From Escherichia virus TH41: a DNA stretch of 64,000 nt. Below are positions 1 through 64,000 of the stretch, one piece after another. The notes beneath the pieces are model-generated. The model worked only from the letters and a program-made list of their open reading frames with translations. It did no database searches and had not been told where the DNA came from. Where the stretch lies: the sequence record MT446412.1. One strand, written 5' to 3'. The translations under genes and the position numbers were made by a program. How positions within the stretch are numbered: the first letter of the stretch is position 1; every line of letters begins with the position of its first letter.

Positions 1-144
1 GGTGTGTTTGATGATGAGAAGATTGCTCAACTCCTGGTTGCGCTTGGTCGCGAATCCCAAATTGGTTTGACCATGCCGCAAGTATTTGCCCCTGATGGAA
101 GTCATATTGGTGGCTTCGACCAACTGCGAGCTTATTTTAAATGA
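1..144 (+). CDS. nrdC: Thioredoxin/glutaredoxin NrdC, 3' end (5' partial)
   Basis: Frame-1 ORF open from window start; C-terminus ...PQVFAPDGSHIGGFDQLRAYFK is glutaredoxin-like and sits upstream of gene 49 as in T4. Confidence 0.6.
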   Translation, partial: GVFDDEKIAQLLVALGRESQIGLTMPQVFAPDGSHIGGFDQLRAYFK

Positions 145-308
145 TTGAATTATTGTTGGGTGTTTTGTATCTTATCATCGGTATTGGTTATGCTAAGACC
201 CTAGCTAAATTAGATGATTTCGGTGCAGGTGACTTTTGTTGGTGGCTGACGTCTATGATTTGTTGGCCTTTATTTCTGGTTGGTGCTTCATTCTGGAACT
301 TTAAATGA
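141..308 (+). CDS. Hypothetical small membrane protein (55 aa)
   Basis: ATG overlaps nrdC stop (ATGA); hydrophobic; ends in ATGA overlap with next ORF; below ORF-track size cutoff. Confidence 0.35.
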   Translation: MIELLLGVLYLIIGIGYAKTLAKLDDFGAGDFCWWLTSMICWPLFLVGASFWNFK

Positions 309-493
309 CCGAATTTGATATGGCTTATGAAACCTGCGCAAGAGAGTTCACAAGAGAGTTTGATACTCCTGCGCTTAGTAAAGAAACCGTATTGGCAAAT
401 CTCCCGGATTGGTTAAAAGAAGAAGCCAACAAATGGGGTTGGACTGATACTTGTGTACGCGACCAGCTATTTGAATTTATGGTGGAATTATGA
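305..493 (+). CDS. Hypothetical protein (62 aa)
   Basis: ORF track; stop-start overlap chain. Confidence 0.5.
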   Translation: MTEFDMAYETCAREFTREFDTPALSKETVLANLPDWLKEEANKWGWTDTCVRDQLFEFMVEL

Positions 494-798
494 GTGAATT
501 AGACGGACAAACAATTTATCTGGGTGACGGTAAAGAAGACGACCTGGAATATAAACTCTATGAATATATGGTAGCCTTGGCGAAAGAAGAAGGTATTGAC
601 TTTGCTGTGGCTAACCCGTATGGCGAGAACACTGTTGTAATCGGCGGCACTGCTTATGAAGTCCAATGGCAATATGTTGGACTTGAATCTGAAATATACG
701 AAGAAGATAAGCATGGCGATTGGCATCCGGTTGGTCCTTGGTACTGGGACGACGGCGAGCCTGATTTTGAAGTATCAAGCTATTGGAGTGACCAATGA
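490..798 (+). CDS. Hypothetical protein (102 aa)
   Basis: ORF track; ATGA overlap with neighbours. Confidence 0.55.
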   Translation: MSELDGQTIYLGDGKEDDLEYKLYEYMVALAKEEGIDFAVANPYGENTVVIGGTAYEVQWQYVGLESEIYEEDKHGDWHPVGPWYWDDGEPDFEVSSYWSDQ

Positions 799-1115
799 CT
801 ATTGAAAATGAATTAGATGTTGATGCTGTTTTAAGCGAAATCATTGAAGACCATGACGCGTTTACTGAATCATACGAGTTTGAATTTTCGGACTACCTGG
901 TTCCGGTTGAATTAGGCGAATGGACACAAACCGGCAAATACCAATATCGCCAGGCAATTTATTTCAGCAAAAAACATAATGTGCATGTGGCTGTAAACGA
1001 AACTCGTACCGGCTCTTATCATACTGACTGGGACCATACGGTCCCGACTGTTGAACTGGTTAAGCTCCAAGAACGTGTCGTAACCCAAACTATCAGAGAA
1101 TGGATTACGCTATAA
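795..1115 (+). CDS. Hypothetical protein (106 aa)
   Basis: ORF track; ATGA overlap. Confidence 0.55.
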   Translation: MTIENELDVDAVLSEIIEDHDAFTESYEFEFSDYLVPVELGEWTQTGKYQYRQAIYFSKKHNVHVAVNETRTGSYHTDWDHTVPTVELVKLQERVVTQTIREWITL

Positions 1116-1232
1116 AACCATGGTATACCGCTCGATGGGAAACTGTCGAGCCAGAGGAACCTGTTTACAACGATTCCGAAATAGATTATAATGAACCTTC
1201 AAACAATGATTTAATTGATATGGAGTTTGGAT

Positions 1233-1406
1233 ATGAGTACCAAAATTGAAGTTGGCCGTCATAAAGGCCGTCTGATTGAGCATTCGCTTTACGAATTGTC
1301 GGATTCTCGTAAGTTACCCGATGAAGAATCTGCTTTAATTTTTGCTGCAGCTGACTACATTCATTGGCTTGAAGCCCAACTCCGCTTTTCTGATGAGGCC
1401 TTTTAA
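1233..1406 (+). CDS. Hypothetical protein (57 aa)
   Basis: ATG at 1233 preceded by GGAG; track start at 1215 is TTG. Confidence 0.45.
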   Translation: MSTKIEVGRHKGRLIEHSLYELSDSRKLPDEESALIFAAADYIHWLEAQLRFSDEAF

Positions 1407-1678
1407 TGTTTTTAGAAATTGTTAATATTCATGCTGCGGCTCAATCAGGTTTTATGAAAGAGCTTCAAGACGCAGGATTTAAAAATGGCGATGTTATCCA
1501 GGCGTTAAGACAACGTTTTGACCCTGATGTTGAATGTAATGTTTGGGACGTTGTTGAAACAGATGAATACCTTTTTGATACCATAGAAATTGAAGGGTCA
1601 TGGACCTGTATCACTGAGTATATGATAATTGATAATGGTAACGTTGACTGCCATTATCCTTGTTTTAGGATTGTTTAA
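1406..1678 (+). CDS. Hypothetical protein (90 aa)
   Basis: ORF track; TAATG overlap with upstream ORF. Confidence 0.5.
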   Translation: MFLEIVNIHAAAQSGFMKELQDAGFKNGDVIQALRQRFDPDVECNVWDVVETDEYLFDTIEIEGSWTCITEYMIIDNGNVDCHYPCFRIV

Positions 1679-1854
1679 TGAAAACTGCATTAGTCTATAC
1701 CGAAAAGTTAAACGGTGACAAGGTCTGGAAACTTCTTATCAAAGGAAGTCCTACTGACCAGTTTATGGCCACCTGTGTGGGATTGTATACTCGTCCTACC
1801 AAAAAGATGATTCGTCAATTTAAACGGTTGCATCGTTCGTTCTATGGGGTCTGA
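1678..1854 (+). CDS. Hypothetical protein (58 aa)
   Basis: ATG overlapping previous stop (TAATG); same strand as neighbours; not in track (under 60 aa). Confidence 0.35.
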   Translation: MKTALVYTEKLNGDKVWKLLIKGSPTDQFMATCVGLYTRPTKKMIRQFKRLHRSFYGV

Positions 1855-1953
1855 TATGGATGCTCTTATTACGGTATTTTGGGCCGGAGTTGCTTTATTC
1901 GGATTGTTGTTAGTGCTAAGTTGCACTGCTAAACTATTAGGATATTAATAAAT

Positions 1954-1978
1954 ACCCTTATCTAATAATGGTAAGGGT
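1954..1978 (+). promoter_or_regulatory. Stem-loop (ACCCTTA / TAAGGGT, 11-nt loop) immediately upstream of gene 49 start
   Basis: Inverted repeat seen directly; ends 5 nt before ATG 1984. Confidence 0.4.
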
Positions 1979-1983
1979 TTATT

Positions 1984-2457
1984 ATGTTGTTGACTGGCAA
2001 ATTATACAAAGAAGAAAAACAAAAACTTTATGATGCACAAGCTGGTAAGTGTCCAATTTGCCACCGTGATTTGGACTCCGATGTTCAGGCCAACCATCTT
2101 GACCATGACCACGAATTGAACGGGCCAAAAGCTGGTAAGGTTCGCGGGTTACTATGCAATCTGTGCAATGGAACAGAAGGACAAATGAAGCATAAGTTCA
2201 GCCGTTCGGGTCTAAAAGGTCGCAATGTTGACTACCTGGAATGGTTAGAGAGTTTGCTTGTCTATCTGAAATCTGATTATACCGAAAACAATATTCACCC
2301 TAATTTTGTGGCAGACAAAGCCAAAGAGTTCGGTCGTCTGGGGAAAGAAGAAATGATTCGGGAAATGCTTTTGAACGGTATGACTTATAATGAATCTGAC
2401 ACAAAAACACAATTAATGGCTTCATTTAAGAAGCAGCTTAGAAAGAGTTTAAAATGA
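1984..2457 (+). CDS. 49: Endonuclease VII (Holliday junction resolvase), gp49
   Basis: 157 aa; MLLTGKLYKEEKQK..., Cys cluster CPICHR...CNLCN, near-identical layout to T4 endo VII. Confidence 0.92.
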   Translation: MLLTGKLYKEEKQKLYDAQAGKCPICHRDLDSDVQANHLDHDHELNGPKAGKVRGLLCNLCNGTEGQMKHKFSRSGLKGRNVDYLEWLESLLVYLKSDYTENNIHPNFVADKAKEFGRLGKEEMIREMLLNGMTYNESDTKTQLMASFKKQLRKSLK

Positions 2458-4271
2458 CAATTGAAAACGAAATTGAAGGATTGATTCATAAAACTAATAA
2501 AGACCTTTTAAACGAGAATGCTAATAAAGATTCTCGTGTTTTTCCAACTCAACGGGACCTTATGGCTGGTATTGTATCTAAACACATTGCCAAAAATATG
2601 GTCGCGTCTTTTATTATGAAAGCACATGAAAGCGGAATTATTCATTTCCATGATATTGATTATTCCCCTGCTCTTCCATTTACTAATTGCTGTTTAGTAG
2701 ATTTAAAAGGAATGCTTGAGAACGGGTTTAAGCTCGGTAATGCACAGATTGAAACTCCTAAATCAATCAGTGTTGCTACTGCAATTATGGCACAAATTAC
2801 TGCGCAGGTTGCTTCCCATCAATATGGCGGAACGACTTTTGCGAATGTAGATAAAGTACTTTCTCCTTATGTTAAACGTACCTATGCGAAACATATTGAG
2901 GACGCGGAAAAATGGCAAATCACTGATGCGTTGAATTATGCTCAATCTAAAACAGAAAAAGACGTATATGATGCATTCCAAGCTTATGAATATGAAGTAA
3001 ATACTCTCTTTAGTTCAAATGGTCAGACTCCTTTTGTGACAATTACATTTGGTACTGGAACTGACTGGACTGAACGAATGATTCAGAAAGCAATTCTGAA
3101 AAATCGTATTAAAGGTCTTGGTCGTGATGGGATAACTCCTATTTTCCCTAAACTTGTTATGTTTGTTGAAGAAGGTGTTAATCTTTATAAAGACGACCCG
3201 AACTATGATATTAAGCAGCTTGCTTTAGAGTGTGCAAGCAAAAGAATGTATCCTGATATCATTTCAGCTAAGAATAACAAAGCTATCACTGGTTCATTTA
3301 TTCCTGTTTCTCCAATGGGTTGCCGTAGTTTCTTGGGCGTATGGAAAGATTCGACTGGTAATGAAATTCTTGATGGACGTAATAATCTTGGTGTTGTAAC
3401 ACTGAATCTTCCTCGCATTGCATTAGATTCTTATATTGGAACACAGTTCAATGAACAGAAATTTACTGAATTGTTCAATGAGCGAATGGATTTATGTTTT
3501 GAAGCTTTGATGTGTAGAATTAGTTCCTTAAAAGGAGTTAAAGCGACTGTTGCTCCTATTCTTTATCAAGAAGGTGCATTCGGGGTTCGTCTTAAACCTG
3601 ATGACGATATAATTGAGTTATTTAAAAACGGTAGAAGTTCAGTATCCCTGGGATACATCGGTATTCACGAATTGAATATTCTTGTCGGTCGTGATATTGG
3701 GCAAGAAATTTTGACTAAAATGAATGCTCGTCTTAAGCAGTGGACTGAAAGAACCGGATTTGCTTTTAGCTTGTATTCTACACCTGCTGAAAACCTGTGT
3801 TATCGCTTCTGTAAACTCGATACCGAAAAATATGGAAGTGTAAAAGATGTTACTGATAAAGGCTGGTACACTAACAGTTTCCATGTTTCAGTAGAAGAAA
3901 ATATTACTCCGTTTGAAAAGATTTCTCGTGAAGCCCCATATCATTTCATTGCGACAGGCGGTCACATTTCTTATGTTGAACTTCCTGATATGAAAAATAA
4001 CTTAAAAGGTCTTGAGGCTGTATGGGATTATGCTGCACAGCATTTAGATTATTTTGGTGTTAATATGCCAGTGGATAAATGTTTTACATGTGGAAGTACC
4101 CATGAAATGACTCCTACTGAAAACGGATTTGTTTGTTCTATTTGTGGAGAAACTGACCCTAAAAAGATGAACACAATAAGAAGAACATGCGGCTATTTGG
4201 GAAATCCGAACGAACGCGGATTTAATCTCGGCAAAAATAAAGAAATCATGCATAGGGTTAAACACCAATGA
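2454..4271 (+). CDS. nrdD: Anaerobic ribonucleoside-triphosphate reductase NrdD (class III), uninterrupted
   Basis: 605 aa; C-terminal glycyl-radical motif RRTCGYLG and Cys cluster CFTCGS...CSICG. Confidence 0.95.
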   Translation: MTIENEIEGLIHKTNKDLLNENANKDSRVFPTQRDLMAGIVSKHIAKNMVASFIMKAHESGIIHFHDIDYSPALPFTNCCLVDLKGMLENGFKLGNAQIETPKSISVATAIMAQITAQVASHQYGGTTFANVDKVLSPYVKRTYAKHIEDAEKWQITDALNYAQSKTEKDVYDAFQAYEYEVNTLFSSNGQTPFVTITFGTGTDWTERMIQKAILKNRIKGLGRDGITPIFPKLVMFVEEGVNLYKDDPNYDIKQLALECASKRMYPDIISAKNNKAITGSFIPVSPMGCRSFLGVWKDSTGNEILDGRNNLGVVTLNLPRIALDSYIGTQFNEQKFTELFNERMDLCFEALMCRISSLKGVKATVAPILYQEGAFGVRLKPDDDIIELFKNGRSSVSLGYIGIHELNILVGRDIGQEILTKMNARLKQWTERTGFAFSLYSTPAENLCYRFCKLDTEKYGSVKDVTDKGWYTNSFHVSVEENITPFEKISREAPYHFIATGGHISYVELPDMKNNLKGLEAVWDYAAQHLDYFGVNMPVDKCFTCGSTHEMTPTENGFVCSICGETDPKKMNTIRRTCGYLGNPNERGFNLGKNKEIMHRVKHQ

Positions 4272-4738
4272 ATTATGATAGAATTTATCCTTGCGATTTT
4301 GTGAATGGCCCTGGTTGTAGGGTCGTTCTTTTCGTTACAGGTTGTTTGCATAAATGCGAAGGGTGTTATAATAAATCAACATGGAATGCTAGAAATGGTG
4401 TTCCATTCACTGGTGAAACACTAGAACAATTAATTGAATGTTTGAATAATGATTATATAGAAGGATTAACTATAACCGGAGGAGACCCTCTCTATCCTGA
4501 TAACCGAGATGTTATTCACTCTGTGGTTCAAACTATTAAAAATCTTTATCCCAATAAAAGCATTTGGATGTGGACAGGATATAAGTTTGAAGATATTAAA
4601 CAACTAGAAATGCTTAAATATGTTGATGTTATTATTGATGGGAAGTATGAGAAAAATCTTCCGACCAAAAAACTGTGGCGAGGGTCAGATAATCAGCGAC
4701 TTTGGTCAAATACCGATGGGGTGTGGAAACATGATTAA
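4268..4738 (+). CDS. nrdG: Anaerobic RNR activating protein NrdG (radical SAM)
   Basis: 156 aa; Cys cluster GCLHKCEGCYN; immediately downstream of nrdD with ATGA overlap. Confidence 0.9.
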   Translation: MNYDRIYPCDFVNGPGCRVVLFVTGCLHKCEGCYNKSTWNARNGVPFTGETLEQLIECLNNDYIEGLTITGGDPLYPDNRDVIHSVVQTIKNLYPNKSIWMWTGYKFEDIKQLEMLKYVDVIIDGKYEKNLPTKKLWRGSDNQRLWSNTDGVWKHD

Positions 4739-4852
4739 ATTGAATTACATTATGGGTACTATAAATGATATGATTTTTCATTTTGGTCCAGAATTTTATT
4801 CGCAGTATAGTTTAGTGCTTATCAATGCTTGGTTAATCAATTAAGGGTAAAT

Positions 4853-5068
4853 ATGGATAAATTTCGTAATGCTGCAGCAGATATTCTGGCAAACATAACG
4901 CTTGTGTTGTTCATCGTTTGCCTGCTTATTCTGGCTATTCCGTTTGGTTTGCTGTTTGTTATCATCGGTTGGTTAAGTACCAATCCTGGCCTCGAAAGCT
5001 CTGAATTCAACAAACGAATCCAGGCTATCCATAATACCATCGCAAAAATGATGAAGGTGAAAGAATGA
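4853..5068 (+). CDS. Hypothetical membrane protein (71 aa)
   Basis: ATG preceded by AAGGG; strongly hydrophobic core LVLFIVCLLILAIPFGLLFVIIGWL. Confidence 0.45.
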   Translation: MDKFRNAAADILANITLVLFIVCLLILAIPFGLLFVIIGWLSTNPGLESSEFNKRIQAIHNTIAKMMKVKE

Positions 5069-5364
5069 AACGTTTTGAAGAATATGTAACTACTAATTGG
5101 ACCGCGTGGGACAAGTTCGGTGATGAATGGTACTTCCACGACTGTGACCTGAACCCGGAATTCTTTGTCGATAAGGAAGAAGACCTTAAAGACATCTATG
5201 CTCTATCAGAGATTCACGGAATCAAACCGACGGTTTATTTCAGCTTCGACGATACCAGATTTCTTATTCGGATTTATGTTCCATACGAAACCGTTGATGA
5301 TGAAGAAGATATTACAACCTGGGACTACCAAGGAGTGATTTCCTGTGGACCAAAAGTTAACTAA
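5065..5364 (+). CDS. Hypothetical protein (99 aa)
   Basis: ORF track; ATGA overlap. Confidence 0.5.
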   Translation: MKRFEEYVTTNWTAWDKFGDEWYFHDCDLNPEFFVDKEEDLKDIYALSEIHGIKPTVYFSFDDTRFLIRIYVPYETVDDEEDITTWDYQGVISCGPKVN

Positions 5365-5662
5365 GATTGAAATCTATGGTATCCCCGAAGAAGTCGGTCG
5401 ATGCCCCGGTTGTATGCACGTCAGGAGCCTTCTGGGCTCCTTAAACCTTCCTTATACATTCTATTCAGTCCTTAACAAACAAGGCTCTGAAATCGCTTAT
5501 GACAGGCCTTTAATCGTGTCTTTGGCTAAGCGTGCTGGATATCCTACCCTTAACATTCGTTACCCAGTGATTTTTGTCAATGATGAAAAAATGACCAATA
5601 TTCCTGCCTTTAAAACAAAACTGATATCCCTGGGGTATGACCAGGACTTAATTGAAGATTAA
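5345..5662 (+). CDS. nrdH: Glutaredoxin-like protein (NrdH-like)
   Basis: KIEIYG...CPGC redox motif near N-terminus; GTG start after AAGGAG; position after nrdG as in T4. Confidence 0.55.
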   Translation: MDQKLTKIEIYGIPEEVGRCPGCMHVRSLLGSLNLPYTFYSVLNKQGSEIAYDRPLIVSLAKRAGYPTLNIRYPVIFVNDEKMTNIPAFKTKLISLGYDQDLIED

Positions 5663-5685
5663 AAAGGGGTGTACAAGCCCCTTTG
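5662..5685 (+). promoter_or_regulatory. Stem-loop AAAGGGG/CCCCTTT enclosing the -35 element of the next promoter
   Basis: Inverted repeat read directly; no T-run follows. Confidence 0.45.
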
Positions 5686-5698
5686 AATGATGTATCAT
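5669..5698 (+). promoter_or_regulatory. Early sigma70-type promoter (GTGTAC-N18-TATCAT), PeSL-like cassette
   Basis: Family consensus shared with at least 15 other sites; followed by conserved leader CCATCAACTACTGATGAGGA and ATG 5730. Confidence 0.6.
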
Positions 5699-5729
5699 TA
5701 TCCCATCAACTACTGATGAGGAGAACATT

Positions 5730-5906
5730 ATGACTATCCAAGATAAAGAAATTAAAGTCAACCAGTATTATTCAATCAACGGCAAAGCTGTTCTAGTAAC
5801 TGAAATATCTAGCCTGGATGTGTGGTATACCATAATTGACCTTAATATTAAAATGATTTGTGACCGTGGTGTATTTTGCTCGATAGCTAAGGAAATTAAA
5901 TTATGA
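5730..5906 (+). CDS. Hypothetical protein (58 aa)
   Basis: ATG 8 nt after GAGGAG in conserved leader; ATGA overlap with next ORF. Confidence 0.5.
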   Translation: MTIQDKEIKVNQYYSINGKAVLVTEISSLDVWYTIIDLNIKMICDRGVFCSIAKEIKL

Positions 5907-6157
5907 GCCTGAAATTACATTCAATGAAAAATGTCGCCACCCTTAATCTGGATGATGAGCGCCTAATTTTTATCACCGTCACTGATAAGAATATTGAAAT
6001 TGCAAATGGTCCTAAGACTTATTGTTGTCCAGTGAAGAATTGGAAACATGTAACCTTTTTGACCCTGGGTGACCGTCTGAAAGACCTTAAGTTGGATTTG
6101 GATGTCAAAGATATCCAGTACATTAAAAATCTTATTGGATACAAACTGCTGAGGTAA
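5903..6157 (+). CDS. Hypothetical protein (84 aa)
   Basis: ORF track. Confidence 0.5.
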   Translation: MSLKLHSMKNVATLNLDDERLIFITVTDKNIEIANGPKTYCCPVKNWKHVTFLTLGDRLKDLKLDLDVKDIQYIKNLIGYKLLR

Positions 6158-6159
6158 CT

Positions 6160-6453
6160 ATGGGTAAAACTATTCGTCGCAAAGAATTGTCTGTAAAAGA
6201 TTTTTATTATTCAGGGCGTCGTCAGGCGCCTGATGGTGTAAGTCAAGAACAAGTTGAAGAAAATATCTTCCGTTCAGACAAATGGAAGCGTATGCGTGGC
6301 GTTGATTCAGAAGTCAAGAATGAGATGAATCGTCAACTGCGTAAAGAAGTTCGTCAGTTGAAAAAAGATGTATACGTTGAGGATGATTTGGATTATAATA
6401 CTTCTCATCGTGTTGCAAAACGTAAATCAAACGAGTGTTATCGTTACAGCTGA
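6160..6453 (+). CDS. Hypothetical basic protein (97 aa)
   Basis: ORF track; GAGG upstream of ATG. Confidence 0.5.
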   Translation: MGKTIRRKELSVKDFYYSGRRQAPDGVSQEQVEENIFRSDKWKRMRGVDSEVKNEMNRQLRKEVRQLKKDVYVEDDLDYNTSHRVAKRKSNECYRYS

Positions 6454-6460
6454 GGAAAAT

Positions 6461-6658
6461 ATGAATCCACAATCTAAATTATCACAGCGAATTGCTGAAT
6501 CTCGTCGTCAGTTCTTTGAAAATATGATAGCTCAAGGTATTGATGACGAAGTTTTTCTAAACTGGTTTTGGAATCTCTATTATTCAAAATGTGCAGGAGC
6601 AATATTAATTTCTGCCGCGATGATGTATGAAGGTTGGAAAGGCGCAAAAGCGCAGTAA
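6461..6658 (+). CDS. Hypothetical protein (65 aa)
   Basis: ATG preceded by GAGGAAAAT; track start 6368 overlaps previous ORF and is less likely. Confidence 0.4.
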   Translation: MNPQSKLSQRIAESRRQFFENMIAQGIDDEVFLNWFWNLYYSKCAGAILISAAMMYEGWKGAKAQ

Positions 6659-6666
6659 AAACCAGC

Positions 6667-6688
6667 GGGGTCATGGTATAATGACCCC
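6667..6688 (+). promoter_or_regulatory. Perfect 8-bp inverted repeat GGGGTCAT/ATGACCCC enclosing TATAAT
   Basis: Read directly; same architecture as hairpins at 36894 and 47923. Confidence 0.45.
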
Positions 6689-6730
6689 AGGATAATAAAA
6701 TTTTAATTTAATGAGACTGAGGAATATATC

Positions 6731-7057
6731 ATGACTGCATCTATCACTAACACCATCGCTAATTTCGCATTTGCTAAAGTTAACACTCTGATGAAATCTG
6801 GTTTCGTTACCCCTGAGATTCTGGACCAGTGGGAAGGCGATGTACAGAAGCTGATTATTGCAGAAGGTCAGACAATGGGTAAAGCGCGTATTCGTGAAAG
6901 CCTTGTTCAGTATATCCTGAATGAATTTGATGTAGTAGCGTTTGGTCTGCCGCTTCCACGCGAAAACAAAGAAGTTTCTGACAAAGCCATCAAGCGCATG
7001 AACTCCCAACGTAAGAAAGGTTTTGTTGACCTGAAAATTATTAAGGGTGCGAAATGA
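6731..7057 (+). CDS. Hypothetical protein (108 aa)
   Basis: ORF track; GAGG 10 nt upstream. Confidence 0.55.
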   Translation: MTASITNTIANFAFAKVNTLMKSGFVTPEILDQWEGDVQKLIIAEGQTMGKARIRESLVQYILNEFDVVAFGLPLPRENKEVSDKAIKRMNSQRKKGFVDLKIIKGAK

Positions 7058-7317
7058 TGTGTCCTGCTATTGAATTACCTGAAGGTGTTGCGGTAATAGT
7101 ATCATACAAACATACGTATGCTAATGGAATTCGCCGAGCTCATAAAATTAGTCAAGGTTACTATTTACAAAGGACTTTAAATTATTTCATTTCAATGGGA
7201 TATGAATTCAGAATCTATCCTATGTGTACTAAAACCAAGTACACTAAAATCGATGCTTGGGAAGCTTGGGCGGAAGGCATGACATTAGACGAATTCCTGG
7301 ACTACTTAAATGATTAA
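7054..7317 (+). CDS. Hypothetical protein (87 aa)
   Basis: ORF track; ATGA overlap. Confidence 0.45.
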   Translation: MMCPAIELPEGVAVIVSYKHTYANGIRRAHKISQGYYLQRTLNYFISMGYEFRIYPMCTKTKYTKIDAWEAWAEGMTLDEFLDYLND

Positions 7318-7576
7318 AATAAAACTCTCTAATTACGATAAAAACTTGGAAATGATTACTATGAAAGAAGAACTCCTGAATGATGTTCGCTTTACGGGTT
7401 ATGCAGTTCAATTTAATGGTGATGGGGTTCTCCAGATTGAAGGTGACCACTTTATTATTGAATATGAATTCCACCAATATTGGTTGTATGCTAAAGATGA
7501 AGTTGGTGGGATTGATTATATTGACCAGTTTGATAAGCTTGATGATGTTTTAGAAGCTGCTCAATTGGTGTACTGA
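7310..7576 (+). CDS. Hypothetical protein (88 aa)
   Basis: ORF track; start overlaps previous stop. Confidence 0.45.
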   Translation: MIKIKLSNYDKNLEMITMKEELLNDVRFTGYAVQFNGDGVLQIEGDHFIIEYEFHQYWLYAKDEVGGIDYIDQFDKLDDVLEAAQLVY

Positions 7577-7842
7577 TGCACATCAATCATACAATGATAT
7601 CTATCCAGGACCTGGGAACGTTTTGGGTGGATGAATTCATGAAAATAACATTCTTCCCACACGCAGAAGGGTATGGCTCTTGGGAGTCTCATATCGGCAT
7701 GTTGAATGAAGGACAATACCGCAACGAGCATGACCGTCTGATGGAATTCATTAGTGATGCCGAGGTTATCCCTTATATTGACATCCATGAATTTAAGGCA
7801 ATTATGGAGAAGGTCTTCCAGGCTTACTGTTTACTTCGCTAA
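7576..7842 (+). CDS. Hypothetical protein (88 aa)
   Basis: ORF track; TGATG overlap. Confidence 0.45.
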   Translation: MHINHTMISIQDLGTFWVDEFMKITFFPHAEGYGSWESHIGMLNEGQYRNEHDRLMEFISDAEVIPYIDIHEFKAIMEKVFQAYCLLR

Positions 7843-7867
7843 TGCTTTGTATCAAGGATGATATAAT
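7843..7867 (+). promoter_or_regulatory. Candidate MotA-dependent middle promoter (TGCTT box, 14-nt gap, TATAAT) upstream of gene 55
   Basis: TGCTT 7843-7847 and TATAAT 7862-7867; same 14-nt gap as sites at 20200 and 38957. Confidence 0.4.
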
Positions 7868-7890
7868 ATTCATATACTAAGTGAGGCGAT

Positions 7891-8448
7891 ATGAACGAAA
7901 TTAAATTAACCAAGAATAACTATGTAAATAATAAAGAGCTTTTGAAAGCTATTTCGGAGTGGAAACAGAAGCTGAATGCGAACACCGACCCGAACAAAAT
8001 TATTCGCCAGAACGATGTTATTGGTCTGGCGATTATGCTTATAGCCGAAGGTCTTAGCAAACGTTTCAACTTCTCCGGATATACCCAATCCTGGAAGCAA
8101 GAAATGATTGCTGACGGTATTGAGGCCGCAATAAAAGGTCTTCACAACTTCGACGAAACAAAATACGATAATCCACATGCTTACATAACAATGGCTTGCT
8201 TCAATGCTTTCGTTCAGCGTATCAAAAAAGAACGTAAAGAAATGGCAAAGAAATATAGCTACTTCGTCCATAACGTATATGATTCACGTGACGACGATAT
8301 GGTGGCTCTGGCTGATGAAACATTTATCCAGGACATCTATGACAAAATGACACAGTACGAATCCTCTTTAGTTAAAGCGCCAGGGTCTGATAAGAGCGCC
8401 AAAGATAAAGAAGGTGATTTGGATTTTTTATATGGAACATCAATTTGA
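7891..8448 (+). CDS. 55: Late-transcription sigma factor gp55
   Basis: 185 aa (same length as T4 gp55); position between nrdH region and gene 47. Confidence 0.88.
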
Positions 8449-8665
8449 TATTACCGATTTTTTAGATAAAATCGAGGAAGACTTTACGGCTCTCCCATAT
8501 TTCATTAAACTTTATCTGCGAGACATAAAAGGTCTTCCAATTGATATCGACCCTTTAAACGTCCGGAATCTGGAATTTACTTCTCCGGACAATAACGTTG
8601 ATTACCGTTATCATGTGGATAATGCTAATCTATATTTTACAATTGAGTTAACTCCCAAGGATTAA
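8432..8665 (+). CDS. Hypothetical protein (77 aa)
   Basis: First ATG in track ORF; overlaps gp55 3' end. Confidence 0.4.
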
Positions 8666-8666
8666 T

Positions 8667-8978
8667 ATGCAAGCTCCAGATATTTCTCAACTGACCGATA
8701 AGCAGATTGAAGAAGCACAGGAACGTCTCGAAGAAGCGAACGCACTCGAAGCAACCAGTCAAGCAGCGAAGATTCTGAAAAAGAATGCTCGTGAAATTGC
8801 ACGACTGAATAAGCATGCTCAAGGCGCAGTGCTGGAAAACAATTTTGAAGCATACAAATACGCTTTAGTTAAACTGCGTGGGATTTACCGCCAACCCGTT
8901 ACGGAAGACCTGATTAAGTTGATGTGGGATTCTACTCGCAAACAAATTTGGGAAATCGTAAATGGCATTAGTAAATAA
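8667..8978 (+). CDS. Hypothetical protein (103 aa)
   Basis: ORF track; AAGGA upstream. Confidence 0.5.
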   Translation: MQAPDISQLTDKQIEEAQERLEEANALEATSQAAKILKKNAREIARLNKHAQGAVLENNFEAYKYALVKLRGIYRQPVTEDLIKLMWDSTRKQIWEIVNGISK

Positions 8979-9162
8979 ACCCTTTAAACGGCTTCTTATT
9001 GGAGCCGCTTTCAGACTTCGCTCATATGGTAATATCTGTATCAAGCAGACCGAAACCGAATACAAAATGATGGGCCAATATTCTGATGGTATTTTTAAGA
9101 TTGAGCCTGTAGCCAAGGTTTGGGTAGATTCTCATCAACTTAAGAAATGGTGGCAACGATGA
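8962..9162 (+). CDS. Hypothetical protein (66 aa)
   Basis: ORF track. Confidence 0.35.
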   Translation: MALVNKPFKRLLIGAAFRLRSYGNICIKQTETEYKMMGQYSDGIFKIEPVAKVWVDSHQLKKWWQR

Positions 9163-9220
9163 TAACATGGACAGGTGGCTAATGAACGACGAACATCCAG
9201 ATTTTTAAGAGGTCATATGA

Positions 9221-9394
9221 ATGACGAATTCGACGGATTTTGATAAGATTAAATCTGACAAAAACGAGATGATTCTTCAATTTGAAGCTGCTCGTATTAA
9301 AGCAGAAAATGAAGGTACTATTACCTATAAGCCTATCAAGTTCAGGTCTTCTCACGAACCTCTGTACGGTGTATTAATTGGAAAGGAAGCCTAG
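9221..9394 (+). CDS. Hypothetical protein (57 aa)
   Basis: ATG preceded by GAGG at 8-nt spacing; followed by terminator. Confidence 0.4.
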   Translation: MTNSTDFDKIKSDKNEMILQFEAARIKAENEGTITYKPIKFRSSHEPLYGVLIGKEA

Positions 9395-9407
9395 TGCTTC
9401 CTTTTTT
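9385..9407 (+). terminator. Rho-independent terminator (GGAAGC-CTAGT-GCTTCC + T6)
   Basis: Perfect 6-bp stem followed by TTTTTT. Confidence 0.7.
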
Positions 9408-9451
9408 GCTTTATATTCGGGATGATAAAATGAACCAACTGAGGAGAGTAT

Positions 9452-9595
9452 ATGGAATTATTTTTAGGATATGTCGTGTTATTCATGGCATTCTACACAT
9501 TCACAAGAGCTTGTTGGATAGGATTCTTTTCTACTCCTGACGGGTTCATTTCAGTAATTTTATTTTGCATTGCAATAACGGTGCTTGGCTTATGA
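9452..9595 (+). CDS. Hypothetical small membrane protein (47 aa)
   Basis: Strong SD GAGGAG 7 nt before ATG; hydrophobic; ATGA overlap with gene 47 start. Confidence 0.45.
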   Translation: MELFLGYVVLFMAFYTFTRACWIGFFSTPDGFISVILFCIAITVLGL

Positions 9596-10611
9596 AAATT
9601 TTAAATTTAGGTGATTGGCACTTAGGTGTCAAAGCTGACGACCCATGGGCTCAAAACATTCAACGCGATGGTATTTTACAGGCGATTGCATATTCCAAAG
9701 CGAATGGGATTAAAGTCTGGATTCAATATGGTGATATTTTTGACGTCCGTAAGGCCGTAACGCATAAGACGATGGAATTCAGCCGTGAGATTATGGAACT
9801 CCTTCGTGAAGCAGGAATTACTATGCACACGATAGTCGGGAACCATGACATGAATCTGAAGAATAAGATTCATCCTAATGCTATCACTGAGCTCCTGAAT
9901 AAGTATGACCATGTTAAAATCTATGATAAGCCAACGACTGTTGATTTTGACGGTTGTCAGATTGATATGATTCCATGGATGTGCGACGAGAACGCAACTG
10001 ACATTCATCAACACATCAAAACTTCTGGGGCTGAATATTGCATCGGTCACTGGGAATTAACCGGGTTTTATTTCTATAAAGGATTGAAATCCCACGGACT
10101 TGAGCCTGATTTCCTTAAGAAGTACAAGCAAGTTTGGTCTGGTCACTTTCACACAATTTCAGAAGCTGCAAACGTTAAGTACATCGGGACCCCATGGACA
10201 TTAACAGCAGGTGATGAGAACGACCCACGCGGGTTCTGGGAATTTGATACCGAAACCGAAGAGATGAAATTTATTCCGAATGAAACCACCTGGCATCGGA
10301 AGATTTTTTATCCAAACGAAACTATTAACTACGACGACTTCAAAGACTTATCAGTCCGTGTTATTGTAGAAAAAGTCGATAAAGACCTGACCAAGTTCGA
10401 ATCTGAATTAGAAAAGCGTGTACATGAATTGCGTGTTGTCAATAAGGTTGATAACAGTGTTGATACGACTGACTCCGAAGAAGAGTTAGACATAAAACGC
10501 TTAACTGATATGATGGCAGAATATATTGATGCATTACCTGACACCAATGAGAAAGAATCAAAAGCTCTTAAAGCATTGGCCAACAAATTATATCTTGAGG
10601 TGCAACCGTGA
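9592..10611 (+). CDS. 47: Recombination endonuclease subunit gp47 (Mre11/SbcD-like)
   Basis: MKILNLGDWHLG... phosphoesterase N-terminus, GNHD motif; 339 aa; precedes gp46. Confidence 0.92.
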   Translation: MKILNLGDWHLGVKADDPWAQNIQRDGILQAIAYSKANGIKVWIQYGDIFDVRKAVTHKTMEFSREIMELLREAGITMHTIVGNHDMNLKNKIHPNAITELLNKYDHVKIYDKPTTVDFDGCQIDMIPWMCDENATDIHQHIKTSGAEYCIGHWELTGFYFYKGLKSHGLEPDFLKKYKQVWSGHFHTISEAANVKYIGTPWTLTAGDENDPRGFWEFDTETEEMKFIPNETTWHRKIFYPNETINYDDFKDLSVRVIVEKVDKDLTKFESELEKRVHELRVVNKVDNSVDTTDSEEELDIKRLTDMMAEYIDALPDTNEKESKALKALANKLYLEVQP

Positions 10612-10871
10612 GACTTTATGATTTTAATGAAGCGGGGCTTGAACATATCCGCGAATGTGATGTGGTTGACGACGATAATCAACCGAATACTATTAAGTAT
10701 TGGTTTGAAGCTATCACTGACCGGGAAACTGGTCAACTTATCAAAGTCTATGTAGTCACCGATTGGGCCGTAGAATTTAGCTTTAATGTAATGGAAGATG
10801 ATACTCCAGAGACATTAATCCATATGGCTGAATCATGTATCAAGGATGCTTATTATGATGAAAATGTATAA
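10608..10871 (+). CDS. Hypothetical protein (87 aa)
   Basis: GTG start overlapping gp47 stop. Confidence 0.45.
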   Translation: MRLYDFNEAGLEHIRECDVVDDDNQPNTIKYWFEAITDRETGQLIKVYVVTDWAVEFSFNVMEDDTPETLIHMAESCIKDAYYDENV

Positions 10872-11070
10872 ACATGATTTTCATATTGGCGATGGCTGGT
10901 TCGGTAATGTAGAATGGGACGTGGATGGTTCTTGGTATACCGGAACTATGTATGTCACTTCTGAATATTCTGAAGGTGTTTCATGGGCCATGGAACTTGA
11001 CGACGTGTTTGCTTCTTCCGAAGAAATGCTAGAATATGCTGAACAAACAATTCGTGAGAACAATACATGA
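10858..11070 (+). CDS. Hypothetical protein (70 aa)
   Basis: ORF track frame; start uncertain among 10846/10858/10864. Confidence 0.4.
   Translation: MKMYKHDFHIGDGWFGNVEWDVDGSWYTGTMYVTSEYSEGVSWAMELDDVFASSEEMLEYAEQTIRENNT
11009..11035 (+). promoter_or_regulatory. Candidate middle promoter (TTTGCTTCT box, 15-nt gap, TAGAAT) upstream of gene 46
   Basis: TGCTT 11010-11014, TAGAAT 11030-11035; gap is 1 nt longer than the other three candidates. Confidence 0.25.
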
Positions 11071-12749
11071 AAACGTTTAAGTTAAAGAAAGTAACGTATA
11101 AAAATATTATGTCGGTAGGCCAGCAACCTATTACAATCCAACTTGATAAGGTCCAAAAGACCTTAGTCACCGGTAAAAATGGCGCTGGGAAATCTACGTT
11201 CCTTGAAGCTGTTACATTTGCTCTGTTTGGTAAGCCTTTTCGTGATGTTAAGAAAGGGCAATTAATTAACTCAAGTAACAAGAAAGACCTTTTGGTCGAA
11301 CTGTGGATGGAATATGATGGAAAAGAATACTATATCAAACGCGGGCAAAAACCCAATGTTTTTGAAATCTCTTGTGGCGGTAAACGTCTTGATGAATCTG
11401 CCAGCAGTAAAGACTTCCAAGCGGAATTTGAACAGCTCATCGGAATGTCCTATGCAAGCTTCAAACAAATTGTCGTACTCGGCACAGCTGGATATACCCC
11501 TTTTATGGGCCTATCCACTCCTGCAAGAAGAAAACTCGTCGAAGACCTTTTAGAGGTTTCTGTACTGGCCGATATGGATAAGCTGAACAAATCTCTTATC
11601 CGCGAAGTCAATAGTCAAATCCAGGTGCTGGATGTGCAGCATGATGGTATTGTTCAACAGATTAAAATCTATCAGGACAACGAAGACCGTCAAAGAAAAT
11701 TATCAGGTGATAATCTGTTGCGGCTGCAAACGATGTATGATGAACTTGCCACAGAAGCACGTGGAATCAAAACGACTATCGAAGAAGCAACGACAAGACT
11801 GACCGAGATAATCTTGGGAGAAGACCCTGAGCATGAACTCACGAAGTTAAAGCAAGAATCATTCCTGATTAAGTCGAAGATAGACGATTACCGAAAGGTT
11901 GTTGGTCTGTACGAGAAAGGTGGTTGTTGTCAGACTTGTGCCAGCCAGTTGCATCCAGGAGACCCTATTGTCGCCAGGATTGAGTCAAAGATTGAAGAAT
12001 GTAATGTATCAGCTGATAACCATAAAGCTCGCCAGAACGCTGTTCAGGAGCAATTTGATGCGTATTCTGCTGCAAGACAAAAACAACGTACAATAGCTCA
12101 AGACATTCAAACTAAGAAACAAACCTTAGTTCAGACTGTCGAAAAAGCTAAAAAGGTTAAAGCATTAATCGAGCAAGCTAAGTCAGAATTCATTGACCAT
12201 GCGGCAGACATTAAAATGCTTCAAGACCAGCTTGATAAAATAGTCAAACAGAAATCCGACCTTGTGATGGAAAAATATCAACGTGGTATCCTAACGGATA
12301 TGTTGAAAGATTCCGGTATCAAAGGTGCGATTATTAAGAAATATATTCCTATCTTTAATAAGCAGATAAATGCTTACCTTAAAGTTATGGAAGCTGATTA
12401 TAGTTTTACGTTAGATGAAGAGTTCAACGAAACGATTAAATCTCGTGGACGTGAAGACTTCAGCTATGCATCATTTAGCCAGGGTGAAAAAGCTCGTATC
12501 GATATTGCATTGCTGTTTACATGGCGTGATATTGCTGCGAAAGTATCTGGTGTTAATATTAACACCTTGATTCTGGACGAAGTTTTCGATTCAGCTACTG
12601 ATGTAGAGGGGGTTAAAGCAATTGCTACCATCCTGAACAAATTGGAAGACACCAACATCTTTATTATCAGTCACCGAGACCATGACCCGGAAGCATACGG
12701 GCAACATCTCCAGATGAAAAAAGTTGGTCGATTCACTGTTATGGAATAA
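11067..12749 (+). CDS. 46: Recombination endonuclease subunit gp46 (Rad50/SbcC-like ATPase)
   Basis: 560 aa (same as T4 gp46); Walker A GKNGAGKST; C-terminal LILDEVFD. Confidence 0.95.
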   Translation: MKTFKLKKVTYKNIMSVGQQPITIQLDKVQKTLVTGKNGAGKSTFLEAVTFALFGKPFRDVKKGQLINSSNKKDLLVELWMEYDGKEYYIKRGQKPNVFEISCGGKRLDESASSKDFQAEFEQLIGMSYASFKQIVVLGTAGYTPFMGLSTPARRKLVEDLLEVSVLADMDKLNKSLIREVNSQIQVLDVQHDGIVQQIKIYQDNEDRQRKLSGDNLLRLQTMYDELATEARGIKTTIEEATTRLTEIILGEDPEHELTKLKQESFLIKSKIDDYRKVVGLYEKGGCCQTCASQLHPGDPIVARIESKIEECNVSADNHKARQNAVQEQFDAYSAARQKQRTIAQDIQTKKQTLVQTVEKAKKVKALIEQAKSEFIDHAADIKMLQDQLDKIVKQKSDLVMEKYQRGILTDMLKDSGIKGAIIKKYIPIFNKQINAYLKVMEADYSFTLDEEFNETIKSRGREDFSYASFSQGEKARIDIALLFTWRDIAAKVSGVNINTLILDEVFDSATDVEGVKAIATILNKLEDTNIFIISHRDHDPEAYGQHLQMKKVGRFTVME

Positions 12750-12783
12750 TGCTTTAAACAAGGATGTTATAATAGAGGCTATT

Positions 12784-12975
12784 ATGGCTGACTTCTTAAC
12801 CGGGCAGCATTTACTGGCTGTCCCTGAAATTAAACGGTATGTGTTAGTTAATACCTTTTCGAAAGATGAACACCTTGTTACTGAACGTGACTTACAAAAC
12901 GCTTTCGGTGAAGAATATGTTAAAATAATCGCGAACAGACACAAAGCCTGGTTCGCATATGAATACTTTGATTAA
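12784..12975 (+). CDS. Hypothetical protein (63 aa)
   Basis: ATG preceded by GAGG at 7 nt; track start 12724 overlaps gp46. Confidence 0.4.
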   Translation: MADFLTGQHLLAVPEIKRYVLVNTFSKDEHLVTERDLQNAFGEEYVKIIANRHKAWFAYEYFD

Positions 12976-12999
12976 TTGATAATGAATAGAGAGAATATT

Positions 13000-13407
13000 A
13001 TGAACAACGTAACTGCTAAAGATATCCAAGTTAAAACCATCCGCACCGACGCCAACCCACATAACCAAAACCGCATCCGCAAATCCTGGGTCCTGGCATG
13101 TGATGAAGCATCTGCTACCCGTCTGCAGTCTCTGCCGCAAGAAATTAAATTCATGCTGTACGGTGTGATTGATACTGATGTATCTGATAAGTGGATTGAA
13201 CTGATGCGTAATCACTACAACGATTCACTGGCTGCTGGTGCTAAACTGGTTATCGACCGTGACGGTTCCGAACGTCTTGAAGATGATTATTGTGTTAACT
13301 CTGACGACCATCTGGTGCAAGCTGGTTCTATTATTGCTGCGCAACTTCCAGAGTATATTGAATCTCTTCCGGAAGCTATCCGCAAACAAATGGCAGTTGT
13401 TGCTTAA
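13000..13407 (+). CDS. rpbA: Putative RNA polymerase-binding protein RpbA (synteny-based)
   Basis: 135 aa ORF between genes 46 and 45 as in T4; no sequence-level recognition. Confidence 0.4.
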   Translation: MNNVTAKDIQVKTIRTDANPHNQNRIRKSWVLACDEASATRLQSLPQEIKFMLYGVIDTDVSDKWIELMRNHYNDSLAAGAKLVIDRDGSERLEDDYCVNSDDHLVQAGSIIAAQLPEYIESLPEAIRKQMAVVA

Positions 13408-13434
13408 TTTTTGATTTGAATAAAAGGTAATTAA

Positions 13435-14130
13435 ATGAAATTCTCTAAAGACACTATCGCAGTTCTGAAAAACTTCACCTCCATTTACTCTGGCATTATG
13501 CTTAAGCCGGGTAATACCATCCTGACTCGTTCTGTAACCGGAGCGTCATATGGTGAATCTGAAATCAATGATACAATCGACTTTGAAGCTGCAATTTATG
13601 ACCTGAACGGCTTCTTAAGTATCCTGGGTCTGGTAACTGACCAAGCTGAAGTATCTCTGGCTGAAGATGCATCGAATATCATTATCAAAGACCAACGTTC
13701 AACGATTCACTGGCCTGCAGCTGACCCGAGCACTATCGTGTTCCCTGCTAAGAAGATTCCTTTCCCGGTAGCTAAGGTTATCTTCGACCTGAAAGGTAGT
13801 GACCTGCAGCAGCTTCTGCGTGTGGCTGGTGGGTTGTCTCTGGATACTTTTGCAATCACCAACAAAGACGGTAAGATTGTTATCCATGGTTATAACCAGC
13901 TCGAAGATAAAGAATTAGCACGCCCATTGTATTCCCTGGTGTGTGGCGATTACGAAGGCGATGCAGCGTTTAAATTTATCATTAACAAACTGAACATGAA
14001 AATGATTCCGGCTGATTACCGTGTTATGCTTTGGGCGAAAGATGATAAATTTGCTACGAAGTTTGAAGGCACACAAGCAAGCTATGTGATTGCAATGGAA
14101 CAAGGCTCTAGCCACGAATTCCAAGATTAA
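13435..14130 (+). CDS. 45: Sliding clamp gp45
   Basis: 231 aa; MKFSKDTIAVLKNF... and IHWPAADPSTIVFP closely match remembered T4 gp45. Confidence 0.95.
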   Translation: MKFSKDTIAVLKNFTSIYSGIMLKPGNTILTRSVTGASYGESEINDTIDFEAAIYDLNGFLSILGLVTDQAEVSLAEDASNIIIKDQRSTIHWPAADPSTIVFPAKKIPFPVAKVIFDLKGSDLQQLLRVAGGLSLDTFAITNKDGKIVIHGYNQLEDKELARPLYSLVCGDYEGDAAFKFIINKLNMKMIPADYRVMLWAKDDKFATKFEGTQASYVIAMEQGSSHEFQD

Positions 14131-14135
14131 TAAAT

Positions 14136-14149
14136 GGGGCTTCGGCCCC
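14136..14149 (+). promoter_or_regulatory. UUCG-tetraloop hairpin (GGGGC-TTCG-GCCCC), no U-tract
   Basis: Perfect 5-bp stem with TTCG loop between genes 45 and 44. Confidence 0.6.
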
Positions 14150-14188
14150 ATGGAGTACAAAGTAGAAACTAATATGAGGAAAATAATA

Positions 14189-15166
14189 ATGGCAACAGTA
14201 ATTAACGGTTTGACAGTCAACGAATCCGACTTCATGTGGGAACAAAAATACCGCCCAGGTACATTATCAGAGTGTATTCTCCCGGCCCATGATAAAGAAA
14301 CATTAGAGGCGATTGTTAAAAAAGGTTTGATTCCTAACTTGATTCTGGTCAGTAGTTCCCCTGGTACTGGTAAGACAACAGTTGCAAAAGCTATGTGTGC
14401 AGATACGAATTCTGATATGCTGTTTGTTAACGGCTCCGATTGCCGAATTGACTTTGTGCGTAATGAATTGACTCGCTTTGCATCATCCAAATCAATCGAA
14501 GGTCGCCGCAAGGTAATCGTTATCGATGAGTTTGACCGTGCAGGTCTGGCTGAATCACAACGGCACCTCCGTAGCTTTATGGAAGCTTATTCGAGTAACT
14601 GTTCAATCATTATGACCGCGAACAATATTGATGGCATCATCACTCCGTTGCAGTCTCGTTGTCGCGTCATTAAGTTCGGTGAAGCAACTCCGGCTGACCA
14701 GACTACCATGATGAAAGAGATGATTCATCGTGCAGTTGCGGTATGTAAAAATGAAGGCGTTGAAATCGAAGACCTGAAAGTTGTTGCTGCTCTGGTTAAG
14801 CATAACTTCCCGGACCTGCGTAAGACAATTAACGAGCTTGACCGTTACTCTGCAAAGGGTGTTATCGATTCTGGTATTCTGAGTATCGTGACAAACAATC
14901 GCACGCCAATTGATGATGTGATTGATGCCCTTAAGGACCGTAATTTTAAAGTTCTCCGTGGTCTGGCTCCTAAGCATGCAAATGATTATTCAAGCTTCAT
15001 TGCAAAGCTGGCTGATGAAATGTATGGCAAACTGACTGGTGCAAGTATCATCCGCATGTATGAGATTGTAGGTGAGAATAATCAGTATCATGGCATTGCG
15101 GCCAATACCGAAGTTCACTTGACTTATCTGTTTGCTCAACTGGCTGGGGAAATGAAATGGCTGTAA
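14189..15166 (+). CDS. 44: Clamp loader large subunit gp44 (AAA+ ATPase)
   Basis: Walker A SSPGTGKTT, DEFDR, SRC motif; ATG 14189 preceded by GAGGAA; track start 14090 is upstream read-through. Confidence 0.92.
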   Translation: MATVINGLTVNESDFMWEQKYRPGTLSECILPAHDKETLEAIVKKGLIPNLILVSSSPGTGKTTVAKAMCADTNSDMLFVNGSDCRIDFVRNELTRFASSKSIEGRRKVIVIDEFDRAGLAESQRHLRSFMEAYSSNCSIIMTANNIDGIITPLQSRCRVIKFGEATPADQTTMMKEMIHRAVAVCKNEGVEIEDLKVVAALVKHNFPDLRKTINELDRYSAKGVIDSGILSIVTNNRTPIDDVIDALKDRNFKVLRGLAPKHANDYSSFIAKLADEMYGKLTGASIIRMYEIVGENNQYHGIAANTEVHLTYLFAQLAGEMKWL

Positions 15167-15735
15167 GTCTCTTTGATGATGACGTTCAATTAAACGAACA
15201 TGAGGTTGCGTGGAAATCACGCGACTTTAACAAAATTCAGGAATTGTCCGATTCATACAAAGAGAAAGCAGAAAATGAATTGTTCGCGATTCTTAACGAC
15301 ATAACCGTTAGCAAAAAACCACGGAACCTGATTCAATCGGAAAACTACAATAAATTCTGGCTGGATAACGCATTGAGTCAACATGTTGATTGCATCATGC
15401 AGGTGAACGTGATGAACTTAATCGGTTCCGGGTTAACAGACCAGCAGCATTATAATTATTTGCTGCATGCAGTTCCGCAAGGTAAGCGTTACGGCAAATG
15501 GGCGAAGGCTGAACCGGATGTAGTCAACGTCCAGCTTGTGCTCAAGCTTTTAATGAAATATTATACAATTAATGCAGATGATGCTTTGATGTATATGGAA
15601 ACATTGAAAGTCAAAGGTAGTCTTAAAGATGTTTTGAAAAAGACAAAAGGTCTGGTAACGGATGAATTCTTAAAGACCGTTACCAGTAATGTGAAAGAAC
15701 AAAAAGAAATTAAAAAACAAATATTGGAATGGTAA
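15157..15735 (+). CDS. 62: Clamp loader small subunit gp62
   Basis: 192 aa; overlaps gene 44 stop as in T4 operon 44-62-regA. Confidence 0.88.
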   Translation: MAVSLFDDDVQLNEHEVAWKSRDFNKIQELSDSYKEKAENELFAILNDITVSKKPRNLIQSENYNKFWLDNALSQHVDCIMQVNVMNLIGSGLTDQQHYNYLLHAVPQGKRYGKWAKAEPDVVNVQLVLKLLMKYYTINADDALMYMETLKVKGSLKDVLKKTKGLVTDEFLKTVTSNVKEQKEIKKQILEW

Positions 15736-15736
15736 A

Positions 15737-16105
15737 ATGATTGAAATTACATTAAAGCAACCTGAAGACTTCCTGAAAGTTAAAGAAACTCTGACCCGTA
15801 TGGGCATCGCAAATAATAAAGACCGTGTGCTGTACCAGAGCTGCCACATCCTCCAAAAGCAAGGTCGTTATTATATTGTTCACTTCAAAGAAATGCTGCG
15901 CATGGATGGTCGTCAGGTTGATATTGACGGTGAAGACTATCAGCGCCGTGATTCCATCGCCCAACTGCTTGAAGACTGGGGCTTAATCGCTATCAAAGAA
16001 GAAGAGCATAATGAATTGTTCGCAGTAACAAATAACTTCCGTGTTATTTCATTCAAACAAAAAGACGACTGGAAGCTCGTAGCCAAATATACAATTGGTA
16101 ATTGA
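15737..16105 (+). CDS. regA: Translational repressor RegA
   Basis: 122 aa (same as T4 RegA); immediately after gene 62. Confidence 0.88.
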   Translation: MIEITLKQPEDFLKVKETLTRMGIANNKDRVLYQSCHILQKQGRYYIVHFKEMLRMDGRQVDIDGEDYQRRDSIAQLLEDWGLIAIKEEEHNELFAVTNNFRVISFKQKDDWKLVAKYTIGN

Positions 16106-16106
16106 T

Positions 16107-16322
16107 ATGAAGCATGAAATTGAAACATGTGAACGCCTTAAAGAAGTATATGGACTTTCCCCAACTCAAACTATTTTTGACCTTTCCGAAGAACTTCAAA
16201 TAGAATTTCAAAAGGAACTCAATAAATTATTGCATCCTGGACAGAGAGTCTTCCAGGCTATGGTTAGAACTAAAGATGAAAATGGTAATCCGACCATCGA
16301 ACGTCGTACAATAGAAATTTAA
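16107..16322 (+). CDS. Hypothetical protein (71 aa)
   Basis: ATG 2 nt after regA stop; track start at 16095 is TTG. Confidence 0.45.
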   Translation: MKHEIETCERLKEVYGLSPTQTIFDLSEELQIEFQKELNKLLHPGQRVFQAMVRTKDENGNPTIERRTIEI

Positions 16323-16325
16323 AGC

Positions 16326-16346
16326 AAAGGGACTTCGGTCCCTTTT
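16326..16346 (+). terminator. Rho-independent terminator (GGGAC-TTCG-GTCCC + TTTT)
   Basis: UUCG tetraloop hairpin with T-run; TATAAT follows at 16351-16356. Confidence 0.7.
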
Positions 16347-16407
16347 GTAGTATAATAGCGTCAAGTCATAAAACAAAAGTCAATCACTCGACTATAAAGG
16401 AAATCAA

Positions 16408-19122
16408 ATGCAAGAATTTTATTTAACTATCGAACAAATCGGTGACAACCTACTCGAACGATATATTGACAAGAATGGTCATGAACGTGTTCGTGAAATC
16501 CCTTATGCTCCATGCTTGTTTATGCACGCCCGCGAAGACCAAGCTGCAAAGTATACAGACATCTATAATAAAGGTTGTGTGAAAAAAGAATTCGATTCCA
16601 TGCGTGATGCATCCCAGTGGATGAAGCGAATGAATGACATGGGTCTCGAAGCTATGGGTATGGACGACTTTAAACTCGCATACTTGTCCGACCGTTACCC
16701 ACACGAAATCAAATATGATTCAAGTAAAATCCGTGTTGCTAACTTCGATATCGAGGTGACATCTCCTGATGGGTTCCCTGAACCGTCTGAAGCACGTCAC
16801 CCTATTGACGCCCTGACGCACTATGATTCGGTAGACGATAAATTCTATGTCTTTGACCTTTTGGGCTCACCATACGCCACTGTGGAGCAATGGTCTATTG
16901 ATATTGCTGCTAAGCTGCAGGAAGACGGTGGTGATGAAGTCCCGGAAGAAATCCTGGAAAAAATTGTTTATATGGCTTTCGATTCAGAAGAAGAAATGCT
17001 CCAGCAGTATTTGGTATTCTGGAACGAGAAAACTCCGGTTATGTTAACTGGTTGGAACATCGAGAAGTTTGATATTCCATATATCTACAACCGCCTTAAA
17101 AATGTATTTGGTGAAGCTACAGCAAAACGTCTGAGCCCACATCGTCGTACAAAAGTTAAGGTCATTAACAACGGCTTTGGCGAAGAACAAGAAATCATTC
17201 AGATTCTGGGTATCTCTGTTCTGGATTATCTGGACCTGTATAAAAAGTTCAGCTTCACAAACCAACCGTCTTATTCGTTGGATTATGTTGCGGAATCTGA
17301 ACTGGGTGTTGGTAAACTCCCGTATGATGGCCCGATTTCTAAACTGCGCGAATCAAATCACCAGCGGTATATTTCTTATAACATCATCGACGTTTATCGT
17401 GTTGTGCAGATTGACCGTAAGCGACAGTTTATTAACCTGAGTCAGTCAATGGGTTATTACGCAAAAATGCAGATTCAGTCTGTATTCAGCCCAATCAAAA
17501 CTTGGGATGCGATTATCTTTAACAGCTTGAAGACTCAAAACAAAGTTATTCCGGAAACCAAATCGCATGTTCGCCAATCGTTCCCTGGTGCATTTGTTAA
17601 GGAACCTATTCCGAACGCATACAAATATGTAATGAGCTGTGACTTAACATCTCTGTATCCGAGCATCATCCGACAGATTAACATCAGTCCAGAAACGATT
17701 GCCGGGTCATTTGCGCCAGCCCAGATGTATGAATACATCGCAGGAACTGCTGACCGTCCATCTGATACATTTAGTTGTGCTCCAAATGGTATGATGTATT
17801 TTAAAGATGTTGCGGGTATTATTCCGACAGAAGTCACCAAGGTGTTTAATCAGCGTAAAGAGCACAAAGGCTATATGCTTGCGGCTCAACGTAATGGTGA
17901 ACTGATTAAGGAAGCTCTGCGTAATCCAGGAACTGGCACAACCGAACCAGAAGTTGATTATCGTCATGACTTTGATGACAATATGAAAACGGCCCTGCAT
18001 GGTCTGAATCAAACAGTCCTAAATGGTATGCTGTACAAAGCGCAGATGGAAGAAGTTGCAGGCATGACCGCACAGATTAACCGTAAACTGCTTATCAACA
18101 GTTGTTATGGCGCTCTGGGTAATATCTGGTTCCGTTACTTTGACCTGCGAAATGCAACCGCGATTACATCTTTCGGACAACTTGCACTGCAGTGGATTGA
18201 GCGTAAAGTTAACGAATACTTCGATAGTGTTTGTGGTACAAGCGGTGAAACTTATGTGTTCTATGGCGATACTGACTCCATTTATATCCAGTGCGATAAC
18301 CTGATTAAAAAGGTTGGTGGCGAATCTAAATTCCGCGATACAAACCACCTGGTTGACTTCATGGACAAGTTTGCGAAAGACCGTCTGGAACCGGCAATCG
18401 ATAAAGCTTTCCGTGAGCTGGCTGAATACATGAACAACAAACAGCACCTTATGTTTATGGACCGTGAGGCGATTGCATGTCCTCCGCTGGGTTCGAAGGG
18501 TGTGGGTGGATTCTGGACGGCGAAGAAGCGTTATGCGTTGAACGTGTACGATATGGAAGGCACACGTTATGCTGTTCCAAAATTGAAAATCATGGGTCTG
18601 GAAACTCAAAAGTCGAGTACTCCAAAGGCATGTCAGAAAGCTCTGAAAGAATGCATCCGCCGTATGCTGCAAGAAGGTGAAGAATCTCTGCAGACATACT
18701 TCAAGGAATTCAATAAGGAATTTAATGAGCTTAACTACATGACCATCGCAGGGGTATCATCGGTTAACAACATCCAGAAATATAATGAAGGTGGTTTCCC
18801 TGGATTTAAGTGCCCGGCTCATATCAAAGGTGTGCTTGCATATATGCGTGCAACTAAAGGTCTGAAGACTGTTCCGCAAATCATGGAAGGGGAAAAGGTG
18901 TATGTACTTCCTCTTAAAGTCGGCAACCCATTTGGTGAAACCGTGATTGCATGGCCATCAGGGATTGAACTCCCGATTGAAATTCGTGACCAAGTCTTGC
19001 AGTGGATGGACTACAACACACTGTTCCAGAAGACTTTTGTCAAACCGTTAACAGGTTTCTCTGAAGCTGCAAAGGTTGATTACGAAAAGAAAGCAACTCT
19101 TTTTGATATGTTTGACTTTTAA
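16408..19122 (+). CDS. 43: DNA polymerase gp43 (family B)
   Basis: 904 aa; exo motif FDIE, polymerase motifs DLTSLYPSII, KLLINSCYGALG, YGDTDS. Confidence 0.97.
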   Translation: MQEFYLTIEQIGDNLLERYIDKNGHERVREIPYAPCLFMHAREDQAAKYTDIYNKGCVKKEFDSMRDASQWMKRMNDMGLEAMGMDDFKLAYLSDRYPHEIKYDSSKIRVANFDIEVTSPDGFPEPSEARHPIDALTHYDSVDDKFYVFDLLGSPYATVEQWSIDIAAKLQEDGGDEVPEEILEKIVYMAFDSEEEMLQQYLVFWNEKTPVMLTGWNIEKFDIPYIYNRLKNVFGEATAKRLSPHRRTKVKVINNGFGEEQEIIQILGISVLDYLDLYKKFSFTNQPSYSLDYVAESELGVGKLPYDGPISKLRESNHQRYISYNIIDVYRVVQIDRKRQFINLSQSMGYYAKMQIQSVFSPIKTWDAIIFNSLKTQNKVIPETKSHVRQSFPGAFVKEPIPNAYKYVMSCDLTSLYPSIIRQINISPETIAGSFAPAQMYEYIAGTADRPSDTFSCAPNGMMYFKDVAGIIPTEVTKVFNQRKEHKGYMLAAQRNGELIKEALRNPGTGTTEPEVDYRHDFDDNMKTALHGLNQTVLNGMLYKAQMEEVAGMTAQINRKLLINSCYGALGNIWFRYFDLRNATAITSFGQLALQWIERKVNEYFDSVCGTSGETYVFYGDTDSIYIQCDNLIKKVGGESKFRDTNHLVDFMDKFAKDRLEPAIDKAFRELAEYMNNKQHLMFMDREAIACPPLGSKGVGGFWTAKKRYALNVYDMEGTRYAVPKLKIMGLETQKSSTPKACQKALKECIRRMLQEGEESLQTYFKEFNKEFNELNYMTIAGVSSVNNIQKYNEGGFPGFKCPAHIKGVLAYMRATKGLKTVPQIMEGEKVYVLPLKVGNPFGETVIAWPSGIELPIEIRDQVLQWMDYNTLFQKTFVKPLTGFSEAAKVDYEKKATLFDMFDF

Positions 19123-19124
19123 GT

Positions 19125-19154
19125 GTTTACAACGGCAATGGATTGCCGTATGAT
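19125..19154 (+). promoter_or_regulatory. Early-type promoter (GTTTAC-N18-TATGAT) with small internal hairpin
   Basis: Directly after gp43 stop; followed by CCCCATCAACTGATGAATAACTTGAGGA leader and ATG 19192. Confidence 0.5.
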
Positions 19155-19191
19155 TACCCCATCAACTGATGAATAACTTGAGGATATTAAA

Positions 19192-19434
19192 ATGGAAACA
19201 TTAATTGCGGGTACTGTTGTTCTTGGTGCAGGTTCTTTCTTCCTGGCTGCACTGGCATATTTTCTGCCGTGGATTATCGCGCTACTGCGTGGAACCAAAA
19301 GTAATTGCGGAATCTTCTTTGTTAACCTCCTGTTAGGTTGGACAATGGTCGGATGGTTTATTGCATTTATCTGGGCACTCGTTGCTGAACGTAAATCAAA
19401 CGCACAAGTAATTATCATCAAGGAATCAAAATGA
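19192..19434 (+). CDS. imm: Superinfection immunity protein Imm-like (two-TM membrane protein)
   Basis: 80 aa; two hydrophobic segments, motif NLLLGWTMVGWFIAFIWAL; adjacent to gene 43 as in T4. Confidence 0.55.
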   Translation: METLIAGTVVLGAGSFFLAALAYFLPWIIALLRGTKSNCGIFFVNLLLGWTMVGWFIAFIWALVAERKSNAQVIIIKESK

Positions 19435-19574
19435 AGATAATTACAATTATTGTATTGATTGCATTTTTTAGTATGTCAATCTATTGGGCAATAATGACTC
19501 CACATATGATTCCAACTTTAATTTTGGGTTGGGTATTTTTGGGGCTCCAAGCCCGCTATGAATGTTTTAATTAG
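19431..19574 (+). CDS. Hypothetical small membrane protein (47 aa)
   Basis: ATGA overlap with imm; hydrophobic; under 60 aa. Confidence 0.35.
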   Translation: MKIITIIVLIAFFSMSIYWAIMTPHMIPTLILGWVFLGLQARYECFN

Positions 19575-19582
19575 GAAGCAAA

Positions 19583-20086
19583 ATGAAAAAGTTAGCTATC
19601 GCAGCTGTTATGCTGCTATCTGGTTGTGCTTACCAGGGTGATGTTGTTAATGCCAACGAGATTGGTAAAGCGCGAATTGCTGCAGACCGTCAGGTGCATA
19701 ATGGTTCCTTTGATTTCAAAGGTGGTACTGGACTTATCTACAAACGCGACAACAATCAATGTGGAAACAACTGCGCGAAATATGCTCAACAAGAAATTGA
19801 GTACAAACGCGAGCAAGCTGCGAAGCATGACGAAATCATTGCCAAGCTGGAAGCAGAAACCAAGCGACAAAATGACCTGGACACTGTTAACCAGATTTCA
19901 CAGGTCTGCATGTCATACATCAATATGCAGATAAACATCATGCGCGCAGAAGCTTATCAGGCAGCGGAGATGGGTTCTCCAAAAGCTAATGAGTACCGCG
20001 ATATGTATCAGCGTTCTGCTCAAAACCGTCTGAGCTATATTAATAAATGTGTAGCTAAAGAGAAAGCACGCCAAGGTATTAACTGA
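19583..20086 (+). CDS. Putative lipoprotein (167 aa)
   Basis: Signal peptide MKKLAIAAVMLLSGC with lipobox LSGC; occupies slot where T4 has gene 42 and beta-gt. Confidence 0.6.
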   Translation: MKKLAIAAVMLLSGCAYQGDVVNANEIGKARIAADRQVHNGSFDFKGGTGLIYKRDNNQCGNNCAKYAQQEIEYKREQAAKHDEIIAKLEAETKRQNDLDTVNQISQVCMSYINMQINIMRAEAYQAAEMGSPKANEYRDMYQRSAQNRLSYINKCVAKEKARQGIN

Positions 20087-20197
20087 TGTTATTATTACTT
20101 CTGATTGTTGTAACAGTAATTGGTTTGCTGCTATTAGAAAAGCGTAATAAGCATTTGGCTGAAGAAAACTGGAAATGTGGTAACGTTTACTGAGTTA

Positions 20198-20224
20198 ATT
20201 GCTCTAAAAATACAGTGATATAAT
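20198..20224 (+). promoter_or_regulatory. Candidate MotA-dependent middle promoter upstream of uvsX (TTGCTC box, 14-nt gap, TATAAT)
   Basis: TGCTC 20200-20204, TATAAT 20219-20224; same gap as gene 39 and gene 55 candidates. Confidence 0.4.
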
Positions 20225-20277
20225 TATCCTATCTTAAACCTGTGAGAAAAATATAATGGTGCCTATGGAAAAAATGA

Positions 20278-21456
20278 ATGTCTATTGCAGATTTGAAATC
20301 CCGTTTGATTAAAGCTTCTACATCCAAAATGACTGCGACTCTTACCAAGTCCAAGTTCTTTAATGATAAAGATGTAGTTCGTACAAAAATCCCGATGCTG
20401 AACATTGCAATCAGCGGTGCACTAGATGGTGGTATGCAGTCAGGTTTGACTATTTTTGCTGGTCCGTCAAAACACTTTAAATCCAATATGGGTTTAACGA
20501 TGGTCTCTGCATATATGAACAAATACCCCGATGCAATCTGTTTGTTCTATGATTCAGAATTTGGTATCACAGAAGCATATCTTCGTGCAATGAAAGTTGA
20601 CCCGGAACGTGTTATCCATACACCAATCCAGTCGGTTGAACAATTGAAAGTTGATATGGTTAACCAGCTTGAAGCAATTGAGCGTGGTGAAAAAGTCATT
20701 ATCTTTATTGACTCAATCGGTAACATGGCGTCGAAAAAAGAAACAGAAGATGCGATGAACGAAAAAGTTGTTGGCGATATGACTCGTGCTAAATCCCTGA
20801 AATCTCTGTTCCGTATTGTTACCCCATATTTTAGTATCAAGGATATTCCTTGTGTCGCGGTTAACCATACAATTGAGACGATTGAGATGTACAGCAAAAC
20901 CGTTATGACCGGTGGCACAGGTGTTATGTATTCCGCAGACACCGTATTCATTATCGGCAAACGCCAGATTAAAGAAACTGGTAAAGAACTTGAAGGCTTC
21001 CAATTTGTTCTGAACGCCGAAAAATCTCGTATGGTCAAAGAGAAAAGTAAATTCTTCATTGATGTAAAATTCGATGGGGGTATTGACCCGTATTCTGGCC
21101 TGCTTGATATGGCAATGGAAATCGGATTTGTGGTGAAACCAAAAGTTGGTTGGTATAACCGTGAATATCTTGATGTTGAGACCGGCGAAATGGTCCGCGA
21201 AGAAAAATCATGGCGCGCAAAAGATACTAACTGCACCGAATTCTGGGGTCCGCTGTTCAAGCACGAACCTTTCCGTGATGCAATTAAACGCCATTACCAA
21301 CTGGGTGCAATCGATAGCAATGCTGTTGTTGATGCTGAAGTTGATGCGCTTATTGCCTCCAAGGTTGAAAAATACTCTGCTCCTGAAGGTAAGACAAAAC
21401 CGTCCGCTGCAGATATCGAAAACGATTTAGATATGATGGAAGACCTTGATGAATGA
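20278..21456 (+). CDS. uvsX: Recombinase UvsX (RecA-like)
   Basis: 392 aa; DLKSRLIKASTSK N-terminus, Walker A GPSKHFKS; very close to remembered T4 UvsX. Confidence 0.95.
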   Translation: MSIADLKSRLIKASTSKMTATLTKSKFFNDKDVVRTKIPMLNIAISGALDGGMQSGLTIFAGPSKHFKSNMGLTMVSAYMNKYPDAICLFYDSEFGITEAYLRAMKVDPERVIHTPIQSVEQLKVDMVNQLEAIERGEKVIIFIDSIGNMASKKETEDAMNEKVVGDMTRAKSLKSLFRIVTPYFSIKDIPCVAVNHTIETIEMYSKTVMTGGTGVMYSADTVFIIGKRQIKETGKELEGFQFVLNAEKSRMVKEKSKFFIDVKFDGGIDPYSGLLDMAMEIGFVVKPKVGWYNREYLDVETGEMVREEKSWRAKDTNCTEFWGPLFKHEPFRDAIKRHYQLGAIDSNAVVDAEVDALIASKVEKYSAPEGKTKPSAADIENDLDMMEDLDE

Positions 21457-21790
21457 TATCGATTTATCTGATTTAGATAATTTCGAGAAAGATGCGGAGG
21501 GAGCTAAGGCTCCTTCTGTACCTTACTACGAAAAAAGTTTGGAGATTATCCGGCAATCCATGGGAACCGTACGACAGGAAATTCTGTTATCACTCCCTGA
21601 TGGGTCCAGTCACATTGTGTACGTAACCGGAATTAAAATTGAACCATCTGGAAAAGTTTCAGTTGATTTCGGCACCCCTTCTGAAGACCGCAAAGCGGAG
21701 CTTGCAGTGCATGTAGAAAAGTGTGTTACAATGCAAATACAAGATGAAATTGATAAGATTAAAATGAAAAAGAGGTGGTGGAAGTGGTAG
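21449..21790 (+). CDS. Hypothetical protein (113 aa), syntenic with T4 gene 40
   Basis: Between uvsX and gene 41; basic/hydrophobic C-terminus KKRWWKW; no sequence-level recognition. Confidence 0.4.
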   Translation: MNDIDLSDLDNFEKDAEGAKAPSVPYYEKSLEIIRQSMGTVRQEILLSLPDGSSHIVYVTGIKIEPSGKVSVDFGTPSEDRKAELAVHVEKCVTMQIQDEIDKIKMKKRWWKW

Positions 21791-23214
21791 AAACTATTTT
21801 ATCCCAGCTACTCTTTAACAAGGAATATTTTGTTAAAGTCTGGCCATATCTGAATAACACATATTTTGAAAAGGGTCCAGCAAAGACCCTTTTTAATACG
21901 ATTAACGAACACGTAAAAGAATATCAAGCGGTACCAACTAAGACTGCACTTGATATCGCGCTCGACAGTTCTGACCTTTCTGAAGTCGAATATGAAGGCA
22001 CAAAGAAACTCTTAGGAGTCCTGGCCGATACTCCAGAAGACCAGGAATGGTTGGTTAAAGAAACCGAGAAGTATGTACAGAAGTCTGCGATGTTCAATGC
22101 CACATCCAGGATTATCGAAATCCAGAGCAATGCCGAACTTCCGAAAGATAAACGTGATAAACGAATCCCGGATATTGGTGCTATCCCTGACATCATGCGC
22201 GATGCATTGTCTATCTGTTTTGACTCTGCTCTGGGCCATGACTGGTTAAACGATTACGAAGCTCGATTCCAGACTTATCTGAACAAATCGAAGAAGGTTC
22301 CGTTCCGTATTAACATCCTGAATAAAATCACGAAGGGCGGGGTTGAGTACGGTACAGAGAACGTTTTACTGGCCGGGACGAACGTCGGCAAATCCCTTGG
22401 ACTTTGTTCGCTGGCGGCTGACTATCTTCAGACTGGTCATAATGTGCTTTATATAAGCATGGAAATGGCTGAAGAAGTATGTGCCAAACGTATTGATGCC
22501 AACTTGCTGGATGTGTCTCTGGATGATATTGATGAAGGTCATGTGTCATGGGCGGAATACAAAAGTAAGATGGAAAAATGGCGTGCAGCCGGGACCCTTG
22601 GGACTCTGAAGATAAAACAATATCCAACTGGCGGTGCTCATGCGGATACCTTCCGTGCATTGCTGAATGAATACAAACTGAAGCAAGGGTTTGTGCCGGA
22701 TGTGATTATTGTTGACTACCTGGCAATCTGTGCAAGCTCAAGACTGAAAACGTTTACCGAAAACAGTTACGGCCTGATTAAGATGGTTGCAGAAGAACTT
22801 CGTGGTCTGGCGGTCGAGAAAAATGTGGTCCTGTGGACTGCAGCGCAGACAACCAGGGGTGCGAACGTTGCAGCTGAGATTGATATGGCTGACATCGCTG
22901 AATCTTTTGGTATTGCTCACACGGCCGACTTTATGTTGGGTGTTGTTGAGACCGAAGAATTCGCTCAAATGGGACTACAGTTAATCAAACAGCTTAAGTC
23001 TCGTTACGGCGATAAGAACTACTATAATAAATTCAAGATGGGTGTTAAGAAAGGTAATCAGCGCTGGTACGAGGTTGATGATGATTCAGCTCCTAAACAA
23101 GGCCCTACGGTTAAAGAAGCCACTGGTGAGATGAATCGCCAGGCTGAAATGAATAGACAAACCAGGGTCAACAGGAGCGACCTGGACGACCTTGCTGCTC
23201 AAATGAAATTCTAA
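21784..23214 (+). CDS. 41: Replicative DNA helicase gp41 (DnaB-like)
   Basis: GTG start giving MVETILSQLLF (T4: MVEIILSHLIF); Walker A GTNVGKSLG; near-identical blocks to T4 gp41. Confidence 0.93.
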   Translation: MVETILSQLLFNKEYFVKVWPYLNNTYFEKGPAKTLFNTINEHVKEYQAVPTKTALDIALDSSDLSEVEYEGTKKLLGVLADTPEDQEWLVKETEKYVQKSAMFNATSRIIEIQSNAELPKDKRDKRIPDIGAIPDIMRDALSICFDSALGHDWLNDYEARFQTYLNKSKKVPFRINILNKITKGGVEYGTENVLLAGTNVGKSLGLCSLAADYLQTGHNVLYISMEMAEEVCAKRIDANLLDVSLDDIDEGHVSWAEYKSKMEKWRAAGTLGTLKIKQYPTGGAHADTFRALLNEYKLKQGFVPDVIIVDYLAICASSRLKTFTENSYGLIKMVAEELRGLAVEKNVVLWTAAQTTRGANVAAEIDMADIAESFGIAHTADFMLGVVETEEFAQMGLQLIKQLKSRYGDKNYYNKFKMGVKKGNQRWYEVDDDSAPKQGPTVKEATGEMNRQAEMNRQTRVNRSDLDDLAAQMKF

Positions 23215-23233
23215 AGACCTTCGGGTCTTTTTC
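23213..23233 (+). terminator. Rho-independent terminator (AAGACC-TTCG-GGTCTT + T-run)
   Basis: UUCG hairpin followed by TTTTTC directly after gp41 stop. Confidence 0.7.
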
Positions 23234-23241
23234 ATTTAGAG

Positions 23242-23274
23242 GTTTACAACACCATAAAAAGGGTGTACTATTAT
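23242..23274 (+). promoter_or_regulatory. Degenerate early promoter (GTTTAC ... TATTAT) with conserved leader
   Basis: Spacer about 21 nt (long); followed by TATCCCATCAACTACTGATGAGGATAATAAA-ATG 23303. Confidence 0.35.
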
Positions 23275-23302
23275 CCCATCAACTACTGATGAGGATAATA
23301 AA

Positions 23303-23551
23303 ATGTTATTAGTTAATGTGCAGTACCAGTTCAAATCTGAAGAAGCTCTCCAAAAGTATGCTGATATTTGTGAGCATAATAAAAGAACAGCTGCCATTGT
23401 TGGTCTGAAGCCTTTTAAAATTTTGGATTGCTCCTTGAACAGAGCAAGACGCTGGTGTAGTGTTGCCTGTCATGCTTCAGTTGAAGGGAATGATTATTTT
23501 TTCATTACTTTCAATGCACAAGATTTTCATTTAATTAATGAATTAAAATAG
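23303..23551 (+). CDS. Hypothetical protein (82 aa)
   Basis: ATG after conserved leader with GAGGA. Confidence 0.55.
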   Translation: MLLVNVQYQFKSEEALQKYADICEHNKRTAAIVGLKPFKILDCSLNRARRWCSVACHASVEGNDYFFITFNAQDFHLINELK

Positions 23552-23580
23552 TGTACAAGCCCCTTGTCTTAGGACATAAT
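23551..23580 (+). promoter_or_regulatory. Early promoter GTGTAC-N18-CATAAT (PeSL-like)
   Basis: Followed by conserved GATTCCATACTGAGTTACAC block; ATG 23630. Confidence 0.6.
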
Positions 23581-23629
23581 GATTCCATACTGAGTTACAC
23601 AATAAACCAACTGTTAAAAGGAAAACCAT

Positions 23630-23932
23630 ATGTTTAATCAAACCGATATGAACCGTTACTATTTTGGTCAGTTCGCTCGCCGTGATGAAAACTGTGCTGC
23701 TCTTATCGCATCAGGCATTCAAACTGGTAAATTAATAAAGCTCAAAAGCGATGTTCAACCTTCATCTGTTCGCAGCTCTCTTCGTGAGTATCTGCTTGCA
23801 GGCGGGGCAGTATATGTTATCGCTGAACCTTTTGTTAACGTGTGCGACGATTACACAATTAGTGTGACTGTTATGCACCCAACTACTGGGAAAATTCGTT
23901 GTCTGACTATGCACAACTATGAGTTGGCGTAA
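23630..23932 (+). CDS. Hypothetical protein (100 aa)
   Basis: ORF track. Confidence 0.55.
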   Translation: MFNQTDMNRYYFGQFARRDENCAALIASGIQTGKLIKLKSDVQPSSVRSSLREYLLAGGAVYVIAEPFVNVCDDYTISVTVMHPTTGKIRCLTMHNYELA

Positions 23933-23937
23933 GTGAA

Positions 23938-23961
23938 TAAAGGGGCTTACAGCCCCTTTTT
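23938..23961 (+). terminator. Rho-independent terminator (GGGGC-TTACA-GCCCC + T5) overlapping the next -35
   Basis: Stem plus TTTTT; loop CTTACA doubles as -35 of promoter 23946-23974. Confidence 0.65.
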
Positions 23962-23974
23962 CTTATGTTATAAT
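23946..23974 (+). promoter_or_regulatory. Early promoter CTTACA-N17-TATAAT
   Basis: TATAAT 23969-23974; leader CTATCAACTACTGGAGAATAAA then ATG 24001. Confidence 0.55.
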
Positions 23975-24000
23975 GACTCTATCAACTACTGGAGAATAAA

Positions 24001-24318
24001 ATGAAAACCATTGATTGCAAGGCAGAATACAAAGTTTATTATCATGGGTCAAGTTCTAATGCTGGAATCCAAAATATGCTTTGTCCTCCTGATGCAACTG
24101 GTGTTCTGTCAGAAGTTGGGCGTAAGAAAAATTTAGGGCGTGTGTTTTTTACTGAAGATATTGGTTTGGCGCGTATCTATGCAGGAAGAGCAGCTCGCTC
24201 ATATGGAGGAGAACCCCGTCTTTATCGTGTGATTGCACCTGTTGACGTGGTTTGTTTAAATGATACTAAAGGCGCAACAGTTTATCACGCTGACTGGGCC
24301 TTCTGTGAGGAAATCTAA
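24001..24318 (+). CDS. Hypothetical protein (105 aa); possible minimal ADP-ribosyltransferase-like fold
   Basis: Motif order YHGS ... FFTED ... LYRVIAP recalls small H-Y-E class ARTs; unverified. Confidence 0.55.
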   Translation: MKTIDCKAEYKVYYHGSSSNAGIQNMLCPPDATGVLSEVGRKKNLGRVFFTEDIGLARIYAGRAARSYGGEPRLYRVIAPVDVVCLNDTKGATVYHADWAFCEEI

Positions 24319-24522
24319 ATGTATAAATTAGAGAACGTAGTATTTATTGGTTGGTTTGAAAATGGTAATATGTTTACCAAAGAAACCGCGCTGGATGTCA
24401 GTGACAAAAATATGATTGAATGGGTTACAGTGCAGTATGCGGAAGTGAATAATGCGCTGGTTAAAGCCTTTGTTAATGACAATAAAGTTTTTGAATATGA
24501 TGCCCGCATTGAGGAAATCTAA
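24319..24522 (+). CDS. Hypothetical protein (67 aa), paralog of next ORF
   Basis: Shares segment WVTVQYAEVNNALVKAFVND with 24523..24864 (WYVQKTADNYNALVEAFVDG). Confidence 0.5.
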   Translation: MYKLENVVFIGWFENGNMFTKETALDVSDKNMIEWVTVQYAEVNNALVKAFVNDNKVFEYDARIEEI

Positions 24523-24864
24523 ATGACTTTTAATCCAGAAGACCGCGTAAAAGTAACAATCAAAGTGAGTGCCGTTGGCGTTCCATCTTTTGAGCGCTCA
24601 AGTATGTTCCATCCCGCAGGTATTCACTGGTATGTTCAGAAGACTGCTGATAACTATAATGCGCTTGTTGAAGCTTTTGTTGATGGCGAGCTAATCCATA
24701 AAGTAGACATGCGTAAGGGCACTGCATTGCGTAATCTTATCTTGACCGTTGAAGCTCAACTGGTAAATGAAGAAATCTGCCTTACTGATATTGAAGCAGC
24801 TCTTCATATTGCACGTGCTGAATATTACAAATTGACTGGTTTTTCAGTTGAAGGTGAAAAATAA
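24523..24864 (+). CDS. Hypothetical protein (113 aa), paralog of previous ORF
   Basis: ORF track; shared N-terminal block with 24319..24522. Confidence 0.5.
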   Translation: MTFNPEDRVKVTIKVSAVGVPSFERSSMFHPAGIHWYVQKTADNYNALVEAFVDGELIHKVDMRKGTALRNLILTVEAQLVNEEICLTDIEAALHIARAEYYKLTGFSVEGEK

Positions 24865-24894
24865 GTGTACATCAAAGGGGTAATGCAGTATATT
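24865..24894 (+). promoter_or_regulatory. Early promoter GTGTAC-N18-TATATT
   Basis: Leader ATCCCTATCAACTACTGAGGAGATTGAA then ATG 24923. Confidence 0.55.
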
Positions 24895-24922
24895 ATCCCT
24901 ATCAACTACTGAGGAGATTGAA

Positions 24923-25216
24923 ATGAAAAAGTTATTAATCGCAGCAATTCTTACCGTAGCATCATGTGGTACAGCCCCAGTTACTGCTGGGCTTGATAAA
25001 GACCTTTGTGAGTGGTCCATGACTGCGGACCAGACTGATGTTGAACACCAGATTTATGCTGACATCATGAACATTACTAAACGTGACCACCCAGATATGG
25101 TTAAAGAAGTATCTGACCAACTGGCTTCTGGTGACGTTATGCAGTATAACTATGTTCTGTATTGCGATGCTTCATTTGACAACAGCAAGATTGTTCAATG
25201 GGTTACAGGTGAATAA
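24923..25216 (+). CDS. Putative lipoprotein (97 aa)
   Basis: Signal peptide MKKLLIAAILTVASC with lipobox VASC. Confidence 0.55.
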   Translation: MKKLLIAAILTVASCGTAPVTAGLDKDLCEWSMTADQTDVEHQIYADIMNITKRDHPDMVKEVSDQLASGDVMQYNYVLYCDASFDNSKIVQWVTGE

Positions 25217-25217
25217 A

Positions 25218-25658
25218 ATGATTAACAGAAATTTAGTTATCAAAAAACTTCGTTGTAAAAATCAAAATGCACAAGCATACAGGATGTTTTGGAGCGACGA
25301 ACCCATTCAATACCTGGGTTATTTTCTTGTTGATAGTGATAATAGAATTACGTTTGCTCATAAACTTCTTAACAAAGAATTAAACCATTGGCAAGAACTT
25401 ATTGCGGTCAAGTCTAAATTATTTTCGCGCAATACAATGCACCAATTGGTTTATTTTTTCGCTGACGGTATTCCTGACAAGGTTGAGTTTGATGGGTTTG
25501 AATTTAAAGACATCACCCCTGATAATGAATTGAATGACAGTATTGTTAATATGGGTATCCCGGGTAAGTACATCAAAAACAGTCTTTTGAAACTTCTGGA
25601 AACCCCTGTATATTCAGTTGACGACCAGATTTTTAATGCCTTCATGAAGCGAGATTAG
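25218..25658 (+). CDS. Hypothetical protein (146 aa)
   Basis: ATG preceded by GGTGA; C-terminus DDQIFNAFMKRD shared with next ORF. Confidence 0.5.
   Translation: MINRNLVIKKLRCKNQNAQAYRMFWSDEPIQYLGYFLVDSDNRITFAHKLLNKELNHWQELIAVKSKLFSRNTMHQLVYFFADGIPDKVEFDGFEFKDITPDNELNDSIVNMGIPGKYIKNSLLKLLETPVYSVDDQIFNAFMKRD
25618..25653 (+). repeat. 36-bp direct repeat, copy 1 (TTGACGACCAGATTTTTAATGCCTTCATGAAGCGAG)
   Basis: 35/36 identical to 25979-26014; 3' end of gene 25218..25658. Confidence 0.85.
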
Positions 25659-25659
25659 T

Positions 25660-26019
25660 ATGAGTTATTATAATTTTCTGAATTTTGAACTGGCGAGCAA
25701 TAATGATGGTAATGCTCATTATGAATTTCGTGAGCCACGGTTTAATCAAGCGATTGGTTATATTATCGTCAAAGATGATGTTATCATAAAGGCTCGCTCA
25801 TTTATGGTAATGAATGGACCTTATGAAGATACTCGCGGCTATCCATTTGATAAAAAGAATGTGCGCGATTGTGCAGCATGGATAACCGGAAACCCCGAAA
25901 TTGGGGTCATGATATCTACTGAAGCGAATGACATTCTGGAAGGGGTTTGGGCCAAAGCTCAAGAATCGTCTATTGCTATTGACGACCAGATTTTTAATGC
26001 CTTCATGAAACGAGGTTAA
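25660..26019 (+). CDS. Hypothetical protein (119 aa) flanked by 36-bp direct repeats
   Basis: ORF track; C-terminus DDQIFNAFMKRG. Confidence 0.5.
   Translation: MSYYNFLNFELASNNDGNAHYEFREPRFNQAIGYIIVKDDVIIKARSFMVMNGPYEDTRGYPFDKKNVRDCAAWITGNPEIGVMISTEANDILEGVWAKAQESSIAIDDQIFNAFMKRG
25979..26014 (+). repeat. 36-bp direct repeat, copy 2
   Basis: 35/36 identical to 25618-25653. Confidence 0.85.
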
Positions 26020-26020
26020 T

Positions 26021-26242
26021 ATGTTTGTTTTAACTCAATTTTCTAAAGCAACATATAGCTACTCTTGTCAATGGGAAGTCTTCATTGATACACCGTCTCC
26101 CAAGTATGGAGTTTTCGGACGAGTAACTACACAAGCTTATGTTGCGCGACCAACCAAACGTCAGATTCGTAAGCTTAAAAAGGCGCATCGCCAACTGATT
26201 AAAAGAAGGGAACAATATGAGTGCAATGTGTACGGGCTCTAA
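26021..26242 (+). CDS. Hypothetical basic protein (73 aa)
   Basis: ORF track. Confidence 0.45.
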   Translation: MFVLTQFSKATYSYSCQWEVFIDTPSPKYGVFGRVTTQAYVARPTKRQIRKLKKAHRQLIKRREQYECNVYGL

Positions 26243-26408
26243 GATTTCCGTATTCGAGATTTTTGAAGAATATGAAATCGTGTCGCAAGACCAAGAAGCA
26301 ATCCATGTTATCGCTGATGATGGTGTTACCTGGATTATTCCGTTGTATCATGAAGACACTTATGAAGTGACTGATGCAAATGGTGATAAAGCTGTCTTCG
26401 TTGTATAA
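26217..26408 (+). CDS. Hypothetical protein (63 aa)
   Basis: ORF track. Confidence 0.45.
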   Translation: MSAMCTGSKISVFEIFEEYEIVSQDQEAIHVIADDGVTWIIPLYHEDTYEVTDANGDKAVFVV

Positions 26409-26427
26409 ATAGCGGAAAGGGGGTGTT

Positions 26428-26595
26428 ATGAAAACATTCAAAGATTTTATCAACGAAAATATGGTTGCCGGTGATGCAGGTGGAAATCCAACTAATATCG
26501 CAACAGGTACCACTTCCGGGGCAGTTGTCAATAAAGGCCCTGAACAAATCCCATCAAAAAAGCGTAAGAACAAAGACGATAAACCTACAGTATAA
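26428..26595 (+). CDS. Hypothetical protein (55 aa)
   Basis: ATG preceded by GGAAAGGGGG; under track cutoff. Confidence 0.4.
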   Translation: MKTFKDFINENMVAGDAGGNPTNIATGTTSGAVVNKGPEQIPSKKRKNKDDKPTV

Positions 26596-26627
26596 TGGTC
26601 CTCCGGGGCCATTGAAATGAGGAAACT

Positions 26628-27656
26628 ATGTCATATATTGATAAAGAATTTGCGGTTAGAGCTTTATCGTATCAACCACGTTATAGAGAAGTCACCGGGA
26701 GCACATTTAAAGCAAACTGTCGTTGCAAGGTTTGTGGGGACTCCCAGAAAGATTCACACAAGGCTCGATTCTGGGCGTATACTAATCCGGCTGATGGCGC
26801 GGTTTACGTGAAATGTTTTAACTGTGACTACTCCACGCATATAAGCAAATACATAAAAGAGTTTGAGCCGGATTTACACTGGGAATATATGGTTGAGAAG
26901 TATAAGGAGAATGCCTTTGGCAGACAACGTAATGAAGTTGCCGAAACTCCGAAAGAACCAGAAAAAACTCCGGTTATCGAAGAGCTTGCTTTTTGTGAAA
27001 GACTCGATACTTTACCAGAAGCGCATCCTATAATTAAGTATGTAAAAAGTCGGTGTATTCCTAGCAATGTTTGGAACCGGTTATGGTTTACAAACAAATG
27101 GCCTGCATTAGTTAACTCCGTTAATCCTGGGACGTATAAGAATGAAACGAATGAACCACGCTTGGTTATTCCTATCTTCAACGGCAAAAAAGAAATCGAA
27201 TCTTTCCAAGGACGAGCTCTTCGCAAAGATGCACCACAAAAATATATCACAATCAAAGCTCACCCAGAAGCTTCCAAAGTCTATGGTGTAGACAAGATTG
27301 ATGAGCGCAAGCGCGTGTGGGTAATGGAAGGTCCGATTGATAGTTTGTTTATCCCTAACAGCATTGCGATAACTGGTGGAACATTGTCATTGGAAGCCGT
27401 TCCTTATCCAGAAACCAGAGTATGGGTAATGGACAACGAACCAAGACATCCGGATACGATTAAACGTATGAAGAAGCTCGTTGAAGCTGGCGAAGCTGTT
27501 ATGTTCTGGGACAATGCACCATGGCATACGAAAGACATAAATGAGATGGTTAAATCAGAAGGAGCAACCCCTGAACAAATCGAATCATATATGGCTGATA
27601 ACGTTGCCCAAGGATTGATGGCGAGAATGCGACTTTCGAAGTACGCAAAAGTTTAG
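26628..27656 (+). CDS. 61: DNA primase gp61
   Basis: 342 aa (same as T4 gp61); N-terminal zinc ribbon CRCKVCGD...CFNCDY. Confidence 0.9.
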   Translation: MSYIDKEFAVRALSYQPRYREVTGSTFKANCRCKVCGDSQKDSHKARFWAYTNPADGAVYVKCFNCDYSTHISKYIKEFEPDLHWEYMVEKYKENAFGRQRNEVAETPKEPEKTPVIEELAFCERLDTLPEAHPIIKYVKSRCIPSNVWNRLWFTNKWPALVNSVNPGTYKNETNEPRLVIPIFNGKKEIESFQGRALRKDAPQKYITIKAHPEASKVYGVDKIDERKRVWVMEGPIDSLFIPNSIAITGGTLSLEAVPYPETRVWVMDNEPRHPDTIKRMKKLVEAGEAVMFWDNAPWHTKDINEMVKSEGATPEQIESYMADNVAQGLMARMRLSKYAKV

Positions 27657-27853
27657 GAAGGGATTCCGGTAAAGTAACCAATAATAGAATGGATATGTTC
27701 CATTGTGACCTGAGGTAAGTGCACCCCTTGTGTTGCGGCGATGGGTACAACCAGTAAGTTCCACAGGAAAACATCAAGAGCTAAAAAGCCCATGATGAGC
27801 TTCTTGTCTTTCTTACTGGTTAATTTCCAAATCTGATAGAATAATGTTCCCAT
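27653..27853 (-). CDS. Small membrane protein (66 aa), paralog of 27862..28059
   Basis: Opposite strand to all neighbours; single hydrophobic helix; GGTGG SD. Confidence 0.5.
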   Translation of the reverse strand: MGTLFYQIWKLTSKKDKKLIMGFLALDVFLWNLLVVPIAATQGVHLPQVTMEHIHSIIGYFTGIPS

Positions 27854-27861
27854 AGTTCCAC

Positions 27862-28059
27862 CTATATAAGGCCGATTAATGCCAGTGAAACATCTACAAC
27901 TGATTCGAGCGCGACGACTGGTAATATAACACCATGTGCCAATGCAATAGGGGCAACAATGAAATTCCAGAGTAGAACTAAACAGAGTACCGAAAGGACC
28001 AGAATCGTTCGCTTACGACTGCCTTTGATGGCTTGAATTAGACTAGATAGTTTTAGCAT
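27862..28059 (-). CDS. Small membrane protein (65 aa), paralog of 27653..27853
   Basis: Strong SD AAAGGAGG 4 nt before ATG; ATAAATA late-promoter-like motif upstream. Confidence 0.55.
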   Translation of the reverse strand: MLKLSSLIQAIKGSRKRTILVLSVLCLVLLWNFIVAPIALAHGVILPVVALESVVDVSLALIGLI

Positions 28060-28075
28060 ACATCCTCCTTTCTTG

Positions 28076-28082
28076 TATTTAT
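28076..28082 (-). promoter_or_regulatory. Late-promoter-like motif (cATAAATA, 7/8 of TATAAATA) upstream of the minus-strand pair
   Basis: Read on minus strand about 17 nt upstream of ATG 28059. Confidence 0.3.
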
Positions 28083-28143
28083 GCTTTAAACCAATACGAT
28101 ATAATTAACATACAAACAACATGAATTGATAAGGAAAAATATA

Positions 28144-28662
28144 ATGGCACATTTTAACGAATGTTCTCAACTGATTGCTGGTGTTGATAAAGCTCAAGGC
28201 GCTTATGATAATGCAATTTTTGAAGGCACTGACCCACTGCAAATTATGCTTGATATGCAGAAATCGTTGCAGGTTCGTCTGGCTAAAGAAAAACCAGAAT
28301 ATAACGAACATCCTGATAACCTGGCGACTGCTGGTGAAGTTGTTACCTGGCTCCGCAACCAGAAAGATTATATTGATGATGAATTCCGTGAACTGATTAC
28401 TGCATTAGGTGGCATGTCCAATGGCGAGAAAGCTGCCTCGGCCGTATGGAAGCCTTGGAAAGCACAACATGGCGAAATGCAGCAAACCCTAATTAATGAT
28501 TTATCTCCTGAAGACCAGCTCGAAATTAAATTTGAGATGATTGATATCCTGCACTTTGTTCTGAATATGTTCCATGGCCTTGGACTGACTGCAGAAGAAA
28601 TCTTTAAATTGTATTACCTGAAAAATGCTGAGAACTTTGCTCGTCAAGACCGAGGTTATTAA
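28144..28662 (+). CDS. 56: dCTP pyrophosphatase gp56 (MazG-like dCTPase/dUTPase)
   Basis: MAHFNEC N-terminus and EIFKLYYLKNAENFARQDRGY C-terminus match remembered T4 gp56. Confidence 0.85.
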   Translation: MAHFNECSQLIAGVDKAQGAYDNAIFEGTDPLQIMLDMQKSLQVRLAKEKPEYNEHPDNLATAGEVVTWLRNQKDYIDDEFRELITALGGMSNGEKAASAVWKPWKAQHGEMQQTLINDLSPEDQLEIKFEMIDILHFVLNMFHGLGLTAEEIFKLYYLKNAENFARQDRGY

Positions 28663-28943
28663 TGGCTCGTTTAAATAAACGTCAGCTTAAGAAAGCTCGC
28701 AAGAAATATATTAACGATATAATTGAAAATGTTAATACCGAAATCTTCGTAGAACTCTTATCTAATCAACTAAAACATTTATCTAAACATGAAATTGATA
28801 TGAATACTGAAAATGCTAAAAATGTAATTGAAACTCATAATGCTTTTGCTAATGCAACAGCAGAATGGATGGCGAATCCTACTGCTGAAAATCTAGCTAA
28901 AATGACTGAAGCCAATAAAGCAGTTCAAGCCATCAAATTGTAA
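28662..28943 (+). CDS. Hypothetical protein (93 aa)
   Basis: ORF track; TAATG overlap with gene 56. Confidence 0.5.
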   Translation: MARLNKRQLKKARKKYINDIIENVNTEIFVELLSNQLKHLSKHEIDMNTENAKNVIETHNAFANATAEWMANPTAENLAKMTEANKAVQAIKL

Positions 28944-28945
28944 GT

Positions 28946-28953
28946 TATAAATA
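28946..28953 (+). promoter_or_regulatory. Late promoter TATAAATA upstream of soc
   Basis: Exact TATAAATA 31 nt before soc ATG. Confidence 0.6.
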
Positions 28954-28984
28954 CACCTGTAATTAAACAACAAAGGAGTTAATT

Positions 28985-29218
28985 ATGGGTGGTTTCGTTA
29001 ATATCAAAACCTTTACGCATCCAGCTGGTGAAGGTAAAGAAGTTAAAGGTGTTGAAGTATCTGTTCCGTTTGAAATCTATTCAAATGAGCACCGTATTGC
29101 CAATGCTCATTATCAGACTTTTCCTTCCGAAAAGGCCGCTTATGTCACCGTAGCGTCTAGTGCAGCTGATTGGCGAACTAAGAACGCGGCGATGTTTACG
29201 CCTACCCCAGTAGTTTAA
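28985..29218 (+). CDS. soc: Small outer capsid protein Soc
   Basis: 77 aa; VNIKTF and AHYQTFPSEKAAY blocks match remembered T4 Soc. Confidence 0.8.
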   Translation: MGGFVNIKTFTHPAGEGKEVKGVEVSVPFEIYSNEHRIANAHYQTFPSEKAAYVTVASSAADWRTKNAAMFTPTPVV

Positions 29219-29223
29219 TTATA

Positions 29224-29246
29224 GGGAACCTTCGGGTTCCCTTTTT
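29224..29246 (+). terminator. Rho-independent terminator (GGGAACC-TTCG-GGTTCCC + T5)
   Basis: 7-bp stem, UUCG loop, T-run, directly after soc. Confidence 0.75.
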
Positions 29247-29294
29247 GCTTTTAATAGAAGCGGTATAATTATTTCAATTACAGAGGAGAATACT

Positions 29295-29492
29295 ATGTTA
29301 AACCGTTGGATTAAACCAAATAAAACTTTAGATGAAGTTATTGCCCATGATGTCCATTTTAAGTATGGTCTGGGTGTGTTTGATGAGGTTGTCGTACATT
29401 CATTCATGATGCACGATGATGATTCTTTAGAATTCAATATTGAAATCCGTTGTGATGATGGTAAAGTTGAATTTAAACGAGGTTTTCTATGA
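29295..29492 (+). CDS. Hypothetical protein (65 aa)
   Basis: ATG preceded by GAGGAG; TATAAT at 29264-29269. Confidence 0.5.
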   Translation: MLNRWIKPNKTLDEVIAHDVHFKYGLGVFDEVVVHSFMMHDDDSLEFNIEIRCDDGKVEFKRGFL

Positions 29493-29830
29493 TTAGTTGG
29501 CTCAAGAATTTATTCAAGACCAAACCGAATGAAGGTGTGGTTCCCGTTAGCCTACCGGATGTTAAGCTAAGAGAATATGTTTACATGGGCGATGGCATGA
29601 TGGAAGAAGTGGTCAAATCAAAATCAAAAGACCTATATTCTACAATGTCAGAAGAAGACTTACAAAAACGTTTAACTCGACTGCAAGAACAAAGAGCTCA
29701 AGCCCAAAGCAGTATCGATACTACTTCGATTGTGGTTACCGCTGCTGCAGTTAGTTCGTGGACTGGTGATTCGTCTTATTCCTCCTATGATTCAGGAAGC
29801 TGCGATTCGTCTTCCAGCTCGTGTGATTAA
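29489..29830 (+). CDS. Hypothetical protein (113 aa), Ser/Cys-rich C-terminus
   Basis: ORF track; ATGA overlap. Confidence 0.5.
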   Translation: MISWLKNLFKTKPNEGVVPVSLPDVKLREYVYMGDGMMEEVVKSKSKDLYSTMSEEDLQKRLTRLQEQRAQAQSSIDTTSIVVTAAAVSSWTGDSSYSSYDSGSCDSSSSSCD

Positions 29831-30025
29831 ATGAGAATTACAAGTTGGCTTAAAGATTGGTTGGTTACTCCAGGGATTGATGATTCCTGGGTGGCCAGAG
29901 CCGAGGAAGAAATGCAGCGCGAAGCTGAAGAATGGGCTGCTACAGGGCTTAAAGCTATGCAGGAAAAGAAGACCGAACGAGCTGCGCTTAAACTGATGCG
30001 TGATATCTACGGAGATAAATCATGA
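29831..30025 (+). CDS. Hypothetical protein (64 aa)
   Basis: ORF track. Confidence 0.45.
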
Positions 30026-30171
30026 CACAAGAAGAAGCTGAACGCCGGGCAAAAGAAGCACTGGATTTGCTTTTGAAAATTGGCAGTAAAATGATGGAAG
30101 AAAATGAAAAGTACATCAAGGAAAATAAAGTTCCTGATGGTCCATTAGTTGGTAAGAGGAAAACATTATGA
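30022..30171 (+). CDS. Hypothetical protein (49 aa)
   Basis: ATGA overlaps on both sides; under track cutoff. Confidence 0.35.
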
Positions 30172-30656
30172 AAGTATATGAATTAGAATTCTATGTCCGT
30201 GATTCTGCTGGGCAAACACGACCTTACGATGCAACAGCCTGTCTTATCTTTGCATATAATGGCATGGATTCGGTTACTGAGTTGGAAACAAAATTAATGA
30301 ACCTGACGATGCCAGAAAACGTTATGCTGAAGGTATTTCATAGAAAAAACGTTAATGTGGCTGAAGGGTGTCCGTTTACTGTTTCCGAAGCTCTGCATAT
30401 CAAAGGCTATCGTCACCCGGACCCATATGCAGAAGGTACTGCGGATATTTTCTATAAAGATAGAGATAAAATGGCCACTGAACGTCTCCAAGGTCGCACA
30501 TATCTGATTTCCACTACCGACGACCTTGCTGAAGTTGAACGTCAGATTTGGAAGCACTTTGATATCGGCTTGCGCTTTACTTTAACAGAAGAAGCTATTC
30601 AAGATACTAAAATGCGTGCTCGTATGTATGGTTACGGTCCTATCGGTGGCTACTAA
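30168..30656 (+). CDS. Hypothetical protein (162 aa); size and position correspond to T4 mrh
   Basis: ORF track; synteny only. Confidence 0.55.
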
Positions 30657-30835
30657 TGGATTTATTTGAACTTTTTGAAGAGCCTAAAGCTCCTACGGAA
30701 GCCCGTGTGGACCTAGTTGACGAACTTGATGCGATTATACAGAAGCATGGTTTTAGTCTCCCAATGGAAGTTCTACGCGACCTGGCCTCATATTACGACG
30801 ACCCACCTCCATGGGCACCATGGGTGAAACGATGA
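30656..30835 (+). CDS. Hypothetical protein (59 aa)
   Basis: TAATG overlap upstream, ATGA overlap downstream. Confidence 0.4.
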   Translation: MDLFELFEEPKAPTEARVDLVDELDAIIQKHGFSLPMEVLRDLASYYDDPPPWAPWVKR

Positions 30836-31065
30836 ACTGGTTAACAAATATCCCCACATCGGCGCTGGATATCGACCGTAAACACGCTCATAAGGAAATT
30901 GAGCAACAAAAAATTAATCGCTTACAAAGGATTAAGACTGAATCCAAGACAATTAAAGCCGAACGCCCGACAGAATCGAAAAGTTCTTACTCATCATATC
31001 AATCTCCGATTGGCATGGCCGCAGACATTGCAGTCTTTGGCGTCCCACTTGGAGTATTTAAGTAG
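30832..31065 (+). CDS. Hypothetical protein (77 aa)
   Basis: ATG within track ORF 30811..31065. Confidence 0.45.
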   Translation: MNWLTNIPTSALDIDRKHAHKEIEQQKINRLQRIKTESKTIKAERPTESKSSYSSYQSPIGMAADIAVFGVPLGVFK

Positions 31066-31121
31066 TTTACTTACTCCCCTCCTAATGACATAATGGTCTT
31101 TCTTACAACAGAGAGGCCATT

Positions 31122-31682
31122 ATGAACATCATCAAATCTGATACCGAACCCAACCAGTTAAAATTTAATGAAATGGAGATAGCTTCATTATTTGAATGCC
31201 GCGCATCAAAGGTTGATAAGACCTTACATTCAAACATCAACTCAATCATCAAGTCAAGGTTGTCTATACCTGATACAGTCTTGTATCGTGGGGTAACCCA
31301 GCAAGAGATTGATTTGTTAGATGAAGCAAAAGAATCAATGCAACCTTTTGAATTTGGAAGGATAACCTCCTTTACAGAAGACTATGGTATTGCCAGGGAT
31401 TTTGCTGCAATGGAATATGTGTCAAGGACTATCATCAGATTGAATCATACAAAAGCTTTTTGTTATCATGATGCGATGCGCAAAATCGCGCTTGACGTTC
31501 CACTGGAATTCTTCAATACAGCCTCTGGTTCCGAACAGGCAGCAACGTTAAGGCGTGAAGAATACATGGACATGATTGATTCTGAGCTTGAATGGTTTGT
31601 TCCAGTTGACCAGAAATTCGTGATAGTTGATGCTGGATTTGTTGATGATTATTATGTTCTTGACTGTGTACAAGAGCAATAA
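31122..31682 (+). CDS. modA: ADP-ribosyltransferase, ModA-like
   Basis: 186 aa; R-S-E triad candidates LYRG, ITSFTED, ELEWFVP; adjacent paralog; syntenic with T4 modA/modB. Confidence 0.6.
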   Translation: MNIIKSDTEPNQLKFNEMEIASLFECRASKVDKTLHSNINSIIKSRLSIPDTVLYRGVTQQEIDLLDEAKESMQPFEFGRITSFTEDYGIARDFAAMEYVSRTIIRLNHTKAFCYHDAMRKIALDVPLEFFNTASGSEQAATLRREEYMDMIDSELEWFVPVDQKFVIVDAGFVDDYYVLDCVQEQ

Positions 31683-31695
31683 GACACGTTAAGAT
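31666..31695 (+). promoter_or_regulatory. Early promoter GTGTAC-N18-TAAGAT inside 3' end of modA-like gene
   Basis: Followed by leader TCCTATCAACTACTGATGAGGATAATAAA and ATG 31727. Confidence 0.5.
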
Positions 31696-31726
31696 GTTCC
31701 TATCAACTACTGATGAGGATAATAAA

Positions 31727-32341
31727 ATGCTGTACACTGATGACGTTTTGAATGGAATTATTGACATTGCCGCTTCTAGTGAGTCTTTTCGTAACCAATG
31801 TCAAGCGGAGATTGATGCTCTTTATACAGATAATGAACAATCAGTACTCTGGCAGTGTATGGAAAATAAACCCGACCTGATTCAAGAAGACTTAACCAGG
31901 ATTATCCGCAACAATCTGAATACTGCACCACCTGCGGCATTGTTCCGTGGTATATCAAAGAAAACTATGGAATACCTGGAAGATTTCAGATATGTTGGTG
32001 CAACGATTGAGTTCAATCGTGTGATGAGTTTTTCCAGGGACTGGCAGGTTGCAAGAAATTTCGCATCATACAGTTTCTATGGCACAAGGAATATTTTCTG
32101 CATAAACAATGCACCATATGCGTATAACTATCAGGAAGCAATCTTTAAAATGATTTGTGGCGCTCCTCCTGAAGAGTTCAATGGTGCATATCCAGAAGCA
32201 ACCAGGAAGTCAAACTTACACCTGGTTAATGATGAGGATGAGTTTATGTTTCCCGCTGGGACTACGCTTCGCGTAGACTTGATTGAGACACACCCATTGA
32301 ATAACCTTTATACTGTTTGGCATTTGACTGTTTTGAACTAA
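31727..32341 (+). CDS. modB: ADP-ribosyltransferase, ModB-like
   Basis: 204 aa; LFRG, MSFSRD, EDEFMFP motifs; ATG follows conserved leader (track start 31694 is upstream). Confidence 0.6.
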   Translation: MLYTDDVLNGIIDIAASSESFRNQCQAEIDALYTDNEQSVLWQCMENKPDLIQEDLTRIIRNNLNTAPPAALFRGISKKTMEYLEDFRYVGATIEFNRVMSFSRDWQVARNFASYSFYGTRNIFCINNAPYAYNYQEAIFKMICGAPPEEFNGAYPEATRKSNLHLVNDEDEFMFPAGTTLRVDLIETHPLNNLYTVWHLTVLN

Positions 32342-32400
32342 CTAAAGACCTTAGAACCATTATACACAGTAAAAATAAAAGCGTTAAAGGCGAAAAAGTA

Positions 32401-32429
32401 GTGTACACACCCAATGGATGGTGTATAAT
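32401..32429 (+). promoter_or_regulatory. Early promoter GTGTAC-N17-TATAAT
   Basis: Preceded by AAAAGTA; followed by GAATCCATACTGAGTT block; ATG 32477. Confidence 0.6.
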
Positions 32430-32476
32430 GAATCCATACTGAGTTGCCAAATCGTCCGTAAGATGAGAAAAATATC

Positions 32477-33223
32477 ATGACTTTATCAAAAACCAAAACG
32501 TTGAAAGTTAAACGTCGTCTGGAACACACTCAAGCTTCCGCTAAACGCCGCGGTAAAGACTTTAACCTGGATTTTGATTATCTGGTTAATATTCTTGACC
32601 AAAAAGTTTGTGCTTATTCTGGTGAGACATTTAATAACTCTATTGAAGGTGAGAAGTTATCATTAGAGCGTTTTAACAATGATATTGGTTATATCAAGGG
32701 TAATGTTATTCCTGTTAAAAAGAAATACAATACCATGCGTTCTGATTGGTCCTTGGATGAGCTTAAACAACGTCGCGATGATGTTGCTGTAAAAATTGCT
32801 CGCCCCTCTGCCAAGAAGATTGAAAAGTTAAATCTGACTTCAGAGAAATGGGAACAGATTAAAAAGTCATATACTCATATCAAGAACATCCAGCACAAAC
32901 GTGATAATCGCGTTAAGCATTATGCTCAAATGAGTAAATCAGAGCAGTCCAAAGAAAACCAATTAAAAATGGTTGCTCTGAAGGCTCGCATTGATGGTTC
33001 CCGTGTTGCGGAAGGACATGAGCTTACTAAATTGAATGTCCTGCTCAAAGGTAATGACTGGAAAGTTACCAAGAAATTAACTGATGCTGAAACGCTTTTT
33101 GATTGCTATGATAAAATCATTCAAGGTCTTGAGCGTTTTGAGAAGATTGGTTTTATTGGTAAATTAAAACTGAAACGTGGTCTGCCTTTGAACGCGTCAA
33201 TTTTTAAACTGATTAGAGGTTAA
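32477..33223 (+). CDS. Hypothetical basic protein (248 aa); position corresponds to T4 srd
   Basis: ORF track; synteny only. Confidence 0.55.
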   Translation: MTLSKTKTLKVKRRLEHTQASAKRRGKDFNLDFDYLVNILDQKVCAYSGETFNNSIEGEKLSLERFNNDIGYIKGNVIPVKKKYNTMRSDWSLDELKQRRDDVAVKIARPSAKKIEKLNLTSEKWEQIKKSYTHIKNIQHKRDNRVKHYAQMSKSEQSKENQLKMVALKARIDGSRVAEGHELTKLNVLLKGNDWKVTKKLTDAETLFDCYDKIIQGLERFEKIGFIGKLKLKRGLPLNASIFKLIRG

Positions 33224-33227
33224 TGTG

Positions 33228-33524
33228 ATGTACTACGCATATGTGCTGGTTCACAAAGATAAAGATGGTTTTGAACGCCCATTGGAGTATGATGGAAAGG
33301 TTACCTTATACACCACAAAACCGGGCGCAGAGTATGAACTTGCCAACTATTTATATACTACAAACCGCTATTTACGCATGGGACGTATTGAAACACGGTA
33401 TACTCCCAGAAAATGGTGGTTTGATAAGCGGGAAACAAAAACTGTTTTTCCTACTGAAGAACACGCACGAGAATTGAAATTAGTTTTAGATACTTTATAT
33501 GTTAAGCGAGTAAAATTGGCATGA
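33228..33524 (+). CDS. Hypothetical protein (98 aa)
   Basis: ATG preceded by GAGG; track start 33225 is GTG. Confidence 0.45.
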   Translation: MYYAYVLVHKDKDGFERPLEYDGKVTLYTTKPGAEYELANYLYTTNRYLRMGRIETRYTPRKWWFDKRETKTVFPTEEHARELKLVLDTLYVKRVKLA

Positions 33525-34849
33525 TTAAATTTGAAGACTTGAACACAGGACAAAAAGAAGCTTTTGATTATATCACTGAAGCTATTCAGCGACGTTCAGG
33601 GGAATGTATCACTCTGAATGGTCCAGCTGGTACAGGTAAGACCACTCTGACAAAATTTGTCATTGACCATCTAGTGCGTAATGGAGTTATGGGAATTGTG
33701 CTTGCTGCGCCAACTCACCAGGCGAAAAAAGTTTTATCTAAATTGTCTGGTCAAACCGCGAATACAATCCATAGTATCCTGAAGATTAACCCGACCACAT
33801 ATGAAGACCAAAACGTTTTTGAACAACGCGAAATGCCTGACATGTCAAAATGCAATGTTCTGGTTTGTGATGAAGCAAGTATGTATGACGGGTCTCTGTT
33901 TAAGATTATTCTTAACTCTGTTCCTGAATGGTGTACTATTCTTGGGATTGGTGATATGCACCAGCTGCAGCCAGTTGACCCAGGAAGCACACAACAAAAG
34001 ATAAGCCCATTCTTTACGCATCCTAAGTTCAAACAGATTCATCTGACTGAGGTCATGCGAAGCAATGCTCCTATCATTGAAGTGGCGACAGAAATTCGTA
34101 ATGGTGGTTGGTTCCGTGACTGTATGTATGATGGTCATGGTGTACAGGGTTTCACCTCACAAACCGCTTTAAAGGATTTCATGATAAACTATTTCAGTAT
34201 TGTAAAAGATGCTGATATGTTGATGGAAAACAGGATGTATGCGTACACGAATAAATCAGTTGAAAAACTGAACAATATTATTCGTCGCAAGCTCTATGAA
34301 ACGGATAAAGCATTTTTACCGTATGAAGTCCTGGTTATGCAAGAGCCACACATGAAAGAGCTGGAATTTGAAGGCAAGAAATTCAGCGAAACCATTTTTA
34401 ATAATGGTCAGTTGGTTCGCATCAAGGATTGCAAATACACTTCCACCATTCTCCGTTGTAAAGGCGAATCGCACCAGTTAGTGATTAATTACTGGGACCT
34501 GGAAGTTGAGTCAATTGATGAAGATGAAGAATATCAGGTTGACCGCATTAAAGTTTTACCAGAAGACCAGCAACCAAAATTCCAGGCATATCTGGCTAAA
34601 GTTGCTGACACATACAAACAGATGAAAGCCGCTGGTAAACGTCCGGAGTGGAAAGACTTCTGGAAAGCTCGCCGGACCTTCTTGAAAGTTCGTGCTCTTC
34701 CGGTCAGTACAATTCACAAGGCCCAGGGCGTTTCAGTGGACAAAGCATTCATCTATACTCCATGCATCCATATGGCCGAAGCTTCATTAGCGAGCCAGTT
34801 GGCTTATGTAGGAATCACACGAGCGAGGTACGACGCATATTATGTATAA
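33521..34849 (+). CDS. dda: DNA helicase Dda (SF1)
   Basis: 442 aa; Walker A GPAGTGKTT, blocks AAPTHQAKK, LKINP, FHKAQG, YVGITRAR match T4 Dda. Confidence 0.93.
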   Translation: MIKFEDLNTGQKEAFDYITEAIQRRSGECITLNGPAGTGKTTLTKFVIDHLVRNGVMGIVLAAPTHQAKKVLSKLSGQTANTIHSILKINPTTYEDQNVFEQREMPDMSKCNVLVCDEASMYDGSLFKIILNSVPEWCTILGIGDMHQLQPVDPGSTQQKISPFFTHPKFKQIHLTEVMRSNAPIIEVATEIRNGGWFRDCMYDGHGVQGFTSQTALKDFMINYFSIVKDADMLMENRMYAYTNKSVEKLNNIIRRKLYETDKAFLPYEVLVMQEPHMKELEFEGKKFSETIFNNGQLVRIKDCKYTSTILRCKGESHQLVINYWDLEVESIDEDEEYQVDRIKVLPEDQQPKFQAYLAKVADTYKQMKAAGKRPEWKDFWKARRTFLKVRALPVSTIHKAQGVSVDKAFIYTPCIHMAEASLASQLAYVGITRARYDAYYV

Positions 34850-35087
34850 AGTACATAAAGAAGATTTAGATACTCTTATCTATGGTATTCAGGACGCGGT
34901 TGAATTTTTCGAAGATAATCCGACTATCGTCGTGCAGGGTAATTACGTTTTACTGGAACTGAATCTTATTCGGAAACGTATGGCCGCGATTGAATATTTT
35001 AACAATGAAGAGCCAGGGATTTTTATCTCCGACTATGTTGCTGGTGAAATTCAGAAATTAAAAGAGATGTGCGATGGTTGCTGGTGA
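34842..35087 (+). CDS. Hypothetical protein (81 aa); 3' end lies in 40-bp tandem duplication
   Basis: ORF track. Confidence 0.45.
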   Translation: MYKVHKEDLDTLIYGIQDAVEFFEDNPTIVVQGNYVLLELNLIRKRMAAIEYFNNEEPGIFISDYVAGEIQKLKEMCDGCW

Positions 35088-35116
35088 AATTCAAAAATTA
35101 AAAGAGATGTGCGATG
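35037..35116 (+). repeat. Tandem duplication, 2 x 40 bp (one mismatch) spanning the dexA start
   Basis: Units 35037-35076 and 35077-35116; unit 2 ends with the dexA ATG. Confidence 0.9.
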
Positions 35117-35797
35117 ATTGATGCTATTATTGACTTTGAAACTCTGGGAAACGGCTCGAAGGGAGCCGTTATTGACCTGGCTCTGATTACATTCGAATCT
35201 GACCCTGCTATTGTGGAATCATTCGAAACCCTGGTTAATCGCGGCAAACGTATCAAGTTTAGCCTTGAATACCAAAAAGGTAAGCGTCTGTTCGATACAA
35301 CAACCATGAGTTGGTGGAAAAAGCAATCAGCAGAAGCCCGTGTTAACTTGGCTCCTTCTGCGCAAGATGTTGATACTCTGACCGGTATCCAACAGGCAAT
35401 TGATTATCTGAATGGTAATGGAATTAACAAATACGAAAGCCTTATGTGGTGTCGTGGAATGTCTTTTGACTTCCCGTTGTTTGTTGACCTTATCCGTGAC
35501 CTACAGCGCAATGAGGGTATTCCCGAGCGTGAATTGAATACATATGGCCTGGAGCCGGTTGTATTCTGGAACCAGCGAGATATCAGGACAGCAATCGAAG
35601 CCCTATCACTCGTCCGTAAGATGTGTGAAACTCCATTACCAAAGGGGGCTTTAGATGGATTTGTGGCGCATGATTCGGTGCATGACTGCGCGAAAGATAT
35701 TTTGATGCTTAAGTATGCCCAGCGCTATGCTCTTGGTTTGGATGAAGTTCCTTCCGAAGAAGATGCAGACCCGTTATCTTTACCGAAAAAACGATAA
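35114..35797 (+). CDS. dexA: Exonuclease A (DexA, DEDD 3'-5' exonuclease)
   Basis: 227 aa (same as T4 DexA); N-terminal IDFETLG motif. Confidence 0.85.
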   Translation: MIDAIIDFETLGNGSKGAVIDLALITFESDPAIVESFETLVNRGKRIKFSLEYQKGKRLFDTTTMSWWKKQSAEARVNLAPSAQDVDTLTGIQQAIDYLNGNGINKYESLMWCRGMSFDFPLFVDLIRDLQRNEGIPERELNTYGLEPVVFWNQRDIRTAIEALSLVRKMCETPLPKGALDGFVAHDSVHDCAKDILMLKYAQRYALGLDEVPSEEDADPLSLPKKR

Positions 35798-35803
35798 AAA
35801 GTA

Positions 35804-35833
35804 GTGTACAAGGCCAATGGAAAGAGACATAAT
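35804..35833 (+). promoter_or_regulatory. Early promoter GTGTAC-N18-CATAAT
   Basis: Preceded by AAAAAGTA; leader CATCTCATCAACTACTGATGAGGATAACAAA; ATG 35865. Confidence 0.6.
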
Positions 35834-35864
35834 CATCTCATCAACTACTGATGAGGATAACAAA

Positions 35865-36122
35865 ATGATTACTTCTTTTGAAATTGGCCAACAATATGAA
35901 ATGTCTGCTTTTCAAGCTGCTGAAGCAGGTCTGACTGAAGCGTTTGAATGTGCATTTACAAATATTCGTGGTAAAATCTTTACTGTCAATAAAATTGCGG
36001 TATATGATAAAGAAACAGACATGAACAAAGGCATCTACTTGAACGTGTCAAACGCAAAAGGCCGTCGTGAAATTATGGTTGTACAACCTAACCAACTGGC
36101 GATGTTCAATAAGGTTACATAA
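35865..36122 (+). CDS. Hypothetical protein (85 aa)
   Basis: ATG after conserved leader; in frame with track ORF 35817..36122. Confidence 0.5.
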   Translation: MITSFEIGQQYEMSAFQAAEAGLTEAFECAFTNIRGKIFTVNKIAVYDKETDMNKGIYLNVSNAKGRREIMVVQPNQLAMFNKVT

Positions 36123-36877
36123 TGAAACCAGAATTTATTGACTTTGATGTTGTAAGCATGTATGTTCGCCCAATTAAACCATTAAAACTTGAGAAACAAA
36201 ATATGACTATTGAAATTAACAAAACTTATCAACTGATTGAACCTATTATTCAAAACGCAGCTATGGTTTCTGGGTATAATACTCTGACTGATGCTTTAGG
36301 CGAAGGTGAATTTATTGTTGAAACTTTTGTAAAAAGTAACTGGTTTGATAAAGCATATATTTTGCATGCACGTCGCCTTGATACAAATGAAGTAGAAAAA
36401 ATTATGGTTTATGAAGCTGAGATTGAACTCTTCAAAGAAGTTGAAGAAACTCCCATCAAAGTTGGTAAAACCTATCAGCTTATTGAAGATGCCAGTCAGT
36501 TTGGAAAGACTGTTGCAATGCATGCCGGGTGGCGGGTACTGAAAGGTATTTTTGGATTTGCTCCATTTACCGTTAAAACAGTTAAGTACCACAATCACCA
36601 AAGCATCTTTGAATTTACTGCGGTCAATGAATCAGGTGACAATCTTGAAGCTATCCTTTATCCGCGTGAATCTGTACTGCTGGAAGAAGTTAGCGAGCTT
36701 GGCGACCCTATTGACTTGCTATGTAAACCAGTTCAAATCAAACGCCCATTTAACAGTTCCATTTGTGGTTGGGTAACAGACCAGTGGATTGAAGATGGTG
36801 TTGAACTCCTGAACGTTGTTCATTGTGGTAGTTTTACTGTTGTACCACGTTCCATGGTTGTTGAAATTTTTAATTAA
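36122..36877 (+). CDS. Hypothetical protein (251 aa), C-terminal domain paralogous to next ORF
   Basis: C-terminus GWVTDQWIEDGVELLNVVHCGSFTVVPRSMVVE vs GYITDQWVEEGVKLYNIVFLGTFKVVPESFIVE. Confidence 0.55.
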   Translation: MKPEFIDFDVVSMYVRPIKPLKLEKQNMTIEINKTYQLIEPIIQNAAMVSGYNTLTDALGEGEFIVETFVKSNWFDKAYILHARRLDTNEVEKIMVYEAEIELFKEVEETPIKVGKTYQLIEDASQFGKTVAMHAGWRVLKGIFGFAPFTVKTVKYHNHQSIFEFTAVNESGDNLEAILYPRESVLLEEVSELGDPIDLLCKPVQIKRPFNSSICGWVTDQWIEDGVELLNVVHCGSFTVVPRSMVVEIFN

Positions 36878-36881
36878 ATTT

Positions 36882-36911
36882 GTGTACAAACTCGTGGGGC
36901 CAGAGTATAAT
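36882..36911 (+). promoter_or_regulatory. Early promoter GTGTAC-N18-TATAAT with -10 inside inverted repeat GTGGGGCC/GGTCCCAC
   Basis: Read directly; ATG 36954. Confidence 0.6.
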
Positions 36912-36953
36912 GGTCCCACTGGAGAATAAACTTATTAATCAAGAGAGAAAATT

Positions 36954-37445
36954 ATGAAAGTTGAAGCTGGTGATATTGTACGCGTTTCTAAAGAATCTCG
37001 TTCTAAAGCTGCTGGTCGTTTTGTTGAGGTTGTGGGTCTTCGCACTAATTTAGTAGGTGGAATTAAAGAAGTTAAAGTGCGTATTATTCCTAAAAATGGC
37101 CAGACTGAAACTCAATTGGCTTATGTACATCCTAAATTCCTGGAATCAACTGAATTTACTGGATATATCGCTCCTGTGGTTGAAGAAGTTGAAACCATTG
37201 ACCAGTCTCATGTTGGGGTTGATTTTAAATGGAAATTAGGTAAAGGTGTCTTTTTCGTTTCACCTAAACCGTTTGAATACAATTGCAAGTATGGTCCGAC
37301 TTATGAAACCACTAGCATGTCTGGTTATATCACAGACCAGTGGGTTGAAGAAGGGGTTAAACTGTATAATATTGTGTTCCTTGGAACCTTTAAGGTTGTT
37401 CCTGAAAGTTTTATCGTTGAGTATGCTGATATTCATTTTGCCTAA
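36954..37445 (+). CDS. Hypothetical protein (163 aa); size and position resemble T4 motB
   Basis: ORF track; paralogous C-terminus with 36122..36877. Confidence 0.55.
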   Translation: MKVEAGDIVRVSKESRSKAAGRFVEVVGLRTNLVGGIKEVKVRIIPKNGQTETQLAYVHPKFLESTEFTGYIAPVVEEVETIDQSHVGVDFKWKLGKGVFFVSPKPFEYNCKYGPTYETTSMSGYITDQWVEEGVKLYNIVFLGTFKVVPESFIVEYADIHFA

Positions 37446-37495
37446 ATTATAAAATAATGATAGGGTAATTTTGCCCTATCAATGAGGAGAATATT

Positions 37496-37726
37496 ATGTT
37501 TAATGAAGATTGCGTGACCACTTCCCTGACCGCTGAAGAGTTCTGGGAAACCGCTGAAAGTGATAAAGTGATTGTTAAGAAAAACATCAATGAATTTCTT
37601 TGCACCACTGATATCATTTATGTGTATGCGTATGAAGGCGCGGAATTACCTAGCTATGCACTGTTCCGTGAAGAATCAGAAGATGGCACAGATTTTTGGA
37701 AGGAGACTTATCATGTTGAAATTTGA
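37496..37726 (+). CDS. Hypothetical protein (76 aa)
   Basis: ATG preceded by GAGGAG. Confidence 0.5.
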   Translation: MFNEDCVTTSLTAEEFWETAESDKVIVKKNINEFLCTTDIIYVYAYEGAELPSYALFREESEDGTDFWKETYHVEI

Positions 37727-38087
37727 AACTGATAAATGGTATTATTTTAAAGATAATGTTGCTGAAAGCAGATTTCGTTTGTTATGCTCTGATAATGATA
37801 ATATAGCTGATGCTATAATCAATGGTGAAGGATTTAGACCAGTCGGAATTGAAGGTGGTGATGTATATCGGATAGAATTTTCGACCGGTGGAATAGAGAG
37901 AATATTCATAAAGGAAGATGAGCGTCGTTTCTTTGAAGAAGAAAAAGATGACGATACTGAAGACGAATGCGAAGACGCTGATGAAGCATTTGAACCAAGC
38001 GAATTCCCTTTGACTAAAATCACCATTTCTAATAACTCTGAAGCCTGGACCGTTTACCAGATGTTGAAAGCACACTTTAAGGAATAA
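37713..38087 (+). CDS. Hypothetical acidic protein (124 aa)
   Basis: ATG preceded by AAGGAG; track start 37572 is upstream read-through. Confidence 0.5.
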   Translation: MLKFETDKWYYFKDNVAESRFRLLCSDNDNIADAIINGEGFRPVGIEGGDVYRIEFSTGGIERIFIKEDERRFFEEEKDDDTEDECEDADEAFEPSEFPLTKITISNNSEAWTVYQMLKAHFKE

Positions 38088-38088
38088 C

Positions 38089-38265
38089 ATGCCACTTTAT
38101 GATTACAAATGCCAATCCAATGACTGCGCGAAAGAATACGAAAAAATCAAGAAAATCTCTGAAAGAGATAATGATGTTTGCCCTGATTGCCATCGGCTGG
38201 CTGTTCGGTTAGTCTCGGCTCCTAAACATGTTAATGGCGGTTTTTACGACCTGCTGACTAAGTGA
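38089..38265 (+). CDS. Zinc-ribbon protein (FmdB-like CxxC...CxxC, 58 aa)
   Basis: MPLYDYKCQSNDCAKEYE...CPDCH pattern; ATG preceded by AGGA; under track cutoff. Confidence 0.5.
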   Translation: MPLYDYKCQSNDCAKEYEKIKKISERDNDVCPDCHRLAVRLVSAPKHVNGGFYDLLTK

Positions 38266-38271
38266 GGAATT

Positions 38272-38532
38272 ATGAAATACATTAATCGTTCTATTGCAGC
38301 ACTGGTACTGGCGGTTTCATTGGCTGGTTGTACTGATGCAGATAATGCCATTCGTGTATTAGATGCAAACGGCTATGAGCAAATCCAAATCACCGGATAT
38401 AATTGGTTCTCTTGCGGTAAAGATGATTTTCAACACACAGGTTTTACAGCCGTGGGCCCAACTGGTAAGAAAGTTGAAGGAACCGTTTGTTCTGGATTGC
38501 TGTTTAAGAATTCAACCATCCGATTCGAATGA
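38272..38532 (+). CDS. Putative lipoprotein (86 aa)
   Basis: Signal peptide with lipobox LAGC. Confidence 0.5.
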   Translation: MKYINRSIAALVLAVSLAGCTDADNAIRVLDANGYEQIQITGYNWFSCGKDDFQHTGFTAVGPTGKKVEGTVCSGLLFKNSTIRFE

Positions 38533-38539
38533 GGATATT

Positions 38540-38938
38540 ATGTTTAAAATTGGAAAGAGTTATTGCATTAAAGATTTAGATGGCTTCCTTAAACATGTCG
38601 GTATGCCTGGTAGCATTTTGAACCAACAAGGAACCTCTATCATTGATTTGGTTACTACCAAAGAGTTTTCAGTCACTAAGATGGAAGCAAATGTTGTTAC
38701 GGAATTTAGTACTATAGATGGAACTGGATTTTCTTTCCATAGTCGTAATGGAACCGGTCTTATTTTTGGTGATGAATTTAAATATTTTGAAGAAGTCCCG
38801 GAATGTGATTCTGAAATAACCGAACAGGAATCAAAAGAGGATATCGTTGTTACCGGCGGCGATGTTATTATTACGGTTAAAACTGAAGCCGGCCGTCTAC
38901 AAGCTATTAAAATGTTAGAGCAGCTTCGATTCAAATAA
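38540..38938 (+). CDS. Hypothetical protein (132 aa)
   Basis: ATG preceded by GAGGA; track start 38363 is in-frame read-through. Confidence 0.5.
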   Translation: MFKIGKSYCIKDLDGFLKHVGMPGSILNQQGTSIIDLVTTKEFSVTKMEANVVTEFSTIDGTGFSFHSRNGTGLIFGDEFKYFEEVPECDSEITEQESKEDIVVTGGDVIITVKTEAGRLQAIKMLEQLRFK

Positions 38939-38957
38939 AAGGCCTTCGGGCCTTTTT
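38937..38957 (+). terminator. Rho-independent terminator (GGCC-TTCG-GGCC + T5)
   Basis: UUCG hairpin with T-run directly after stop. Confidence 0.65.
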
Positions 38958-38981
38958 GCTTTAAAATATGTGACTTATAAT
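38955..38981 (+). promoter_or_regulatory. Candidate MotA-dependent middle promoter upstream of gene 39 (TTTGCTTTA box, 14-nt gap, TATAAT)
   Basis: Exact match to remembered MotA-box consensus; TATAAT 38976-38981. Confidence 0.5.
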
Positions 38982-39006
38982 ACCTCCATACACAAGAGGA
39001 AAGATG

Positions 39007-40836
39007 ATGATTAATAATGAAATTAAAGTACTCTCGGACGTCGAGCATATCAAAAAACGTTCCGGGATGTATATTGGTTCCAGTTCAAATGAAGCGCATG
39101 AGCGATTCTTGTTTGGTGAATATAAGTCTGTAAGCTATGTTCCTGGTATTGTAAAACTGATTGATGAAATTATCGATAACTCTGTTGATGAAGCAATTCG
39201 CACCAGTTTTAAATTTGCCAATAAAATTGATGTTCAAATTAAAGATAATCAGATTTCGGTTTCTGATAATGGTCGTGGTATTCCTCAAGCAATGGTTACA
39301 GACCAAAACGGTGAACAAATCCCTGGCCCTGTTGCAGCATGGACTATTCCAAAAGCCGGTGGCAACTTCGGTGATGATGCTGAACGTAAAACTGGCGGGA
39401 TGAATGGTGTCGGGTCTTCTCTGACCAATATTTTCTCTGTATTGTTCACCGGGATTACCTCTGATGGAGCAAACGAAATTACTGTTAACTGCTCCAACGG
39501 TATGGAAAACAAAGGTTGGTCCACCAAGAAATCTAAGGGCAAAGGTACAACTGTTATATTTGTTCCAGATTTTAGTCACTTTGAAGAAAATAGTCTGTCC
39601 CAGATTTATCTGGATATTACATTGGACCGTTTACAGACTCTCGCGGTTGTTTATCCGGATATTCAGTTCACCTTTAATGGTAAAAAGGTTGATGGTAATT
39701 TCAAGAAGTTCTCCAAGCAATTCGGAACCGAAGTTGTTATCCAGGAAACTGATACAGTATCAATGGCTTTTACGACCAGCCCGGATGGTTTCCGTCAGTT
39801 GACTTATGTCAACAACATTCATACAAAGAATGGCGGACACCACGTTGAATGTGTTATGGATGATATCTGTGAACACCTTCAGCCTGCGATTAAGCGCAAA
39901 TATAAAGGCATCGAGGTGACCAAGGCACGAGTTAAAGAATGCCTCACCATGCTTATGTTCATCCGCGATATGAGCAACATGCGATTTGATTCCCAGACCA
40001 AGGAGCGATTGACTTCTCCGGCTGGTGAAATTCGAAATCACATTAAGATTGATGCTAAGAAAATCGCACAAGCTATTCTGAAAAATGAACCGCTGATTAT
40101 GCCGATTGTTGAAGCTGCATTGGCTCGTAAATTGGCTGCAGAGAAAGCAGCAGAGACCAAGGCGAATAAGAAAGCTTCGAAGGCCAAGGTGCAGAAACAC
40201 ATCAAGGCAAACGAATGGGGCAATGATAAGCTGGAAACGACTCTATTCCTGACCGAAGGGGATTCTGCAACTGGTCCATTTATCAAGGTTCGCGACCGTG
40301 AATTGCAAGGTGCTTATCCATTACGTGGTAAGTTTAAAAACACATGGGGTCTGAAAGCTGTTGAAGTTATGAAGAACGCTGAAGCCTTTGATGTGTGTGC
40401 AATTACTGGGTTAACGATTGGACAACCGGCCGAGAATATGAATTACCGAAACATTGCTATCATGACAGATGCGGATGTGGATGGTGTCGGTAGTATCTAT
40501 CCATCGTTATTGGCGTTTTTCAGTAACTGGCCAGAGTTGTTCCATGAAGGACGAATTCGCTTTGTGAAAACACCTGTTATTATTGCACAGCTCAAAGATA
40601 AACAAGAATGGTTCTATTCTCTTCCTGACTATGAAGAAGCTAAGGATAAACTTCCGAAGCACACCATCCGATATATCAAGGGGCTTGGTTCTCTGGAAGA
40701 TTCCGAGTACAAACGCGTATTGCTCGAACCGGTATTCGAAGTTGTTCAATTGCCCGACAACTGGAAAGAACTGTTCGAAATGCTATTCGGTAAAGATTCC
40801 CAGCAGCGTAAAGACTGGATGAATGCGACGCTATAA
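39007..40836 (+). CDS. 39: DNA topoisomerase II large subunit (GyrB-like), continuous equivalent of T4 gp39 + gp60
   Basis: 609 aa from second ATG; GHKL ATPase motifs; T4 gp39 is shorter and completed by gp60, here one uninterrupted ORF. Confidence 0.9.
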   Translation: MINNEIKVLSDVEHIKKRSGMYIGSSSNEAHERFLFGEYKSVSYVPGIVKLIDEIIDNSVDEAIRTSFKFANKIDVQIKDNQISVSDNGRGIPQAMVTDQNGEQIPGPVAAWTIPKAGGNFGDDAERKTGGMNGVGSSLTNIFSVLFTGITSDGANEITVNCSNGMENKGWSTKKSKGKGTTVIFVPDFSHFEENSLSQIYLDITLDRLQTLAVVYPDIQFTFNGKKVDGNFKKFSKQFGTEVVIQETDTVSMAFTTSPDGFRQLTYVNNIHTKNGGHHVECVMDDICEHLQPAIKRKYKGIEVTKARVKECLTMLMFIRDMSNMRFDSQTKERLTSPAGEIRNHIKIDAKKIAQAILKNEPLIMPIVEAALARKLAAEKAAETKANKKASKAKVQKHIKANEWGNDKLETTLFLTEGDSATGPFIKVRDRELQGAYPLRGKFKNTWGLKAVEVMKNAEAFDVCAITGLTIGQPAENMNYRNIAIMTDADVDGVGSIYPSLLAFFSNWPELFHEGRIRFVKTPVIIAQLKDKQEWFYSLPDYEEAKDKLPKHTIRYIKGLGSLEDSEYKRVLLEPVFEVVQLPDNWKELFEMLFGKDSQQRKDWMNATL

Positions 40837-40839
40837 ATA
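40832..40839 (+). promoter_or_regulatory. TATAAATA late-promoter motif overlapping gene 39 stop
   Basis: Exact TATAAATA; followed by 10-bp palindrome ACGGGAGAAT/ATTCTCCCGT and SD-ATG 40879. Confidence 0.3.
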
Positions 40840-40878
40840 GATACGGGAGAATATTCTCCCGTCTTATAGGAGAAGTCC

Positions 40879-41031
40879 ATGAAAAAGTGGTGGGTTACGT
40901 TGTCAAATGGCGAATACGGTTATCTGTGGGCCGATACTAAACCCCTGTTTGCATCCTTTGTCACCATTATGTGCGAGACCTGGGATGGTGAATACTATAC
41001 CGCGTATGGGCAAGTCTATAAAGTTGAGTAG
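40879..41031 (+). CDS. Hypothetical protein (50 aa)
   Basis: ATG preceded by AGGAGAAG; followed by terminator; under track cutoff. Confidence 0.4.
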   Translation: MKKWWVTLSNGEYGYLWADTKPLFASFVTIMCETWDGEYYTAYGQVYKVE

Positions 41032-41033
41032 CC

Positions 41034-41057
41034 AAAAGGACCTTCGGGTCCTTTTTT
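41034..41057 (+). terminator. Rho-independent terminator (GGACC-TTCG-GGTCC + T6)
   Basis: UUCG hairpin plus TTTTTT. Confidence 0.75.
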
Positions 41058-41060
41058 ATT

Positions 41061-41090
41061 ATGTACAAGCCATAAAAATTGCGTTAAGAT
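41061..41090 (+). promoter_or_regulatory. Early promoter ATGTAC-N18-TAAGAT
   Basis: Same architecture as GTGTAC family; ATG 41108 after GAGGTGAAAAT. Confidence 0.45.
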
Positions 41091-41107
41091 GTCCTTGAGG
41101 TGAAAAT

Positions 41108-41392
41108 ATGATTATGTCTGACGGAAGTTTAGTTAATCTACAGAATGTTGCTCGTTGTATTATGGAAGCAGGCCTGAGGAAGGTGCAGGAGCTCCCAGAT
41201 AGCGACAGGAAGCGAAGTTACTTGTTGGCTGTAAGAGCATCAGCCATGAGCATTAAGGCTGGCCAGAAGGTTCCTGAGGAGCGAATTGAAGCACTCCTTG
41301 CATTGATATACCATGGCCAAGAACATAAAGCTACCATGCGTAGTATGAGAAAAATATTACAGGAGATTGGAAATGACGAACTTCAAAGTTAA
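41108..41392 (+). CDS. Hypothetical protein (94 aa)
   Basis: ORF track. Confidence 0.5.
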   Translation: MIMSDGSLVNLQNVARCIMEAGLRKVQELPDSDRKRSYLLAVRASAMSIKAGQKVPEERIEALLALIYHGQEHKATMRSMRKILQEIGNDELQS

Positions 41393-41576
41393 TATGGAAC
41401 TGTTTGATAAGGCTATCCATAAAGAGTACCGTGTTATCCAACGATTTTTTGATATAAGAGAAGCTGAAGAGTTTAAAGAACGCTTCAAAGAAATCCGTAT
41501 TAAAATAGCTTCAGACACCGCAACAAAGGATGAACTTCTTGAAGTTGCAGAATTAATCAAACGTAACATAAAGTGA
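41370..41576 (+). CDS. Hypothetical protein (68 aa)
   Basis: ATG preceded by GGAG; track start 41367 is TTG. Confidence 0.45.
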   Translation, partial: EMTNFKVNMELFDKAIHKEYRVIQRFFDIREAEEFKERFKEIRIKIASDTATKDELLEVAELIKRNIK

Positions 41577-41583
41577 GAAAAAC

Positions 41584-43818
41584 ATGATTTTAGAAACTGA
41601 AAAGGAAACAATCCTTGGTAATGGTGCCAAGGCATCAGCATTCACAATCCAGGCATCTCCAAAGGTGTTTAAGATTCTGACCAGCGACCTTTATACAAAC
41701 AAGGTGCGTGCGGTTGTTCGTGAGCTGATTACCAATATGATTGATGCTCATATGCTCAATGGTTGTCAGGATAAATTCATTGTGCAAGCTCCTGGTGAAC
41801 TGGACCCACGTTTTGTATGCCGTGACTTTGGTCCGGGTATGAGTGATTTCCAGATTCGTGGTGATGAAAATACCCCAGGTCTGTATAACAGTTTCTTTGC
41901 ATCATCCAAGGCTGAATCCAACGATTTTATTGGCGGCTTTGGTCTGGGCTCTAAATCTCCGTTCAGTTATACAGAGACGTTTAGCCTGATTTCATATCAC
42001 GATGGTCAAGTTAATGGTTATGTCGCTTATATGGACGGCGATGGCCCACAGATTAAACCAACCTTTAGCGAACCAATGAAACCTGGTGACCGCACGGGGA
42101 TTGAAGTTGTTGTCCCGGTTGATAGTAATGATTTTGGTAAGTTCCGCTACGAGATTGCATATATCATGCGTCCATTTGCTGGACTGGCTGAAGTGCAAGG
42201 CGTAAGCGAAATTGAATACTTCCCGGAATTTGATGATTATTATGCTCCAGAGCGTATTAATTATAGCAGCCCAGAACGTTATGGTCTTTATGCAATTTAC
42301 GGTGGAATTGTTTATCCAATTGCCGACGGTTATACAAAGAAAACCTGGATGACTGCCAAAAACGATGTTGTCTTTATTAAGTTCCCGATGGGTTCGTTGG
42401 ATATTGCACCTTCTCGCGAAGCATTATCACTGGATAAACGTACGGTCGCAAATATCGTTGAACGTATTGAATCCCTTGATAAGAAAGTCATGGAAGATGA
42501 TTGTAAGAAATGGCAGGAATCAGAATGTATCCGCCACACGTATCGCGAATTACAGAGTCTGAGTTATGAAGCTCGTAATTTTCTGAAAGCTCGTAATGCT
42601 GAAACGAAATTTACGAAATCGCAATTGACCTTTAACCAGATGTATGAAATGTTCGAGCTGGACAAAGACCTTATTAATGCCGGGGTTGTCTATGATATCT
42701 ATAGCACTACCCGTCTGAAACGTCTGCGTAACTCAAGCTCGAACACGAATACTGCAAGTCTGACGAGCATGTTTGGTATTCAGAATAATACCTTGAACAT
42801 TGTTATTGACGATGCTAAAGGGCGAATTGCGATGATTCGTGGTATCAGTTCAATGCTATATGACACCAGCGCGAAAGCCAAAAAGCTCAAAGCATCTGGT
42901 AAAGTCCCGACTGTACAAGGTAGTAGTCTATTGTTCGTTGACCCAACCAGCGAAATTCAAACACGTCTGATGGTTCAACTTCAAGAACGATTTAAAGGCG
43001 ATACAGTTAATATCTATCGTACGTCTGAACTGACCGCCCTTGTAAAAGACTGGATTCCGGTTGCTGACCCGAAAGCGCGCGTTAAGTCAAAGACTCCATC
43101 ATTGATTCGTTGGACTAAAACTAATGGCAAATGGCAGTCTGTTGAAGAATTTACATGTGCAGCTGATGCAGAGGAAATCGATGGTTATGCTGTATTCATT
43201 AACCGCAGTAGCATTTCCCCGTTGAATCAAGAATATGGCACCACGACCTTCGGGACCCAGACATTGTGTAAACTGGCAAACCTGTTGGAAATCAATGAAT
43301 TCTGTGTTATTCGTCCACAGCTTCAGAAAAAGATTACCAAGCTGGCGCAGTGTGATTGTCTGATTGAAGCTGCAGTCAATCGTTATGTGGAATTGATTGA
43401 TGCGGTTGATGCGGACCAGTACATTGCCGCTTCAAGCCGTTCGCGTTATTATATTCCTATCCTGTCTGAATATGCAGAACTGAATTTTATGTTCAAGTAT
43501 TTTTATGCAAAAGATGTTCAGAAAGATGTGAATACTGACTATGCCGAATTAATGCAGTTCAATAAGTTCTTTGCTTATAACGCATATAACAGTGGAACAG
43601 TTGATAAGACCATGCAGGAAACTCTGGTCCTTTGTAATAAGATTTATGACGACCTGACCAAAAACGCTTCGGTAACAAGCGATAAAATGGTTTTTGAATT
43701 TGAAAAGAATCACCCGATTGTTTCACACTTTTTATATAACCGTAACGCCATGTCAACTGAACAAGTACAGAACGTTGCTCAAATCATGAAGGCCGTGGAA
43801 GCGGCCAATAAGGAATAA
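41584..43818 (+). CDS. rIIA: rIIA protein (membrane-associated, GHKL ATPase-like N-terminal domain)
   Basis: 744 aa; N-terminal HATPase-like motifs; follows gene 39 and precedes rIIB as in T4. Confidence 0.85.
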   Translation: MILETEKETILGNGAKASAFTIQASPKVFKILTSDLYTNKVRAVVRELITNMIDAHMLNGCQDKFIVQAPGELDPRFVCRDFGPGMSDFQIRGDENTPGLYNSFFASSKAESNDFIGGFGLGSKSPFSYTETFSLISYHDGQVNGYVAYMDGDGPQIKPTFSEPMKPGDRTGIEVVVPVDSNDFGKFRYEIAYIMRPFAGLAEVQGVSEIEYFPEFDDYYAPERINYSSPERYGLYAIYGGIVYPIADGYTKKTWMTAKNDVVFIKFPMGSLDIAPSREALSLDKRTVANIVERIESLDKKVMEDDCKKWQESECIRHTYRELQSLSYEARNFLKARNAETKFTKSQLTFNQMYEMFELDKDLINAGVVYDIYSTTRLKRLRNSSSNTNTASLTSMFGIQNNTLNIVIDDAKGRIAMIRGISSMLYDTSAKAKKLKASGKVPTVQGSSLLFVDPTSEIQTRLMVQLQERFKGDTVNIYRTSELTALVKDWIPVADPKARVKSKTPSLIRWTKTNGKWQSVEEFTCAADAEEIDGYAVFINRSSISPLNQEYGTTTFGTQTLCKLANLLEINEFCVIRPQLQKKITKLAQCDCLIEAAVNRYVELIDAVDADQYIAASSRSRYYIPILSEYAELNFMFKYFYAKDVQKDVNTDYAELMQFNKFFAYNAYNSGTVDKTMQETLVLCNKIYDDLTKNASVTSDKMVFEFEKNHPIVSHFLYNRNAMSTEQVQNVAQIMKAVEAANKE

Positions 43819-43819
43819 T

Positions 43820-44794
43820 ATGTTTAATATCAAATGTATGTCTAAAGCCGAACAAGCTGATGTGGTCCAGATGTATTCAACGGGCAATTATACCCAGCCT
43901 GAATTGGCAGAATATTTTGCTGTGTCCGTTGACACCATTCGTCGCGTTTTGAAAAATGATAAAGAATCAAAATTAGCTAAAACCATTTCTGCATCACTGA
44001 AAGCCGCTGTCGGGGTGGCGATTAATGCTCCGGTGACAGTAACGGTTGAAGTCCCGGTTGTTGAAGATACAATCGGCGGTAGCCGTCCAGAAATCGTATG
44101 GAACGCCTCAAGCAAATTCGTTTCCATCACTGAAGGTCGTACAGTCTGGAACGCAACAAAAGACCATAAACACTTTGATGATATTATTCAGGCACTCAAA
44201 GAATCTCGTTTTGATGATGCTATCGAGTTTATCTCAATCAAAGCTGCAGTACAAAAATATGTGAAAGGTGATGTGCGTATTGAAGGTGGTAGTTTGTTCT
44301 ATCAGGGAATTGAACTGCGCTCTGGCCTGGTTACTCGTATCATTGATTCAATGCAAAATGGCGAAGACTTTGAATTCTATCTACCGTTCCTTGAGAATCT
44401 CCTTGAGAACCCGAGTGAGAAAGCCGTACAGCGTTTGTTTGACTTCCTGGTTGCGAACGATATCGAAATCACCGAAGACGGCCATTTCATCGCATGGAAA
44501 ATGGTTCGTGCAACTTACAAAGATTGTCACTCAAACACATTCGACAACAGCCCTGGTCAATATGTTAAAATGCCGCGCTCTCGTGTGAATGATAATGACG
44601 AACAGACCTGTTCAACCGGGTTGCATGTTTGCTCTAAAGGCTATATCGGAAGTGGTTTTGGTCATGGTGATGGACGCATCGTATCCTGTAAAGTTCACCC
44701 GCGTGATGTTGTAAGTATCCCGGTTGATTATAACGATTCCAAAATGCGGGTCTGTGGTTACCTGGTTCTTGATGATGTAACTGAACAATTCTAA
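43820..44794 (+). CDS. rIIB: rIIB protein
   Basis: 324 aa; N-terminus MFNIKCMSKAEQADVVQMYSTGNYTQPELAEYFAVSVDTIRRVLKN matches remembered T4 rIIB. Confidence 0.85.
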   Translation: MFNIKCMSKAEQADVVQMYSTGNYTQPELAEYFAVSVDTIRRVLKNDKESKLAKTISASLKAAVGVAINAPVTVTVEVPVVEDTIGGSRPEIVWNASSKFVSITEGRTVWNATKDHKHFDDIIQALKESRFDDAIEFISIKAAVQKYVKGDVRIEGGSLFYQGIELRSGLVTRIIDSMQNGEDFEFYLPFLENLLENPSEKAVQRLFDFLVANDIEITEDGHFIAWKMVRATYKDCHSNTFDNSPGQYVKMPRSRVNDNDEQTCSTGLHVCSKGYIGSGFGHGDGRIVSCKVHPRDVVSIPVDYNDSKMRVCGYLVLDDVTEQF

Positions 44795-44801
44795 ATTAAT
44801 C

Positions 44802-44815
44802 GGGGCTTCGGCCCC
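44802..44815 (+). promoter_or_regulatory. UUCG-tetraloop hairpin (GGGGC-TTCG-GCCCC), no U-tract
   Basis: Identical hairpin sequence to 14136-14149. Confidence 0.55.
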
Positions 44816-44827
44816 TAATGAGGCTTT

Positions 44828-45025
44828 ATGTTAGGTTTCCAAGCACGTGTAGTTGAAGAACATGACCAGCTGGTTTTGAAAATCAATGCTCTTGAAGAAT
44901 TTATTAAGGGCGGTGTTTTTGAAACTCTCGATGCTCGTCAACAAGGTCTTTTGATTGCCCAGTTAGATGCGATGGGCGCATATGCTCATATTCTGGCAAC
45001 TCGTATCTCTTATTTTGGTGAATAA
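44828..45025 (+). CDS. Hypothetical protein (65 aa)
   Basis: ATG preceded by GAGG. Confidence 0.5.
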   Translation: MLGFQARVVEEHDQLVLKINALEEFIKGGVFETLDARQQGLLIAQLDAMGAYAHILATRISYFGE

Positions 45026-45028
45026 ATT

Positions 45029-45349
45029 ATGATTAACTATATGAACGTTGGCGATGAATCTATTAATGAAATTCGGTTGCATGGTAATCATGTTGCGGAT
45101 ATTGTTTATTGTGTTGATTGTCATTATGCTTCTACAAAGTCAACTGGCCGGTTATATGCGAGAGACATCATTCTTGCAACGAAAGAAGAACTTCGTAGTC
45201 TGGACCATTCTACTCTAGCCGAAAGTGCCAGAATTTATTATGGCGTCGTTCATGTAGACAAAGTTTATATTGGCAGTGATTATCAAGAGCAAGCTGAGCA
45301 AAATTCTTTGGATATTGTCGAAAAATCCGATATGTATTTTAAAGGATGA
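45029..45349 (+). CDS. Hypothetical protein (106 aa)
   Basis: ORF track. Confidence 0.5.
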   Translation: MINYMNVGDESINEIRLHGNHVADIVYCVDCHYASTKSTGRLYARDIILATKEELRSLDHSTLAESARIYYGVVHVDKVYIGSDYQEQAEQNSLDIVEKSDMYFKG

Positions 45350-45353
45350 GCTG

Positions 45354-45947
45354 ATGATTCAGAAGAGTAAAACATGGGAGCATCTGAAAAAGATGCCCTC
45401 CTTTCTTTATACAAAGGAAGACTTAACCCCCGAATCCCTGCAAAAGATTGTAGATACAGCCAGGTATTCATTGCGTAAAGACCCGGGTCAGGACCGTGAG
45501 CAAGTCATGCAAAGATGTATGGTGGCTACAATGGCTGAACAAGCTATTGCTAAATGGACTTCAGGTTTTTTATGTGGCGGTGATGAAGATTACGATAATC
45601 CTTATTCCTTTGCATTTGATGTAGTTTCGAAGGAAGGGGTAAGAATCGAAGTCAAGACTCATCAGTCTGGTTCCAAATGGATATCCGTACATACTGGTCA
45701 CCAGGGTGATTATCCACATGGTTACGGGGTTAATCTTGGCCCTTTTATGCAGCACAAGCTTGCTGACCTTATGATTATGTTTAATGTAAAAGAGACTCTC
45801 AAAGGTTATAGATTTAAACCAAAATTCCTTGCTGGGCCTGGTGCTTTCGTTCCTGAGTCTGGTCTTGTGCAGAAATCACAAGGGGATGGCTGGTACCTCC
45901 GTTCTTGTTCAGAAGAAAAATTTCCCTATCACCGGTTTACAAGCTGA
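45354..45947 (+). CDS. Hypothetical protein (197 aa); size and position compatible with T4 denB
   Basis: ATG preceded by GGATGAG; no sequence-level recognition. Confidence 0.5.
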   Translation: MIQKSKTWEHLKKMPSFLYTKEDLTPESLQKIVDTARYSLRKDPGQDREQVMQRCMVATMAEQAIAKWTSGFLCGGDEDYDNPYSFAFDVVSKEGVRIEVKTHQSGSKWISVHTGHQGDYPHGYGVNLGPFMQHKLADLMIMFNVKETLKGYRFKPKFLAGPGAFVPESGLVQKSQGDGWYLRSCSEEKFPYHRFTS

Positions 45948-45964
45948 ACCAACTGTGTAATAAT
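45935..45964 (+). promoter_or_regulatory. Early promoter GTTTAC-N17-TAATAAT
   Basis: Inside 3' end of previous ORF; followed by RBS-containing hairpin. Confidence 0.4.
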
Positions 45965-45991
45965 GTCCTCATACCAACAAATGAGGACATT
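45962..45991 (+). promoter_or_regulatory. Perfect 11-bp stem-loop (AATGTCCTCAT/ATGAGGACATT) with the SD GAGGA in its 3' arm
   Basis: Read directly; ATG 45995 is 3 nt after the stem. Confidence 0.6.
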
Positions 45992-45994
45992 ATC

Positions 45995-46270
45995 ATGGAA
46001 CACGTTACTACTCACAACATCAAACAAATTCTTATCCAAGCACTCAAAAACAACAACATCAATTTTCCAACCCATGAAATTTTTGATGTAGCATTCAACG
46101 AAGTCCAGGGTCAAGTTGCATATTATGACGTTATCGTTTATCTTTCAGAATTTGAAGTCTACCACCTGACTGAAATTGCTTTCTATCTCTATCGTGGGAC
46201 TGCAGATTTTACTGGGGTCGTGAATGCAGTTGGCGCATATAAAGAAGTTAAAGAACAAATGCACAATTAA
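45995..46270 (+). CDS. Hypothetical protein (91 aa)
   Basis: ATG in frame within track ORF 45905..46270. Confidence 0.5.
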   Translation: MEHVTTHNIKQILIQALKNNNINFPTHEIFDVAFNEVQGQVAYYDVIVYLSEFEVYHLTEIAFYLYRGTADFTGVVNAVGAYKEVKEQMHN

Positions 46271-46280
46271 TTAAAAAGTA

Positions 46281-46310
46281 GTGTACATCAGTATGGAGTC
46301 TATGTATAAT
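46281..46310 (+). promoter_or_regulatory. Early promoter GTGTAC-N18-TATAAT
   Basis: Preceded by AAAAAGTA; followed by GATTCCATACTGAGTTACC; ATG 46345. Confidence 0.6.
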
Positions 46311-46344
46311 GATTCCATACTGAGTTACCAAACTGGAGAATAAA

Positions 46345-46500
46345 ATGAAACCTGCTCAATATGCAATGACTTTATACCTTGAAGTTAATGGCGATATTAC
46401 TGAATTTTTTAAATTAATGCAACAGCGCGGAAAAAGTTTTGCAGTTACTGAGCGTCAATTTTACGCTTGCCGTAAAAATACATACAATCGTTATGCGTGA
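46345..46500 (+). CDS. Hypothetical protein (51 aa)
   Basis: ATG after promoter and GGAGAATAAA; under track cutoff. Confidence 0.4.
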   Translation: MKPAQYAMTLYLEVNGDITEFFKLMQQRGKSFAVTERQFYACRKNTYNRYA

Positions 46501-46510
46501 GGAAAACAGA

Positions 46511-46777
46511 ATGGATATTAAATTATACTACGCCAAACACAAAGTTACAGGTATGGTTGTTGCTGCTATGTATGATGCGTCAGGTGATGGTGATGATATT
46601 ACTACAGAATTGTCTCTTTCTGAATGTAAATTTCTTCGCCCGCTAGTTGCCTCAAAGCGTGATTTAAAAAAGCTTATTGATGGAAAACTGGATAATGTTG
46701 ATGGCATAGATATTCTTTATGACCTTCGCACCGCATTGCACAGGGGTCTGATTGAAATAAAAGAGGTGATATTTTGA
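46511..46777 (+). CDS. Hypothetical protein (88 aa)
   Basis: ATG preceded by GAGGAAAACAGA; track start 46439 is upstream. Confidence 0.5.
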   Translation: MDIKLYYAKHKVTGMVVAAMYDASGDGDDITTELSLSECKFLRPLVASKRDLKKLIDGKLDNVDGIDILYDLRTALHRGLIEIKEVIF

Positions 46778-46867
46778 GCAGCAAAACCTGGTGTCTTATC
46801 TGGATGTTGTGTATCCCAGTAATTTGCGTTTGTTTTAGTTTATTATTAATGAAACTTGCATAAAAGA

Positions 46868-46896
46868 GTGTACATCTCCGGTGGTTGTAGTATAAT
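46868..46896 (+). promoter_or_regulatory. Early promoter GTGTAC-N17-TATAAT
   Basis: Leader CTATCAACTACTGGAGATGATT; ATG 46923. Confidence 0.55.
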
Positions 46897-46922
46897 GAAC
46901 CTATCAACTACTGGAGATGATT

Positions 46923-47039
46923 ATGAAAAAGTTACTTAAAGCCATTTGGAACATGTTTGTACTGTTTGTTGTCCTGAGCATTTTCCCAATTGTTTTTATG
47001 ATTGACCATGTACGCGTTTACTTTAACTATTTCTTTTGA
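46923..47039 (+). CDS. Hypothetical small membrane peptide (38 aa)
   Basis: Follows promoter and GGAG; hydrophobic; very short. Confidence 0.3.
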   Translation: MKKLLKAIWNMFVLFVVLSIFPIVFMIDHVRVYFNYFF

Positions 47040-47049
47040 GGATAATATT

Positions 47050-47256
47050 ATGAATTACAATTCACAATTTCAGAAATCTAATCGTCGCTTTGACTTTATG
47101 TTCAAGTTTATTGTGGCAATGATTATCCTGATTTTCATTGGTGCCATTGCAATGATTGGTTTCCAGCTCTGGATTGCTGCTGAAGTGTTCACACAAATCC
47201 AGGATAATGGTTTGAAGTCTGTTGTTGATGTAATTTGGAATGGTGCTAAGCAATGA
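47050..47256 (+). CDS. Hypothetical membrane protein (68 aa)
   Basis: ATG preceded by GAGGATAATATT; hydrophobic core. Confidence 0.45.
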   Translation: MNYNSQFQKSNRRFDFMFKFIVAMIILIFIGAIAMIGFQLWIAAEVFTQIQDNGLKSVVDVIWNGAKQ

Positions 47257-47498
47257 AACTTTTTAAAGACATTGCAGTTGGTGAAAAATTTGTCCTGGGT
47301 AATGGTCAACAACTGATTCGCATTTCGCCTTTAATGGATAACAGTGAGCGCCCTGTGCGTACTGAAAACTGTTTGGATTATCCTTTTTATCAGAAACGTT
47401 TTGCAATTGAAAATAATACTGAGTGCTTCACAGTTGATGAACTGATGGAATCATCAGAAGAAGTTGACTTGTGGGATGGCGCGGTAGATGTAGAATAG
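47253..47498 (+). CDS. Hypothetical protein (81 aa)
   Basis: ORF track; ATGA overlap. Confidence 0.5.
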   Translation: MKLFKDIAVGEKFVLGNGQQLIRISPLMDNSERPVRTENCLDYPFYQKRFAIENNTECFTVDELMESSEEVDLWDGAVDVE

Positions 47499-47527
47499 TG
47501 TACAAACTCATGGGAGCAGAGTATAAT
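47498..47527 (+). promoter_or_regulatory. Early promoter GTGTAC-N18-TATAAT with -10 flanked by imperfect inverted repeat
   Basis: Near-identical to cassettes at 36882 and 47910; ATG 47566. Confidence 0.6.
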
Positions 47528-47565
47528 GTTCCCGTGGATAATAAAATTTAATTGAGGAAAATATT

Positions 47566-47910
47566 ATGTCTAAAGTATTTTTTGGTAATCGCAACATTAT
47601 GTTCTTTAAACAGATTAGCATATCAGAAGCATTTGATTTAAGTTATTCAGGTGGTACAAAAGCTGTTAACCTTAAAAATTTGATGTCTGCAGAATTTGCA
47701 TTCTATCAGGACCCTGAAACTGGTTTCTATAAATTTATTAAGTTCCGCATGACTATGGACCGCGATTATCGCGATGTTTATTATACAAGTTATGAAAGTG
47801 TTGTGAATGCAATTCGTGAAGCTTATGGGTTGGATTCGTTGTCTCTTGACCGTCTGTATAATGCAAGCCTTTACACCAGTGGATTTATTTTAGAACAACT
47901 ACAAAAATAG
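47566..47910 (+). CDS. Hypothetical protein (114 aa)
   Basis: ATG preceded by GAGGAAAATATT. Confidence 0.55.
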   Translation: MSKVFFGNRNIMFFKQISISEAFDLSYSGGTKAVNLKNLMSAEFAFYQDPETGFYKFIKFRMTMDRDYRDVYYTSYESVVNAIREAYGLDSLSLDRLYNASLYTSGFILEQLQK

Positions 47911-47939
47911 TGTACAAACTCTTGGGGTCAGAGTATAAT
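47910..47939 (+). promoter_or_regulatory. Early promoter GTGTAC-N18-TATAAT with -10 inside perfect 8-bp inverted repeat TGGGGTCA/TGACCCCA
   Basis: Read directly; ATG 47984. Confidence 0.6.
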
Positions 47940-47983
47940 GACCCCACTGGAGCACAAAACTTTAACTTACTGAGGAAATTAAT

Positions 47984-48433
47984 ATGACTACTTACATGAC
48001 CCGTCGTGACGTACTGAATGCTGGTGCTACCACTGTTGCTTATATCCATAATGGTAATTATGTTGCCGGTCGCCCAACTAAAGAAGCTATCGCTCAACCA
48101 GGTTTTTATTTCGTGGTTAAAGGTGAAGGCGAATCACGTATTGTTGCTGCACGTTTTTATGTTGGTAACCAACGTTCACAACAAGGGTTTGACACTGTAT
48201 TAAGTCACATCCGCAAACAACGTTCACAATTGTCTCGCACAATGGCGAACAATGGTGTTATCTATGAAGTCCTGTTTGTTCCAGTTTCTAAAATGAAACC
48301 CCTGACAACTGGTTATGGTAAAGGTCAAATTGCGATGGCGTTCACTCGCTCACATAGTTCTGATTGCCAGACCCTTTCAGAAATGAATCGCATGCTTGCT
48401 GATAACTTTAAATTCATTCTGCAGAGCTATTAA
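47984..48433 (+). CDS. ndd: Nucleoid disruption protein Ndd
   Basis: 149 aa; blocks [52 protein letters not shown] match remembered T4 Ndd. Confidence 0.82.
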
Positions 48434-48434
48434 T

Positions 48435-48608
48435 ATGAGACATTTCTTTACAATGGGTTACCTATTTGTTTTAGCCCTATTTGTTATTACAGGAGCCTTT
48501 ATAGCCTTTGGTGCTCCATTTAATGATAAAGTTGCTGTTACTATGTGCTTTAGTGGTGGGTATATCTGTTTTGAACGCTTATGCAAAATGTGTGGTATAT
48601 ATGAGTAA
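48435..48608 (+). CDS. Hypothetical small membrane protein (57 aa)
   Basis: ATG 2 nt after ndd stop; hydrophobic. Confidence 0.35.
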
Positions 48609-48688
48609 TTTCCATAACGAACATGTGATGCAATGGCATCGTCATAATCTGAAATTAACCGGCGTCTTCGGACGTCCTTGAGGAAAAT

Positions 48689-48844
48689 ATGAATAAATTT
48701 GTTCATGGTGTAGCTTTTTTCTGCTGGTCATTTTTATTTGTTGGAACATTAATAACTGGTGAAACTTCAGTATTTCTGCAGTCAACAGCTCAAGGTGTAT
48801 TAGCAGTTTTATCACTATTTAAATTATTGGATAAAAATGATTAA
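48689..48844 (+). CDS. Small membrane protein (51 aa), Ac-like by size and position
   Basis: ATG preceded by GAGGAAAAT; hydrophobic; upstream of gene 52 where T4 has ac. Confidence 0.35.
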   Translation: MNKFVHGVAFFCWSFLFVGTLITGETSVFLQSTAQGVLAVLSLFKLLDKND

Positions 48845-48977
48845 GAAAATCCTGGGCTACTCGTTAGCCCTTGCTGCCTTATTGGTGGCGCTGTATTATG
48901 GAGTTGTATTTGCATTAGTGCAGGTTGTGCTTTTTATTTCTGATGCTATAATGGCAGTACATTCGTTAATCTGGTAA
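48837..48977 (+). CDS. Hypothetical small membrane peptide (46 aa)
   Basis: Overlapping start; hydrophobic; directly upstream of gene 52. Confidence 0.3.
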   Translation: MIKKILGYSLALAALLVALYYGVVFALVQVVLFISDAIMAVHSLIW

Positions 48978-48985
48978 GGTGATAT

Positions 48986-50365
48986 ATGTCTGACGTTTTA
49001 AGTATGATGTCCAAACAGTTCAGTGATTCTATGGGGACCCTTAACCCACGCAGTCTAAAAGACATTATTGACGTGGAAGCATTGTCATATGCTATCTACA
49101 CTGTGGAAGGTCGTGCCATTCCAAACATGATTGATGGTTTTAAACCAGTTCACAGATTTGTTATGGCGAGAGCATTAGACCTGGCTCGTGGTGATAAGAA
49201 TAAATTCCATAAGGTTGCATCCATTGCAGGTGGCGTAGCTGATTATGGTTATCACCATGGCGAAGCATCAGCGGAAGAAGCAACTTCTGGTTTGGTCGCA
49301 ACATATAAAAATGAATATCCTATGTTTGATGGGCAAGGTAACTTTGGTTCCAGAATGGTTCCAGAAGCATCATCAGCTCGTTATGTATTCGCAAGGGTTT
49401 CAAAGAACTTTTACAACTTGTTTAAGGATACAGAATATGCTCCGGTCCATCCTGATGAAGAACATAAGCCTCCTGCTTTTTATCTTCCTGTTATTCCTAC
49501 TGTATTACTTAACGCCACTTCTGGGATTGCTGTTGGCTTCGCTACTGATATCCTTCCTCATTCGTTCCAGGACGTCAAGGAAGCTGTTAAAGCTATCGTG
49601 GAAGGTCGTGAGCCGGTTGCTCCGAAAGTAAAATATCCAGAATTCCGTGGTAAAGTTGTTGAGCTGGAAGAGCCTGGTAAGTATGAACTTCACGGCACAT
49701 ACAAAATGACCTCAAGGACTCAAATGGAAATTACTGAAATCCCGGTCCAATGGAACCTGGAAAAATATACAAGTAAAATCCTGGACCCACTGGAAGAGAA
49801 AGGTTTTATCACCTGGAAAGATAACTGCGGCGAGCATGGTTTTGGGTTTAAGATTAAATTCCGCAAAGAATACAAGTTGGATGGCACTGAAGAAGAGAAT
49901 CATGAGAAAATCATGAAAGACTTTGGTCTGATTGAGAAACTCTCCCAGAACTTAACTGTGCTTAATCACAAAGGCAAATTAGCTGAATACACCAACACGC
50001 TTGACCTGATTCGCGATTTCGTTGATGTCCGTAAGACCTATGTTCAAGTGCGAATTGACAGTAAGATTAAAGAAACTGAAGCGGCATTTAAACTGGCCCG
50101 GGCAAAAGTCTTCTTTATTAAAGAAGTGATTGATGGTAAGGTTGTTATCCAGGGGAAACCTCGTAAGAAGTTGATTGAGGAACTCCAGGCGAGTGAAATA
50201 TATGGCGATTATGCAGAGAAGTTAGTGGCGATGAACATCTACCATATGACCTCTGATGAAGCCAAGAAGCTTGCAGACGAAGCAAAGGCTAAGAAAGCTG
50301 AGCATGAGTACTGGAAGACAACTGATGTTAAAACTGAATACCTTAATGATTTGGAGGCTCTATGA
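48986..50365 (+). CDS. 52: DNA topoisomerase II medium subunit gp52 (GyrA-like)
   Basis: 459 aa; RAIPNMIDGFKPVHRFVM breakage-reunion motif. Confidence 0.92.
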   Translation: MSDVLSMMSKQFSDSMGTLNPRSLKDIIDVEALSYAIYTVEGRAIPNMIDGFKPVHRFVMARALDLARGDKNKFHKVASIAGGVADYGYHHGEASAEEATSGLVATYKNEYPMFDGQGNFGSRMVPEASSARYVFARVSKNFYNLFKDTEYAPVHPDEEHKPPAFYLPVIPTVLLNATSGIAVGFATDILPHSFQDVKEAVKAIVEGREPVAPKVKYPEFRGKVVELEEPGKYELHGTYKMTSRTQMEITEIPVQWNLEKYTSKILDPLEEKGFITWKDNCGEHGFGFKIKFRKEYKLDGTEEENHEKIMKDFGLIEKLSQNLTVLNHKGKLAEYTNTLDLIRDFVDVRKTYVQVRIDSKIKETEAAFKLARAKVFFIKEVIDGKVVIQGKPRKKLIEELQASEIYGDYAEKLVAMNIYHMTSDEAKKLADEAKAKKAEHEYWKTTDVKTEYLNDLEAL

Positions 50366-50457
50366 GTTTTGGAGTTGAGTTTGCATTGCTTTGTATTTTT
50401 GCGGCAATCGCAGGTGTGATTGTTGGTATGTTTATTGGCAATAAGATAGATAAAGAC

Positions 50458-50480
50458 TAGGACCCTTCGGGGTCCTTTTT
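50458..50480 (+). terminator. Rho-independent terminator (GGACCC-TTCG-GGGTCC + T5)
   Basis: 6-bp stem, UUCG loop, T-run. Confidence 0.75.
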
Positions 50481-50494
50481 ATTTTAAAAAAGTA

Positions 50495-50524
50495 GTGTAC
50501 AAGTCCCTTGACCTGATGCATAAT
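50495..50524 (+). promoter_or_regulatory. Early promoter GTGTAC-N18-CATAAT
   Basis: Preceded by AAAAAAGTA; followed by GATTCCATACTGAGTTACAC; ATG 50574. Confidence 0.6.
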
Positions 50525-50573
50525 GATTCCATACTGAGTTACACAATGAATCACAAAAACTTTGGAGAATAAA

Positions 50574-50789
50574 ATGTTTACTGCACAACAGAATGAAGGT
50601 CAAGAATACATTAACGCTAAATTCAAATCTAATAAAGAAGCTTGCTATTACTACTTTGACATGTTCAAACTGGCAAACTCTAAAGAAGAACGTAAACAAG
50701 CGATTGATGTGATTGTTTCTACTTCCCATATGAAACGTACTGTGGTACAATCATATGCATCAAATTATATGAAATCTATTAAGGGATAA
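50574..50789 (+). CDS. Hypothetical protein (71 aa)
   Basis: ATG preceded by GGAGAATAAA. Confidence 0.5.
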   Translation: MFTAQQNEGQEYINAKFKSNKEACYYYFDMFKLANSKEERKQAIDVIVSTSHMKRTVVQSYASNYMKSIKG

Positions 50790-50791
50790 TT

Positions 50792-51400
50792 GTGAACAAG
50801 TTAAATTATATCGTTAAATGCTCCCAGAATGCTCTACATGAGACTGATGTTAATGCTCTGGTGTTTGTATACAAAAACAACTTCGTGCGTCCTGAGGTTG
50901 TTTTAGGCCAGCAGAACACGTCAATTGATAGCGTGCAGACATTGTTGAATAACAACTATGTTGAAGCTTCTGGTGATGGTTTGATGGTTACAGAAAAAGG
51001 TGTTGACCTTATTCTGGATGCAGCTGAACTTTGGGCAAATGAAAATAATCCTGACCTTCTGGAAGTGAAGAAGACAAGAACAAAACGCGGTGTGACTGAT
51101 GAAATGGAAGCGACTGCAGAATATATCAAAGAGCAATTGTTGTCTATTGGTATTGACTTTAAGAGCATTTCAGAAGACCGCAGCAATCTGATTGTGAAGT
51201 TCAAGCGTGTCAAGACATTAAAACAGATTGATGTTCGTCGTGATGGTCAGATTCGCGTGCATGCGTATAATACTGAACAAAAGATAGTAAAACAGTTTAC
51301 AGACGTGGGATTTAGCGTTAAAGTAGGTGGATTGAATACCTACATTGACAATCATATGTCAACTGAAAACATTCAACATGTTATTAACATCTTAAAGTGA
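50792..51400 (+). CDS. motA: Middle transcription activator MotA
   Basis: 202 aa, GTG start; blocks SGDGLMVTEKGVDLI and KQFTDVGFSVKV match remembered T4 MotA. Confidence 0.75.
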   Translation: MNKLNYIVKCSQNALHETDVNALVFVYKNNFVRPEVVLGQQNTSIDSVQTLLNNNYVEASGDGLMVTEKGVDLILDAAELWANENNPDLLEVKKTRTKRGVTDEMEATAEYIKEQLLSIGIDFKSISEDRSNLIVKFKRVKTLKQIDVRRDGQIRVHAYNTEQKIVKQFTDVGFSVKVGGLNTYIDNHMSTENIQHVINILK

Positions 51401-51407
51401 GGAAATT

Positions 51408-51740
51408 ATGAATAAGCTGAATATTGTTAATGAATTGCGTGCTTGTGTAGAACCCACTCAAGAGGGTTGGGATGTTTGGTATCATGGCGCTTACCTTGGG
51501 ACTATTGTCAAGGTCAAAGCTGGTCAGTATCTTATCCATCGCCAGGATGATGCAGTAGCTCCATTTGGTGCTCGCAAGAACTTCATGGCGGCGATTGGTG
51601 CCTTTGTTCCAGCAGCATATGAAGTCTATAAAGCTGACTATAAAGAATACCTGGAATCACAACCAGTTATTCGCTCAATTGGTGTTAATAAAGCTCAACA
51701 GAAAAGTCTGTGGCAACGTGTTAAAGGTTGGTTCAAATGA
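51408..51740 (+). CDS. Hypothetical protein (110 aa)
   Basis: ATG preceded by GTGAGGAAATT. Confidence 0.5.
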   Translation: MNKLNIVNELRACVEPTQEGWDVWYHGAYLGTIVKVKAGQYLIHRQDDAVAPFGARKNFMAAIGAFVPAAYEVYKADYKEYLESQPVIRSIGVNKAQQKSLWQRVKGWFK

Positions 51741-52075
51741 TTCCTATGGAACTAAATTGGGATGGCGAAGGTCATTCCCTTAAATTGATTGAAGAACAAC
51801 GTAACGCTTGGGATGAGCGCTGTGCCCTGGTGAATGGTATTAAGAAAACTTATCAACTTAACCTCCAGATTGATAATGTTACTCTTGAATTTGGTATGCA
51901 GCTATTGCGATTTCTTGAGCTTATTTTTACGGAAAAAGTGAATATAACTTCGTATGGCGAAGGCAAAACAGTTGATATTAAATTATCATCCTATTATAAA
52001 GGTGATTTAATTGAAACCGCCGCTAAAATTCAAGAATTCGCTAAAGATAACGGTTATAAGGTGATTTTCAAATGA
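51737..52075 (+). CDS. Hypothetical protein (112 aa)
   Basis: ATGA overlap; track start 51728 is TTG. Confidence 0.5.
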
Positions 52076-52683
52076 ATCCATTAAAAGGTAAAGCGTTATC
52101 CTTTAAAGACCGTATGGCCTTGTTAGATAAAGCTCTTTCTCGGGAGACTCCTGAAAGTCTCGCTGCTAAATTACATGCATACGGTGATTACACCGAATAT
52201 AATGAAGAAGGTAATTGTGAAATGAATCCGTTTATCACTCGTTTAGAAATGTTACCAGCACCAGAATCGCGTGAAACCCCCAAAAGCCTCGCTGAAAAAT
52301 TTAAAGCACATGGATACACATGCGATGAAAAAGATATTCTGGAAGAAGTCCCAGAAATCTGTTGGCAGATTGCACATTGGAATAACAATGAAAAATATCA
52401 GCGACGGATTGTATGTGCCGCCAACCGATTTAAGTTAAAAGATGGTGGGACTCTGGTTATTCCTGGTGCCAGACATTATTCCAAGGATATGGCAGAAGTG
52501 CTTGACCAAGTAAGTGATAAACTTGTGTCAGACCATGTTTGTGGTGTTAATCAAGGATTCATTGACCAGTACAGCAATTACTGGACCCGCGAAGAAGCAA
52601 TGATTATTGCGACTTATGCAAATCAAGTGCGTATTGAACGTGGCGGTAGTGAAAAAGAACTTTATTCAGAGGACCTTTATTAA
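52072..52683 (+). CDS. Hypothetical protein (203 aa) with internal tandem sequence repeat
   Basis: Repeat [15 protein letters not shown] / [15 protein letters not shown]; ATGA overlap. Confidence 0.55.
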
Positions 52684-52961
52684 TGAACCTTAAACAACTC
52701 CAGATTGATGCAATCGAAACCCATATCAATCATATCAAACGTCTGAACACTATGATGGAAGACAACTGGGGAACTTATGTTAACCAGCCGGCTTGGGATG
52801 CTTTAGACCATGAATATATAAAGGATATTAGTGATAACACGTATAGAGTTAGAGAAGGTCTGAAACCCTTCCTACGTGATATGTATATTGCAACTAATAA
52901 AGAAATTATCAGTTCTCTTGAATATCAATTAAGGAAATTGCATGAACAATCTGGTAGCTAA
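52683..52961 (+). CDS. Hypothetical protein (92 aa); size and position compatible with T4 arn
   Basis: ORF track; synteny only. Confidence 0.5.
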   Translation: MNLKQLQIDAIETHINHIKRLNTMMEDNWGTYVNQPAWDALDHEYIKDISDNTYRVREGLKPFLRDMYIATNKEIISSLEYQLRKLHEQSGS

Positions 52962-53050
52962 GCACGATTTCAATAAGGCGTCTGTCCATAAGGACAAGAA
53001 GAAAACCAAAATGCAGTCCAAACGTAAGCAGAAGCACAAAGGGAATCATT

Positions 53051-53215
53051 ATGAGCCATAACTTAGAGAACACCATCACCGGTCAACGTACGCACGAGCA
53101 GGCTTGCTTTGAGGAATTCCTTGGAGCTGATTTTAAGTTCCAGGAACCAGTTGAACAGATGTATCAGGAATATGTTGTACAGATGGAAAATCATGTGTAC
53201 AACCCAGAGGAATAA
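53051..53215 (+). CDS. Hypothetical protein (54 aa)
   Basis: ATG preceded by GGGAATCATT; under track cutoff. Confidence 0.35.
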   Translation: MSHNLENTITGQRTHEQACFEEFLGADFKFQEPVEQMYQEYVVQMENHVYNPEE

Positions 53216-53273
53216 TAGTATAATACCCTTACTGAATAATTGAATGTCTTATTGAATACTTGAGTAAATTAAA

Positions 53274-53549
53274 ATGACTAAATTTGAAATCGTTTCTGAA
53301 ATTGTTACTATAACTTCAATTTTGATTAAAACCGACCGGGAAGATATTACGATGAAGCGCGATGTGTTTATCGCGTTTTTGAATGAGTTGGGATTGAGAA
53401 ATGAGAATGGGAATGAGTTAAACAATGTATCGTTTAACAAGTTGTTTAAAAGTTTATCTGAAGATGAAATTGAACAAATTATTGAACAATTTAACGAAGG
53501 ATTCGAAGATATACACCGTTATCTTATGATGTATACCTCCGGATTCTAA
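53274..53549 (+). CDS. asiA: Anti-sigma70 factor AsiA
   Basis: 91 aa; blocks ILIK..REDI, FIAFLNE.G, NEGFE..+RYL.MYT match remembered T4 AsiA; convergent with holin t. Confidence 0.8.
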   Translation: MTKFEIVSEIVTITSILIKTDREDITMKRDVFIAFLNELGLRNENGNELNNVSFNKLFKSLSEDEIEQIIEQFNEGFEDIHRYLMMYTSGF

Positions 53550-54199
53550 CGTGTACGCCCAAGCGTACGACCTGCTTGTCCACACATAGAAGAAAGCCTA
53601 TCAAAACCAAGGTCGGGTTTTTGCTTATACCAGTACAGTGAGACTGTGCCTGCATAAACGTTTTCCAAATTAAAGAATGGGCAGCTGAACATATATGTGA
53701 AGCTGCTTTTTTTCTTTGTTGGTAAGAATACAGATTCCACACTGGATTCAAAATAATTACCATTAACCCCCGCCAAATATTCCGCTGAAGTCTTATCTAT
53801 TGGAAACCCACCTAAATTTTTTTCGTCGACTGTATCAGGCAATATCCCCTCGTAACCCACCATATCCACAAAGTAGTTAAGGTTAGTTGGCCTAAAAGAA
53901 TATATTGCTGTAAAGTCTGCCCCACTTGACGAGTGGACTATCTGGATTTGCTCGATAGCTGCAATTTTAAATCTGTTATCCTGGTCTTGCCTTATCATTT
54001 CAGTGTATGAGGCATATGAAGCATCCCTGTACGCATCTAAAAGTGCATCACCTTTATACCAGATTACCGCCATTAAAAATAATAGAACAATAACTAGTAC
54101 CCGGGAAAAAACAACTTTCCCGGTCGCATTATCTTTAAAAATTCTATCAAGAAGTCCAAAAAGTAGGTCGGGTATTGATATTCCTACTTTTGGTTCCAT
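53546..54199 (-). CDS. t: Holin T
   Basis: 217 aa; single N-terminal TM then large domain; last gene of late block next to asiA as in T4. Confidence 0.75.
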   Translation of the reverse strand: MEPKVGISIPDLLFGLLDRIFKDNATGKVVFSRVLVIVLLFLMAVIWYKGDALLDAYRDASYASYTEMIRQDQDNRFKIAAIEQIQIVHSSSGADFTAIYSFRPTNLNYFVDMVGYEGILPDTVDEKNLGGFPIDKTSAEYLAGVNGNYFESSVESVFLPTKKKSSFTYMFSCPFFNLENVYAGTVSLYWYKQKPDLGFDRLSSMCGQAGRTLGRTR

Positions 54200-54217
54200 A
54201 CTTTTCTCCTTTAAAGA

Positions 54218-54225
54218 TATTTATA
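54218..54225 (-). promoter_or_regulatory. Late promoter TATAAATA upstream of holin t
   Basis: Exact TATAAATA on minus strand about 18 nt upstream of SD AAAGGAG and the ATG. Confidence 0.6.
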
Positions 54226-54236
54226 GCGCTTATGTA

Positions 54237-55016
54237 CTATAACCATGAGCCGTAAATTGTGCCTGTAGCACCCCATGATGGGGAGGAACCGAATACTGCT
54301 CTACCAGGAGCACCACCACCCGACCTGGATAAGTTATTACCCCATCCATTGCCACCAGCGCCTCCAGCATCACCGCCATTGCCACCGCCAAATTGGCTTG
54401 CATTACCACCGCCACCTGGACCATCATAACTAGCATTGCCGCCTGGCCAATTAACACCACCGCCGCCGAGACCAAATGGTCTGCCGCCACCGCCACCTGC
54501 TGTAGCATTTGCAGGCCAACTATTCTGTAATGATGCGGCACCGCCGCCACCACCACCGGAGGCTATCACACCATAATTCCAAATGCGAAGTCGTCCACCA
54601 ATATCATTTTGGATTACGTCACCACCATTAGTGCCCGGGCTTCCATTTACTGTACCGTTGCCACCTCGGCCCCACATATGAACACCACCATGAATATTCA
54701 AAGTAACATATTCGTTAGGGGTATCACCGTACATAAAGAACAACGGAACATCTTTAGTATATGATACTAAGTTGCCTGTGATATTAAACACTATAGGAGC
54801 ACCGCCGGCTTCAAAGCAACGGTCTCTAAACCATTGCCCGTTAAAGTTGTGGTCCGCACCAAGTGTGTGAATAATCTCACGGGACCGACCAGCAAATTGC
54901 GACATTGATACCGGTAGTCCCAATCTTAACTGTCCAGCCGCTGCAGACATCCATCGCTGGCCTGTTTCAGCCACTGCTGATGTTCCAATCCAACCAGGAA
55001 TTCCTACTACTGCCAT
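54237..55016 (-). CDS. 38: Tail fibre adhesin gp38 (T2-type, glycine-rich motifs)
   Basis: 259 aa; N-terminus [24 protein letters not shown], poly-Gly blocks; follows gene 37. Confidence 0.85.
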
Positions 55017-55027
55017 AAAAACCTCCA

Positions 55028-55041
55028 GGGCCCGAAGGCCC
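55028..55041 (-). promoter_or_regulatory. UUCG-tetraloop hairpin (GGGCC-UUCG-GGCCC) between genes 37 and 38
   Basis: Read on minus strand; followed by SD GGAGG and gene 38 ATG, no U-tract. Confidence 0.55.
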
Positions 55042-55045
55042 TTTC

Positions 55046-58000
55046 TTATAATAATGATTTAATTAATGCTTTCAACTCAGCAATTTCAGATTTCAATTCC
55101 TTGATTTCGTCAGTATGCTCGTTGATAGTAGCAGTATTTAAACCGATAATACCGTTATAGTTTAAACGAAGTAAGCCGGTCTCTTTATCTTCAGTCACAA
55201 GTTCAGGCAATACTTCTTGAACTTCCTGAGCAATTAAACCAGCAGACGGTTTAACTTCATCTGTGACAGAGTTTTTAAGCAGATAAGTATAACCGCCTAA
55301 GAGTTTAGATTTCTCTTGGGCATTTTCTATAAGCTTAATTTCTGACTTACAGCGAATATCAGAACGGATATAAACGTCGTTAACATCGATGTTGTCACGA
55401 ACATACATACCGGCGTTAACGTTTAGAAACTTATTTTGCTCGGTCGTAATACCGCCAGCTTCCCAGAAAAATACACTCTGCGCATTAGCATACGCGCCTA
55501 GACTACCATCACCTCTAGTAGCAAGACCTGTATCGTTATCGCCAATAGCAATAGAAGCATTTGGTAATGAACATGATGTACCAATGCCCATTCGAGACGC
55601 AGCATTCAAAGCATTAGGGGCGGTTAAGGTGCCGTCGGCGCCAAAAACGTATATCGCATTAGGATGGCTTGCATCGCCGCTTTCAGCAGAACCCACACGA
55701 ATAACAGCAGAACCCCAGGTAGCCGCTCCACCTAATCGAATAATACCGAAGTCTGCTTTAGTAGAATATCCTTCAGTAGCTAGAGTGCTTTTTCCTTTGA
55801 TAATTGGCATATAACTATCTTTAGGAACGGATTCACCAAAGTCAACGAAATAAGGAGCTTCTGTTTGCCATTGGTTTCCGTAACCATGACCTTGAGTATT
55901 AACCCATGCTCGACCGTTAACATACATGCGATAATAATTCATTTGCATTGCCAGACCAGCACCAGAAAGGTCTACGTTGAATTCACCGTTATTGGTGATA
56001 TACAGGCCACAGTTAGTAGCATAGCTGTAAAGGCCTATTCCATTATCGCTGCCACCTTTACCGACATACCAGTTGCCGGTACCATTTACATCAGAACGGA
56101 TATGTGAACTATTACCTGTAGTTGTTCTTAATACTAAAGCATCACCAGGGGCTTCTATTGTCAGCTTGCCTGTCATTGTATCGCCTTCTTTAGCAACACG
56201 AGTAGCAATGGCATCGCGAATATTAGTTACATCGCCTGCTGAAGTAAACGTTTTCCAAATATCGGACCAGATATTACCATTTCGGGCAATAGTAGCTTCA
56301 CCACCACCAACCTGCACGTTATCGGGGAAGTTAACTGTACCATCGGCATTAAATCTTGAGGTATGACCTTCGGTCCCGTCTTCTTTAAGATGGTGTAAAA
56401 CAAAAGTCCCGGAATTAATTTCAGTACCTAAAGACCAAACAGCTTTTCCTTGTAAGAATTTCTGCTTAACAATAGGATAATATTTACTTACTGCGGCATC
56501 ATCAATTTCTTGGAAAATAGGAGCTGCTTGTGCATATTGAATATCGTAACCGCCTGCACCAGCCCCATGACCAACAAATTTAATATAGCCGTTTGCTGCG
56601 AACGTATTGTAACTTGATTGTAAATCTGGAATAGTAACTTTACCAGTATCTAAAGCCATACTAAATGGGCGAAGTGGACCGATATCACCGCCCTGTCCTT
56701 CACCAAACGCTGTAGGAATAATATGAAGACTTCCTTCTGAGCGACGGAAAATAGCACCGTAATCGTCGTTCCAAATTCTAAGGGCATTAACAGCATTACC
56801 TGCAATTTCACCATGTGCGCTGATTGTACCATCAAATGTAGCATTTTTTACTACGGTCAGGTTTTCATTAACAATCTGGGAGCCATTTAGAACCGATTCG
56901 ACTTTACCAGCAGTTGTTCGTTGAATATATTGCATCCAGCTAGTAGCATCAGATATTTCCATTACGTTTTTGCGAGTACCGTCTACAGTGGTAAAAGTAT
57001 CGCCCCAAACGCGTATATTCATATTATCGACAGAGCTTTGACCAGACGTATAGCTACTAAACAGTAAGGTTGAAGCATTACTGCGGCCGTCGATATTAAT
57101 TAAACCGCCAATCACATCGATATTACCCGGAGTAACCAACAAACCACCCGTGGTGTTAATGTTTGTAGTGCCTTTACCACGAAAATAGTGGTGATATGCT
57201 CCACCTTGATAATATCCTAAAAGAGTTTGTCCATCACCGAAGGCATTATTATCATGATAAGTAACAACGGTACCAAGCGCATAGTTTTCTGTCGGCGGCG
57301 TAGTTAAATCGTTACCGTTTACAGAATAACCCATGACCATTTTTCTAAGGCTTACAGTTGATTCAGGGCTGTAAAGGAAAGTTCTCGTACCATTGTTTAC
57401 TGCATAGAAATAACCATCTTGGTACCATTTTAACCCGGTGTCATTATCACCAAGAGCAATAGAACCCTTACCTAAGGCTGAATATGTCATAGGCCCTGAT
57501 TCCATACCCACTGCAATCGAATGTCCAGCTTGAAAACCACCTGAATAAGCAAAAGATAACATATAATCAGTAGGGGTTGAACCAGAATACCAACTGATAC
57601 CGTTATTTTCACAAATTTCATGGAGCATTGCGGCGGCTGCATCAGTACGCACAACACGTAAATTATTTTTATCTGTGTTAGAATTATTATTTGCTAATGA
57701 ATAGATATCATAATCACCAGCTTTCTTACCATTTGTAATAACTTTATCAGTCAGAATTTGTGGGGATGAAATAGATTTCCATGCTGATACTTCAGGTGAA
57801 GTAAATTGACCATTGCCTGAAAACGCGTAAGTGCTTTCGCTACCAGCGGCATAATCTTGCACTCGTATATTAACTACCTGAGTTGTCAAACCCGCATTGT
57901 TAGGAGAAAAGATAATACCGCGTTCGCGTGATGCACCATCAAAAAAACGAAGATGCGAAGTCGATGCACTCTTAGAAATAAGTTCACCACCTTCAGTCAT

Positions 58001-58312
58001 TATCTGACCCGCGGCAATAATATCGCGAGCTACACGAGCAATGCCGGTTAAATTAAAATCACCAGTTTGGGTAAAAGTACCATTCAGGGTATAATCACCA
58101 GTTTGATTGTAATTACCGTTATGAATAACATTACCATCAATATTACCGCCTTTGGCAAAACCAAGGTCGATAATGGCGCCGGTGTCATCTTTAGTAAAAA
58201 GTAAGCGGTCTTTCAGGTTGATAGCCAGTTCACCTTCAGCAAGAACTGTTGGCGCCGGACGAACGCCGGCAACCTTACTTCTTTTAAATTGTATTTGTTT
58301 TAAAGTAGCCAT
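55046..58312 (-). CDS. 37: Long tail fibre distal subunit gp37
   Basis: 1088 aa; N-terminus [36 protein letters not shown] matches remembered T4 gp37; C-terminus differs. Confidence 0.93.
55049..55363 (-). other. C-terminal intramolecular chaperone / autoproteolysis domain (peptidase S74-like) of gp37
   Basis: Motifs [11 protein letters not shown] and [15 protein letters not shown] in last 105 residues. Confidence 0.6.
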
Positions 58313-58320
58313 AATGCCTC

Positions 58321-58968
58321 TTAATAATATCCAAAATCTTGTACGGAGTCTTTAAGAACGATTTGGTCAAAACGAGGCACATGGGCCGGGTCTGATGCTG
58401 GGTTCCTAGAGAAGAAATTAGGTGCTGACAAGTTACCTGTCATTGTTTGCAATGTACTATTATTTAGTTCTACCTGTTGCTGGTTAGTTACATTACCAAG
58501 ACCAACTTGAGCTTTTGACGGAGTATTCCCTGGAGAAAATACACGACCTGTTTCATCATAAATTTGTCGAGCTAACGTATCACCCATAACAGTAAGACGT
58601 TTTGCTCCTGTCGTAGTATCAGGGTCAAAAATAACAAATGGTGTTCCCGTTTCAGTCTCAAATCCGAATGGTCCTTTAATACGGAAAGATGCTGTAAATG
58701 GTGTTCCGCCTGTTCTTGCTCCTAACTTAATCCCGTAACCATTTGAATCGTTAAATGTCAGACCCTGTTCGAAATACACATTTGCTTTATAATTACCACC
58801 CAGAGCTTTAGAAACAAAATCGTTATCGACTGCTTGTGGCTTGTTATATTCGGAATAAATTTTATAAGTTTTGAAATATAAGTCATTACTGACTGGTGTT
58901 AATGGGAAATTACCCTGGTGCCAGAGGACCGAACCTCCGGCTGTTGAGCCTAGTTTTAAATCTGCCAT
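58321..58968 (-). CDS. 36: Long tail fibre distal connector gp36
   Basis: 215 aa; N-terminus MADLKLGSTAGGSVLWHQGNFPL and C-terminus PRFDQIVLKDSVQDFGYY match remembered T4 gp36. Confidence 0.92.
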   Translation of the reverse strand: MADLKLGSTAGGSVLWHQGNFPLTPVSNDLYFKTYKIYSEYNKPQAVDNDFVSKALGGNYKANVYFEQGLTFNDSNGYGIKLGARTGGTPFTASFRIKGPFGFETETGTPFVIFDPDTTTGAKRLTVMGDTLARQIYDETGRVFSPGNTPSKAQVGLGNVTNQQQVELNNSTLQTMTGNLSAPNFFSRNPASDPAHVPRFDQIVLKDSVQDFGYY

Positions 58969-59003
58969 TTATAAGTCCTCTTCAACCGGCATATGATATT
59001 TTG

Positions 59004-59011
59004 TATTTATA
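59004..59011 (-). promoter_or_regulatory. Late promoter TATAAATA upstream of gene 36
   Basis: Exact TATAAATA on minus strand about 35 nt upstream of gene 36 ATG. Confidence 0.6.
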
Positions 59012-59014
59012 ACG

Positions 59015-59036
59015 AAAAAAGGACTCCGAAGAGTCC
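59015..59036 (-). terminator. Rho-independent terminator after gene 35 (GGACUC-UUCG-GAGUCC + U6)
   Basis: Read on minus strand; hairpin plus U-run. Confidence 0.7.
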
Positions 59037-60166
59037 TATTGTTTTTCTCGTAGTTCGGCTGCGTATATCTTGCCGGCTCTTGGAGCTTGCGCATCCGGGA
59101 ATGTTACAATTGTATTGCCTGTATTTGTTGCATCGTTTGCATATGACATCCTTATGCCGTTGACACCAAATTCAGCCGGTTTGAACGCAGAGTCACCTCT
59201 GGTTATCTCACCAATAACAATATTGCGTATTGACCCAGTTCCGGTAGCTACAGTTCTTGATGTTACTACTGTAAAGCCATCAGCTCCTGGCGGAATCTCG
59301 ACATATCTTTCGAAACTCGCCCAAGCCCCGGCAGGAATGTTTGCTGCGATATCGATGTTTGTATTTGATATCGGCGAAGTGCTGGGGCTTTTAAAGAATC
59401 GAACCGAAGTCCTTACGGTCCCCGCAGCTTTCAGTGCAGCGTCAAATGACATCTGAAACTTCAAGTAAAGCACATCCAAAGGTAAAAGGTTATAGGTGTC
59501 CATAGGAGTCACCAGGTCCTCTGTGGGGAACCTTTTAATTGTGGTTGATGTTCCATCACCTGTTGATGAATACGTGCTCTCGTCTTCCGTTATGCGTACA
59601 GGATAGCCTGTTGCTCCTATATCACTAAAGGTATCATAAATGACTTCAAGCGGAGTCGAAACATCCTCAACTAACTTCCCGTCATTATACTTAACATGCT
59701 CCGAAACAATTACATTCCGGCCGGTTATGTAAAAAGCCGAGTACGATGTATCAACTTTATCAATCAGCCATTTATCTGGGAATGCTCTTGAACCACATTT
59801 ACGGAACCAATCAATTAATGGCTGTGATGCGTTTAGTTTCCCTGAAGAAATAAAAGCAATCAATCTTCCGGCTGGAACAGATTCCACAAAGGTGATTAAT
59901 GCCTGACTGATTGCATCATGTGTGCTAGTTAATGAATAGTTTTTCGTGTTAACAATTTTATTCGTAGTTGTATCAATTTCCAATAGAGTCAGACCATTAC
60001 CAAAAGTAGTTGGTCCAATTCGTTCATCCTGAAATTTGATATACGATTTCACCGTGGAAAGAGTACAGCTCCCTGCTATACTCATTTTAAATTTAACGGC
60101 ATTATTTTCTGATATAACTGGCGTTTGGACGTATCCTTGTCCAAACTCTGCCATAAATTTTTCCAT
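59036..60166 (-). CDS. 35: Long tail fibre hinge connector gp35
   Basis: 376 aa; N-terminus MEKFMAEFGQGYVQTP and KPAEFGVNGIR block match remembered T4 gp35. Confidence 0.92.
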   Translation of the reverse strand: MEKFMAEFGQGYVQTPVISENNAVKFKMSIAGSCTLSTVKSYIKFQDERIGPTTFGNGLTLLEIDTTTNKIVNTKNYSLTSTHDAISQALITFVESVPAGRLIAFISSGKLNASQPLIDWFRKCGSRAFPDKWLIDKVDTSYSAFYITGRNVIVSEHVKYNDGKLVEDVSTPLEVIYDTFSDIGATGYPVRITEDESTYSSTGDGTSTTIKRFPTEDLVTPMDTYNLLPLDVLYLKFQMSFDAALKAAGTVRTSVRFFKSPSTSPISNTNIDIAANIPAGAWASFERYVEIPPGADGFTVVTSRTVATGTGSIRNIVIGEITRGDSAFKPAEFGVNGIRMSYANDATNTGNTIVTFPDAQAPRAGKIYAAELREKQ

Positions 60167-60174
60167 ATTACCTC

Positions 60175-63100
60175 TTATTCAATCCATTCAAACTTAACGG
60201 ATTTAGTGGTCGGGTCTGGGATGATACGCACGTTACCGATACGCAACCAATCAAGAATGGTTAAGTTCCCCATCGTTGTGTTGTCAGCCGGTAATGCGCC
60301 AACATCCTCTGCAGACGGAGGGTTATCCGCGGTATAAACCATTGCGAAAGTCGTCCATGCTGATTTATTTTTCTGCCATGTACGAGTATAACGAATAGTA
60401 CCACCGTTCAATCCAGTTGGATAACAAACCCAATCTTGATAGCACGAATCCAGCGTATTACCAAACTGAGTCAATGTACCAGGATATTTAATTTGTTTAT
60501 CACGAACTGAATAGTCAAACCAGGTTCCGCGCAGTTTCTGTCCGGAGCTACCTAATACTTCATCACCGAGTGTACCATCATCAGTACGATAACGAATAGC
60601 GGGCGAGGCAAAAGTTCCGTTTTCAGTTAACCAACCAGAAGCATTCCAAACTTCATCAGTTACCCCAGCAGGTTTAGTTTGAACCGTATCAATGTTTACT
60701 TGACGTTTTAACTTCATTGTCCAATAACCAGGGAACTGGCTATAAGTCGGTTCATCATTGATATCGACAGACCAGAAACCAACAGTATCCGCAGTCGGAG
60801 CTTGTGCGATAAGACTTGGTTTCGTACCGAATACACGGACCGGAGCATTCACACGGAGCACACCAGACATTGTATCACCGGCTTGGTTAACAAAGTTTCT
60901 ATCTACAATCTCAACAGCGTTTTTCTCGGTCAGGACTTTAAATGCGCCGCCACCATTTGCTATGATATTGCCAGCATCAAGAGTTTTAAGCACTAAATTC
61001 TGCGAGTTATCACCCAGAGCCAGAGTTGCACCAGAAGCTTCACCCGTTGTGGTTGCGATAGTACGACCATTTAGAACGTAATTATTTTTGGCTTGAACAT
61101 CATTTCCGGCGCTAAGGTTGTTCAATACAGCAGCATTACCCGAGGCGGTGTTTAATGTCAATACGTTAGTCGTATCGCCAATAGTCATTGTCGTTCCGGT
61201 GGAAGGAGCGGTGATTTTCCACTTGTTAGTTCCGTTAACAACATTCACAGTTCCGAACGTCGAAGTGCCAGCCGTTACATCAGTAAACACTGCAGTGCTC
61301 GTCGATACAACCGGAGCAGATATATTTGTCTGTTTAGTAAGAGTTAACACACCTTCAACAGTCTGAGCAATATCACGACGAATAAACTGGGTCGAATCAA
61401 GGTTATCCAGTTTTTCAGCATTAACAGCCATCGCATTTATCGGTAAGAAGTTTTGCAATACGCGGTTTAATTCGTAAGGCGAAACTGCATAACCAGATTT
61501 TGAATAGCTAACCAGTTTACTTGGGTCCGGAGTATACACACCATTTGCATATGTAAATCCTGCACCAGTCGTTGTAGTTGCGGCCGAAGTAGCTGTACCA
61601 GAAGATAAACGAACAAATCCACGTAGGGTTTCAGATGCTTCCCAGGTTGTTTCCGTTTGGGCAATATATTTCAGCGCCGACGGACTGATGGCCAAGACTT
61701 TTGATGTGCCTGCTGTTGCTTCTGCGTTTGTCGCGATGCGAACAATACCTTCGGCATTTTCAGTGGCTTTTTTCGACATCAATTTAAGCGGAGTAACGAT
61801 TGTTTTATCGTCAGTGCCGGTATTGACTTCACCCTGAGTTGCTAATCTTGCCGTACCACGTTGAGTCTCATTTGCTTCAAGAATATTCAGGCTATAATGG
61901 TCCCAGAGCGTCCCTGTTTCTACTAAACCACTTAATGCATTAACAGAAGTGCGAGCAGTATTATTAAATCTAGTTTTAATTTTTAATGGAGTTGAGATAC
62001 GAGTATCATCAGTTCCAGTATCAAATTCTGATTGCGTAGCAATCTCGGCTATGCCGGTTAACGTTTCTGATGCTTTACGGTCATTTAACGTTTTAGGAGT
62101 CACAGCTCTGGTATAATCAGTTCCTGCATCTGTTTCCACCTGAGTAGCAATCTCGATTAAACCGATACGGGAATCAAGAGCAGTTTTGCGATGCAACATT
62201 TCTGGAGTAACGACTGCGTTTGCCCATCCAGATTGAGAAGTACCAGCAATTACTTCACTTTCAACCGCAAGAATAACCGCACCTTGTTGGGTGTAAGTAG
62301 CTTTATACTGGTCAAGAGCTTTCGGAGAAACAACCAGATTAACCGTATTTTTATTATAAACGTTTGTACCATTTAATTCACGCGAAGCAGCAGGAGTTGT
62401 ACCGGTTGTTGAAACGTAAGTTACAATACCAGATAGCGATTCTGAGCCCTGGCGCGCTTGCAGTTTCTTCGGAGTGATAATTGTGGTATCATCTACACCT
62501 GCATCAGTTTCTTGCTGTGTGGCGAGTTCTGCGAGCCCACGTCTCGTTTCTGTTGCCGTACGTTCATTGAGTTTTTTCGGAGAAATAATTACATCATCAA
62601 CAAATGCAAAATCACTGTTCTGATTTACTTGAGCAGTCGTTGCGATTCTGGCAATACCTCGTTGGTTCTCTTTAGCAACACGGTTGGCCAAAGTCTGAGG
62701 GGTAATTGCAAGTTCTTTCTCTGGGTTATTTTCATGGTCAACGTTTGCCTGAGTCTGGTTTGCCAGAGCAATAACACCAAGACGTGCGCGCGTGGAATCA
62801 TTTAATGAGTCAACTCGTTCAACAGTCGGAACGTTTTGAGCAACAACCCAATAACTTGTTCCAGACACTGTATCTTCTGCATATGATAATTCAATAACCG
62901 GAGTATAACTGATGTTGCCATTAAAGGTCAATGAATCAACCAACACCCAAGTTGTATCCGGTGGATACTCGGAACGTTTAGGGAATTGTAGCAATTTAAT
63001 GTCAGATGCAATCTTATCGCCAACAGCAGCTCTTATATTAACAGTCTGCGATTTACGGAGATAGTTCAATGCAATTTTAACAATATCACCTTGTAAAACA

Positions 63101-64000
63101 TTAGTTGGTAAATCGATATTAATCGTTGCTGGAGTTGAGTTATCTTCACCAAATACAATGATACTTTCGTTTGGTAAAAGTTTAACGCTGTCACGAATAA
63201 CGCGCAGACGAGTTTTAAAATCGCCATCCCAAACATACCAGAGTTTTTCGGCAGCATTATAAACGAAGAAACCATCACCTGTAGTACGGAATTCCATTTG
63301 ATGCTGACCAGCTTTACCAAGACTAGAACTGGTGTCAAAGGTTTCAACCATCAGGTGGAACGTTGGTCCCATGCCATCGATATCAACAGATTTGACAATA
63401 TCACCCTGGTTTGCATACTTAGGAAGAATGAAAGTAATCGGTGCACCAGTTGTATAACGACGCATAATAAAGTCGCCAGCTTGTGCATGGAAACGACCTG
63501 TCGATGGTTCTACTCTGATGCCACGTTCTTCGTTGCCAGCTTCCCAAAATTGCCATAAGCGGTTTGAAAAGATAAGCATGTTATAAGAGAATGGTTTGGT
63601 AATTAAAATTTCCGGATACTGATTACCAAAGCGAACAATCTTTTGGTTACCTGCCCCTGGTACGTTGCTTGACTGGATTTTAATTTCATTGTAACCAACA
63701 TTCCCACCGATATCTTTAATAACGATGGTATCACCATCAACCGGGTTTGGAGGCAATGTAAATGTGGTAAAGCTTGCAGCAGAGTCGACGGCGATAAATT
63801 CGCCCGAGTTAAGCTGACGAGTTGGAGATGCAACAGTTTCCCATTTAGGGTCAGTACGAGTTGCTAACCAATACTGAGGGGTAAATTCTCCGGCAGGAGC
63901 CGCGATATCACGTTGAGCAACCCAAATACGGTTATCGTTAATAACTACAAAGTTCTTTTTGTATCCGCGTGTTGCATCATATTGTTGAACTGTGTTTTCT
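60175..64000 (-). CDS. 34: Long tail fibre proximal subunit gp34 (N-terminus beyond window end)
   Basis: Frame open to position 64000; long identical blocks to remembered T4 gp34 incl. C-terminal GNVRIIPDP..KFEWIE. Confidence 0.93.
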   Translation of the reverse strand, partial: ENTVQQYDATRGYKKNFVVINDNRIWVAQRDIAAPAGEFTPQYWLATRTDPKWETVASPTRQLNSGEFIAVDSAASFTTFTLPPNPVDGDTIVIKDIGGNVGYNEIKIQSSNVPGAGNQKIVRFGNQYPEILITKPFSYNMLIFSNRLWQFWEAGNEERGIRVEPSTGRFHAQAGDFIMRRYTTGAPITFILPKYANQGDIVKSVDIDGMGPTFHLMVETFDTSSSLGKAGQHQMEFRTTGDGFFVYNAAEKLWYVWDGDFKTRLRVIRDSVKLLPNESIIVFGEDNSTPATINIDLPTNVLQGDIVKIALNYLRKSQTVNIRAAVGDKIASDIKLLQFPKRSEYPPDTTWVLVDSLTFNGNISYTPVIELSYAEDTVSGTSYWVVAQNVPTVERVDSLNDSTRARLGVIALANQTQANVDHENNPEKELAITPQTLANRVAKENQRGIARIATTAQVNQNSDFAFVDDVIISPKKLNERTATETRRGLAELATQQETDAGVDDTTIITPKKLQARQGSESLSGIVTYVSTTGTTPAASRELNGTNVYNKNTVNLVVSPKALDQYKATYTQQGAVILAVESEVIAGTSQSGWANAVVTPEMLHRKTALDSRIGLIEIATQVETDAGTDYTRAVTPKTLNDRKASETLTGIAEIATQSEFDTGTDDTRISTPLKIKTRFNNTARTSVNALSGLVETGTLWDHYSLNILEANETQRGTARLATQGEVNTGTDDKTIVTPLKLMSKKATENAEGIVRIATNAEATAGTSKVLAISPSALKYIAQTETTWEASETLRGFVRLSSGTATSAATTTTGAGFTYANGVYTPDPSKLVSYSKSGYAVSPYELNRVLQNFLPINAMAVNAEKLDNLDSTQFIRRDIAQTVEGVLTLTKQTNISAPVVSTSTAVFTDVTAGTSTFGTVNVVNGTNKWKITAPSTGTTMTIGDTTNVLTLNTASGNAAVLNNLSAGNDVQAKNNYVLNGRTIATTTGEASGATLALGDNSQNLVLKTLDAGNIIANGGGAFKVLTEKNAVEIVDRNFVNQAGDTMSGVLRVNAPVRVFGTKPSLIAQAPTADTVGFWSVDINDEPTYSQFPGYWTMKLKRQVNIDTVQTKPAGVTDEVWNASGWLTENGTFASPAIRYRTDDGTLGDEVLGSSGQKLRGTWFDYSVRDKQIKYPGTLTQFGNTLDSCYQDWVCYPTGLNGGTIRYTRTWQKNKSAWTTFAMVYTADNPPSAEDVGALPADNTTMGNLTILDWLRIGNVRIIPDPTTKSVKFEWIE

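What the first reader, a model, noticed from the sequence alone, without database searches (positions are those of the whole stretch)
2454..4271. nrdD is intron-free and the window lacks homing endonuclease genes
T4 nrdD carries a group I intron, and the T4 early region has several seg/mob homing-endonuclease genes. Here nrdD is a single uninterrupted 605-aa ORF, and none of the roughly 120 ORFs shows GIY-YIG or HNH signatures by eye. The variability in this genome seems driven by promoter cassettes and short-homology junctions instead.
Basis: partly seen in the sequence, partly recalled or inferred. Interest (0 to 1): 0.25.

Follow-up and report, generated by a model that had tools for sequence, protein, structure and literature searches.

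The report
Intron-free nrdD, no homing endonucleases
This stretch of a T4-like phage genome has an uninterrupted anaerobic ribonucleotide reductase gene and no selfish "homing endonuclease" genes, which is the usual state for such phages: T4 itself is the exception.

Summary
The window is the nrdC-to-gene 34 region of a Gaprivervirus (T-even) phage, 99.3-100% identical to Escherichia phage UPEC01.

- **nrdD:** 2454-4271 is one 605-aa ORF, 595/605 identical to spliced T4 NrdD.
- **Intron site:** the T4 intron position (2991|2992) is unoccupied. Rfam finds no group I intron in the window, but it does find the T4 intron as a control.
- **HEG searches:** Pfam on 127 ORFs, PHROGs on 89 small ORFs, tblastn with all 15 T4 HEGs and six-frame Seg/Mob HMMs found no homing endonuclease.
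- **T4 sites:** all six T4 HEG positions in this interval are empty (I-TevII, mobC, mobB, segA, segF, mobA).
- **Frequency:** about 70 of 1000 phage records with this nrdD carry an intron. A published review calls T4 the outlier.

Two caveats apply to "no HNH signature".
- gp49 endonuclease VII (1984-2457), directly upstream of nrdD, is a classical His-Me finger nuclease.

Neither is a homing endonuclease. The near-identical UPEC01 genome has one Mob-type HEG outside the window.

The parts
2454..4271 (+). nrdD, the class III (anaerobic) ribonucleotide reductase large subunit. It is one uninterrupted 605-aa ORF.
   Evidence: ORF. (Pfam NRDD 3.6e-170 full length, Gly_radical 2.4e-25). (595/605 identical to spliced T4 NrdD).
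2991..2992 (+). Unoccupied group I intron insertion site (GCTTATGAAT|ATGAAGTAAAT). T4, HY03, Lv5cm and 215Ecol030PP all carry their nrdD intron exactly here.
   Evidence: The window is identical to intronless T2 from -22 to +28 around the site.
1984..2457 (+). Gene 49, endonuclease VII (Holliday-junction resolvase), a His-Me finger/HNH-superfamily nuclease. Its stop overlaps the nrdD start (ATGA). It is not a homing endonuclease.
   Evidence: PF02945 2.8e-18, PF09124 2e-24. Motif read.
4268..4738 (+). nrdG, the radical-SAM activase. Its start overlaps the nrdD stop (ATGA), so there is no room for mobC or segH, which sit here in T4, HY03 and others.
   Evidence: Fer4_12 6.6e-48. (junction). (mobC, SegH or segC-like genes at this junction in other phages).
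4268..4288 (+). Single copy of the 21-nt sequence ATGAATTATGATAGAATTTAT. In T4 it occurs twice, at the start of mobC and at the start of nrdG, flanking mobC.
9221..9540 (+). a-gt.2-like ORF directly followed by a 47.1-like ORF. The T4 mobB (and alpha-gt) position is empty.
   Evidence: DUF5486. (PHROG hits). (T4 order). (no Mob match).
19431..20277 (+). Three small ORFs between imm and uvsX. The T4 segA (and beta-gt, 42) position holds no endonuclease.
   Evidence: membrane or lipoprotein-like ORFs of unknown function only. (T4 order)..
28662..28984 (+). 93-aa non-nuclease ORF between gene 56 (dCTPase) and soc. The T4 segF position is empty.
   Evidence: phrog_5782..
39004..40836 (+). Single 610-aa topoisomerase II large subunit, collinear with T4 gp39 plus gp60. 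It has no mobA, no gene split and no 50-nt bypass element.
   Evidence: gp39 1-473 and gp60 parts contiguous at 40485/40486. (Pfam).
32477..33223 (+). srd. Its N-terminal ~100 aa has a beta-beta-alpha-Me (HNH, PacI-like) fold lacking the catalytic His and most Zn-binding Cys. The C-terminal part is helical. It is syntenic with T4 srd and is not a homing endonuclease.

Best explanation
The window is the nrdC-to-gene 34 early/middle region of a Gaprivervirus T-even phage. Every position that carries a homing endonuclease gene or intron in the homologous T4 interval is here in its unoccupied ('empty site') state.

nrdD is an intact, intron-less class III ribonucleotide reductase gene. Its ends overlap gene 49 and nrdG by ATGA junctions, so 49-nrdD-nrdG are presumably translated as a coupled unit. 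That coupling is inferred from the overlaps, not shown.

The exon sequence around the intron site is the T2-type intron-minus allele. The simplest reading is that this lineage was never invaded at these sites, or regained empty alleles by recombination with intron-less relatives. This step is also inferred. Intron-less nrdD and few HEGs are the common condition among T-even phages, and T4 is the outlier.
For: - **Identity of the window:** (99.3-100% to UPEC01, Gaprivervirus).
- **nrdD intact:**
- **No intron RNA, with a working positive control:**
- **No HEG domain in 127 ORFs:**
- **No HEG family among 89 small ORFs:**
- **No remnant in any frame:**
- **Independent check of the HMMs:** the same T4-derived Mob HMM detects a HEG in UPEC01 outside the window at E 3e-30.
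- **Six T4 HEG positions examined one by one and found empty:**
- **Frequency:** T4-type intron in 25 records and HY03-type in 44, of 1000 nrdD-matching records.
- **Flanking sequence:** identical to intronless T2 over -22..+28, while all four intron-plus alleles share G at -2 and a cluster of synonymous changes at +8..+20.
- **Literature:** PMC2988022.
Against: - A HEG of a family absent from Pfam and PHROGs and unrelated to Seg/Mob/Tev proteins could hide among small ORFs of unknown function. A few very short ORFs had no family hit at all.
- Srd hits PHROG families labelled HNH endonuclease and has an HNH-type fold, so the window is not free of HNH-related sequence.
- Whether the empty sites are ancestral or secondary cannot be decided from these data.
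Confidence: 0.93

Rival explanations
1. The window does contain a homing endonuclease, but of a family too divergent or too new to be recognised by Pfam, PHROGs or T4-derived profiles. It would be hidden among the many small ORFs of unknown function.
For: Many of the 89 small ORFs match only PHROG families of unknown function. A few short ORFs (for example 40907-41098 and 45048-45218) had no family hit.
Against: - Known phage HEGs are typically 140-260 aa (one search lists the T4 set). Nearly all unassigned ORFs here are under 120 aa.
- The larger unassigned ORFs match families conserved at syntenic positions in T4, unlike the patchy distribution of HEGs.
- No ORF interrupts or splits a conserved gene.
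Confidence: 0.04
2. Srd is a degenerate descendant of an HNH homing endonuclease that became fixed and took on a host-takeover role. On this reading the window holds a 'fossil' HEG.
For: - PHROG hits of Srd residues ~4-160 to 'endonuclease', 'HNH endonuclease' and 'endonuclease VII' families.
- The motif CAYSGE...SLER...GY..GNV...YN is invariant in 26 homologues.
Against: - There is no catalytic His, and three of the four Cys of the usual zinc site are absent.
- Pfam HNH and Endonuclease_7 give no hit even at E<=10.
- hhalign against gp49 is negative.
- srd is syntenic and conserved in T4 and relatives, not patchy.
- The only reported activity is stimulation of RNase E (Qi et al. 2015, as cited in PMC7430671).
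- An HNH fold does not imply a homing origin. PacI is a restriction enzyme.
Confidence: 0.15
3. nrdD once carried the intron and lost it precisely, by reverse-transcript-mediated loss or by recombination with an intron-less allele, rather than never having had it.
For: - Intron-plus and intron-minus alleles coexist among close relatives, always at the same site.
- T-even phages recombine freely (general knowledge).
Against: - The flanks carry none of the synonymous changes shared by all four intron-plus alleles. They equal T2's intron-minus sequence over 50 nt.
- All closest relatives listed match this region in one piece, so none carries the intron.
Confidence: 0.1

Closest known systems
Phage T2 49-nrdD-nrdG locus (NC_054931, intron-less, no mobC)
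   Same: Same gene order and the same ATGA-type overlaps. nrdD is 95.6% identical in DNA. The sequence around the intron site is identical from -22 to +28. There is no gene between nrdD and nrdG.
   Different: Only scattered, mostly synonymous substitutions. T2 is a Tequatrovirus and the window is a Gaprivervirus.
Phage T4 49-nrdD-mobC-nrdG locus with the I-TevII group I intron
   Same: NrdD protein is 98.3% identical. The flanking genes 49 and nrdG are the same.
   Different: T4 has a 1033-nt group IA intron encoding I-TevII at the position equivalent to 2991|2992, and mobC between nrdD and nrdG. In the wider interval T4 also has mobB, segA, segF, mobA and the split gene 39/60. The window has none of these.
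Escherichia phage UPEC01 / Shigella phage SP18 (Gaprivervirus)
   Same: UPEC01 is 100% identical over 1900-4800 and 99.3% over the first 41 kb, with the same gene content. SP18 is 98.1% identical over 1900-4800.
   Different: Small replaced segments near denB and arn, a 91-bp duplication in UPEC01, and a diverged distal tail-fibre region.
PacI-type HNH restriction endonuclease (PDB 3m7k), for the Srd N-terminal domain only
   Different: 17% identity. Srd lacks most zinc-binding cysteines, has a long helical C-terminal extension, and is known as an RNase E stimulator rather than a DNase.

Membership tests
Class III anaerobic ribonucleotide reductase NrdD | Full-length match to the NRDD family | tested here: met
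   PF13597 E 3.6e-170, profile positions 1-562 of 562.
Class III anaerobic ribonucleotide reductase NrdD | C-terminal glycyl-radical domain and Cys-rich Zn ribbon | tested here: met
   PF01228 E 2.4e-25. CFTCG...CSICG and RRTCGYLG are read in the translation.
Class III anaerobic ribonucleotide reductase NrdD | Adjacent radical-SAM activase NrdG | tested here: met
   4268-4738: Fer4_12 6.6e-48 and Radical_SAM 7.4e-7.
Group I intron (Rfam RF00028) | Covariance-model match anywhere in the window | tested here: not met
   No hit at gathering or at E<=5. The control on T4 nrdD gives 105 bits.
Group I intron (Rfam RF00028) | Extra sequence at the known nrdD insertion site | tested here: not met
   The window is collinear with spliced T4 and with intronless T2 across 2991|2992.
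GIY-YIG homing endonucleases (Seg, I-TevI/II) | GIY-YIG catalytic domain in any ORF or frame | tested here: not met
   No Pfam hit. tblastn with 9 T4 GIY-YIG proteins gave a best E of 0.003. The six-frame HMM gave a best E of 0.045.
HNH homing endonucleases (Mob, I-TevIII) | HNH catalytic motif plus a Mob-like body, inserted between or within conserved genes | tested here: not met
   No Pfam HNH or HNH_3 hit. The Mob HMM gave a best E of 0.053 in the window, against 3e-30 for the UPEC01 HEG outside the window. The junctions are empty.
LAGLIDADG homing endonucleases / inteins | LAGLIDADG or Hint domain; host proteins longer than their orthologues | tested here: not met
   No Pfam hit. NrdD matches T4 residue for residue, and the ORF lengths of gp43, gp41, UvsX and gp46 are close to those annotated in T4.
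His-Me finger (HNH superfamily) nucleases | beta-beta-alpha-metal core with catalytic His and a metal-binding Asn/His | tested here: met
   Met by gp49 (1984-2457): PF02945 plus the HLDHDH...N motif. This is a resolvase, not a HEG.
His-Me finger (HNH superfamily) nucleases | The same features, applied to the Srd N-terminal domain | tested here: inconclusive
   [not shown]

The most novel reading that the evidence does not exclude
The N-terminal domain of T4-type Srd, known only as an anti-sigma decoy and RNase E stimulator, is a His-less PacI-like HNH-fold domain. It belongs to a very large family that Pfam does not cover (14,803 representative proteins at E<=1e-3). This would mean that a phage host-takeover factor was built from a nuclease scaffold. 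I did not find this connection in the papers searched.
Probability: 0.35. Interest if true: 0.35.

Novelty: already known. Interest (0 to 1): 0.08.

Why it matters
For the finding itself, very little. It documents that this phage carries the ordinary, unoccupied alleles at six sites where T4 holds selfish elements, which agrees with the published view that T4 is the exception.

Practically, it marks the window as a clean 'recipient' genotype. It has a T2-type I-TevII homing-site region, an uninterrupted nrdD/nrdG junction and an unsplit gene 39, so it could be used in mixed-infection experiments on homing and marker exclusion.

The side observation on Srd may interest people who study T4 host shut-off.

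Tried and rejected
- **Rfam at relaxed threshold:** only six chance-level hits, none to a group I intron.
- **tblastn with T4 HEGs:** the best hit was segE residues 37-87, antisense inside gene 41 (E 0.003, 27% identity). I rejected it as noise.
- **mobC residues 1-14 matching the nrdG start:** this turned out to be the shared MNYDRIY N-terminus, not a remnant.
- **UPEC01 annotation 'recombination endonuclease VII' for 7310-7576:** Pfam says DUF5495 and no nuclease domain was found. I treated it as a mis-annotation.
- **Srd against the PDB by sequence:** only coiled-coil or chance hits.
- **hhalign of the Srd N-domain against gp49:** negative.
- **Pfam on 33 remote relatives of the Srd domain:** no HNH family.
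- **Higher identity of exon 2 to T4 as a co-conversion signal:** this came from including gene 49 in the exon-1 alignment. Within nrdD, differences are spread evenly.

Full report
**What the window is.** A megablast of 1900-4800 finds Escherichia phage UPEC01 at 100% identity and Shigella phage SP18 at 98.1%. Other hits include phages VR20 and VR25. UPEC01 is classified as Straboviridae, Tevenvirinae, Gaprivervirus. Against UPEC01, the window is 99.3% identical over its first 41 kb. After that it diverges in a few short segments and in the distal tail-fibre genes. The gene order read from ORFs, Pfam and the UPEC01 annotation is as follows:
- on the + strand: nrdC, 49.x, pin, 49, nrdD, nrdG, nrdH, 55, 47, 46, rpbA, 45, 44, 62, regA, 43, imm, uvsX, 40, 41, dmd, 61, 56, soc, mrh, srh, modB, modA, srd, dda, dexA, motB, goF, 39, rIIA, rIIB, denB, ndd, 52, motA, arn, asiA;
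- on the - strand: t, 38, 37, 36, 35, 34.

**The observation.**
- The ORF at 2454..4271 is 605 aa. It matches Pfam NRDD end to end (E 3.6e-170) and has a glycyl-radical domain.
- Aligned to T4, the window matches exon 1 up to base 2989 and exon 2 from base 2992. The T4 intron of 1033 nt lies between them.
- Splicing T4 in silico at the group I-type boundary (exon U | ... G | exon) gives a protein 595/605 identical to the window's.
- The equivalent insertion point in the window is between 2991 and 2992.
- Rfam finds nothing in the window at gathering thresholds, and no group I intron even at E<=5. The same search on T4 nrdD returns RF00028 at 105 bits, so the negative is meaningful.

**Homing endonuclease search.** I called 127 ORFs on the coding strands and scanned them all against Pfam at E<=0.01.
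- No GIY-YIG, HNH, HNH_3, NUMOD, LAGLIDADG or Hint family appeared.
- PHROGs on the 89 small or unassigned ORFs gave no homing endonuclease family.
- To catch pseudogenes in any frame, I took all 15 annotated T4 HEG proteins and ran tblastn against the window. The best E was 0.003, a 51-residue antisense match inside gene 41.
- Profile HMMs built from the nine GIY-YIG and the Mob proteins, run on all stop-to-stop pieces of six frames, gave nothing below E 0.045.
- The same Mob HMM finds a HEG it was not trained on in UPEC01, outside the window, at E 3e-30. The method can therefore see such genes in this lineage.

**Site-by-site comparison with T4.** The homologous T4 interval holds six HEGs. 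The window's state at each position is:

| T4 element | T4 position | State in the window |
|---|---|---|
| I-TevII | nrdD intron | No intron |
| mobC | nrdD/nrdG | nrdD stop and nrdG start overlap (ATGA) |
| mobB | alpha-gt/alpha-gt.2 | a-gt.2 homologue directly followed by 47.1 and 47; no alpha-gt |
| segA | uvsX/beta-gt | Only small membrane-type ORFs between imm and uvsX |
| segF | 56/soc | A 93-aa non-nuclease ORF |
| mobA | 39/60 | One 610-aa ORF collinear with gp39 and gp60; junction at 40485/40486; no 50-nt bypass |

**How common this is.**
- The window's nrdD matches 1000 phage records, 690 of them at 90% identity or more.
- The T4 intron is found nearly full-length in 25 records, many of them T4 stocks.
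- A second intron variant (HY03 type, about 66% identical to T4's, with its own I-TevII-like ORF) sits at exactly the same site. It occurs in 44 records.
- A short ORF-less version also exists (215Ecol030PP).
- So roughly 7-10% of T-even nrdD genes are interrupted, and about 90% look like the window's.

**The empty intron site.** Over -22 to +28 around the insertion point, the window is identical to intron-less T2. All four intron-containing alleles (T4, HY03, Lv5cm, 215Ecol030PP) share a G at -2 and a cluster of synonymous changes between +8 and +20. This is what is expected if intron-plus alleles carry co-converted or self-protective flanks, and it places the window firmly in the intron-minus class. 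Whether I-TevII would cut this sequence was not tested.

**Where 'no HNH signature' is too strong.**
- *gp49.* Gene 49 (1984-2457) overlaps the nrdD start and is endonuclease VII. It has two CxxC pairs and HLDHDH...N, and it matches PF02945 and PF09124. This is a textbook His-Me finger nuclease, but it is a junction resolvase.
- *Srd, sequence evidence.* Srd (32477-33223) matches its own PHROG (E 2e-97) and also families labelled 'endonuclease' (2e-19), 'HNH endonuclease' (1.7e-16) and 'endonuclease VII' (4e-8). Pfam gives nothing, even at E<=10.
- *Srd, conserved motif.* In 26 homologues the motif SA..R.K.F.L...CAYSGE...[ST][LF]ER...GY..GNV..VK.KYN is invariant or nearly so. It has no His and only one conserved Cys.
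- *Srd, family size.* A profile of the domain retrieves 14,803 representative proteins at E<=1e-3. The 33 members I checked have no Pfam HNH hit.
- *Srd, conclusion.* srd is present at the same place in T4. Its reported role is stimulation of RNase E (Qi et al. 2015, as cited in PMC7430671). I therefore read it as a nuclease-derived scaffold and not as a homing endonuclease.

I found no direct support for promoter cassettes as drivers of variability. One short-homology junction is visible, but in T4. There mobC begins with the same 21 nt as nrdG (ATGAATTATGAYAGAATYTAT), so the repeat brackets mobC, and the window has the single copy at 4268-4288. The nearly identical UPEC01 genome carries one Mob-type HNH gene between uvsW and uvsW.1, outside the window, so HEGs still contribute something in this lineage.

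**Verdict.** Interest is low.

Noticed in passing
[not shown]
   Followed up: yes
window 4268-4288; L003 (T4) 43538-43518 and 42916-42896: T4 mobC starts with the same 21 nt (MNYDRIY) as nrdG, so a direct repeat flanks mobC in T4 and the window has one copy. All T4 mob genes begin ATGAATTAT, which suggests insertion or recombination through this short homology.
   Followed up: partly
window 2970-3020; L006, L007, L008, L009: All intron-plus nrdD alleles (two diverged intron types plus an ORF-less one) use the same insertion site. They share G at -2 and a cluster of synonymous changes at +8..+20. The intron-minus window and T2 are identical there.
   Followed up: partly
L010 36027-36731 (UPEC01 record 118085-118684), outside the window: The near-identical UPEC01 genome has one Mob-type HNH homing endonuclease gene between uvsW and a small uvsW.1-like ORF, so the lineage is not HEG-free.
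   Followed up: partly
window 19192-20277, 9221-9592, 27653-28059: Gene 42 (dCMP hydroxymethylase), beta-gt, alpha-gt and dam are not at their T4 positions. Two small minus-strand membrane-protein ORFs sit between 61 and 56 where T4 has dam. No thymidylate-synthase-like domain occurs anywhere in the window.
   Followed up: no
window 7310-7576: The matching UPEC01 CDS is annotated 'recombination endonuclease VII', but the protein is DUF5495 with no nuclease domain. This is probably an annotation error.
   Followed up: partly
window 41052-41142: A 91-bp stretch upstream of rIIA.1/rIIA is present once in the window and as a tandem duplicate in UPEC01.
   Followed up: no
window 25083-26019: Two adjacent ORFs (191 and 119 aa) end with nearly the same C-terminal peptide (DDQIFNAFMKRD / DDQIFNAFMKRG). 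This suggests a local duplication or a shared module.
   Followed up: no

Follow-up and report, generated by a model that had tools for sequence, protein, structure and literature searches.

A promoter-like motif recurs through the 64,000-nucleotide stretch of Escherichia virus TH41 DNA analysed here (MT446412.1; the window), and the question is what these repeats are for. A sequence-only reading had listed sixteen near-identical copies as early-promoter cassettes, intergenic and each upstream of a small ORF, and had matched them to the promoter-early-stem-loop (PeSL) cassettes proposed to shuffle gene modules in T4-type phages, an architecture that it held T4 itself to lack. The window belongs to a Gaprivervirus, a T4-like coliphage, and is 99.9% identical to phage UPEC01 across its first 25 kb. 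We consider it very likely that the repeated motif represents host-polymerase early promoters, each joined to a hairpin, a conserved leader and a ribosome-binding site. The element is already a known kind, with some details peculiar to this lineage.

We found the module at all sixteen listed starts (Table 1), and their clustering between gp41 and gp61, dexA and gp39, and rIIB and gp52 was correctly described. The list had missed copies at 23242 and 53195, plus a weak one at 31065, and two of its entries, 41061 and 45935, are only marginal family members: in leave-one-out scoring they reach 0.5 and 1.4 bits, and the remaining sites 11-46. The sites are intergenic apart from 45935, and small ORFs do follow many of them, but modA (204 aa) and srd (248 aa) have cassettes as well. 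To call the copies near-identical was an overstatement: their median identity in register is 44%. Identical blocks common to copies reach up to 29 nt, versus a background maximum of 12.

Table 1. Cassettes and related sites in the window (positions in nucleotides; z, z-score of minimum free energy, MFE)
Feature	Position	Strand	Promoter and leader	Hairpin	Gene served
Cassette 5669	5659..5732	+	-10 TATCAT; class A leader (CCATCAACTACTGATGAGGAG..ATG); leave-one-out 45.9 bits	-35 GTGTAC in loop of AAAGGGG/CCCCTTT; z=-2.6	58-aa ORF at 5730
Relative, not counted as full member	6653..6688	+		-10-in-loop hairpin only (GGGGTCAtggtataaTGACCCC)	
Cassette 19125	19115..19194	+	-35 GTTTAC; class A-like leader	spacer hairpin CGGCAATggATTGCCG	imm, ATG 19192 (annotation)
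Cassette 23242	23213..23305	+	-35 GTTTAC; -10 TACTAT; class A leader	terminator-like hairpin (AAAGACCttcgGGTCTTT + T run), then cassette	82-aa ORF at 23303
Cassette 23551	23541..23632	+	-10 CATAAT; class B leader (GATTCCATACTGAGTTACACAAT...)		100-aa ORF at 23630
Cassette 23946	23936..24003	+	-35 GCTTAC/CTTACA; TGn -10; class A leader, 3' end GGAGAATAAAATG (exact strong RegB consensus)	-35 in loop of terminator-like hairpin AAAGGGGC..GCCCCTTTTT; z=-3.5	ORF at 24001, upstream of dmd
Cassette 24865	24855..24925	+	class A leader	AGGGGTAAT/ATTATCCCT around -10	spackle (sp), ATG 24923 (annotation)
Weak extra candidate 31065	31055..31124	+	GTTTAC N18 CATAAT; 10.2 bits		upstream of modB
Cassette 31666	31656..31729	+	-10 TAAGAT; class A leader		modA, ATG 31727
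Cassette 32401	32391..32479	+	AAAAAGTA-GTGTAC; spacing shorter by 1 nt; class B start; leader homologous to T4 and JS98 srd leaders (..CGTCCGTAAGATGAGAAAAATAT)		srd
Cassette 35804	35794..35867	+	AAAAAGTA-GTGTAC; -10 CATAAT; class A leader		ORF after dexA, ATG 35865
Cassette 36882	36872..36956	+	class C: GTGTACAAACTC + GTGGGGCCAgagtataaTGGTCCCAC	-10 in hairpin loop	motB
Cassette 41061	41034..41110	+	marginal ATGTAC N18 TAAGAT	terminator-like hairpin (AAAAGGACCttcgGGTCCTTTT + T run), then cassette	
Cassette 45935	45925..45997	+	marginal GTTTAC N18 AATAAT, within 3' end of denB	perfect 13-bp hairpin ATAATGTCCTCAT/ATGAGGACATTAT spanning -10 to Shine-Dalgarno	
Cassette 46281	46271..46347	+	class B leader, 3' end GGAGAATAAAATG (RegB consensus)	13-bp stem (TCAGTATGGAGTC/GATTCCATACTGA), -10 in loop; z=-5.9	
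Cassette 46868	46858..46919	+	class A leader; spacing shorter by 1 nt	10-bp stem pairs spacer with leader	40-aa membrane ORF
Cassette 47498	47488..47568	+	class C (GGGAGCAgagtataaTGTTCCC)	one G·U pair	
Cassette 47910	47900..47986	+	class C (GGGGTCAgagtataaTGACCCC)	perfect stem	ndd (annotation)
Cassette 50495	50459..50576	+	class B leader, 3' end GGAGAATAAAATG	terminator-like hairpin (AGGACCCttcgGGGTCCT + T run), then cassette	ORF upstream of motA
Cassette 53195	53185..53276	+	GTGTAC N18 TATAAT	z=-3.1	asiA, ATG 53274

The motif is far more frequent than in shuffled sequence and strongly biased to one strand. GTGTACA occurs 17 times in the window versus 6.7 expected, with 15 occurrences on the plus strand; of the two minus-strand matches, one is at 31731 and the other comes from the palindromic overlap at 32401/32402. 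Exact matches to GTGTACA-N17-TANNNT number eight, all on the plus strand, against 0.15 expected, and a position-weight matrix covering -45 to +20 around the -10 gave 18 window matches above 12 bits on the plus strand and none on the minus. With a matrix trained on the UPEC01 copies, the window yielded 17 plus-strand matches above 3 bits and a single minus-strand one, which is the palindrome read in reverse. Across the whole UPEC01 genome 40 matches exceeded 10 bits, all on the early strand, versus 0-2 in shuffles, and the genome-wide total of cassettes is ~37-40, every one on the early-gene strand. A generic sigma-70 consensus scan remained at chance level (64 matches vs 54.9 expected; 47 vs 38.6), and the significance therefore belongs to the extended family motif rather than to general promoter-likeness. 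The only records in which blastn found complete cassettes of classes A and B were those of Gaprivervirus; the same was true of the 50495 region, and cassette 35804 is identical across many of these records.

Each cassette is laid out in the order A-tract, -35, 17-bp spacer, -10, leader, Shine-Dalgarno and ATG. The preferred -35 is GTGTAC, with G at -34; taking TGTACA as the -35 in the TTGACA frame gives the canonical 17-bp spacer, shortened to 16 bp at 32401 and 46868. Because TGTACA agrees with TTGACA at only four of six positions, and because most cassettes lack the TGn extended -10 that is usual in T4 early promoters, the consensus alone is no guarantee of promoter strength. The conserved leaders, of two or three kinds, run directly into the Shine-Dalgarno and ATG: class A is AUCAACUACUGA(UGA)GGAG, class B is AUACUGAGUUACACAAU...CUGGAGAAUAAA, and class C is the motB type.

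It has been previously reported that logos of T4-like early promoters show GTTTAC at -36 to -31, an A-rich stretch at -40 to -44 and C at -3 to -1 (Nolan 2006), and an UP/-35/-10 "uber" promoter has been described (Hinton 2010). The cassettes have in common with T4 and T4-like early promoters the A-rich UP-like tract, a GTTTAC-family -35 at -36 to -31, the 17-bp spacing, a TATAAT -10 and the C-rich -3 to -1. They likewise number ~40 per genome, on the early strand only, and precede the same early genes, the orthologues of T4 imm, sp, modA, srd, motB, ndd and asiA. They differ in their G at -34, where T4 and JS98 have GTTTAC and RB49, RB43 and Aeh1 have G at -33, and in leaders far more uniform after the start than those of T4. 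Early promoter-like sites of Dhakavirus JS98 occupy the same positions, before imm, sp, modA, modB, srd and motB, and have in common with the cassettes a CCTATCAAC...GAGGAG start and class A-like leader, but their -10 is mostly TACTAT; the class B leader was not found in the 30 kb of JS98 examined. In both position and sequence, the sites upstream of motB and srd are orthologous to T4 promoter-like sites. Like its orthologue 36882, the T4 motB promoter holds its -10 in a hairpin (GTTTACAAACTCTTGGGACCAGAGTATAATGGTCCC), and at the T4 promoter that precedes dmd an inverted repeat likewise surrounds the -10. The proposal that T4 lacks this architecture thus fails, and PeSLs are explicitly described for the PST/T4 pair (Comeau 2014). 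Taken together, these features leave us fairly confident that the cassettes are sigma-70 holoenzyme early promoters of a Gaprivervirus, organized as compact expression units of ~70-100 bp.

PeSLs have been described as consisting of an AT-rich upstream region, -35 and -10 boxes, a stem-loop, a Shine-Dalgarno and an ATG, where the stem-loop overlies the boxes, separates them or immediately precedes them (Arbiol 2010; Comeau 2014). The PeSLs of RB49/phi1, PST/T4 and nt-1/KVP40 show the same composite order as the cassettes, including a G-run/C-run stem-loop, and here too ~70-100 bp are conserved, copies are grouped in variable stretches, and some whole cassette-plus-ORF units are present or absent among close relatives. 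The cassettes depart from these PeSLs in having no statistical excess of breakpoints; terminator activity and mini-circles are putative for them, and neither the lineage-specific leader classes nor the RegB consensus at the Shine-Dalgarno features in the portions of the published description available. The PeSL match thus holds for composite anatomy and stem-loop enrichment, not for a demonstrated role in shuffling.

The cassettes could nevertheless be primarily recombination modules, with copy-to-copy exchange excising, inserting or swapping the flanked ORFs (mini-circles) and driving most plasticity of the variable regions. We regard this as rather unlikely, although the mechanism is documented in RB49/phi1 (Arbiol 2010; Comeau 2014) and proposed for T4/PST and KVP40/nt-1 (Comeau 2014), and several events fit it. 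Three tandem cassette-plus-ORF units follow gp41 in the window; the first (23213..23305) is missing from MN01, and the first two (the second being 23541..23632) from DK-13, YenP8 and EAWsc9. On the right, these events end 0-8 nt before a -35, and in MN01 the copy after gp41 differs in its upstream half. Further events touch 24865 (in relatives, a replacement or deletion endpoint 7-9 nt upstream of its -35), 46281 (the 51-aa ORF after it is deleted from its ATG on in DK-13 and P479) and 47498 (region replaced in P479 and EAWsc9), a 91-bp unit of 41061 is tandemly duplicated in UPEC01, and the identical blocks between copies also favour exchange. However, among six relatives, with crude gene calls, indel breakpoints fell at 7 of 18 cassette junctions and at 31 of 94 other gene junctions (Fisher p=0.41), so that the earlier idea of module shuffling retains individual indels ending at cassettes but no enrichment. 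Many indels lie elsewhere, such as homing-endonuclease insertions at 12747 and 27633 and events at 26017-26214, 28659-28946, 38520-38927 and 48432-48599. Moreover, on the left the gp41 events end at the gp41 stop codon and not in register inside a cassette, and the ATCAAC leader and motB hairpin are conserved across genera, which argues for functional constraint over recent spread. Recombination between copies is probably an occasional by-product and not the reason why these early promoters exist.

Hairpins are enriched in the promoter cassettes. The mean MFE z-score is -1.87 versus -0.27 in random segments, with values below -2 in 10 of 18 cassettes and 7 of 60 random segments, and stems of at least 7 bp enclose the -10 in 15 of 37 cassettes versus 2.05 expected (maximum 6 in 500 shuffles). 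We confirmed the previously noted inverted repeats at 36894-36919, 47923-47946 and 6667-6688, each of which encloses the -10; the last, kept in 7 of 7 genomes examined, was left out of the full members because it has no family -35. In the class C helix pairing is kept at 100% through compensatory GC/AU and UA/CG changes with G·U intermediates, and its covariation score of 0.374 versus 0.156, matched by none of 500 shuffles, comes from copies that are partly paralogues and partly orthologues from few independent lineages. Copies chosen regardless of pairing kept at least 6 of 7 pairs in 16 of 16 cases. A hairpin may sit immediately before the -35, with a T run, may surround the -35 or the -10, or may occupy the spacer. 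Hairpins of terminator-like form, complete with T run, adjoin 23242, 23946, 41061 and 50495; most of the hairpins spanning the -10 have no T run and are therefore not classical intrinsic terminators.

The recognition hexamers of the promoter itself lie at the centre of the inverted repeats, and RNA from the cassette's own start holds the 3' arm only, as would suit hairpins working as DNA, either by cruciform or single-strand extrusion that tunes promoter opening at the -10 or -35 or by marking sites for recombination or replication proteins. We think this improbable: the class C variants include G·T/G·U combinations as intermediates (GU 1+3+2, UG 2), which are stable in RNA but unstable in a DNA cruciform; DNA hairpins with a 7-13 bp stem and an 8-13 nt loop extrude poorly; and several hairpins have the GC-stem and T-run form of RNA terminators.

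There is very little likelihood that the cassettes are MotA/AsiA-dependent middle promoters or another class dependent on a phage factor. The phage does encode MotA and AsiA, the non-canonical -35 could hint at a modified polymerase, and 6653-6688 has a good -10 despite its missing -35. The MotA box, TGCTTtA centred at -30 and 11-13 nt from the -10 (Hinton 2010; Nolan 2006), was not found in the cassettes, which have a -35-type hexamer at canonical 17-bp spacing instead. AsiA and MotA are early products (Hinton 2010), and since cassettes themselves serve asiA (53195) and, through the ORF just before motA, the motA operon (50495), they must fire before those factors exist. A compositional accident of an AT-rich genome, which the shuffle-level generic sigma-70 matches might suggest, is refuted by the shuffle controls for the extended motif, by the strand distribution of matrix matches in the window and in UPEC01, and by conservation of the sites in 36-37 related genomes, and we give it practically no credence.

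As early promoters, the cassettes would be used early and by host RNA polymerase alone. The polymerase would recognise a -10 of TATAAT or CATAAT, a -35 of GTGTAC/TGTACA placed 17 bp before it, and the UP-like A-tract at ~-38 to -45. The predicted first nucleotide of the transcript, ~7 nt past the -10, is the A in a conserved CC-A-T; the RNA would begin with the conserved leader, followed by the Shine-Dalgarno and ATG. The hairpins can form only in read-through RNA from upstream; their most likely effect is to attenuate, terminate or stabilise that RNA, which may leave each cassette insulated. Some leaders end in an exact match to the strong RegB/S1 site GGAGRAYARAA (Uzan & Miller 2010), so that in this subset the same cassette may both switch its gene on at once and mark the mRNA for rapid inactivation. 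The predicted RegB sites (GGAGAAUAAAA) concern only a subset, since GGAG is found at the Shine-Dalgarno in 20 of 35 cassettes and about half are without it. The consensus is that of the strong sites in T4 early mRNAs (GG*AGRAYARAA), here predicted from sequence at a subset of cassettes, nine of them in UPEC01. It occurs three times in the window versus 0.39 expected, each time at a cassette Shine-Dalgarno/ATG (23946, 46281 and 50495), and in UPEC01, which encodes RegB, 9 of 12 matches lie at most 70 nt after a cassette -10.

The promoter cassettes of the window, named here by the position at which their -35 starts, form a real and highly non-random family. The heptamer GTGTACA occurs 17 times against 6.7 expected, and GTGTACA-N17-TANNNT eight times against 0.15 expected, always on the + strand. 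A position-weight matrix derived from the alignment (-45 to +20 relative to the -10) scored above 12 bits at 18 window sites, every one of them on the + strand, and a matrix trained on the close relative UPEC01 found 17 + strand sites and one - strand site above 3 bits. The comparison with shuffled sequence proposed in the sequence-only reading came out in favor of the family: over UPEC01 the matrix gave 40 matches above 10 bits, all on the early strand, compared with 0-2 in shuffled genomes. One of the 40 precedes a small + strand ORF set among late genes. A generic TTGACA/TATAAT scan remained at shuffle level (64 versus 54.9 and 47 versus 38.6), and therefore it is the extended family motif that carries the significance. 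Consensus scans for generic sigma-70 promoters and terminators were rejected as family finders, their promoter-like matches being at shuffle level and the family not separable.

All 16 sites listed in the sequence-only reading carry the module where it was placed. The list was nonetheless incomplete: two good copies, 23242 and 53195, were overlooked, as was the weak copy 31065. Two listed members are marginal: in leave-one-out scoring 41061 reached 0.5 bits and 45935 reached 1.4 bits, compared with 11-46 for the others. To call the copies near-identical was too strong, as their in-register identity has a median of 44%; identical blocks between copies reach 29 nt, against a background maximum of 12.

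Megablast placed the window in the T4-like genus Gaprivervirus (SP18/VR7/VR20 group): with Escherichia phage UPEC01 (MW233709.1) it shares 99.9% identity over positions 1-25000, a stretch of which at least 80% is covered by 30 records. Genes on the + strand extend to ~53.5 kb (nrdD/G, gp55, gp47/46, gp45/44/62, regA, gp43, imm, uvsX, gp41, dmd, sp, gp61, modB/A, srd, dda, dexA, motB, gp39, rIIA/B, denB, ndd, gp52, motA, asiA), past which late tail-fibre genes lie on the - strand. The Gaprivervirus GenBank records examined list CDSs only and no promoter features. The window appears mosaic relative to database genomes: cassette 50495 (50459-50576; 95 nt) is 100% identical to DCP80 and 91.6% to UPEC01. 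In addition, the nrdD/nrdG block (2453-4853, ~2.4 kb) is missing at the same position in the relative MN01, which has 124 bp there instead.

Judged from sequence, each member of the family joins an early (sigma-70) promoter of a Gaprivervirus to a leader and a ribosome-binding site, with hairpins; early timing is predicted, as is use by the unmodified host polymerase right after infection without the need for phage proteins. With the copies aligned at the -10, their consensus is aaaA(gta)-GTGTACAA-(16 nt)-g-TATAAT-gaTyCC-A-T. All 18 aligned copies have a TATAAT-like -10 that carries A at -11 and T at -7 (variants CATAAT, TATCAT, TACTAT, TAAGAT). The -35 is GTGTAC in 12 of the 18 window copies and GTTTAC in three, with GCTTAC and ATGTAC also found and the spacing 1 nt shorter in two copies. 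This hexamer belongs to the GTTTAC family at -36 to -31; in the TTGACA frame, TGTACA leaves a 17 bp spacer to the -10. An UP-like A-rich tract at about -40 to -44 lies directly 5' of the -35 (consensus aaaA, with AAAAAGTA in several copies). Logos of T4-like early promoters show GTTTAC at -36 to -31, A-rich sequence at -40 to -44 and C at -3 to -1 (Nolan 2006; Hinton 2010). The window cassettes agree with them save for the extended -10 (TGn), which is mostly absent, the scan flagging TG only at 23946, 45935 and the weak copy 31065 among the cassettes; G at -13 is common in them. In T4 early promoters TGn is frequent, not obligatory.

TGTACA, the preferred core of the -35, is palindromic (it forms a BsrGI site) and reads the same on both strands (32401-32408 and all TGTACA boxes); the one at 47916 is matched by a weak -10-like hexamer on the reverse strand. 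A conserved hairpin, GGGGTCAtggtataaTGACCCC (6653-6688), encloses a perfect TATAAT without the family -35 in all seven Gaprivervirus sequences examined; it may represent another class of promoter or a cassette that has decayed.

Every copy lies on the early strand. In the window, cassettes stand in front of imm, sp, modA, srd, motB, ndd and asiA, of the first ORF in the motA operon and of a dozen small ORFs. This placement bears on the alternative that they are MotA-dependent middle promoters: AsiA and MotA are early products in T4 (Hinton 2010), and cassettes that drive asiA and the motA operon cannot depend on either protein. Furthermore, a MotA box, (a/t)(a/t)(a/t)TGCTTtA, is centred at -30, 11-13 nt from the -10, in place of a -35 (Hinton 2010; Nolan 2006), and the alignments of window copies contain none, showing a -35-type hexamer at 17-bp spacing instead. 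A MotA-box reading of GCTTAC at 23945 was rejected because it occupies -36 to -31 rather than -30 with 11-13 nt spacing.

Counted over the whole UPEC01 genome, the leaders fall largely into two classes. Class A (18 copies) reads yCyATCAACTACTGA(TGA)GGAG..ATG, with 31-44 nt from -10 to ATG, and class B (12 copies) reads yCCATACTGAGTTAmAmAA...CTGGAGAATAAAATG, with 40-57 nt; the other five are mostly class C, GTGTACAAACTCnTGGGrnCAgagtataaTGnyCCC. Anatomy and leader classes together imply that a cassette spans the A-tract to the start codon, ~70-100 bp. As in the promoter-early stem-loop (PeSL) cassettes, conserved over ~100 bp, a Shine-Dalgarno and start codon stand at the 3' end, 31-57 nt separating -10 from ATG and the leader being conserved. 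The family's anatomy fits both the T4-type early promoter and the PeSL. Rfam covariance models gave no match at the gathering threshold in the whole window. The likeness of class A leader ACUGAUGAGGA to a hammerhead CUGAUGA core is treated as coincidental, given its Shine-Dalgarno context and the lack of an Rfam match.

Strong RegB/S1 sites of T4 early mRNAs read GG*AGRAYARAA and lie within translation-initiation regions (Uzan & Miller 2010). The exact consensus occurs three times in the window against 0.39 expected, and all three matches form the Shine-Dalgarno/ATG of cassettes 23946, 46281 and 50495. In UPEC01, which encodes RegB, the consensus is matched 12 times; 11 of these matches are on the early strand, and nine of the 12 lie no more than 70 nt past a cassette -10. 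These matches suggest that in some of the cassettes immediate expression goes together with a programmed inactivation by predicted RegB cleavage.

Positions of hairpins and RegB-consensus matches at window cassettes
Feature	Position in window	Cassette
RegB-consensus match GGAGAAUAAAAUG	23991	23946
RegB-consensus match GGAGAAUAAAAUG	46335	46281
RegB-consensus match GGAGAAUAAAAUG	50564	50495
Terminator-like hairpin (GC-stem + T-run), just 5' of -35	23213-23230	
Terminator-like hairpin (GC-stem + T-run), just 5' of -35	41034-41055	
Terminator-like hairpin (GC-stem + T-run), just 5' of -35	50459-50476	
Hairpin around -35		5669
Hairpin around -35		23946
Hairpin in spacer		19125
Hairpin around -10		24865
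Hairpin around -10		36882
Hairpin around -10		46281
Hairpin around -10		47498
Hairpin around -10		47910

Stable stem-loops lie within or adjacent to the promoters, as in PeSLs, and the three inverted repeats named in the sequence-only reading are real and enclose the -10. When 84-nt segments around the 18 window cassettes were folded (z from simple shuffles), the mean MFE z was -1.87, compared with -0.27 for random + strand segments, and z fell below -2 in 10/18 versus 7/60. Genome-wide in UPEC01, a continuous stem of at least 7 bp from the spacer to the first transcribed bases, thus enclosing the -10, was present in 15 of 37 cassettes; shuffled spacers gave a mean of 2.05 and a maximum of 6 in 500 trials. 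For class C, 15 distinct copies taken from seven genomes were aligned and keep all seven pairs, two of the pairs being altered on both sides (GC/AU/GU and UA/CG/GU/UG/GC). The covariation score of 0.374, for a set that had been picked for pairing, exceeds the 0.156 of shuffled alignments, was equalled in 0/500 and collapses once partners are slid. Because of that selection, copies were re-picked on the -35 and spacer alone, and at least six of seven pairs were kept in 16/16. Both hairpin arms are contained only in read-through RNA from upstream, and the compensatory, G·U-tolerant changes favor a role of the -10 helix at the RNA level. As established experimentally by Arbiol 2010, the PeSL stem-loop terminates or attenuates transcription, and recombination between copies gives mini-circles. 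A separate, perfect 13-bp hairpin, ATAATGTCCTCAT / ATGAGGACATTAT (45959-45997; MFE about -25 kcal/mol for a 76-nt region), runs from a -10-like hexamer to the Shine-Dalgarno and adjoins the ATG at 45995; it would be predicted to sequester the ribosome-binding site of the 91-aa ORF after denB.

The sequence-only reading held that T4 itself lacks this architecture, which is contradicted by T4's own sequence and by Comeau 2014. Over the 40 kb of T4 compared, promoter-like sites on the early strand read GTTTAC-N18-TATAAT/TATAGT. The site upstream of motB, GTTTACAAACTCTTGGGACCAGAGTATAATGGTCCC, is the orthologue of cassette 36882, -10-in-loop hairpin included; the one upstream of dmd likewise has its -10 within an inverted repeat, and the srd leader is homologous to that of cassette 32401. 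In JS98 (Dhakavirus), GTTTAC occurs with TACTAT and a class A-like leader, CCTATCAAC..GAGGAG. From these comparisons, Gapriverviruses prefer G at -34, share the ATCAAC start with a sister genus and share the motB hairpin with T4. By blastn, full class A or class B cassettes occur in 36-37 Gaprivervirus records, at 1-11 places each and usually at least three, and in none outside them. The only class B match clearly outside the genus, annotated 'promoter', is in Morganella phage vB_MmoM_MP1 (KX078569.1, 61846-61909; 82% identity over 65 nt), and suggests that this leader type reaches faintly into another Tevenvirinae lineage; Escherichia phage fDHCT2, whose genus was not checked, has a weaker match (81% over 56 nt). 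Literature searched for descriptions of early promoters in JS98, in VR7 or in Gaprivervirus at large yielded nothing beyond the PeSL papers and general T4 reviews.

Gapriverviruses are common among therapeutic and environmental coliphage isolates, and the family supplies a usable early-promoter model for them, with which ~40 transcription units could be placed per genome. It also corrects the idea of a T4 without promoter-hairpin composites. Three details are new but small, namely G at -34, a covarying -10 hairpin with compensatory, G·U-tolerant changes and an exact RegB consensus built into the cassette; these and the two uniform leader classes are lineage-specific, modest additions that leave the understanding of T4-type early transcription unaltered. 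A bolder reading, which we consider improbable, is that the cassettes are more than promoters: the two leader classes and covarying -10 hairpins would be functional RNA elements by which early genes are sorted into sub-regulons controlled after transcription. Through an exact RegB/S1 site, leaders of class B and some of class A would be shut off fast; others would be protected, or their read-through RNA would be processed or terminated at the hairpin. Co-adaptation of the -35 with a phage-modified polymerase (Alt-type ADP-ribosylation), not drift, would then account for the genus-specific G at -34.

Finally, we aligned the window to six relatives (UPEC01, MN01, DK-13, P479, vB_YenM_P8 and EAWsc9) and listed indels and replacements of at least 30 bp. 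Three tandem cassette+ORF units lie 3' of gp41 in the window, UPEC01 and P479; MN01 is without the first, and DK-13, vB_YenM_P8 and EAWsc9 without the first two. Right junctions of these events lie 0-8 nt 5' of a -35, the upstream half of the MN01 copy differs, and left junctions fall at the stop codon, not in register inside a cassette. Other events terminate at cassettes 24865, 46281 and 47498, and many, including homing-endonuclease insertions and several ORF indels, are unrelated to cassettes. A preference for indel or replacement breakpoints in hyperplastic regions is one of the traits of PeSLs. The shuffling role ascribed to the cassettes is plausible in these single cases (gp41, 24865, 46281 and 47498), but breakpoints were not enriched: 7/18 cassette junctions had one versus 31/94 others (Fisher p=0.41; six genomes, crude gene calls). 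The test gives no support for cassettes as preferred breakpoints, a quantitative caution that in Gaprivervirus indels do not measurably favor them over ordinary gene junctions. A 91-bp tandem duplication in UPEC01 (~59090-59270, locus L002) comprises the 41061 cassette and the first ~30 nt of the downstream ORF. It may be genuine and associated with the cassette, or it may have arisen in assembly; in the window this unit (41034-41142) occurs once. Relatives also carry insertions annotated as homing endonucleases that the window is without, of ~770 bp at 12747-12793 (- strand ORF after gp46) and ~745 bp at 27633-27649 (ORF after gp61).

Follow-up and report, generated by a model that had tools for sequence, protein, structure and literature searches.

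Leaders shared by unrelated early genes of Escherichia virus TH41 belong to a repeated early-promoter cassette

Why should many small genes encoding unrelated proteins be preceded by nearly the same nucleotides? The window in which this question arises, 64,000 nt of Escherichia virus TH41 (MT446412.1), corresponds to the early-gene region of a Gaprivervirus, an SP18-like coliphage of the T4 type, with ~99% identity to the Gaprivervirus phage UPEC01 and a gene order syntenic with T4 from nrdD through gene 52. The initial annotation placed the conservation at the nucleotide level, and this is correct: the shared blocks lie upstream of unrelated genes, and an all-against-all blastp of the downstream proteins gave no pair with E <0.05. 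What these genes have in common is an early-promoter cassette that recurs along the region, and the leaders form its transcribed end, each being a short 5′ UTR without structure whose ribosome-binding site (RBS) matches the cleavage site of the phage endoribonuclease RegB. Elements of this type have been described in T4 relatives, so the finding, although real, is mostly ordinary.

Eight copies of a first leader (A) had been reported as nearly identical over 25-30 nt. All eight sites are real, but near-identity over that length is limited to four; the other four have in common just a core of 11-16 nt, followed by differing Shine-Dalgarno sequences. The 20-mer CCATCAACTACTGATGAGGA occurs with at most one mismatch at 5703, 23276, 31700, and 35838 (0.02 matches expected, four reached in 0/100 shuffles), exact copies of the 11-nt core ATCAACTACTG are at 5705, 23278, 23981, 24901, 31702, 35840, and 46903, and a shortened core variant, CATCAACTGATG, is located at 19160. 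The second family (B), with leader CCATACTGAGTT, is indeed present at all four sites proposed for it, its 18-mer GATTCCATACTGAGTTAC being found at 23581, 32430 (two mismatches), 46311, and 50525; a fifth match (five vs 0.07 expected), at 46283 on the minus strand, is an inverted copy in the stem-loop across the -10 element of cassette B3. A third family (C), CCCAC-TGGAG/GGAT, is found at 6657, 36882, 47498, and 47910. Every A and B copy is on the + strand, directly 3′ of a GTGTACA-N17-TATAAT early promoter, and immediately follows GTGTACA-N16/17-TAnnnT. Genome-wide in UPEC01, ~15 A-leader cores (16 with the imm variant) and ~13 B-leader cores come after such promoters, on the early strand only.

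The cassette is composed, from 5′ to 3′, of an A-rich UP-like tract, a -35 element (GTGTACA), a 17-bp spacer, a -10 element, a discriminator rich in C (TATCCC, GATTCC, or GGTCCC), the A of CC-A-TC as predicted transcription start, a conserved stretch of ~10 nt at the beginning of the transcript (the initial transcribed block, AUCAACUACUG or AUACUGAGUUAC), and a translation initiation region in which the Shine-Dalgarno sequence and A-rich spacer form the RegB/S1 target, followed by the AUG (Table 1). Each "leader" opens with ~6 nt (TATCCC, GATTCC) that separate the -10 hexamer from the predicted start and are therefore discriminator DNA of the promoter, outside the transcript. The initial annotation had allowed that its reading would fail if the leaders were only the 3′ portion of the promoter cassette, lacking conservation or processing as transcripts. 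Half of this applies: they are that portion and start inside the promoter. Perfect stems of at least 7 bp cross the -10 element in 8 of 42 early promoters, compared with 0.5 (maximum 3) for shuffled spacers; a clear stem-loop at this position is thus seen in about a fifth of the cassettes, with arm sequences that vary from cassette to cassette.

Table 1. Early-promoter cassettes in the window; transcription starts (+1) are predicted
Cassette	Span	Strand	Promoter elements	+1	Leader	RegB/S1 match	ATG	Downstream	Stems, terminators, context
A1	5669..5732	+	-35 GTGTACA 5669-5675; -10 TATCAT 5693-5698; discriminator TATCCC	5705	ATCAACTACTGATGAGGAGAACATT		5730	58-aa ORF, gp55.6 position	-35 is the loop of hairpin 5661-5684
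C-like	6657..6733	+	-35 indistinct; -10 TATAAT 6677-6682			GGATAATAAAA 6690-6700	6731		GGGGTCA 6667-6673 / TGACCCC 6682-6688 across -10
A2 (variant)	19125..19194	+	-35 GTTTACA; -10 TATGAT 19149-19154	19161	ATCAACTGATGAATAACTTGAGGATATTAAA		19192	imm	spacer hairpin CGGCAAT/ATTGCCG
A3	23242..23305	+	-35 GTTTACA; -10 TACTAT 23266-23271	23278	ATCAACTACTGATGAGGATAATAAA	GGATAATAAAA 23293-23303	23303	82-aa ORF	terminator upstream, 23213-23232
B1	23551..23632	+	-35 GTGTACA; -10 CATAAT 23575-23580; discriminator GATTCC	23587	ATACTGAGTTACACAATAAACC... (43 nt)		23630	100-aa ORF	
A4	23945..24003	+	-35 GCTTACA; -10 TATAAT 23969-23974	23981	ATCAACTACTGGAGAATAAA	exact, 23991-24001	24001	105-aa ORF upstream of dmd	-35 within loop of terminator hairpin 23939-23961
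A5	24865..24925	+	-35 GTGTACA; -10 TATATT	24901	ATCAACTACTGAGGAGATTGAA		24923	sp	imperfect AGGGGTAAT 24876-24884 / ATTATCCCT 24892-24900 across -10; perfect, 11-bp in SP18 and MN01
A6	31666..31729	+	-10 TAAGAT	31702	ATCAACTACTGATGAGGATAATAAA	RegB-like, 31717-31727	31727	modA	promoter inside modB 3′ end; modB stop codon within -10
B2	32401..32479	+	16-nt spacer; -10 TATAAT 32424-32429	32436	ATACTGAGTTGCCAAATCGTCCGTAAGATGAGAAAAATATC		32477	srd	
A7	35804..35867	+	-10 CATAAT 35828-35833	35840	ATCAACTACTGATGAGGATAACAAA	GGATAACAAAA 35855-35865	35865	85-aa ORF	after dexA
C1	36882..36956	+	-10 TATAAT	36918	GGAGAATAAAC (5′ end)		36954	motB	GTGGGGCC 36894-36901 / GGTCCCAC 36912-36919 across -10
Other early-type	41061..41110	+	ATGTACA-N17-TAAGAT		GAGGTGAAAAT (11 nt)		41108		terminator upstream, 41034-41057
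B3	46281..46347	+	-10 TATAAT	46317	ATACTGAGTTACCAAACTGGAGAATAAA	exact, 46335-46345	46345	51-aa ORF	perfect 10-bp inverted repeat TCAGTATGGA 46288-46297 / TCCATACTGA 46314-46323 across -10
A8	46868..46925	+	16-nt spacer; -10 TATAAT 46891-46896	46903	ATCAACTACTGGAGATGATT		46923 (probable)	38-aa membrane peptide	
C2	47498..47568	+				GGATAATAAAA 47536-47546	47566	114-aa ORF	CATGGGAGC 47509-47517 / GTTCCCGTG 47528-47536 across -10
C3	47910..47986	+	-10 TATAAT		ACTGGAGCACAAAAC...		47984	ndd	perfect 8-bp TGGGGTCA 47923-47930 / TGACCCCA 47939-47946 across -10
B4	50495..50576	+	-10 CATAAT 50519-50524	50531	ATACTGAGTTACACAATGAATCACAAAAACTTTGGAGAATAAA	exact, 50564-50574	50574		terminator upstream, 50460-50480
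Other early-type	53195..53276	+	GTGTACA-N17-TATAAT; discriminator ACCCTT		ACTGAATAATTG...		53274	asiA position	

The RegB/S1 target is a single-stranded 11-mer, GGAGAAUAAAA (general form GGAGRAYARAA), located in translation initiation regions or leaders of T4 early transcripts; GGAU is tolerated only before a strict A-rich tail, and T4 regB has its own early promoter and a GGAG Shine-Dalgarno sequence (PMC1702504; PMC3014915). The 3′ half of the present leaders is an RBS matching this 11-mer, or GGAUAAUAAAA, so the GGAG originally pointed out as a RegB target is part of the full 11-mer defined by experiment in T4. In the window, GGA[G/T]RAYARAA occurs nine times on the + strand and not on the - strand (0.7 expected), in all nine cases within a leader: three sites are the exact T4 consensus (GGAGAATAAAA; 23991, 46335, and 50564) and six have the GGA[G/U]RAYARAA form, with RegB-like GGATAATAAAA or GGATAACAAAA at 23293, 31717, and 35855. 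GAGGA-U replaces GGAG in four of the eight A copies. UPEC01 has 17 such sites on the + strand, 13 of them no more than 70 nt from a scored early promoter, and two on the - strand. The regB homologue that was to be sought in the rest of the genome is present in UPEC01 (Pfam REGB_T4, E = 1.9e-71), ~12 kb upstream of the window; none was found within the window. By analogy with T4, the leader-bearing transcripts may share post-transcriptional control, as had been proposed. Both in T4 and here the 11-nt target sits in early leaders, the present sites being candidate targets in leaders predicted to be unstructured; the conserved block upstream of GGAG lies outside the known target. Because RegB has no sequence requirement upstream of GGAG (PMC1702504) and the family-defining blocks ATCAACTACTG and ATACTGAGTTAC are 5′ of the RegB site, RegB is not their explanation.

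The closest described elements are the promoter-early stem-loop (PeSL) cassettes of RB49/phi1 (Arbiol et al. 2010, PMC2839356), also present in PST/T4 and nt-1/KVP40 (Comeau et al. 2014, PMC4122927), which begin at the stop codon of the preceding gene and end with the Shine-Dalgarno sequence and ATG of the next, with crossovers mapped between the -10 and the ATG (PMC2839356; PMC4122927). Like them, the present cassettes are composite intergenic units with an AT-rich tract, -35 and -10 elements at a 17-bp spacing, an end at the Shine-Dalgarno sequence and start codon, and a stem-loop upstream of, inside, or across the promoter; many near-identical copies stand before unrelated small ORFs in plastic early regions, and close relatives differ by indels and gene replacements right next to them. 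The -35 element differs (GTGTACA here, T4-like GTTTAC; TTGACA in RB49), poly-G/poly-C stems are uncommon in the present cassettes, and the segment from -10 to ATG, aligned and not singled out in the PeSL papers (PMC2839356; PMC4122927), here sorts into two or three separate leader families, each nearly invariant. A PeSL catalogue for SP18-like phages was not found in the literature, which mentions only "PeSL-like sequences" near JS98 gene 43. Taken together, the leaders are probably the downstream third of a PeSL-type composite regulatory cassette for immediate-early genes.

The start of leader A also appears in T4, JS98, a Tequatrovirus internal protein (IP) locus, and a Klebsiella phage, and more loosely in RB49. 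The IP-locus promoter (GTTTACAtagggttttagttgtgATACTATTACCCTATCAACTACTGAGGAGAATAAAATG) combines leader A with a -10-spanning stem of the same type (ATAGGGT/ACCCTAT), and repeated early-promoter elements have been reported for T-even IP loci (Repoila et al. 1994, as described in PMC2839356). The motif recurs at the T4 sp, imm.1, and motB.2 promoters (ATAAACTACTGAGGAG, ATCAACTACTGA, and ATAGCTACTGAGGATAATAAAATG, respectively), T4 motB is laid out like family C, and the 3′ half of the cassette B2 leader is conserved with T4 srd. In T4, however, the motif is degenerate and confined to few promoters, whereas the present genus has ~15 nearly identical copies and a second family, B, specific to it.

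Mosaic breakpoints and gene-conversion patches are located at cassette edges. Enrichment of breakpoints at cassettes holds relative to random positions (5/20 vs 4.3%, p = 0.0013) but is not significant relative to other gene starts (12/100, p = 0.12). MN01 is missing the entire unit 23216-23550 (terminator, promoter, leader, and ORF; cassette A3), and at cassette A6 the identity to SP18 collapses 7 nt past the modA ATG. Conversion-like patches relative to UPEC01 affect promoter spacers only (14 differences in the cassette B2 patch 32408-32449; 8/16 positions in the cassette B4 spacer 50503-50518), the 41061..41110 cassette is tandemly duplicated (91 bp) in UPEC01, and there are chimeric cassettes, for example those at UPEC01 85570 and 95028, which join a B-type -10 and discriminator to an A leader.

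Judging from T4 biology, host sigma-70 RNA polymerase would fire the cassette promoters at infection, the short unstructured 5′ UTR would permit immediate and efficient translation, and minutes later phage RegB together with ribosomal protein S1 would cut within the Shine-Dalgarno sequence, jointly switching off the leader-bearing messages. Where exactly transcription starts and that RegB cleaves here are extrapolations from T4, and a role for the initial transcribed block is likewise inferred. Unrelated genes would have a common leader because the cassette, rather than the gene, evolves as a unit: copies would recombine and convert each other, and genes would be swapped, inserted, or deleted at cassette edges, while selection on the start site, initial transcribed sequence, RBS, and RegB site would keep the stretch from +1 to ATG nearly invariant. 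That blocks AUCAACUACUG and AUACUGAGUUAC are so strongly conserved, although outside the RegB requirement, counts against the completeness of this model. Also counting against it are the absence of regB from the window, GAGGA-U in four of the eight A copies, the small share of cassettes with a clear stem-loop across the -10, and breakpoints not significantly enriched over other gene starts.

The initial transcribed blocks could instead be functionless and identical only through recent duplication and ongoing conversion, with function limited to the hexamers and RBS. We consider this rather unlikely, even though it is favored by the conversion-like patches and 91-bp duplication between ~99% identical genomes, the chimeric cassettes, the multi-copy occurrence of family B in Gaprivervirus only, and a different T4 leader at the gp55.6 position. 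Conversion alone would homogenize the spacer and positions +1 to +12 alike, yet within the same ~60-bp cassette 12.6% of spacer positions differ from the close relatives SP18 and MN01, compared with 4.5% in the -35 and -10 elements and 1.9% at +1 to +12, the least variable part. The ATCAAC start is also kept at equivalent T4, JS98, and Klebsiella phage promoters with unrelated spacers.

It is less probable still that positions -6 to +12 are the site of a specific factor, acting on DNA in collective early-promoter shut-off or in stimulation by Alt-modified RNA polymerase, or on RNA as a 5′-end tag of early messages. Such a role would fit a block that is confined to early-type promoters (an A or B block occurs at 0/18 MotA-box, middle-type candidates), least variable within the cassette, common across genera, and as rich in information as the core hexamers: across 42 early promoters, positions -6 to +2 (G-a-T-Y-C-C-A-T) hold ~0.4-1.3 bit each, and five of the eight at least 0.9 bit, comparable to -12 and -10 of the -10 hexamer. 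Reviews (PMC3014915 among them) also describe as unknown both how early promoters are shut off and which promoter features underlie Alt stimulation. However, no candidate factor was identified, a single recognition sequence is hard to reconcile with the coexistence of blocks A and B, family C, and further leaders, and T4, in which shut-off has been studied, has the block at few early promoters only.

A structured cis-regulatory RNA, with the CAUCA-ACUAC-UGAUG hairpin or another fold as 5′ stabilizer, attenuator, or sensor, is largely refuted and now highly improbable. The 15-mer alone can form a 5-bp hairpin (-2.5 kcal/mol), and full cassettes transcribed from upstream fold strongly (-17 to -25 kcal/mol, z -3.2 to -4.6), but from the predicted +1 the transcripts reach -1.4 to -4.3 kcal/mol, no better than shuffles (z-scores -0.3 to +1.3), and the outermost hairpin pair requires the untranscribed -1 base. 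In read-through RNA, the accessibility of the initiation region is 0.48 vs 0.51 in shuffled-upstream controls (p = 0.39). Alignment of the leaders, suggested by the initial annotation as a way to detect covariation, gave neither covariation nor a conserved RNA structure: among 25 copies from five phage groups, the CATCA/TGATG hairpin stays at the level of the shuffle control (148/500), pair A8-U20 is broken in 18, and the leaders match no Rfam family.

Chance or low-complexity likeness among AT-rich ribosome-binding regions, to which the generic T4-type RBS sequence of the leader 3′ parts (GAGGA, AATAAAATG) might point, is rejected as vanishingly improbable, given 20-mer and 18-mer match counts far above expectation and a core that always lies at a fixed distance from the -10 element and on one strand.

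The initial annotation described near-identical leaders in front of unrelated small genes, and this feature is real, with the coordinates right and the downstream proteins unrelated to one another. Allowing one mismatch, the 20-mer given for leader family A has four matches (0.02 expected); seven of the eight A sites carry the 11-nt core ATCAACTACTG unchanged, the eighth (19160, imm) has the variant CATCAACTGATG, and the family B motif is present at 4/4 sites (0.07 expected). The near-identity claimed over 25-30 nt holds for four A copies, but the other four share only the core and then continue into different Shine-Dalgarno sequences. Leaders of a third family, C, begin with ACUGGAG or GUGGAU (Table). 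A literature search on the motif strings returned unrelated matches only.

A 4-kb piece of the window matches Escherichia phage UPEC01 at 99.5% identity; for Shigella phage SP18 and its relatives the figure is 95-97%, and all of these phages are Tevenvirinae of the genus Gaprivervirus. By the annotation of UPEC01, SP18, and T4, the plus strand of the window is the classical T4 early/middle region (nrdD, 55, 47, 46, 45, 44, 62, regA, 43, imm, uvsX, 41, dmd, sp, 61, 56, soc, modB, modA, srd, dda, dexA, motB, 39, rIIA, rIIB, denB, ndd, 52, motA, asiA), with tail-fibre genes on the opposite strand from ~54 kb. In UPEC01 (~168 kb assembled), early promoters are followed by about 15 A cores and about 13 B cores (~30 copies), and the A and B copies lie on the early strand in all cases.

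Upstream of every copy we find GTGTACA (or GTTTACA, GCTTACA), a 16-17-nt spacer, and a TAnnnT hexamer. A AAAAAGTA tract lies 5' of GTGTACA-N16/17-TAnnnT at every A, B, and C copy by one count and usually by another, and the promoters at 23243, 23552, 23946, and 24866 are also listed by an independent consensus scan. By the rules for sigma-70 promoters in general, the usual distance from the -10 element to the start of transcription is 7 nt. We place the predicted start at the A in CC-A-TC or CC-A-TA, so that the "TCCC" and "GATTCC" which the initial annotation had counted as leader would belong to the promoter discriminator. From this predicted start, leader A reads AUCAACUACUG... (14-31 nt) and leader B AUACUGAGUUAC... 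(28-43 nt); overall the leaders measure 11-43 nt and join directly the GGAG or GAGGA and the ATG of the downstream gene. Profiling 42 early promoters gives ~0.4-1.3 bit for each of the positions -6 to +2 (G-a-T-Y-C-C-A-T), with at least 0.9 bit at five of the eight, comparable to -12 and -10 of the -10 hexamer, and an A or B block accompanies none of the 18 MotA-box (middle-type) promoter candidates. A preference for NAD-capping was set aside, the pyrimidines at -2 and -1 being a poor fit to the published consensus. An upstream mini-ORF beginning at the ATG in CTGATGAGG was rejected on reading the sequence: only the TGATGAGG variants contain it, and the mini-ORF lacks a ribosome-binding site.

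The arrangement agrees with the promoter-early stem-loop (PeSL) cassette of T4-type phages, in which an upstream stop codon is followed by a stem-loop, -35 and -10 elements, and then the Shine-Dalgarno sequence and ATG, with crossovers mapped in the interval from -10 to ATG (PMC2839356; PMC4122927). Further traits of PeSLs are indels and replacements between close relatives that end at the cassettes, and mini-circles excised through recombination of flanking copies. Shared with it are a sigma-70-type early promoter (-35, ~17-bp spacer, -10) behind an AT-rich tract, a 3' end made of the downstream gene's Shine-Dalgarno sequence and start codon, and many similar copies before unrelated, mostly small, variable genes. 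The stem-loop of a PeSL lies beside, within, or across the promoter; here a perfect inverted repeat (7 bp or longer) spans the -10 element at 8/42 promoters (shuffled spacers: mean 0.5, maximum 3), pairing the spacer with the discriminator/+1 region through arms whose sequences vary from cassette to cassette (Table), and it is a perfect 11-bp stem at the sp promoter of SP18 and MN01. Cassettes 19125 and 23242 have the hairpin in the spacer instead, and others have hairpins as upstream terminators, a clear stem not being found in every cassette. Two terminator-like G/C hairpins (5661-5684 and 23939-23961) have the following promoter's -35 element as their loop (AAAGGGG-TGTACAA-GCCCCTTT), an overlap by which upstream termination and the next initiation would share the same ~25 bp. 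The cassette is best explained as a PeSL-type early promoter; its transcribed part would be a 5' UTR that is short, lacks structure, and carries a ribosome-binding site sensitive to RegB.

RegB, the T4 endoribonuclease acting with ribosomal protein S1, targets 11 single-stranded nt, GGAGAAUAAAA in T4 and GGAGRAYARAA in general; it needs nothing upstream in sequence and accepts GGAU if a strict A-rich tail comes next (Durand et al., PMC1702504). Sites of the GGA[G/U]RAYARAA type occur nine times on the plus strand of the window and never on the minus strand (0.7 expected), and all nine fall within leaders (Table). Seven of them follow catalogued early-type promoters, the site at 6690 follows a -10 element without a clear -35, and the one at 9420-9430, GGATGATAAAATG, stands behind TGCTTTA-N12-TAAAAT, a candidate MotA-box (middle-type) promoter and not an early cassette. 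Genome-wide in UPEC01, the plus strand has 17 RegB-like sites and the minus strand two, 13 of the 17 lying at most 70 nt from a scored early promoter. Predicted folds are weak in six representative A/B leaders, four of which carry a RegB-like site. A RegB homologue is encoded in UPEC01 at 5850-6347 (Pfam REGB_T4, E = 1.9e-71), outside the region matching the window and ~12 kb upstream of its start; tblastn gave no significant match to regB in the 64-kb window, and the presence of the gene is read from this ~99% identical relative. The UPEC01 regB gene itself has an A-like leader, ATCAAACAAAAGGAGATAATC, with a GGAG Shine-Dalgarno sequence (UPEC01 coordinates 5832-5892), as expected from the cleavage by T4 RegB of its own message (PMC3014915). 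The deposited regB CDS begins at 5850, within its own early promoter, and the true start is likely the ATG at ~5889 (152 aa, vs 153 aa for T4 RegB).

The RegB link, suggested earlier from GGAG in several leaders, thus extends to full 11-mer sites. On the site matches, the strand bias, and the presence of regB in UPEC01, the 3' half of the leaders very probably serves as ribosome-binding site and RegB target at once, which is known T4 biology and a new reading for this genus. RegB would cut between the G and A of GGAG, leaving 5'-OH ends at 23991, 46335, and 50564, with weaker cuts expected in GGAUAAUAAAA at 23293 and 31717.

Coordinates of family C cassettes, RegB-type candidate sites, and stem arms spanning the -10 element
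Feature	Sequence or gene	Position	Strand
Family C cassette		6657	
Family C cassette	motB	36882	
Family C cassette		47498	
Family C cassette	ndd	47910	
Exact T4 RegB consensus	GGAGAATAAAA	23991; 46335; 50564	+
RegB-like site	GGATAATAAAA	6690; 23293; 31717; 47536	+
RegB-like site	GGATAACAAAA	35855	+
RegB-like site	GGATGATAAAA	9420	+
Stem arms across -10	TCAGTATGGA/TCCATACTGA	46288/46314	
Stem arms across -10	TGGGGTCA/TGACCCCA	47923/47939	
Stem arms across -10	GATGGGATA/TATCCCATC	elsewhere in genome	

While the RegB part of the initial interpretation is well supported by sequence, a conserved RNA structure in the leaders finds no support. Folded from the predicted +1, the leaders give -1.4 to -4.3 kcal/mol (z -0.3 to +1.3), with no structure beyond that of shuffled sequence. 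A hairpin CAUCA/UGAUG was rejected: among 25 copies (window, UPEC01, JS98, T4, one Tequatrovirus, and one Klebsiella phage), CATCA-ACTAC-TGATG equals the shuffle control in covariation, one pair is broken in 18/25, and closing the outer pair takes the untranscribed -1 base. We also considered a -10 stem-loop that masks the ribosome-binding site only in read-through RNA. Accessibility of the initiation region does fall from 0.66 in a cassette's own transcript to 0.48 in read-through RNA, but read-through RNA with shuffled upstream sequence is equally accessible (0.51; p = 0.39), so the drop is generic. A known RNA family was dismissed, since Rfam gave no matches in the whole window at the gathering score.

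The comparison of 11 cassettes with SP18 and MN01, scored as the fraction of differing positions, puts the strongest constraint at the 5' end of the transcript. Positions +1 to +12 differ at 1.9%, the rest of the leader at 3.9%, -35/-10 at 4.5%, the discriminator at 9.1%, the spacer at 12.6%, and the flanks at ~15%, which makes +1 to +12 the least variable cassette part between close relatives, below the promoter hexamers.

Several breaks between relatives lie at the cassettes. Window 31666-31950 matches SP18 (29124-29490 there) at ~100% through the end of modB, the promoter, leader A, and 7 nt of modA, after which identity inside modA falls to roughly 55%; judging by this alignment, modA (an ADP-ribosyltransferase gene) is an allelic replacement with its left junction at the leader and start codon. 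MN01 lacks 23216-23550 (21217-21233 there), exactly one unit that consists of a terminator, a promoter, leader A, and an 82-aa ORF and ends at the next -35; the promoter following the deletion has gained a left hairpin arm around its -35. SP18 has lost the segment upstream of promoter 24865, MN01 has another sequence in its place, ending at that promoter, and a 91-bp segment, 41052-41142, comprising cassette 41061 (ATGTACA-N17-TAAGAT and the start of a small ORF), is present in tandem twice in UPEC01 and once in the window. Two of the densest clusters of early-region differences from UPEC01, genomes otherwise ~99% identical, are the promoter spacers 50503-50518 (8/16 positions) and 32408-32449 (14/42 positions). 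The UPEC01 spacer at 50503-50518 is that of window cassette 23551, and from the alignments both patches look like ectopic gene conversion between cassettes. Breaks adjoin the conserved cassette core in 5/20 comparisons, vs 4.3% of random segments (p = 0.0013) and 12/100 for breaks at other gene starts (p = 0.12). As significance is reached against random positions but not against other gene starts, statistical proof of the cassettes as recombination hot spots was rejected, and it is only the examples that argue for a recombination role.

Leader A is not private to Gaprivervirus. As ...TATCAACTACTGAGGAGAATAA(A/C)ATG it recurs, with unrelated spacers in front, at a Tequatrovirus IP-locus promoter and in a Klebsiella T4-like phage; T4 has degenerate A versions at sp, imm.1, and motB.2 as well as the family C layout at motB, and ATCAAC opens 6/16 early leaders in JS98. 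Leaders of RB49 come after a C-rich discriminator, opening with ATCGAAAAC or ATCAAAAC and closing with GGAGAATCAAA-ATG. Family B is multi-copy only in Gaprivervirus. The gp55.6 position in T4 has a different leader, which points to leader homogenisation within the Gaprivervirus lineage.

Two forces seem to be at work together, selection on the start region and concerted evolution among the cassettes. The first ~12 transcribed nt may possibly serve promoter escape and start-site selection, or offer the ribosome or S1 a standby site free of structure. A further reading takes the block from -6 to +12 (YCC-AUCAACUACUG or YCC-AUACUGAGUUAC) as a dedicated cis-element, beyond a by-product of cassette recombination. 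The block is found at early-type promoters only, its +1 to +12 part is the least variable of the cassette, and it is common to at least four T4-like genera. It could be a handle for the collective shut-off that early promoters undergo 2-4 minutes into infection; it could instead determine how Alt-modified RNA polymerase stimulates them, or mark early messages as a 5' tag. Reviews leave both the shut-off mechanism and the promoter features behind Alt stimulation unexplained, so a dedicated role has room, yet we regard it as quite improbable. Conservation of these ~12 nt is the sole point going beyond textbook T4 biology and, if functional, would give a handle on the unsolved early-promoter shut-off of T4-type phages. 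The cassettes provide a sequence-defined catalogue of immediate-early transcription units in SP18-like therapeutic coliphages, predict which messages RegB switches off jointly, and, by the examples above, appear to mark sites of gene exchange between related phages, which is relevant to mosaicism prediction; for engineering, each offers a compact, portable unit in which a strong promoter, a 5' UTR, and a ribosome-binding site come together.

Two other regions differ from the relatives. Upstream of denB, a 316-bp segment (45037-45352) has no UPEC01 counterpart and is a different, 244-bp sequence in MN01; this looks like a small gene replacement, with no cassette recognisable on its flanks. GC skew flips at ~54 kb, and identity to UPEC01 is only ~88-90% at 55127-56285 and over most of 54000-64000, with a ~1-kb stretch of the minus-strand tail-fibre genes unalignable; this divergence in the tail-fibre/adhesin region is probably host-range variation.
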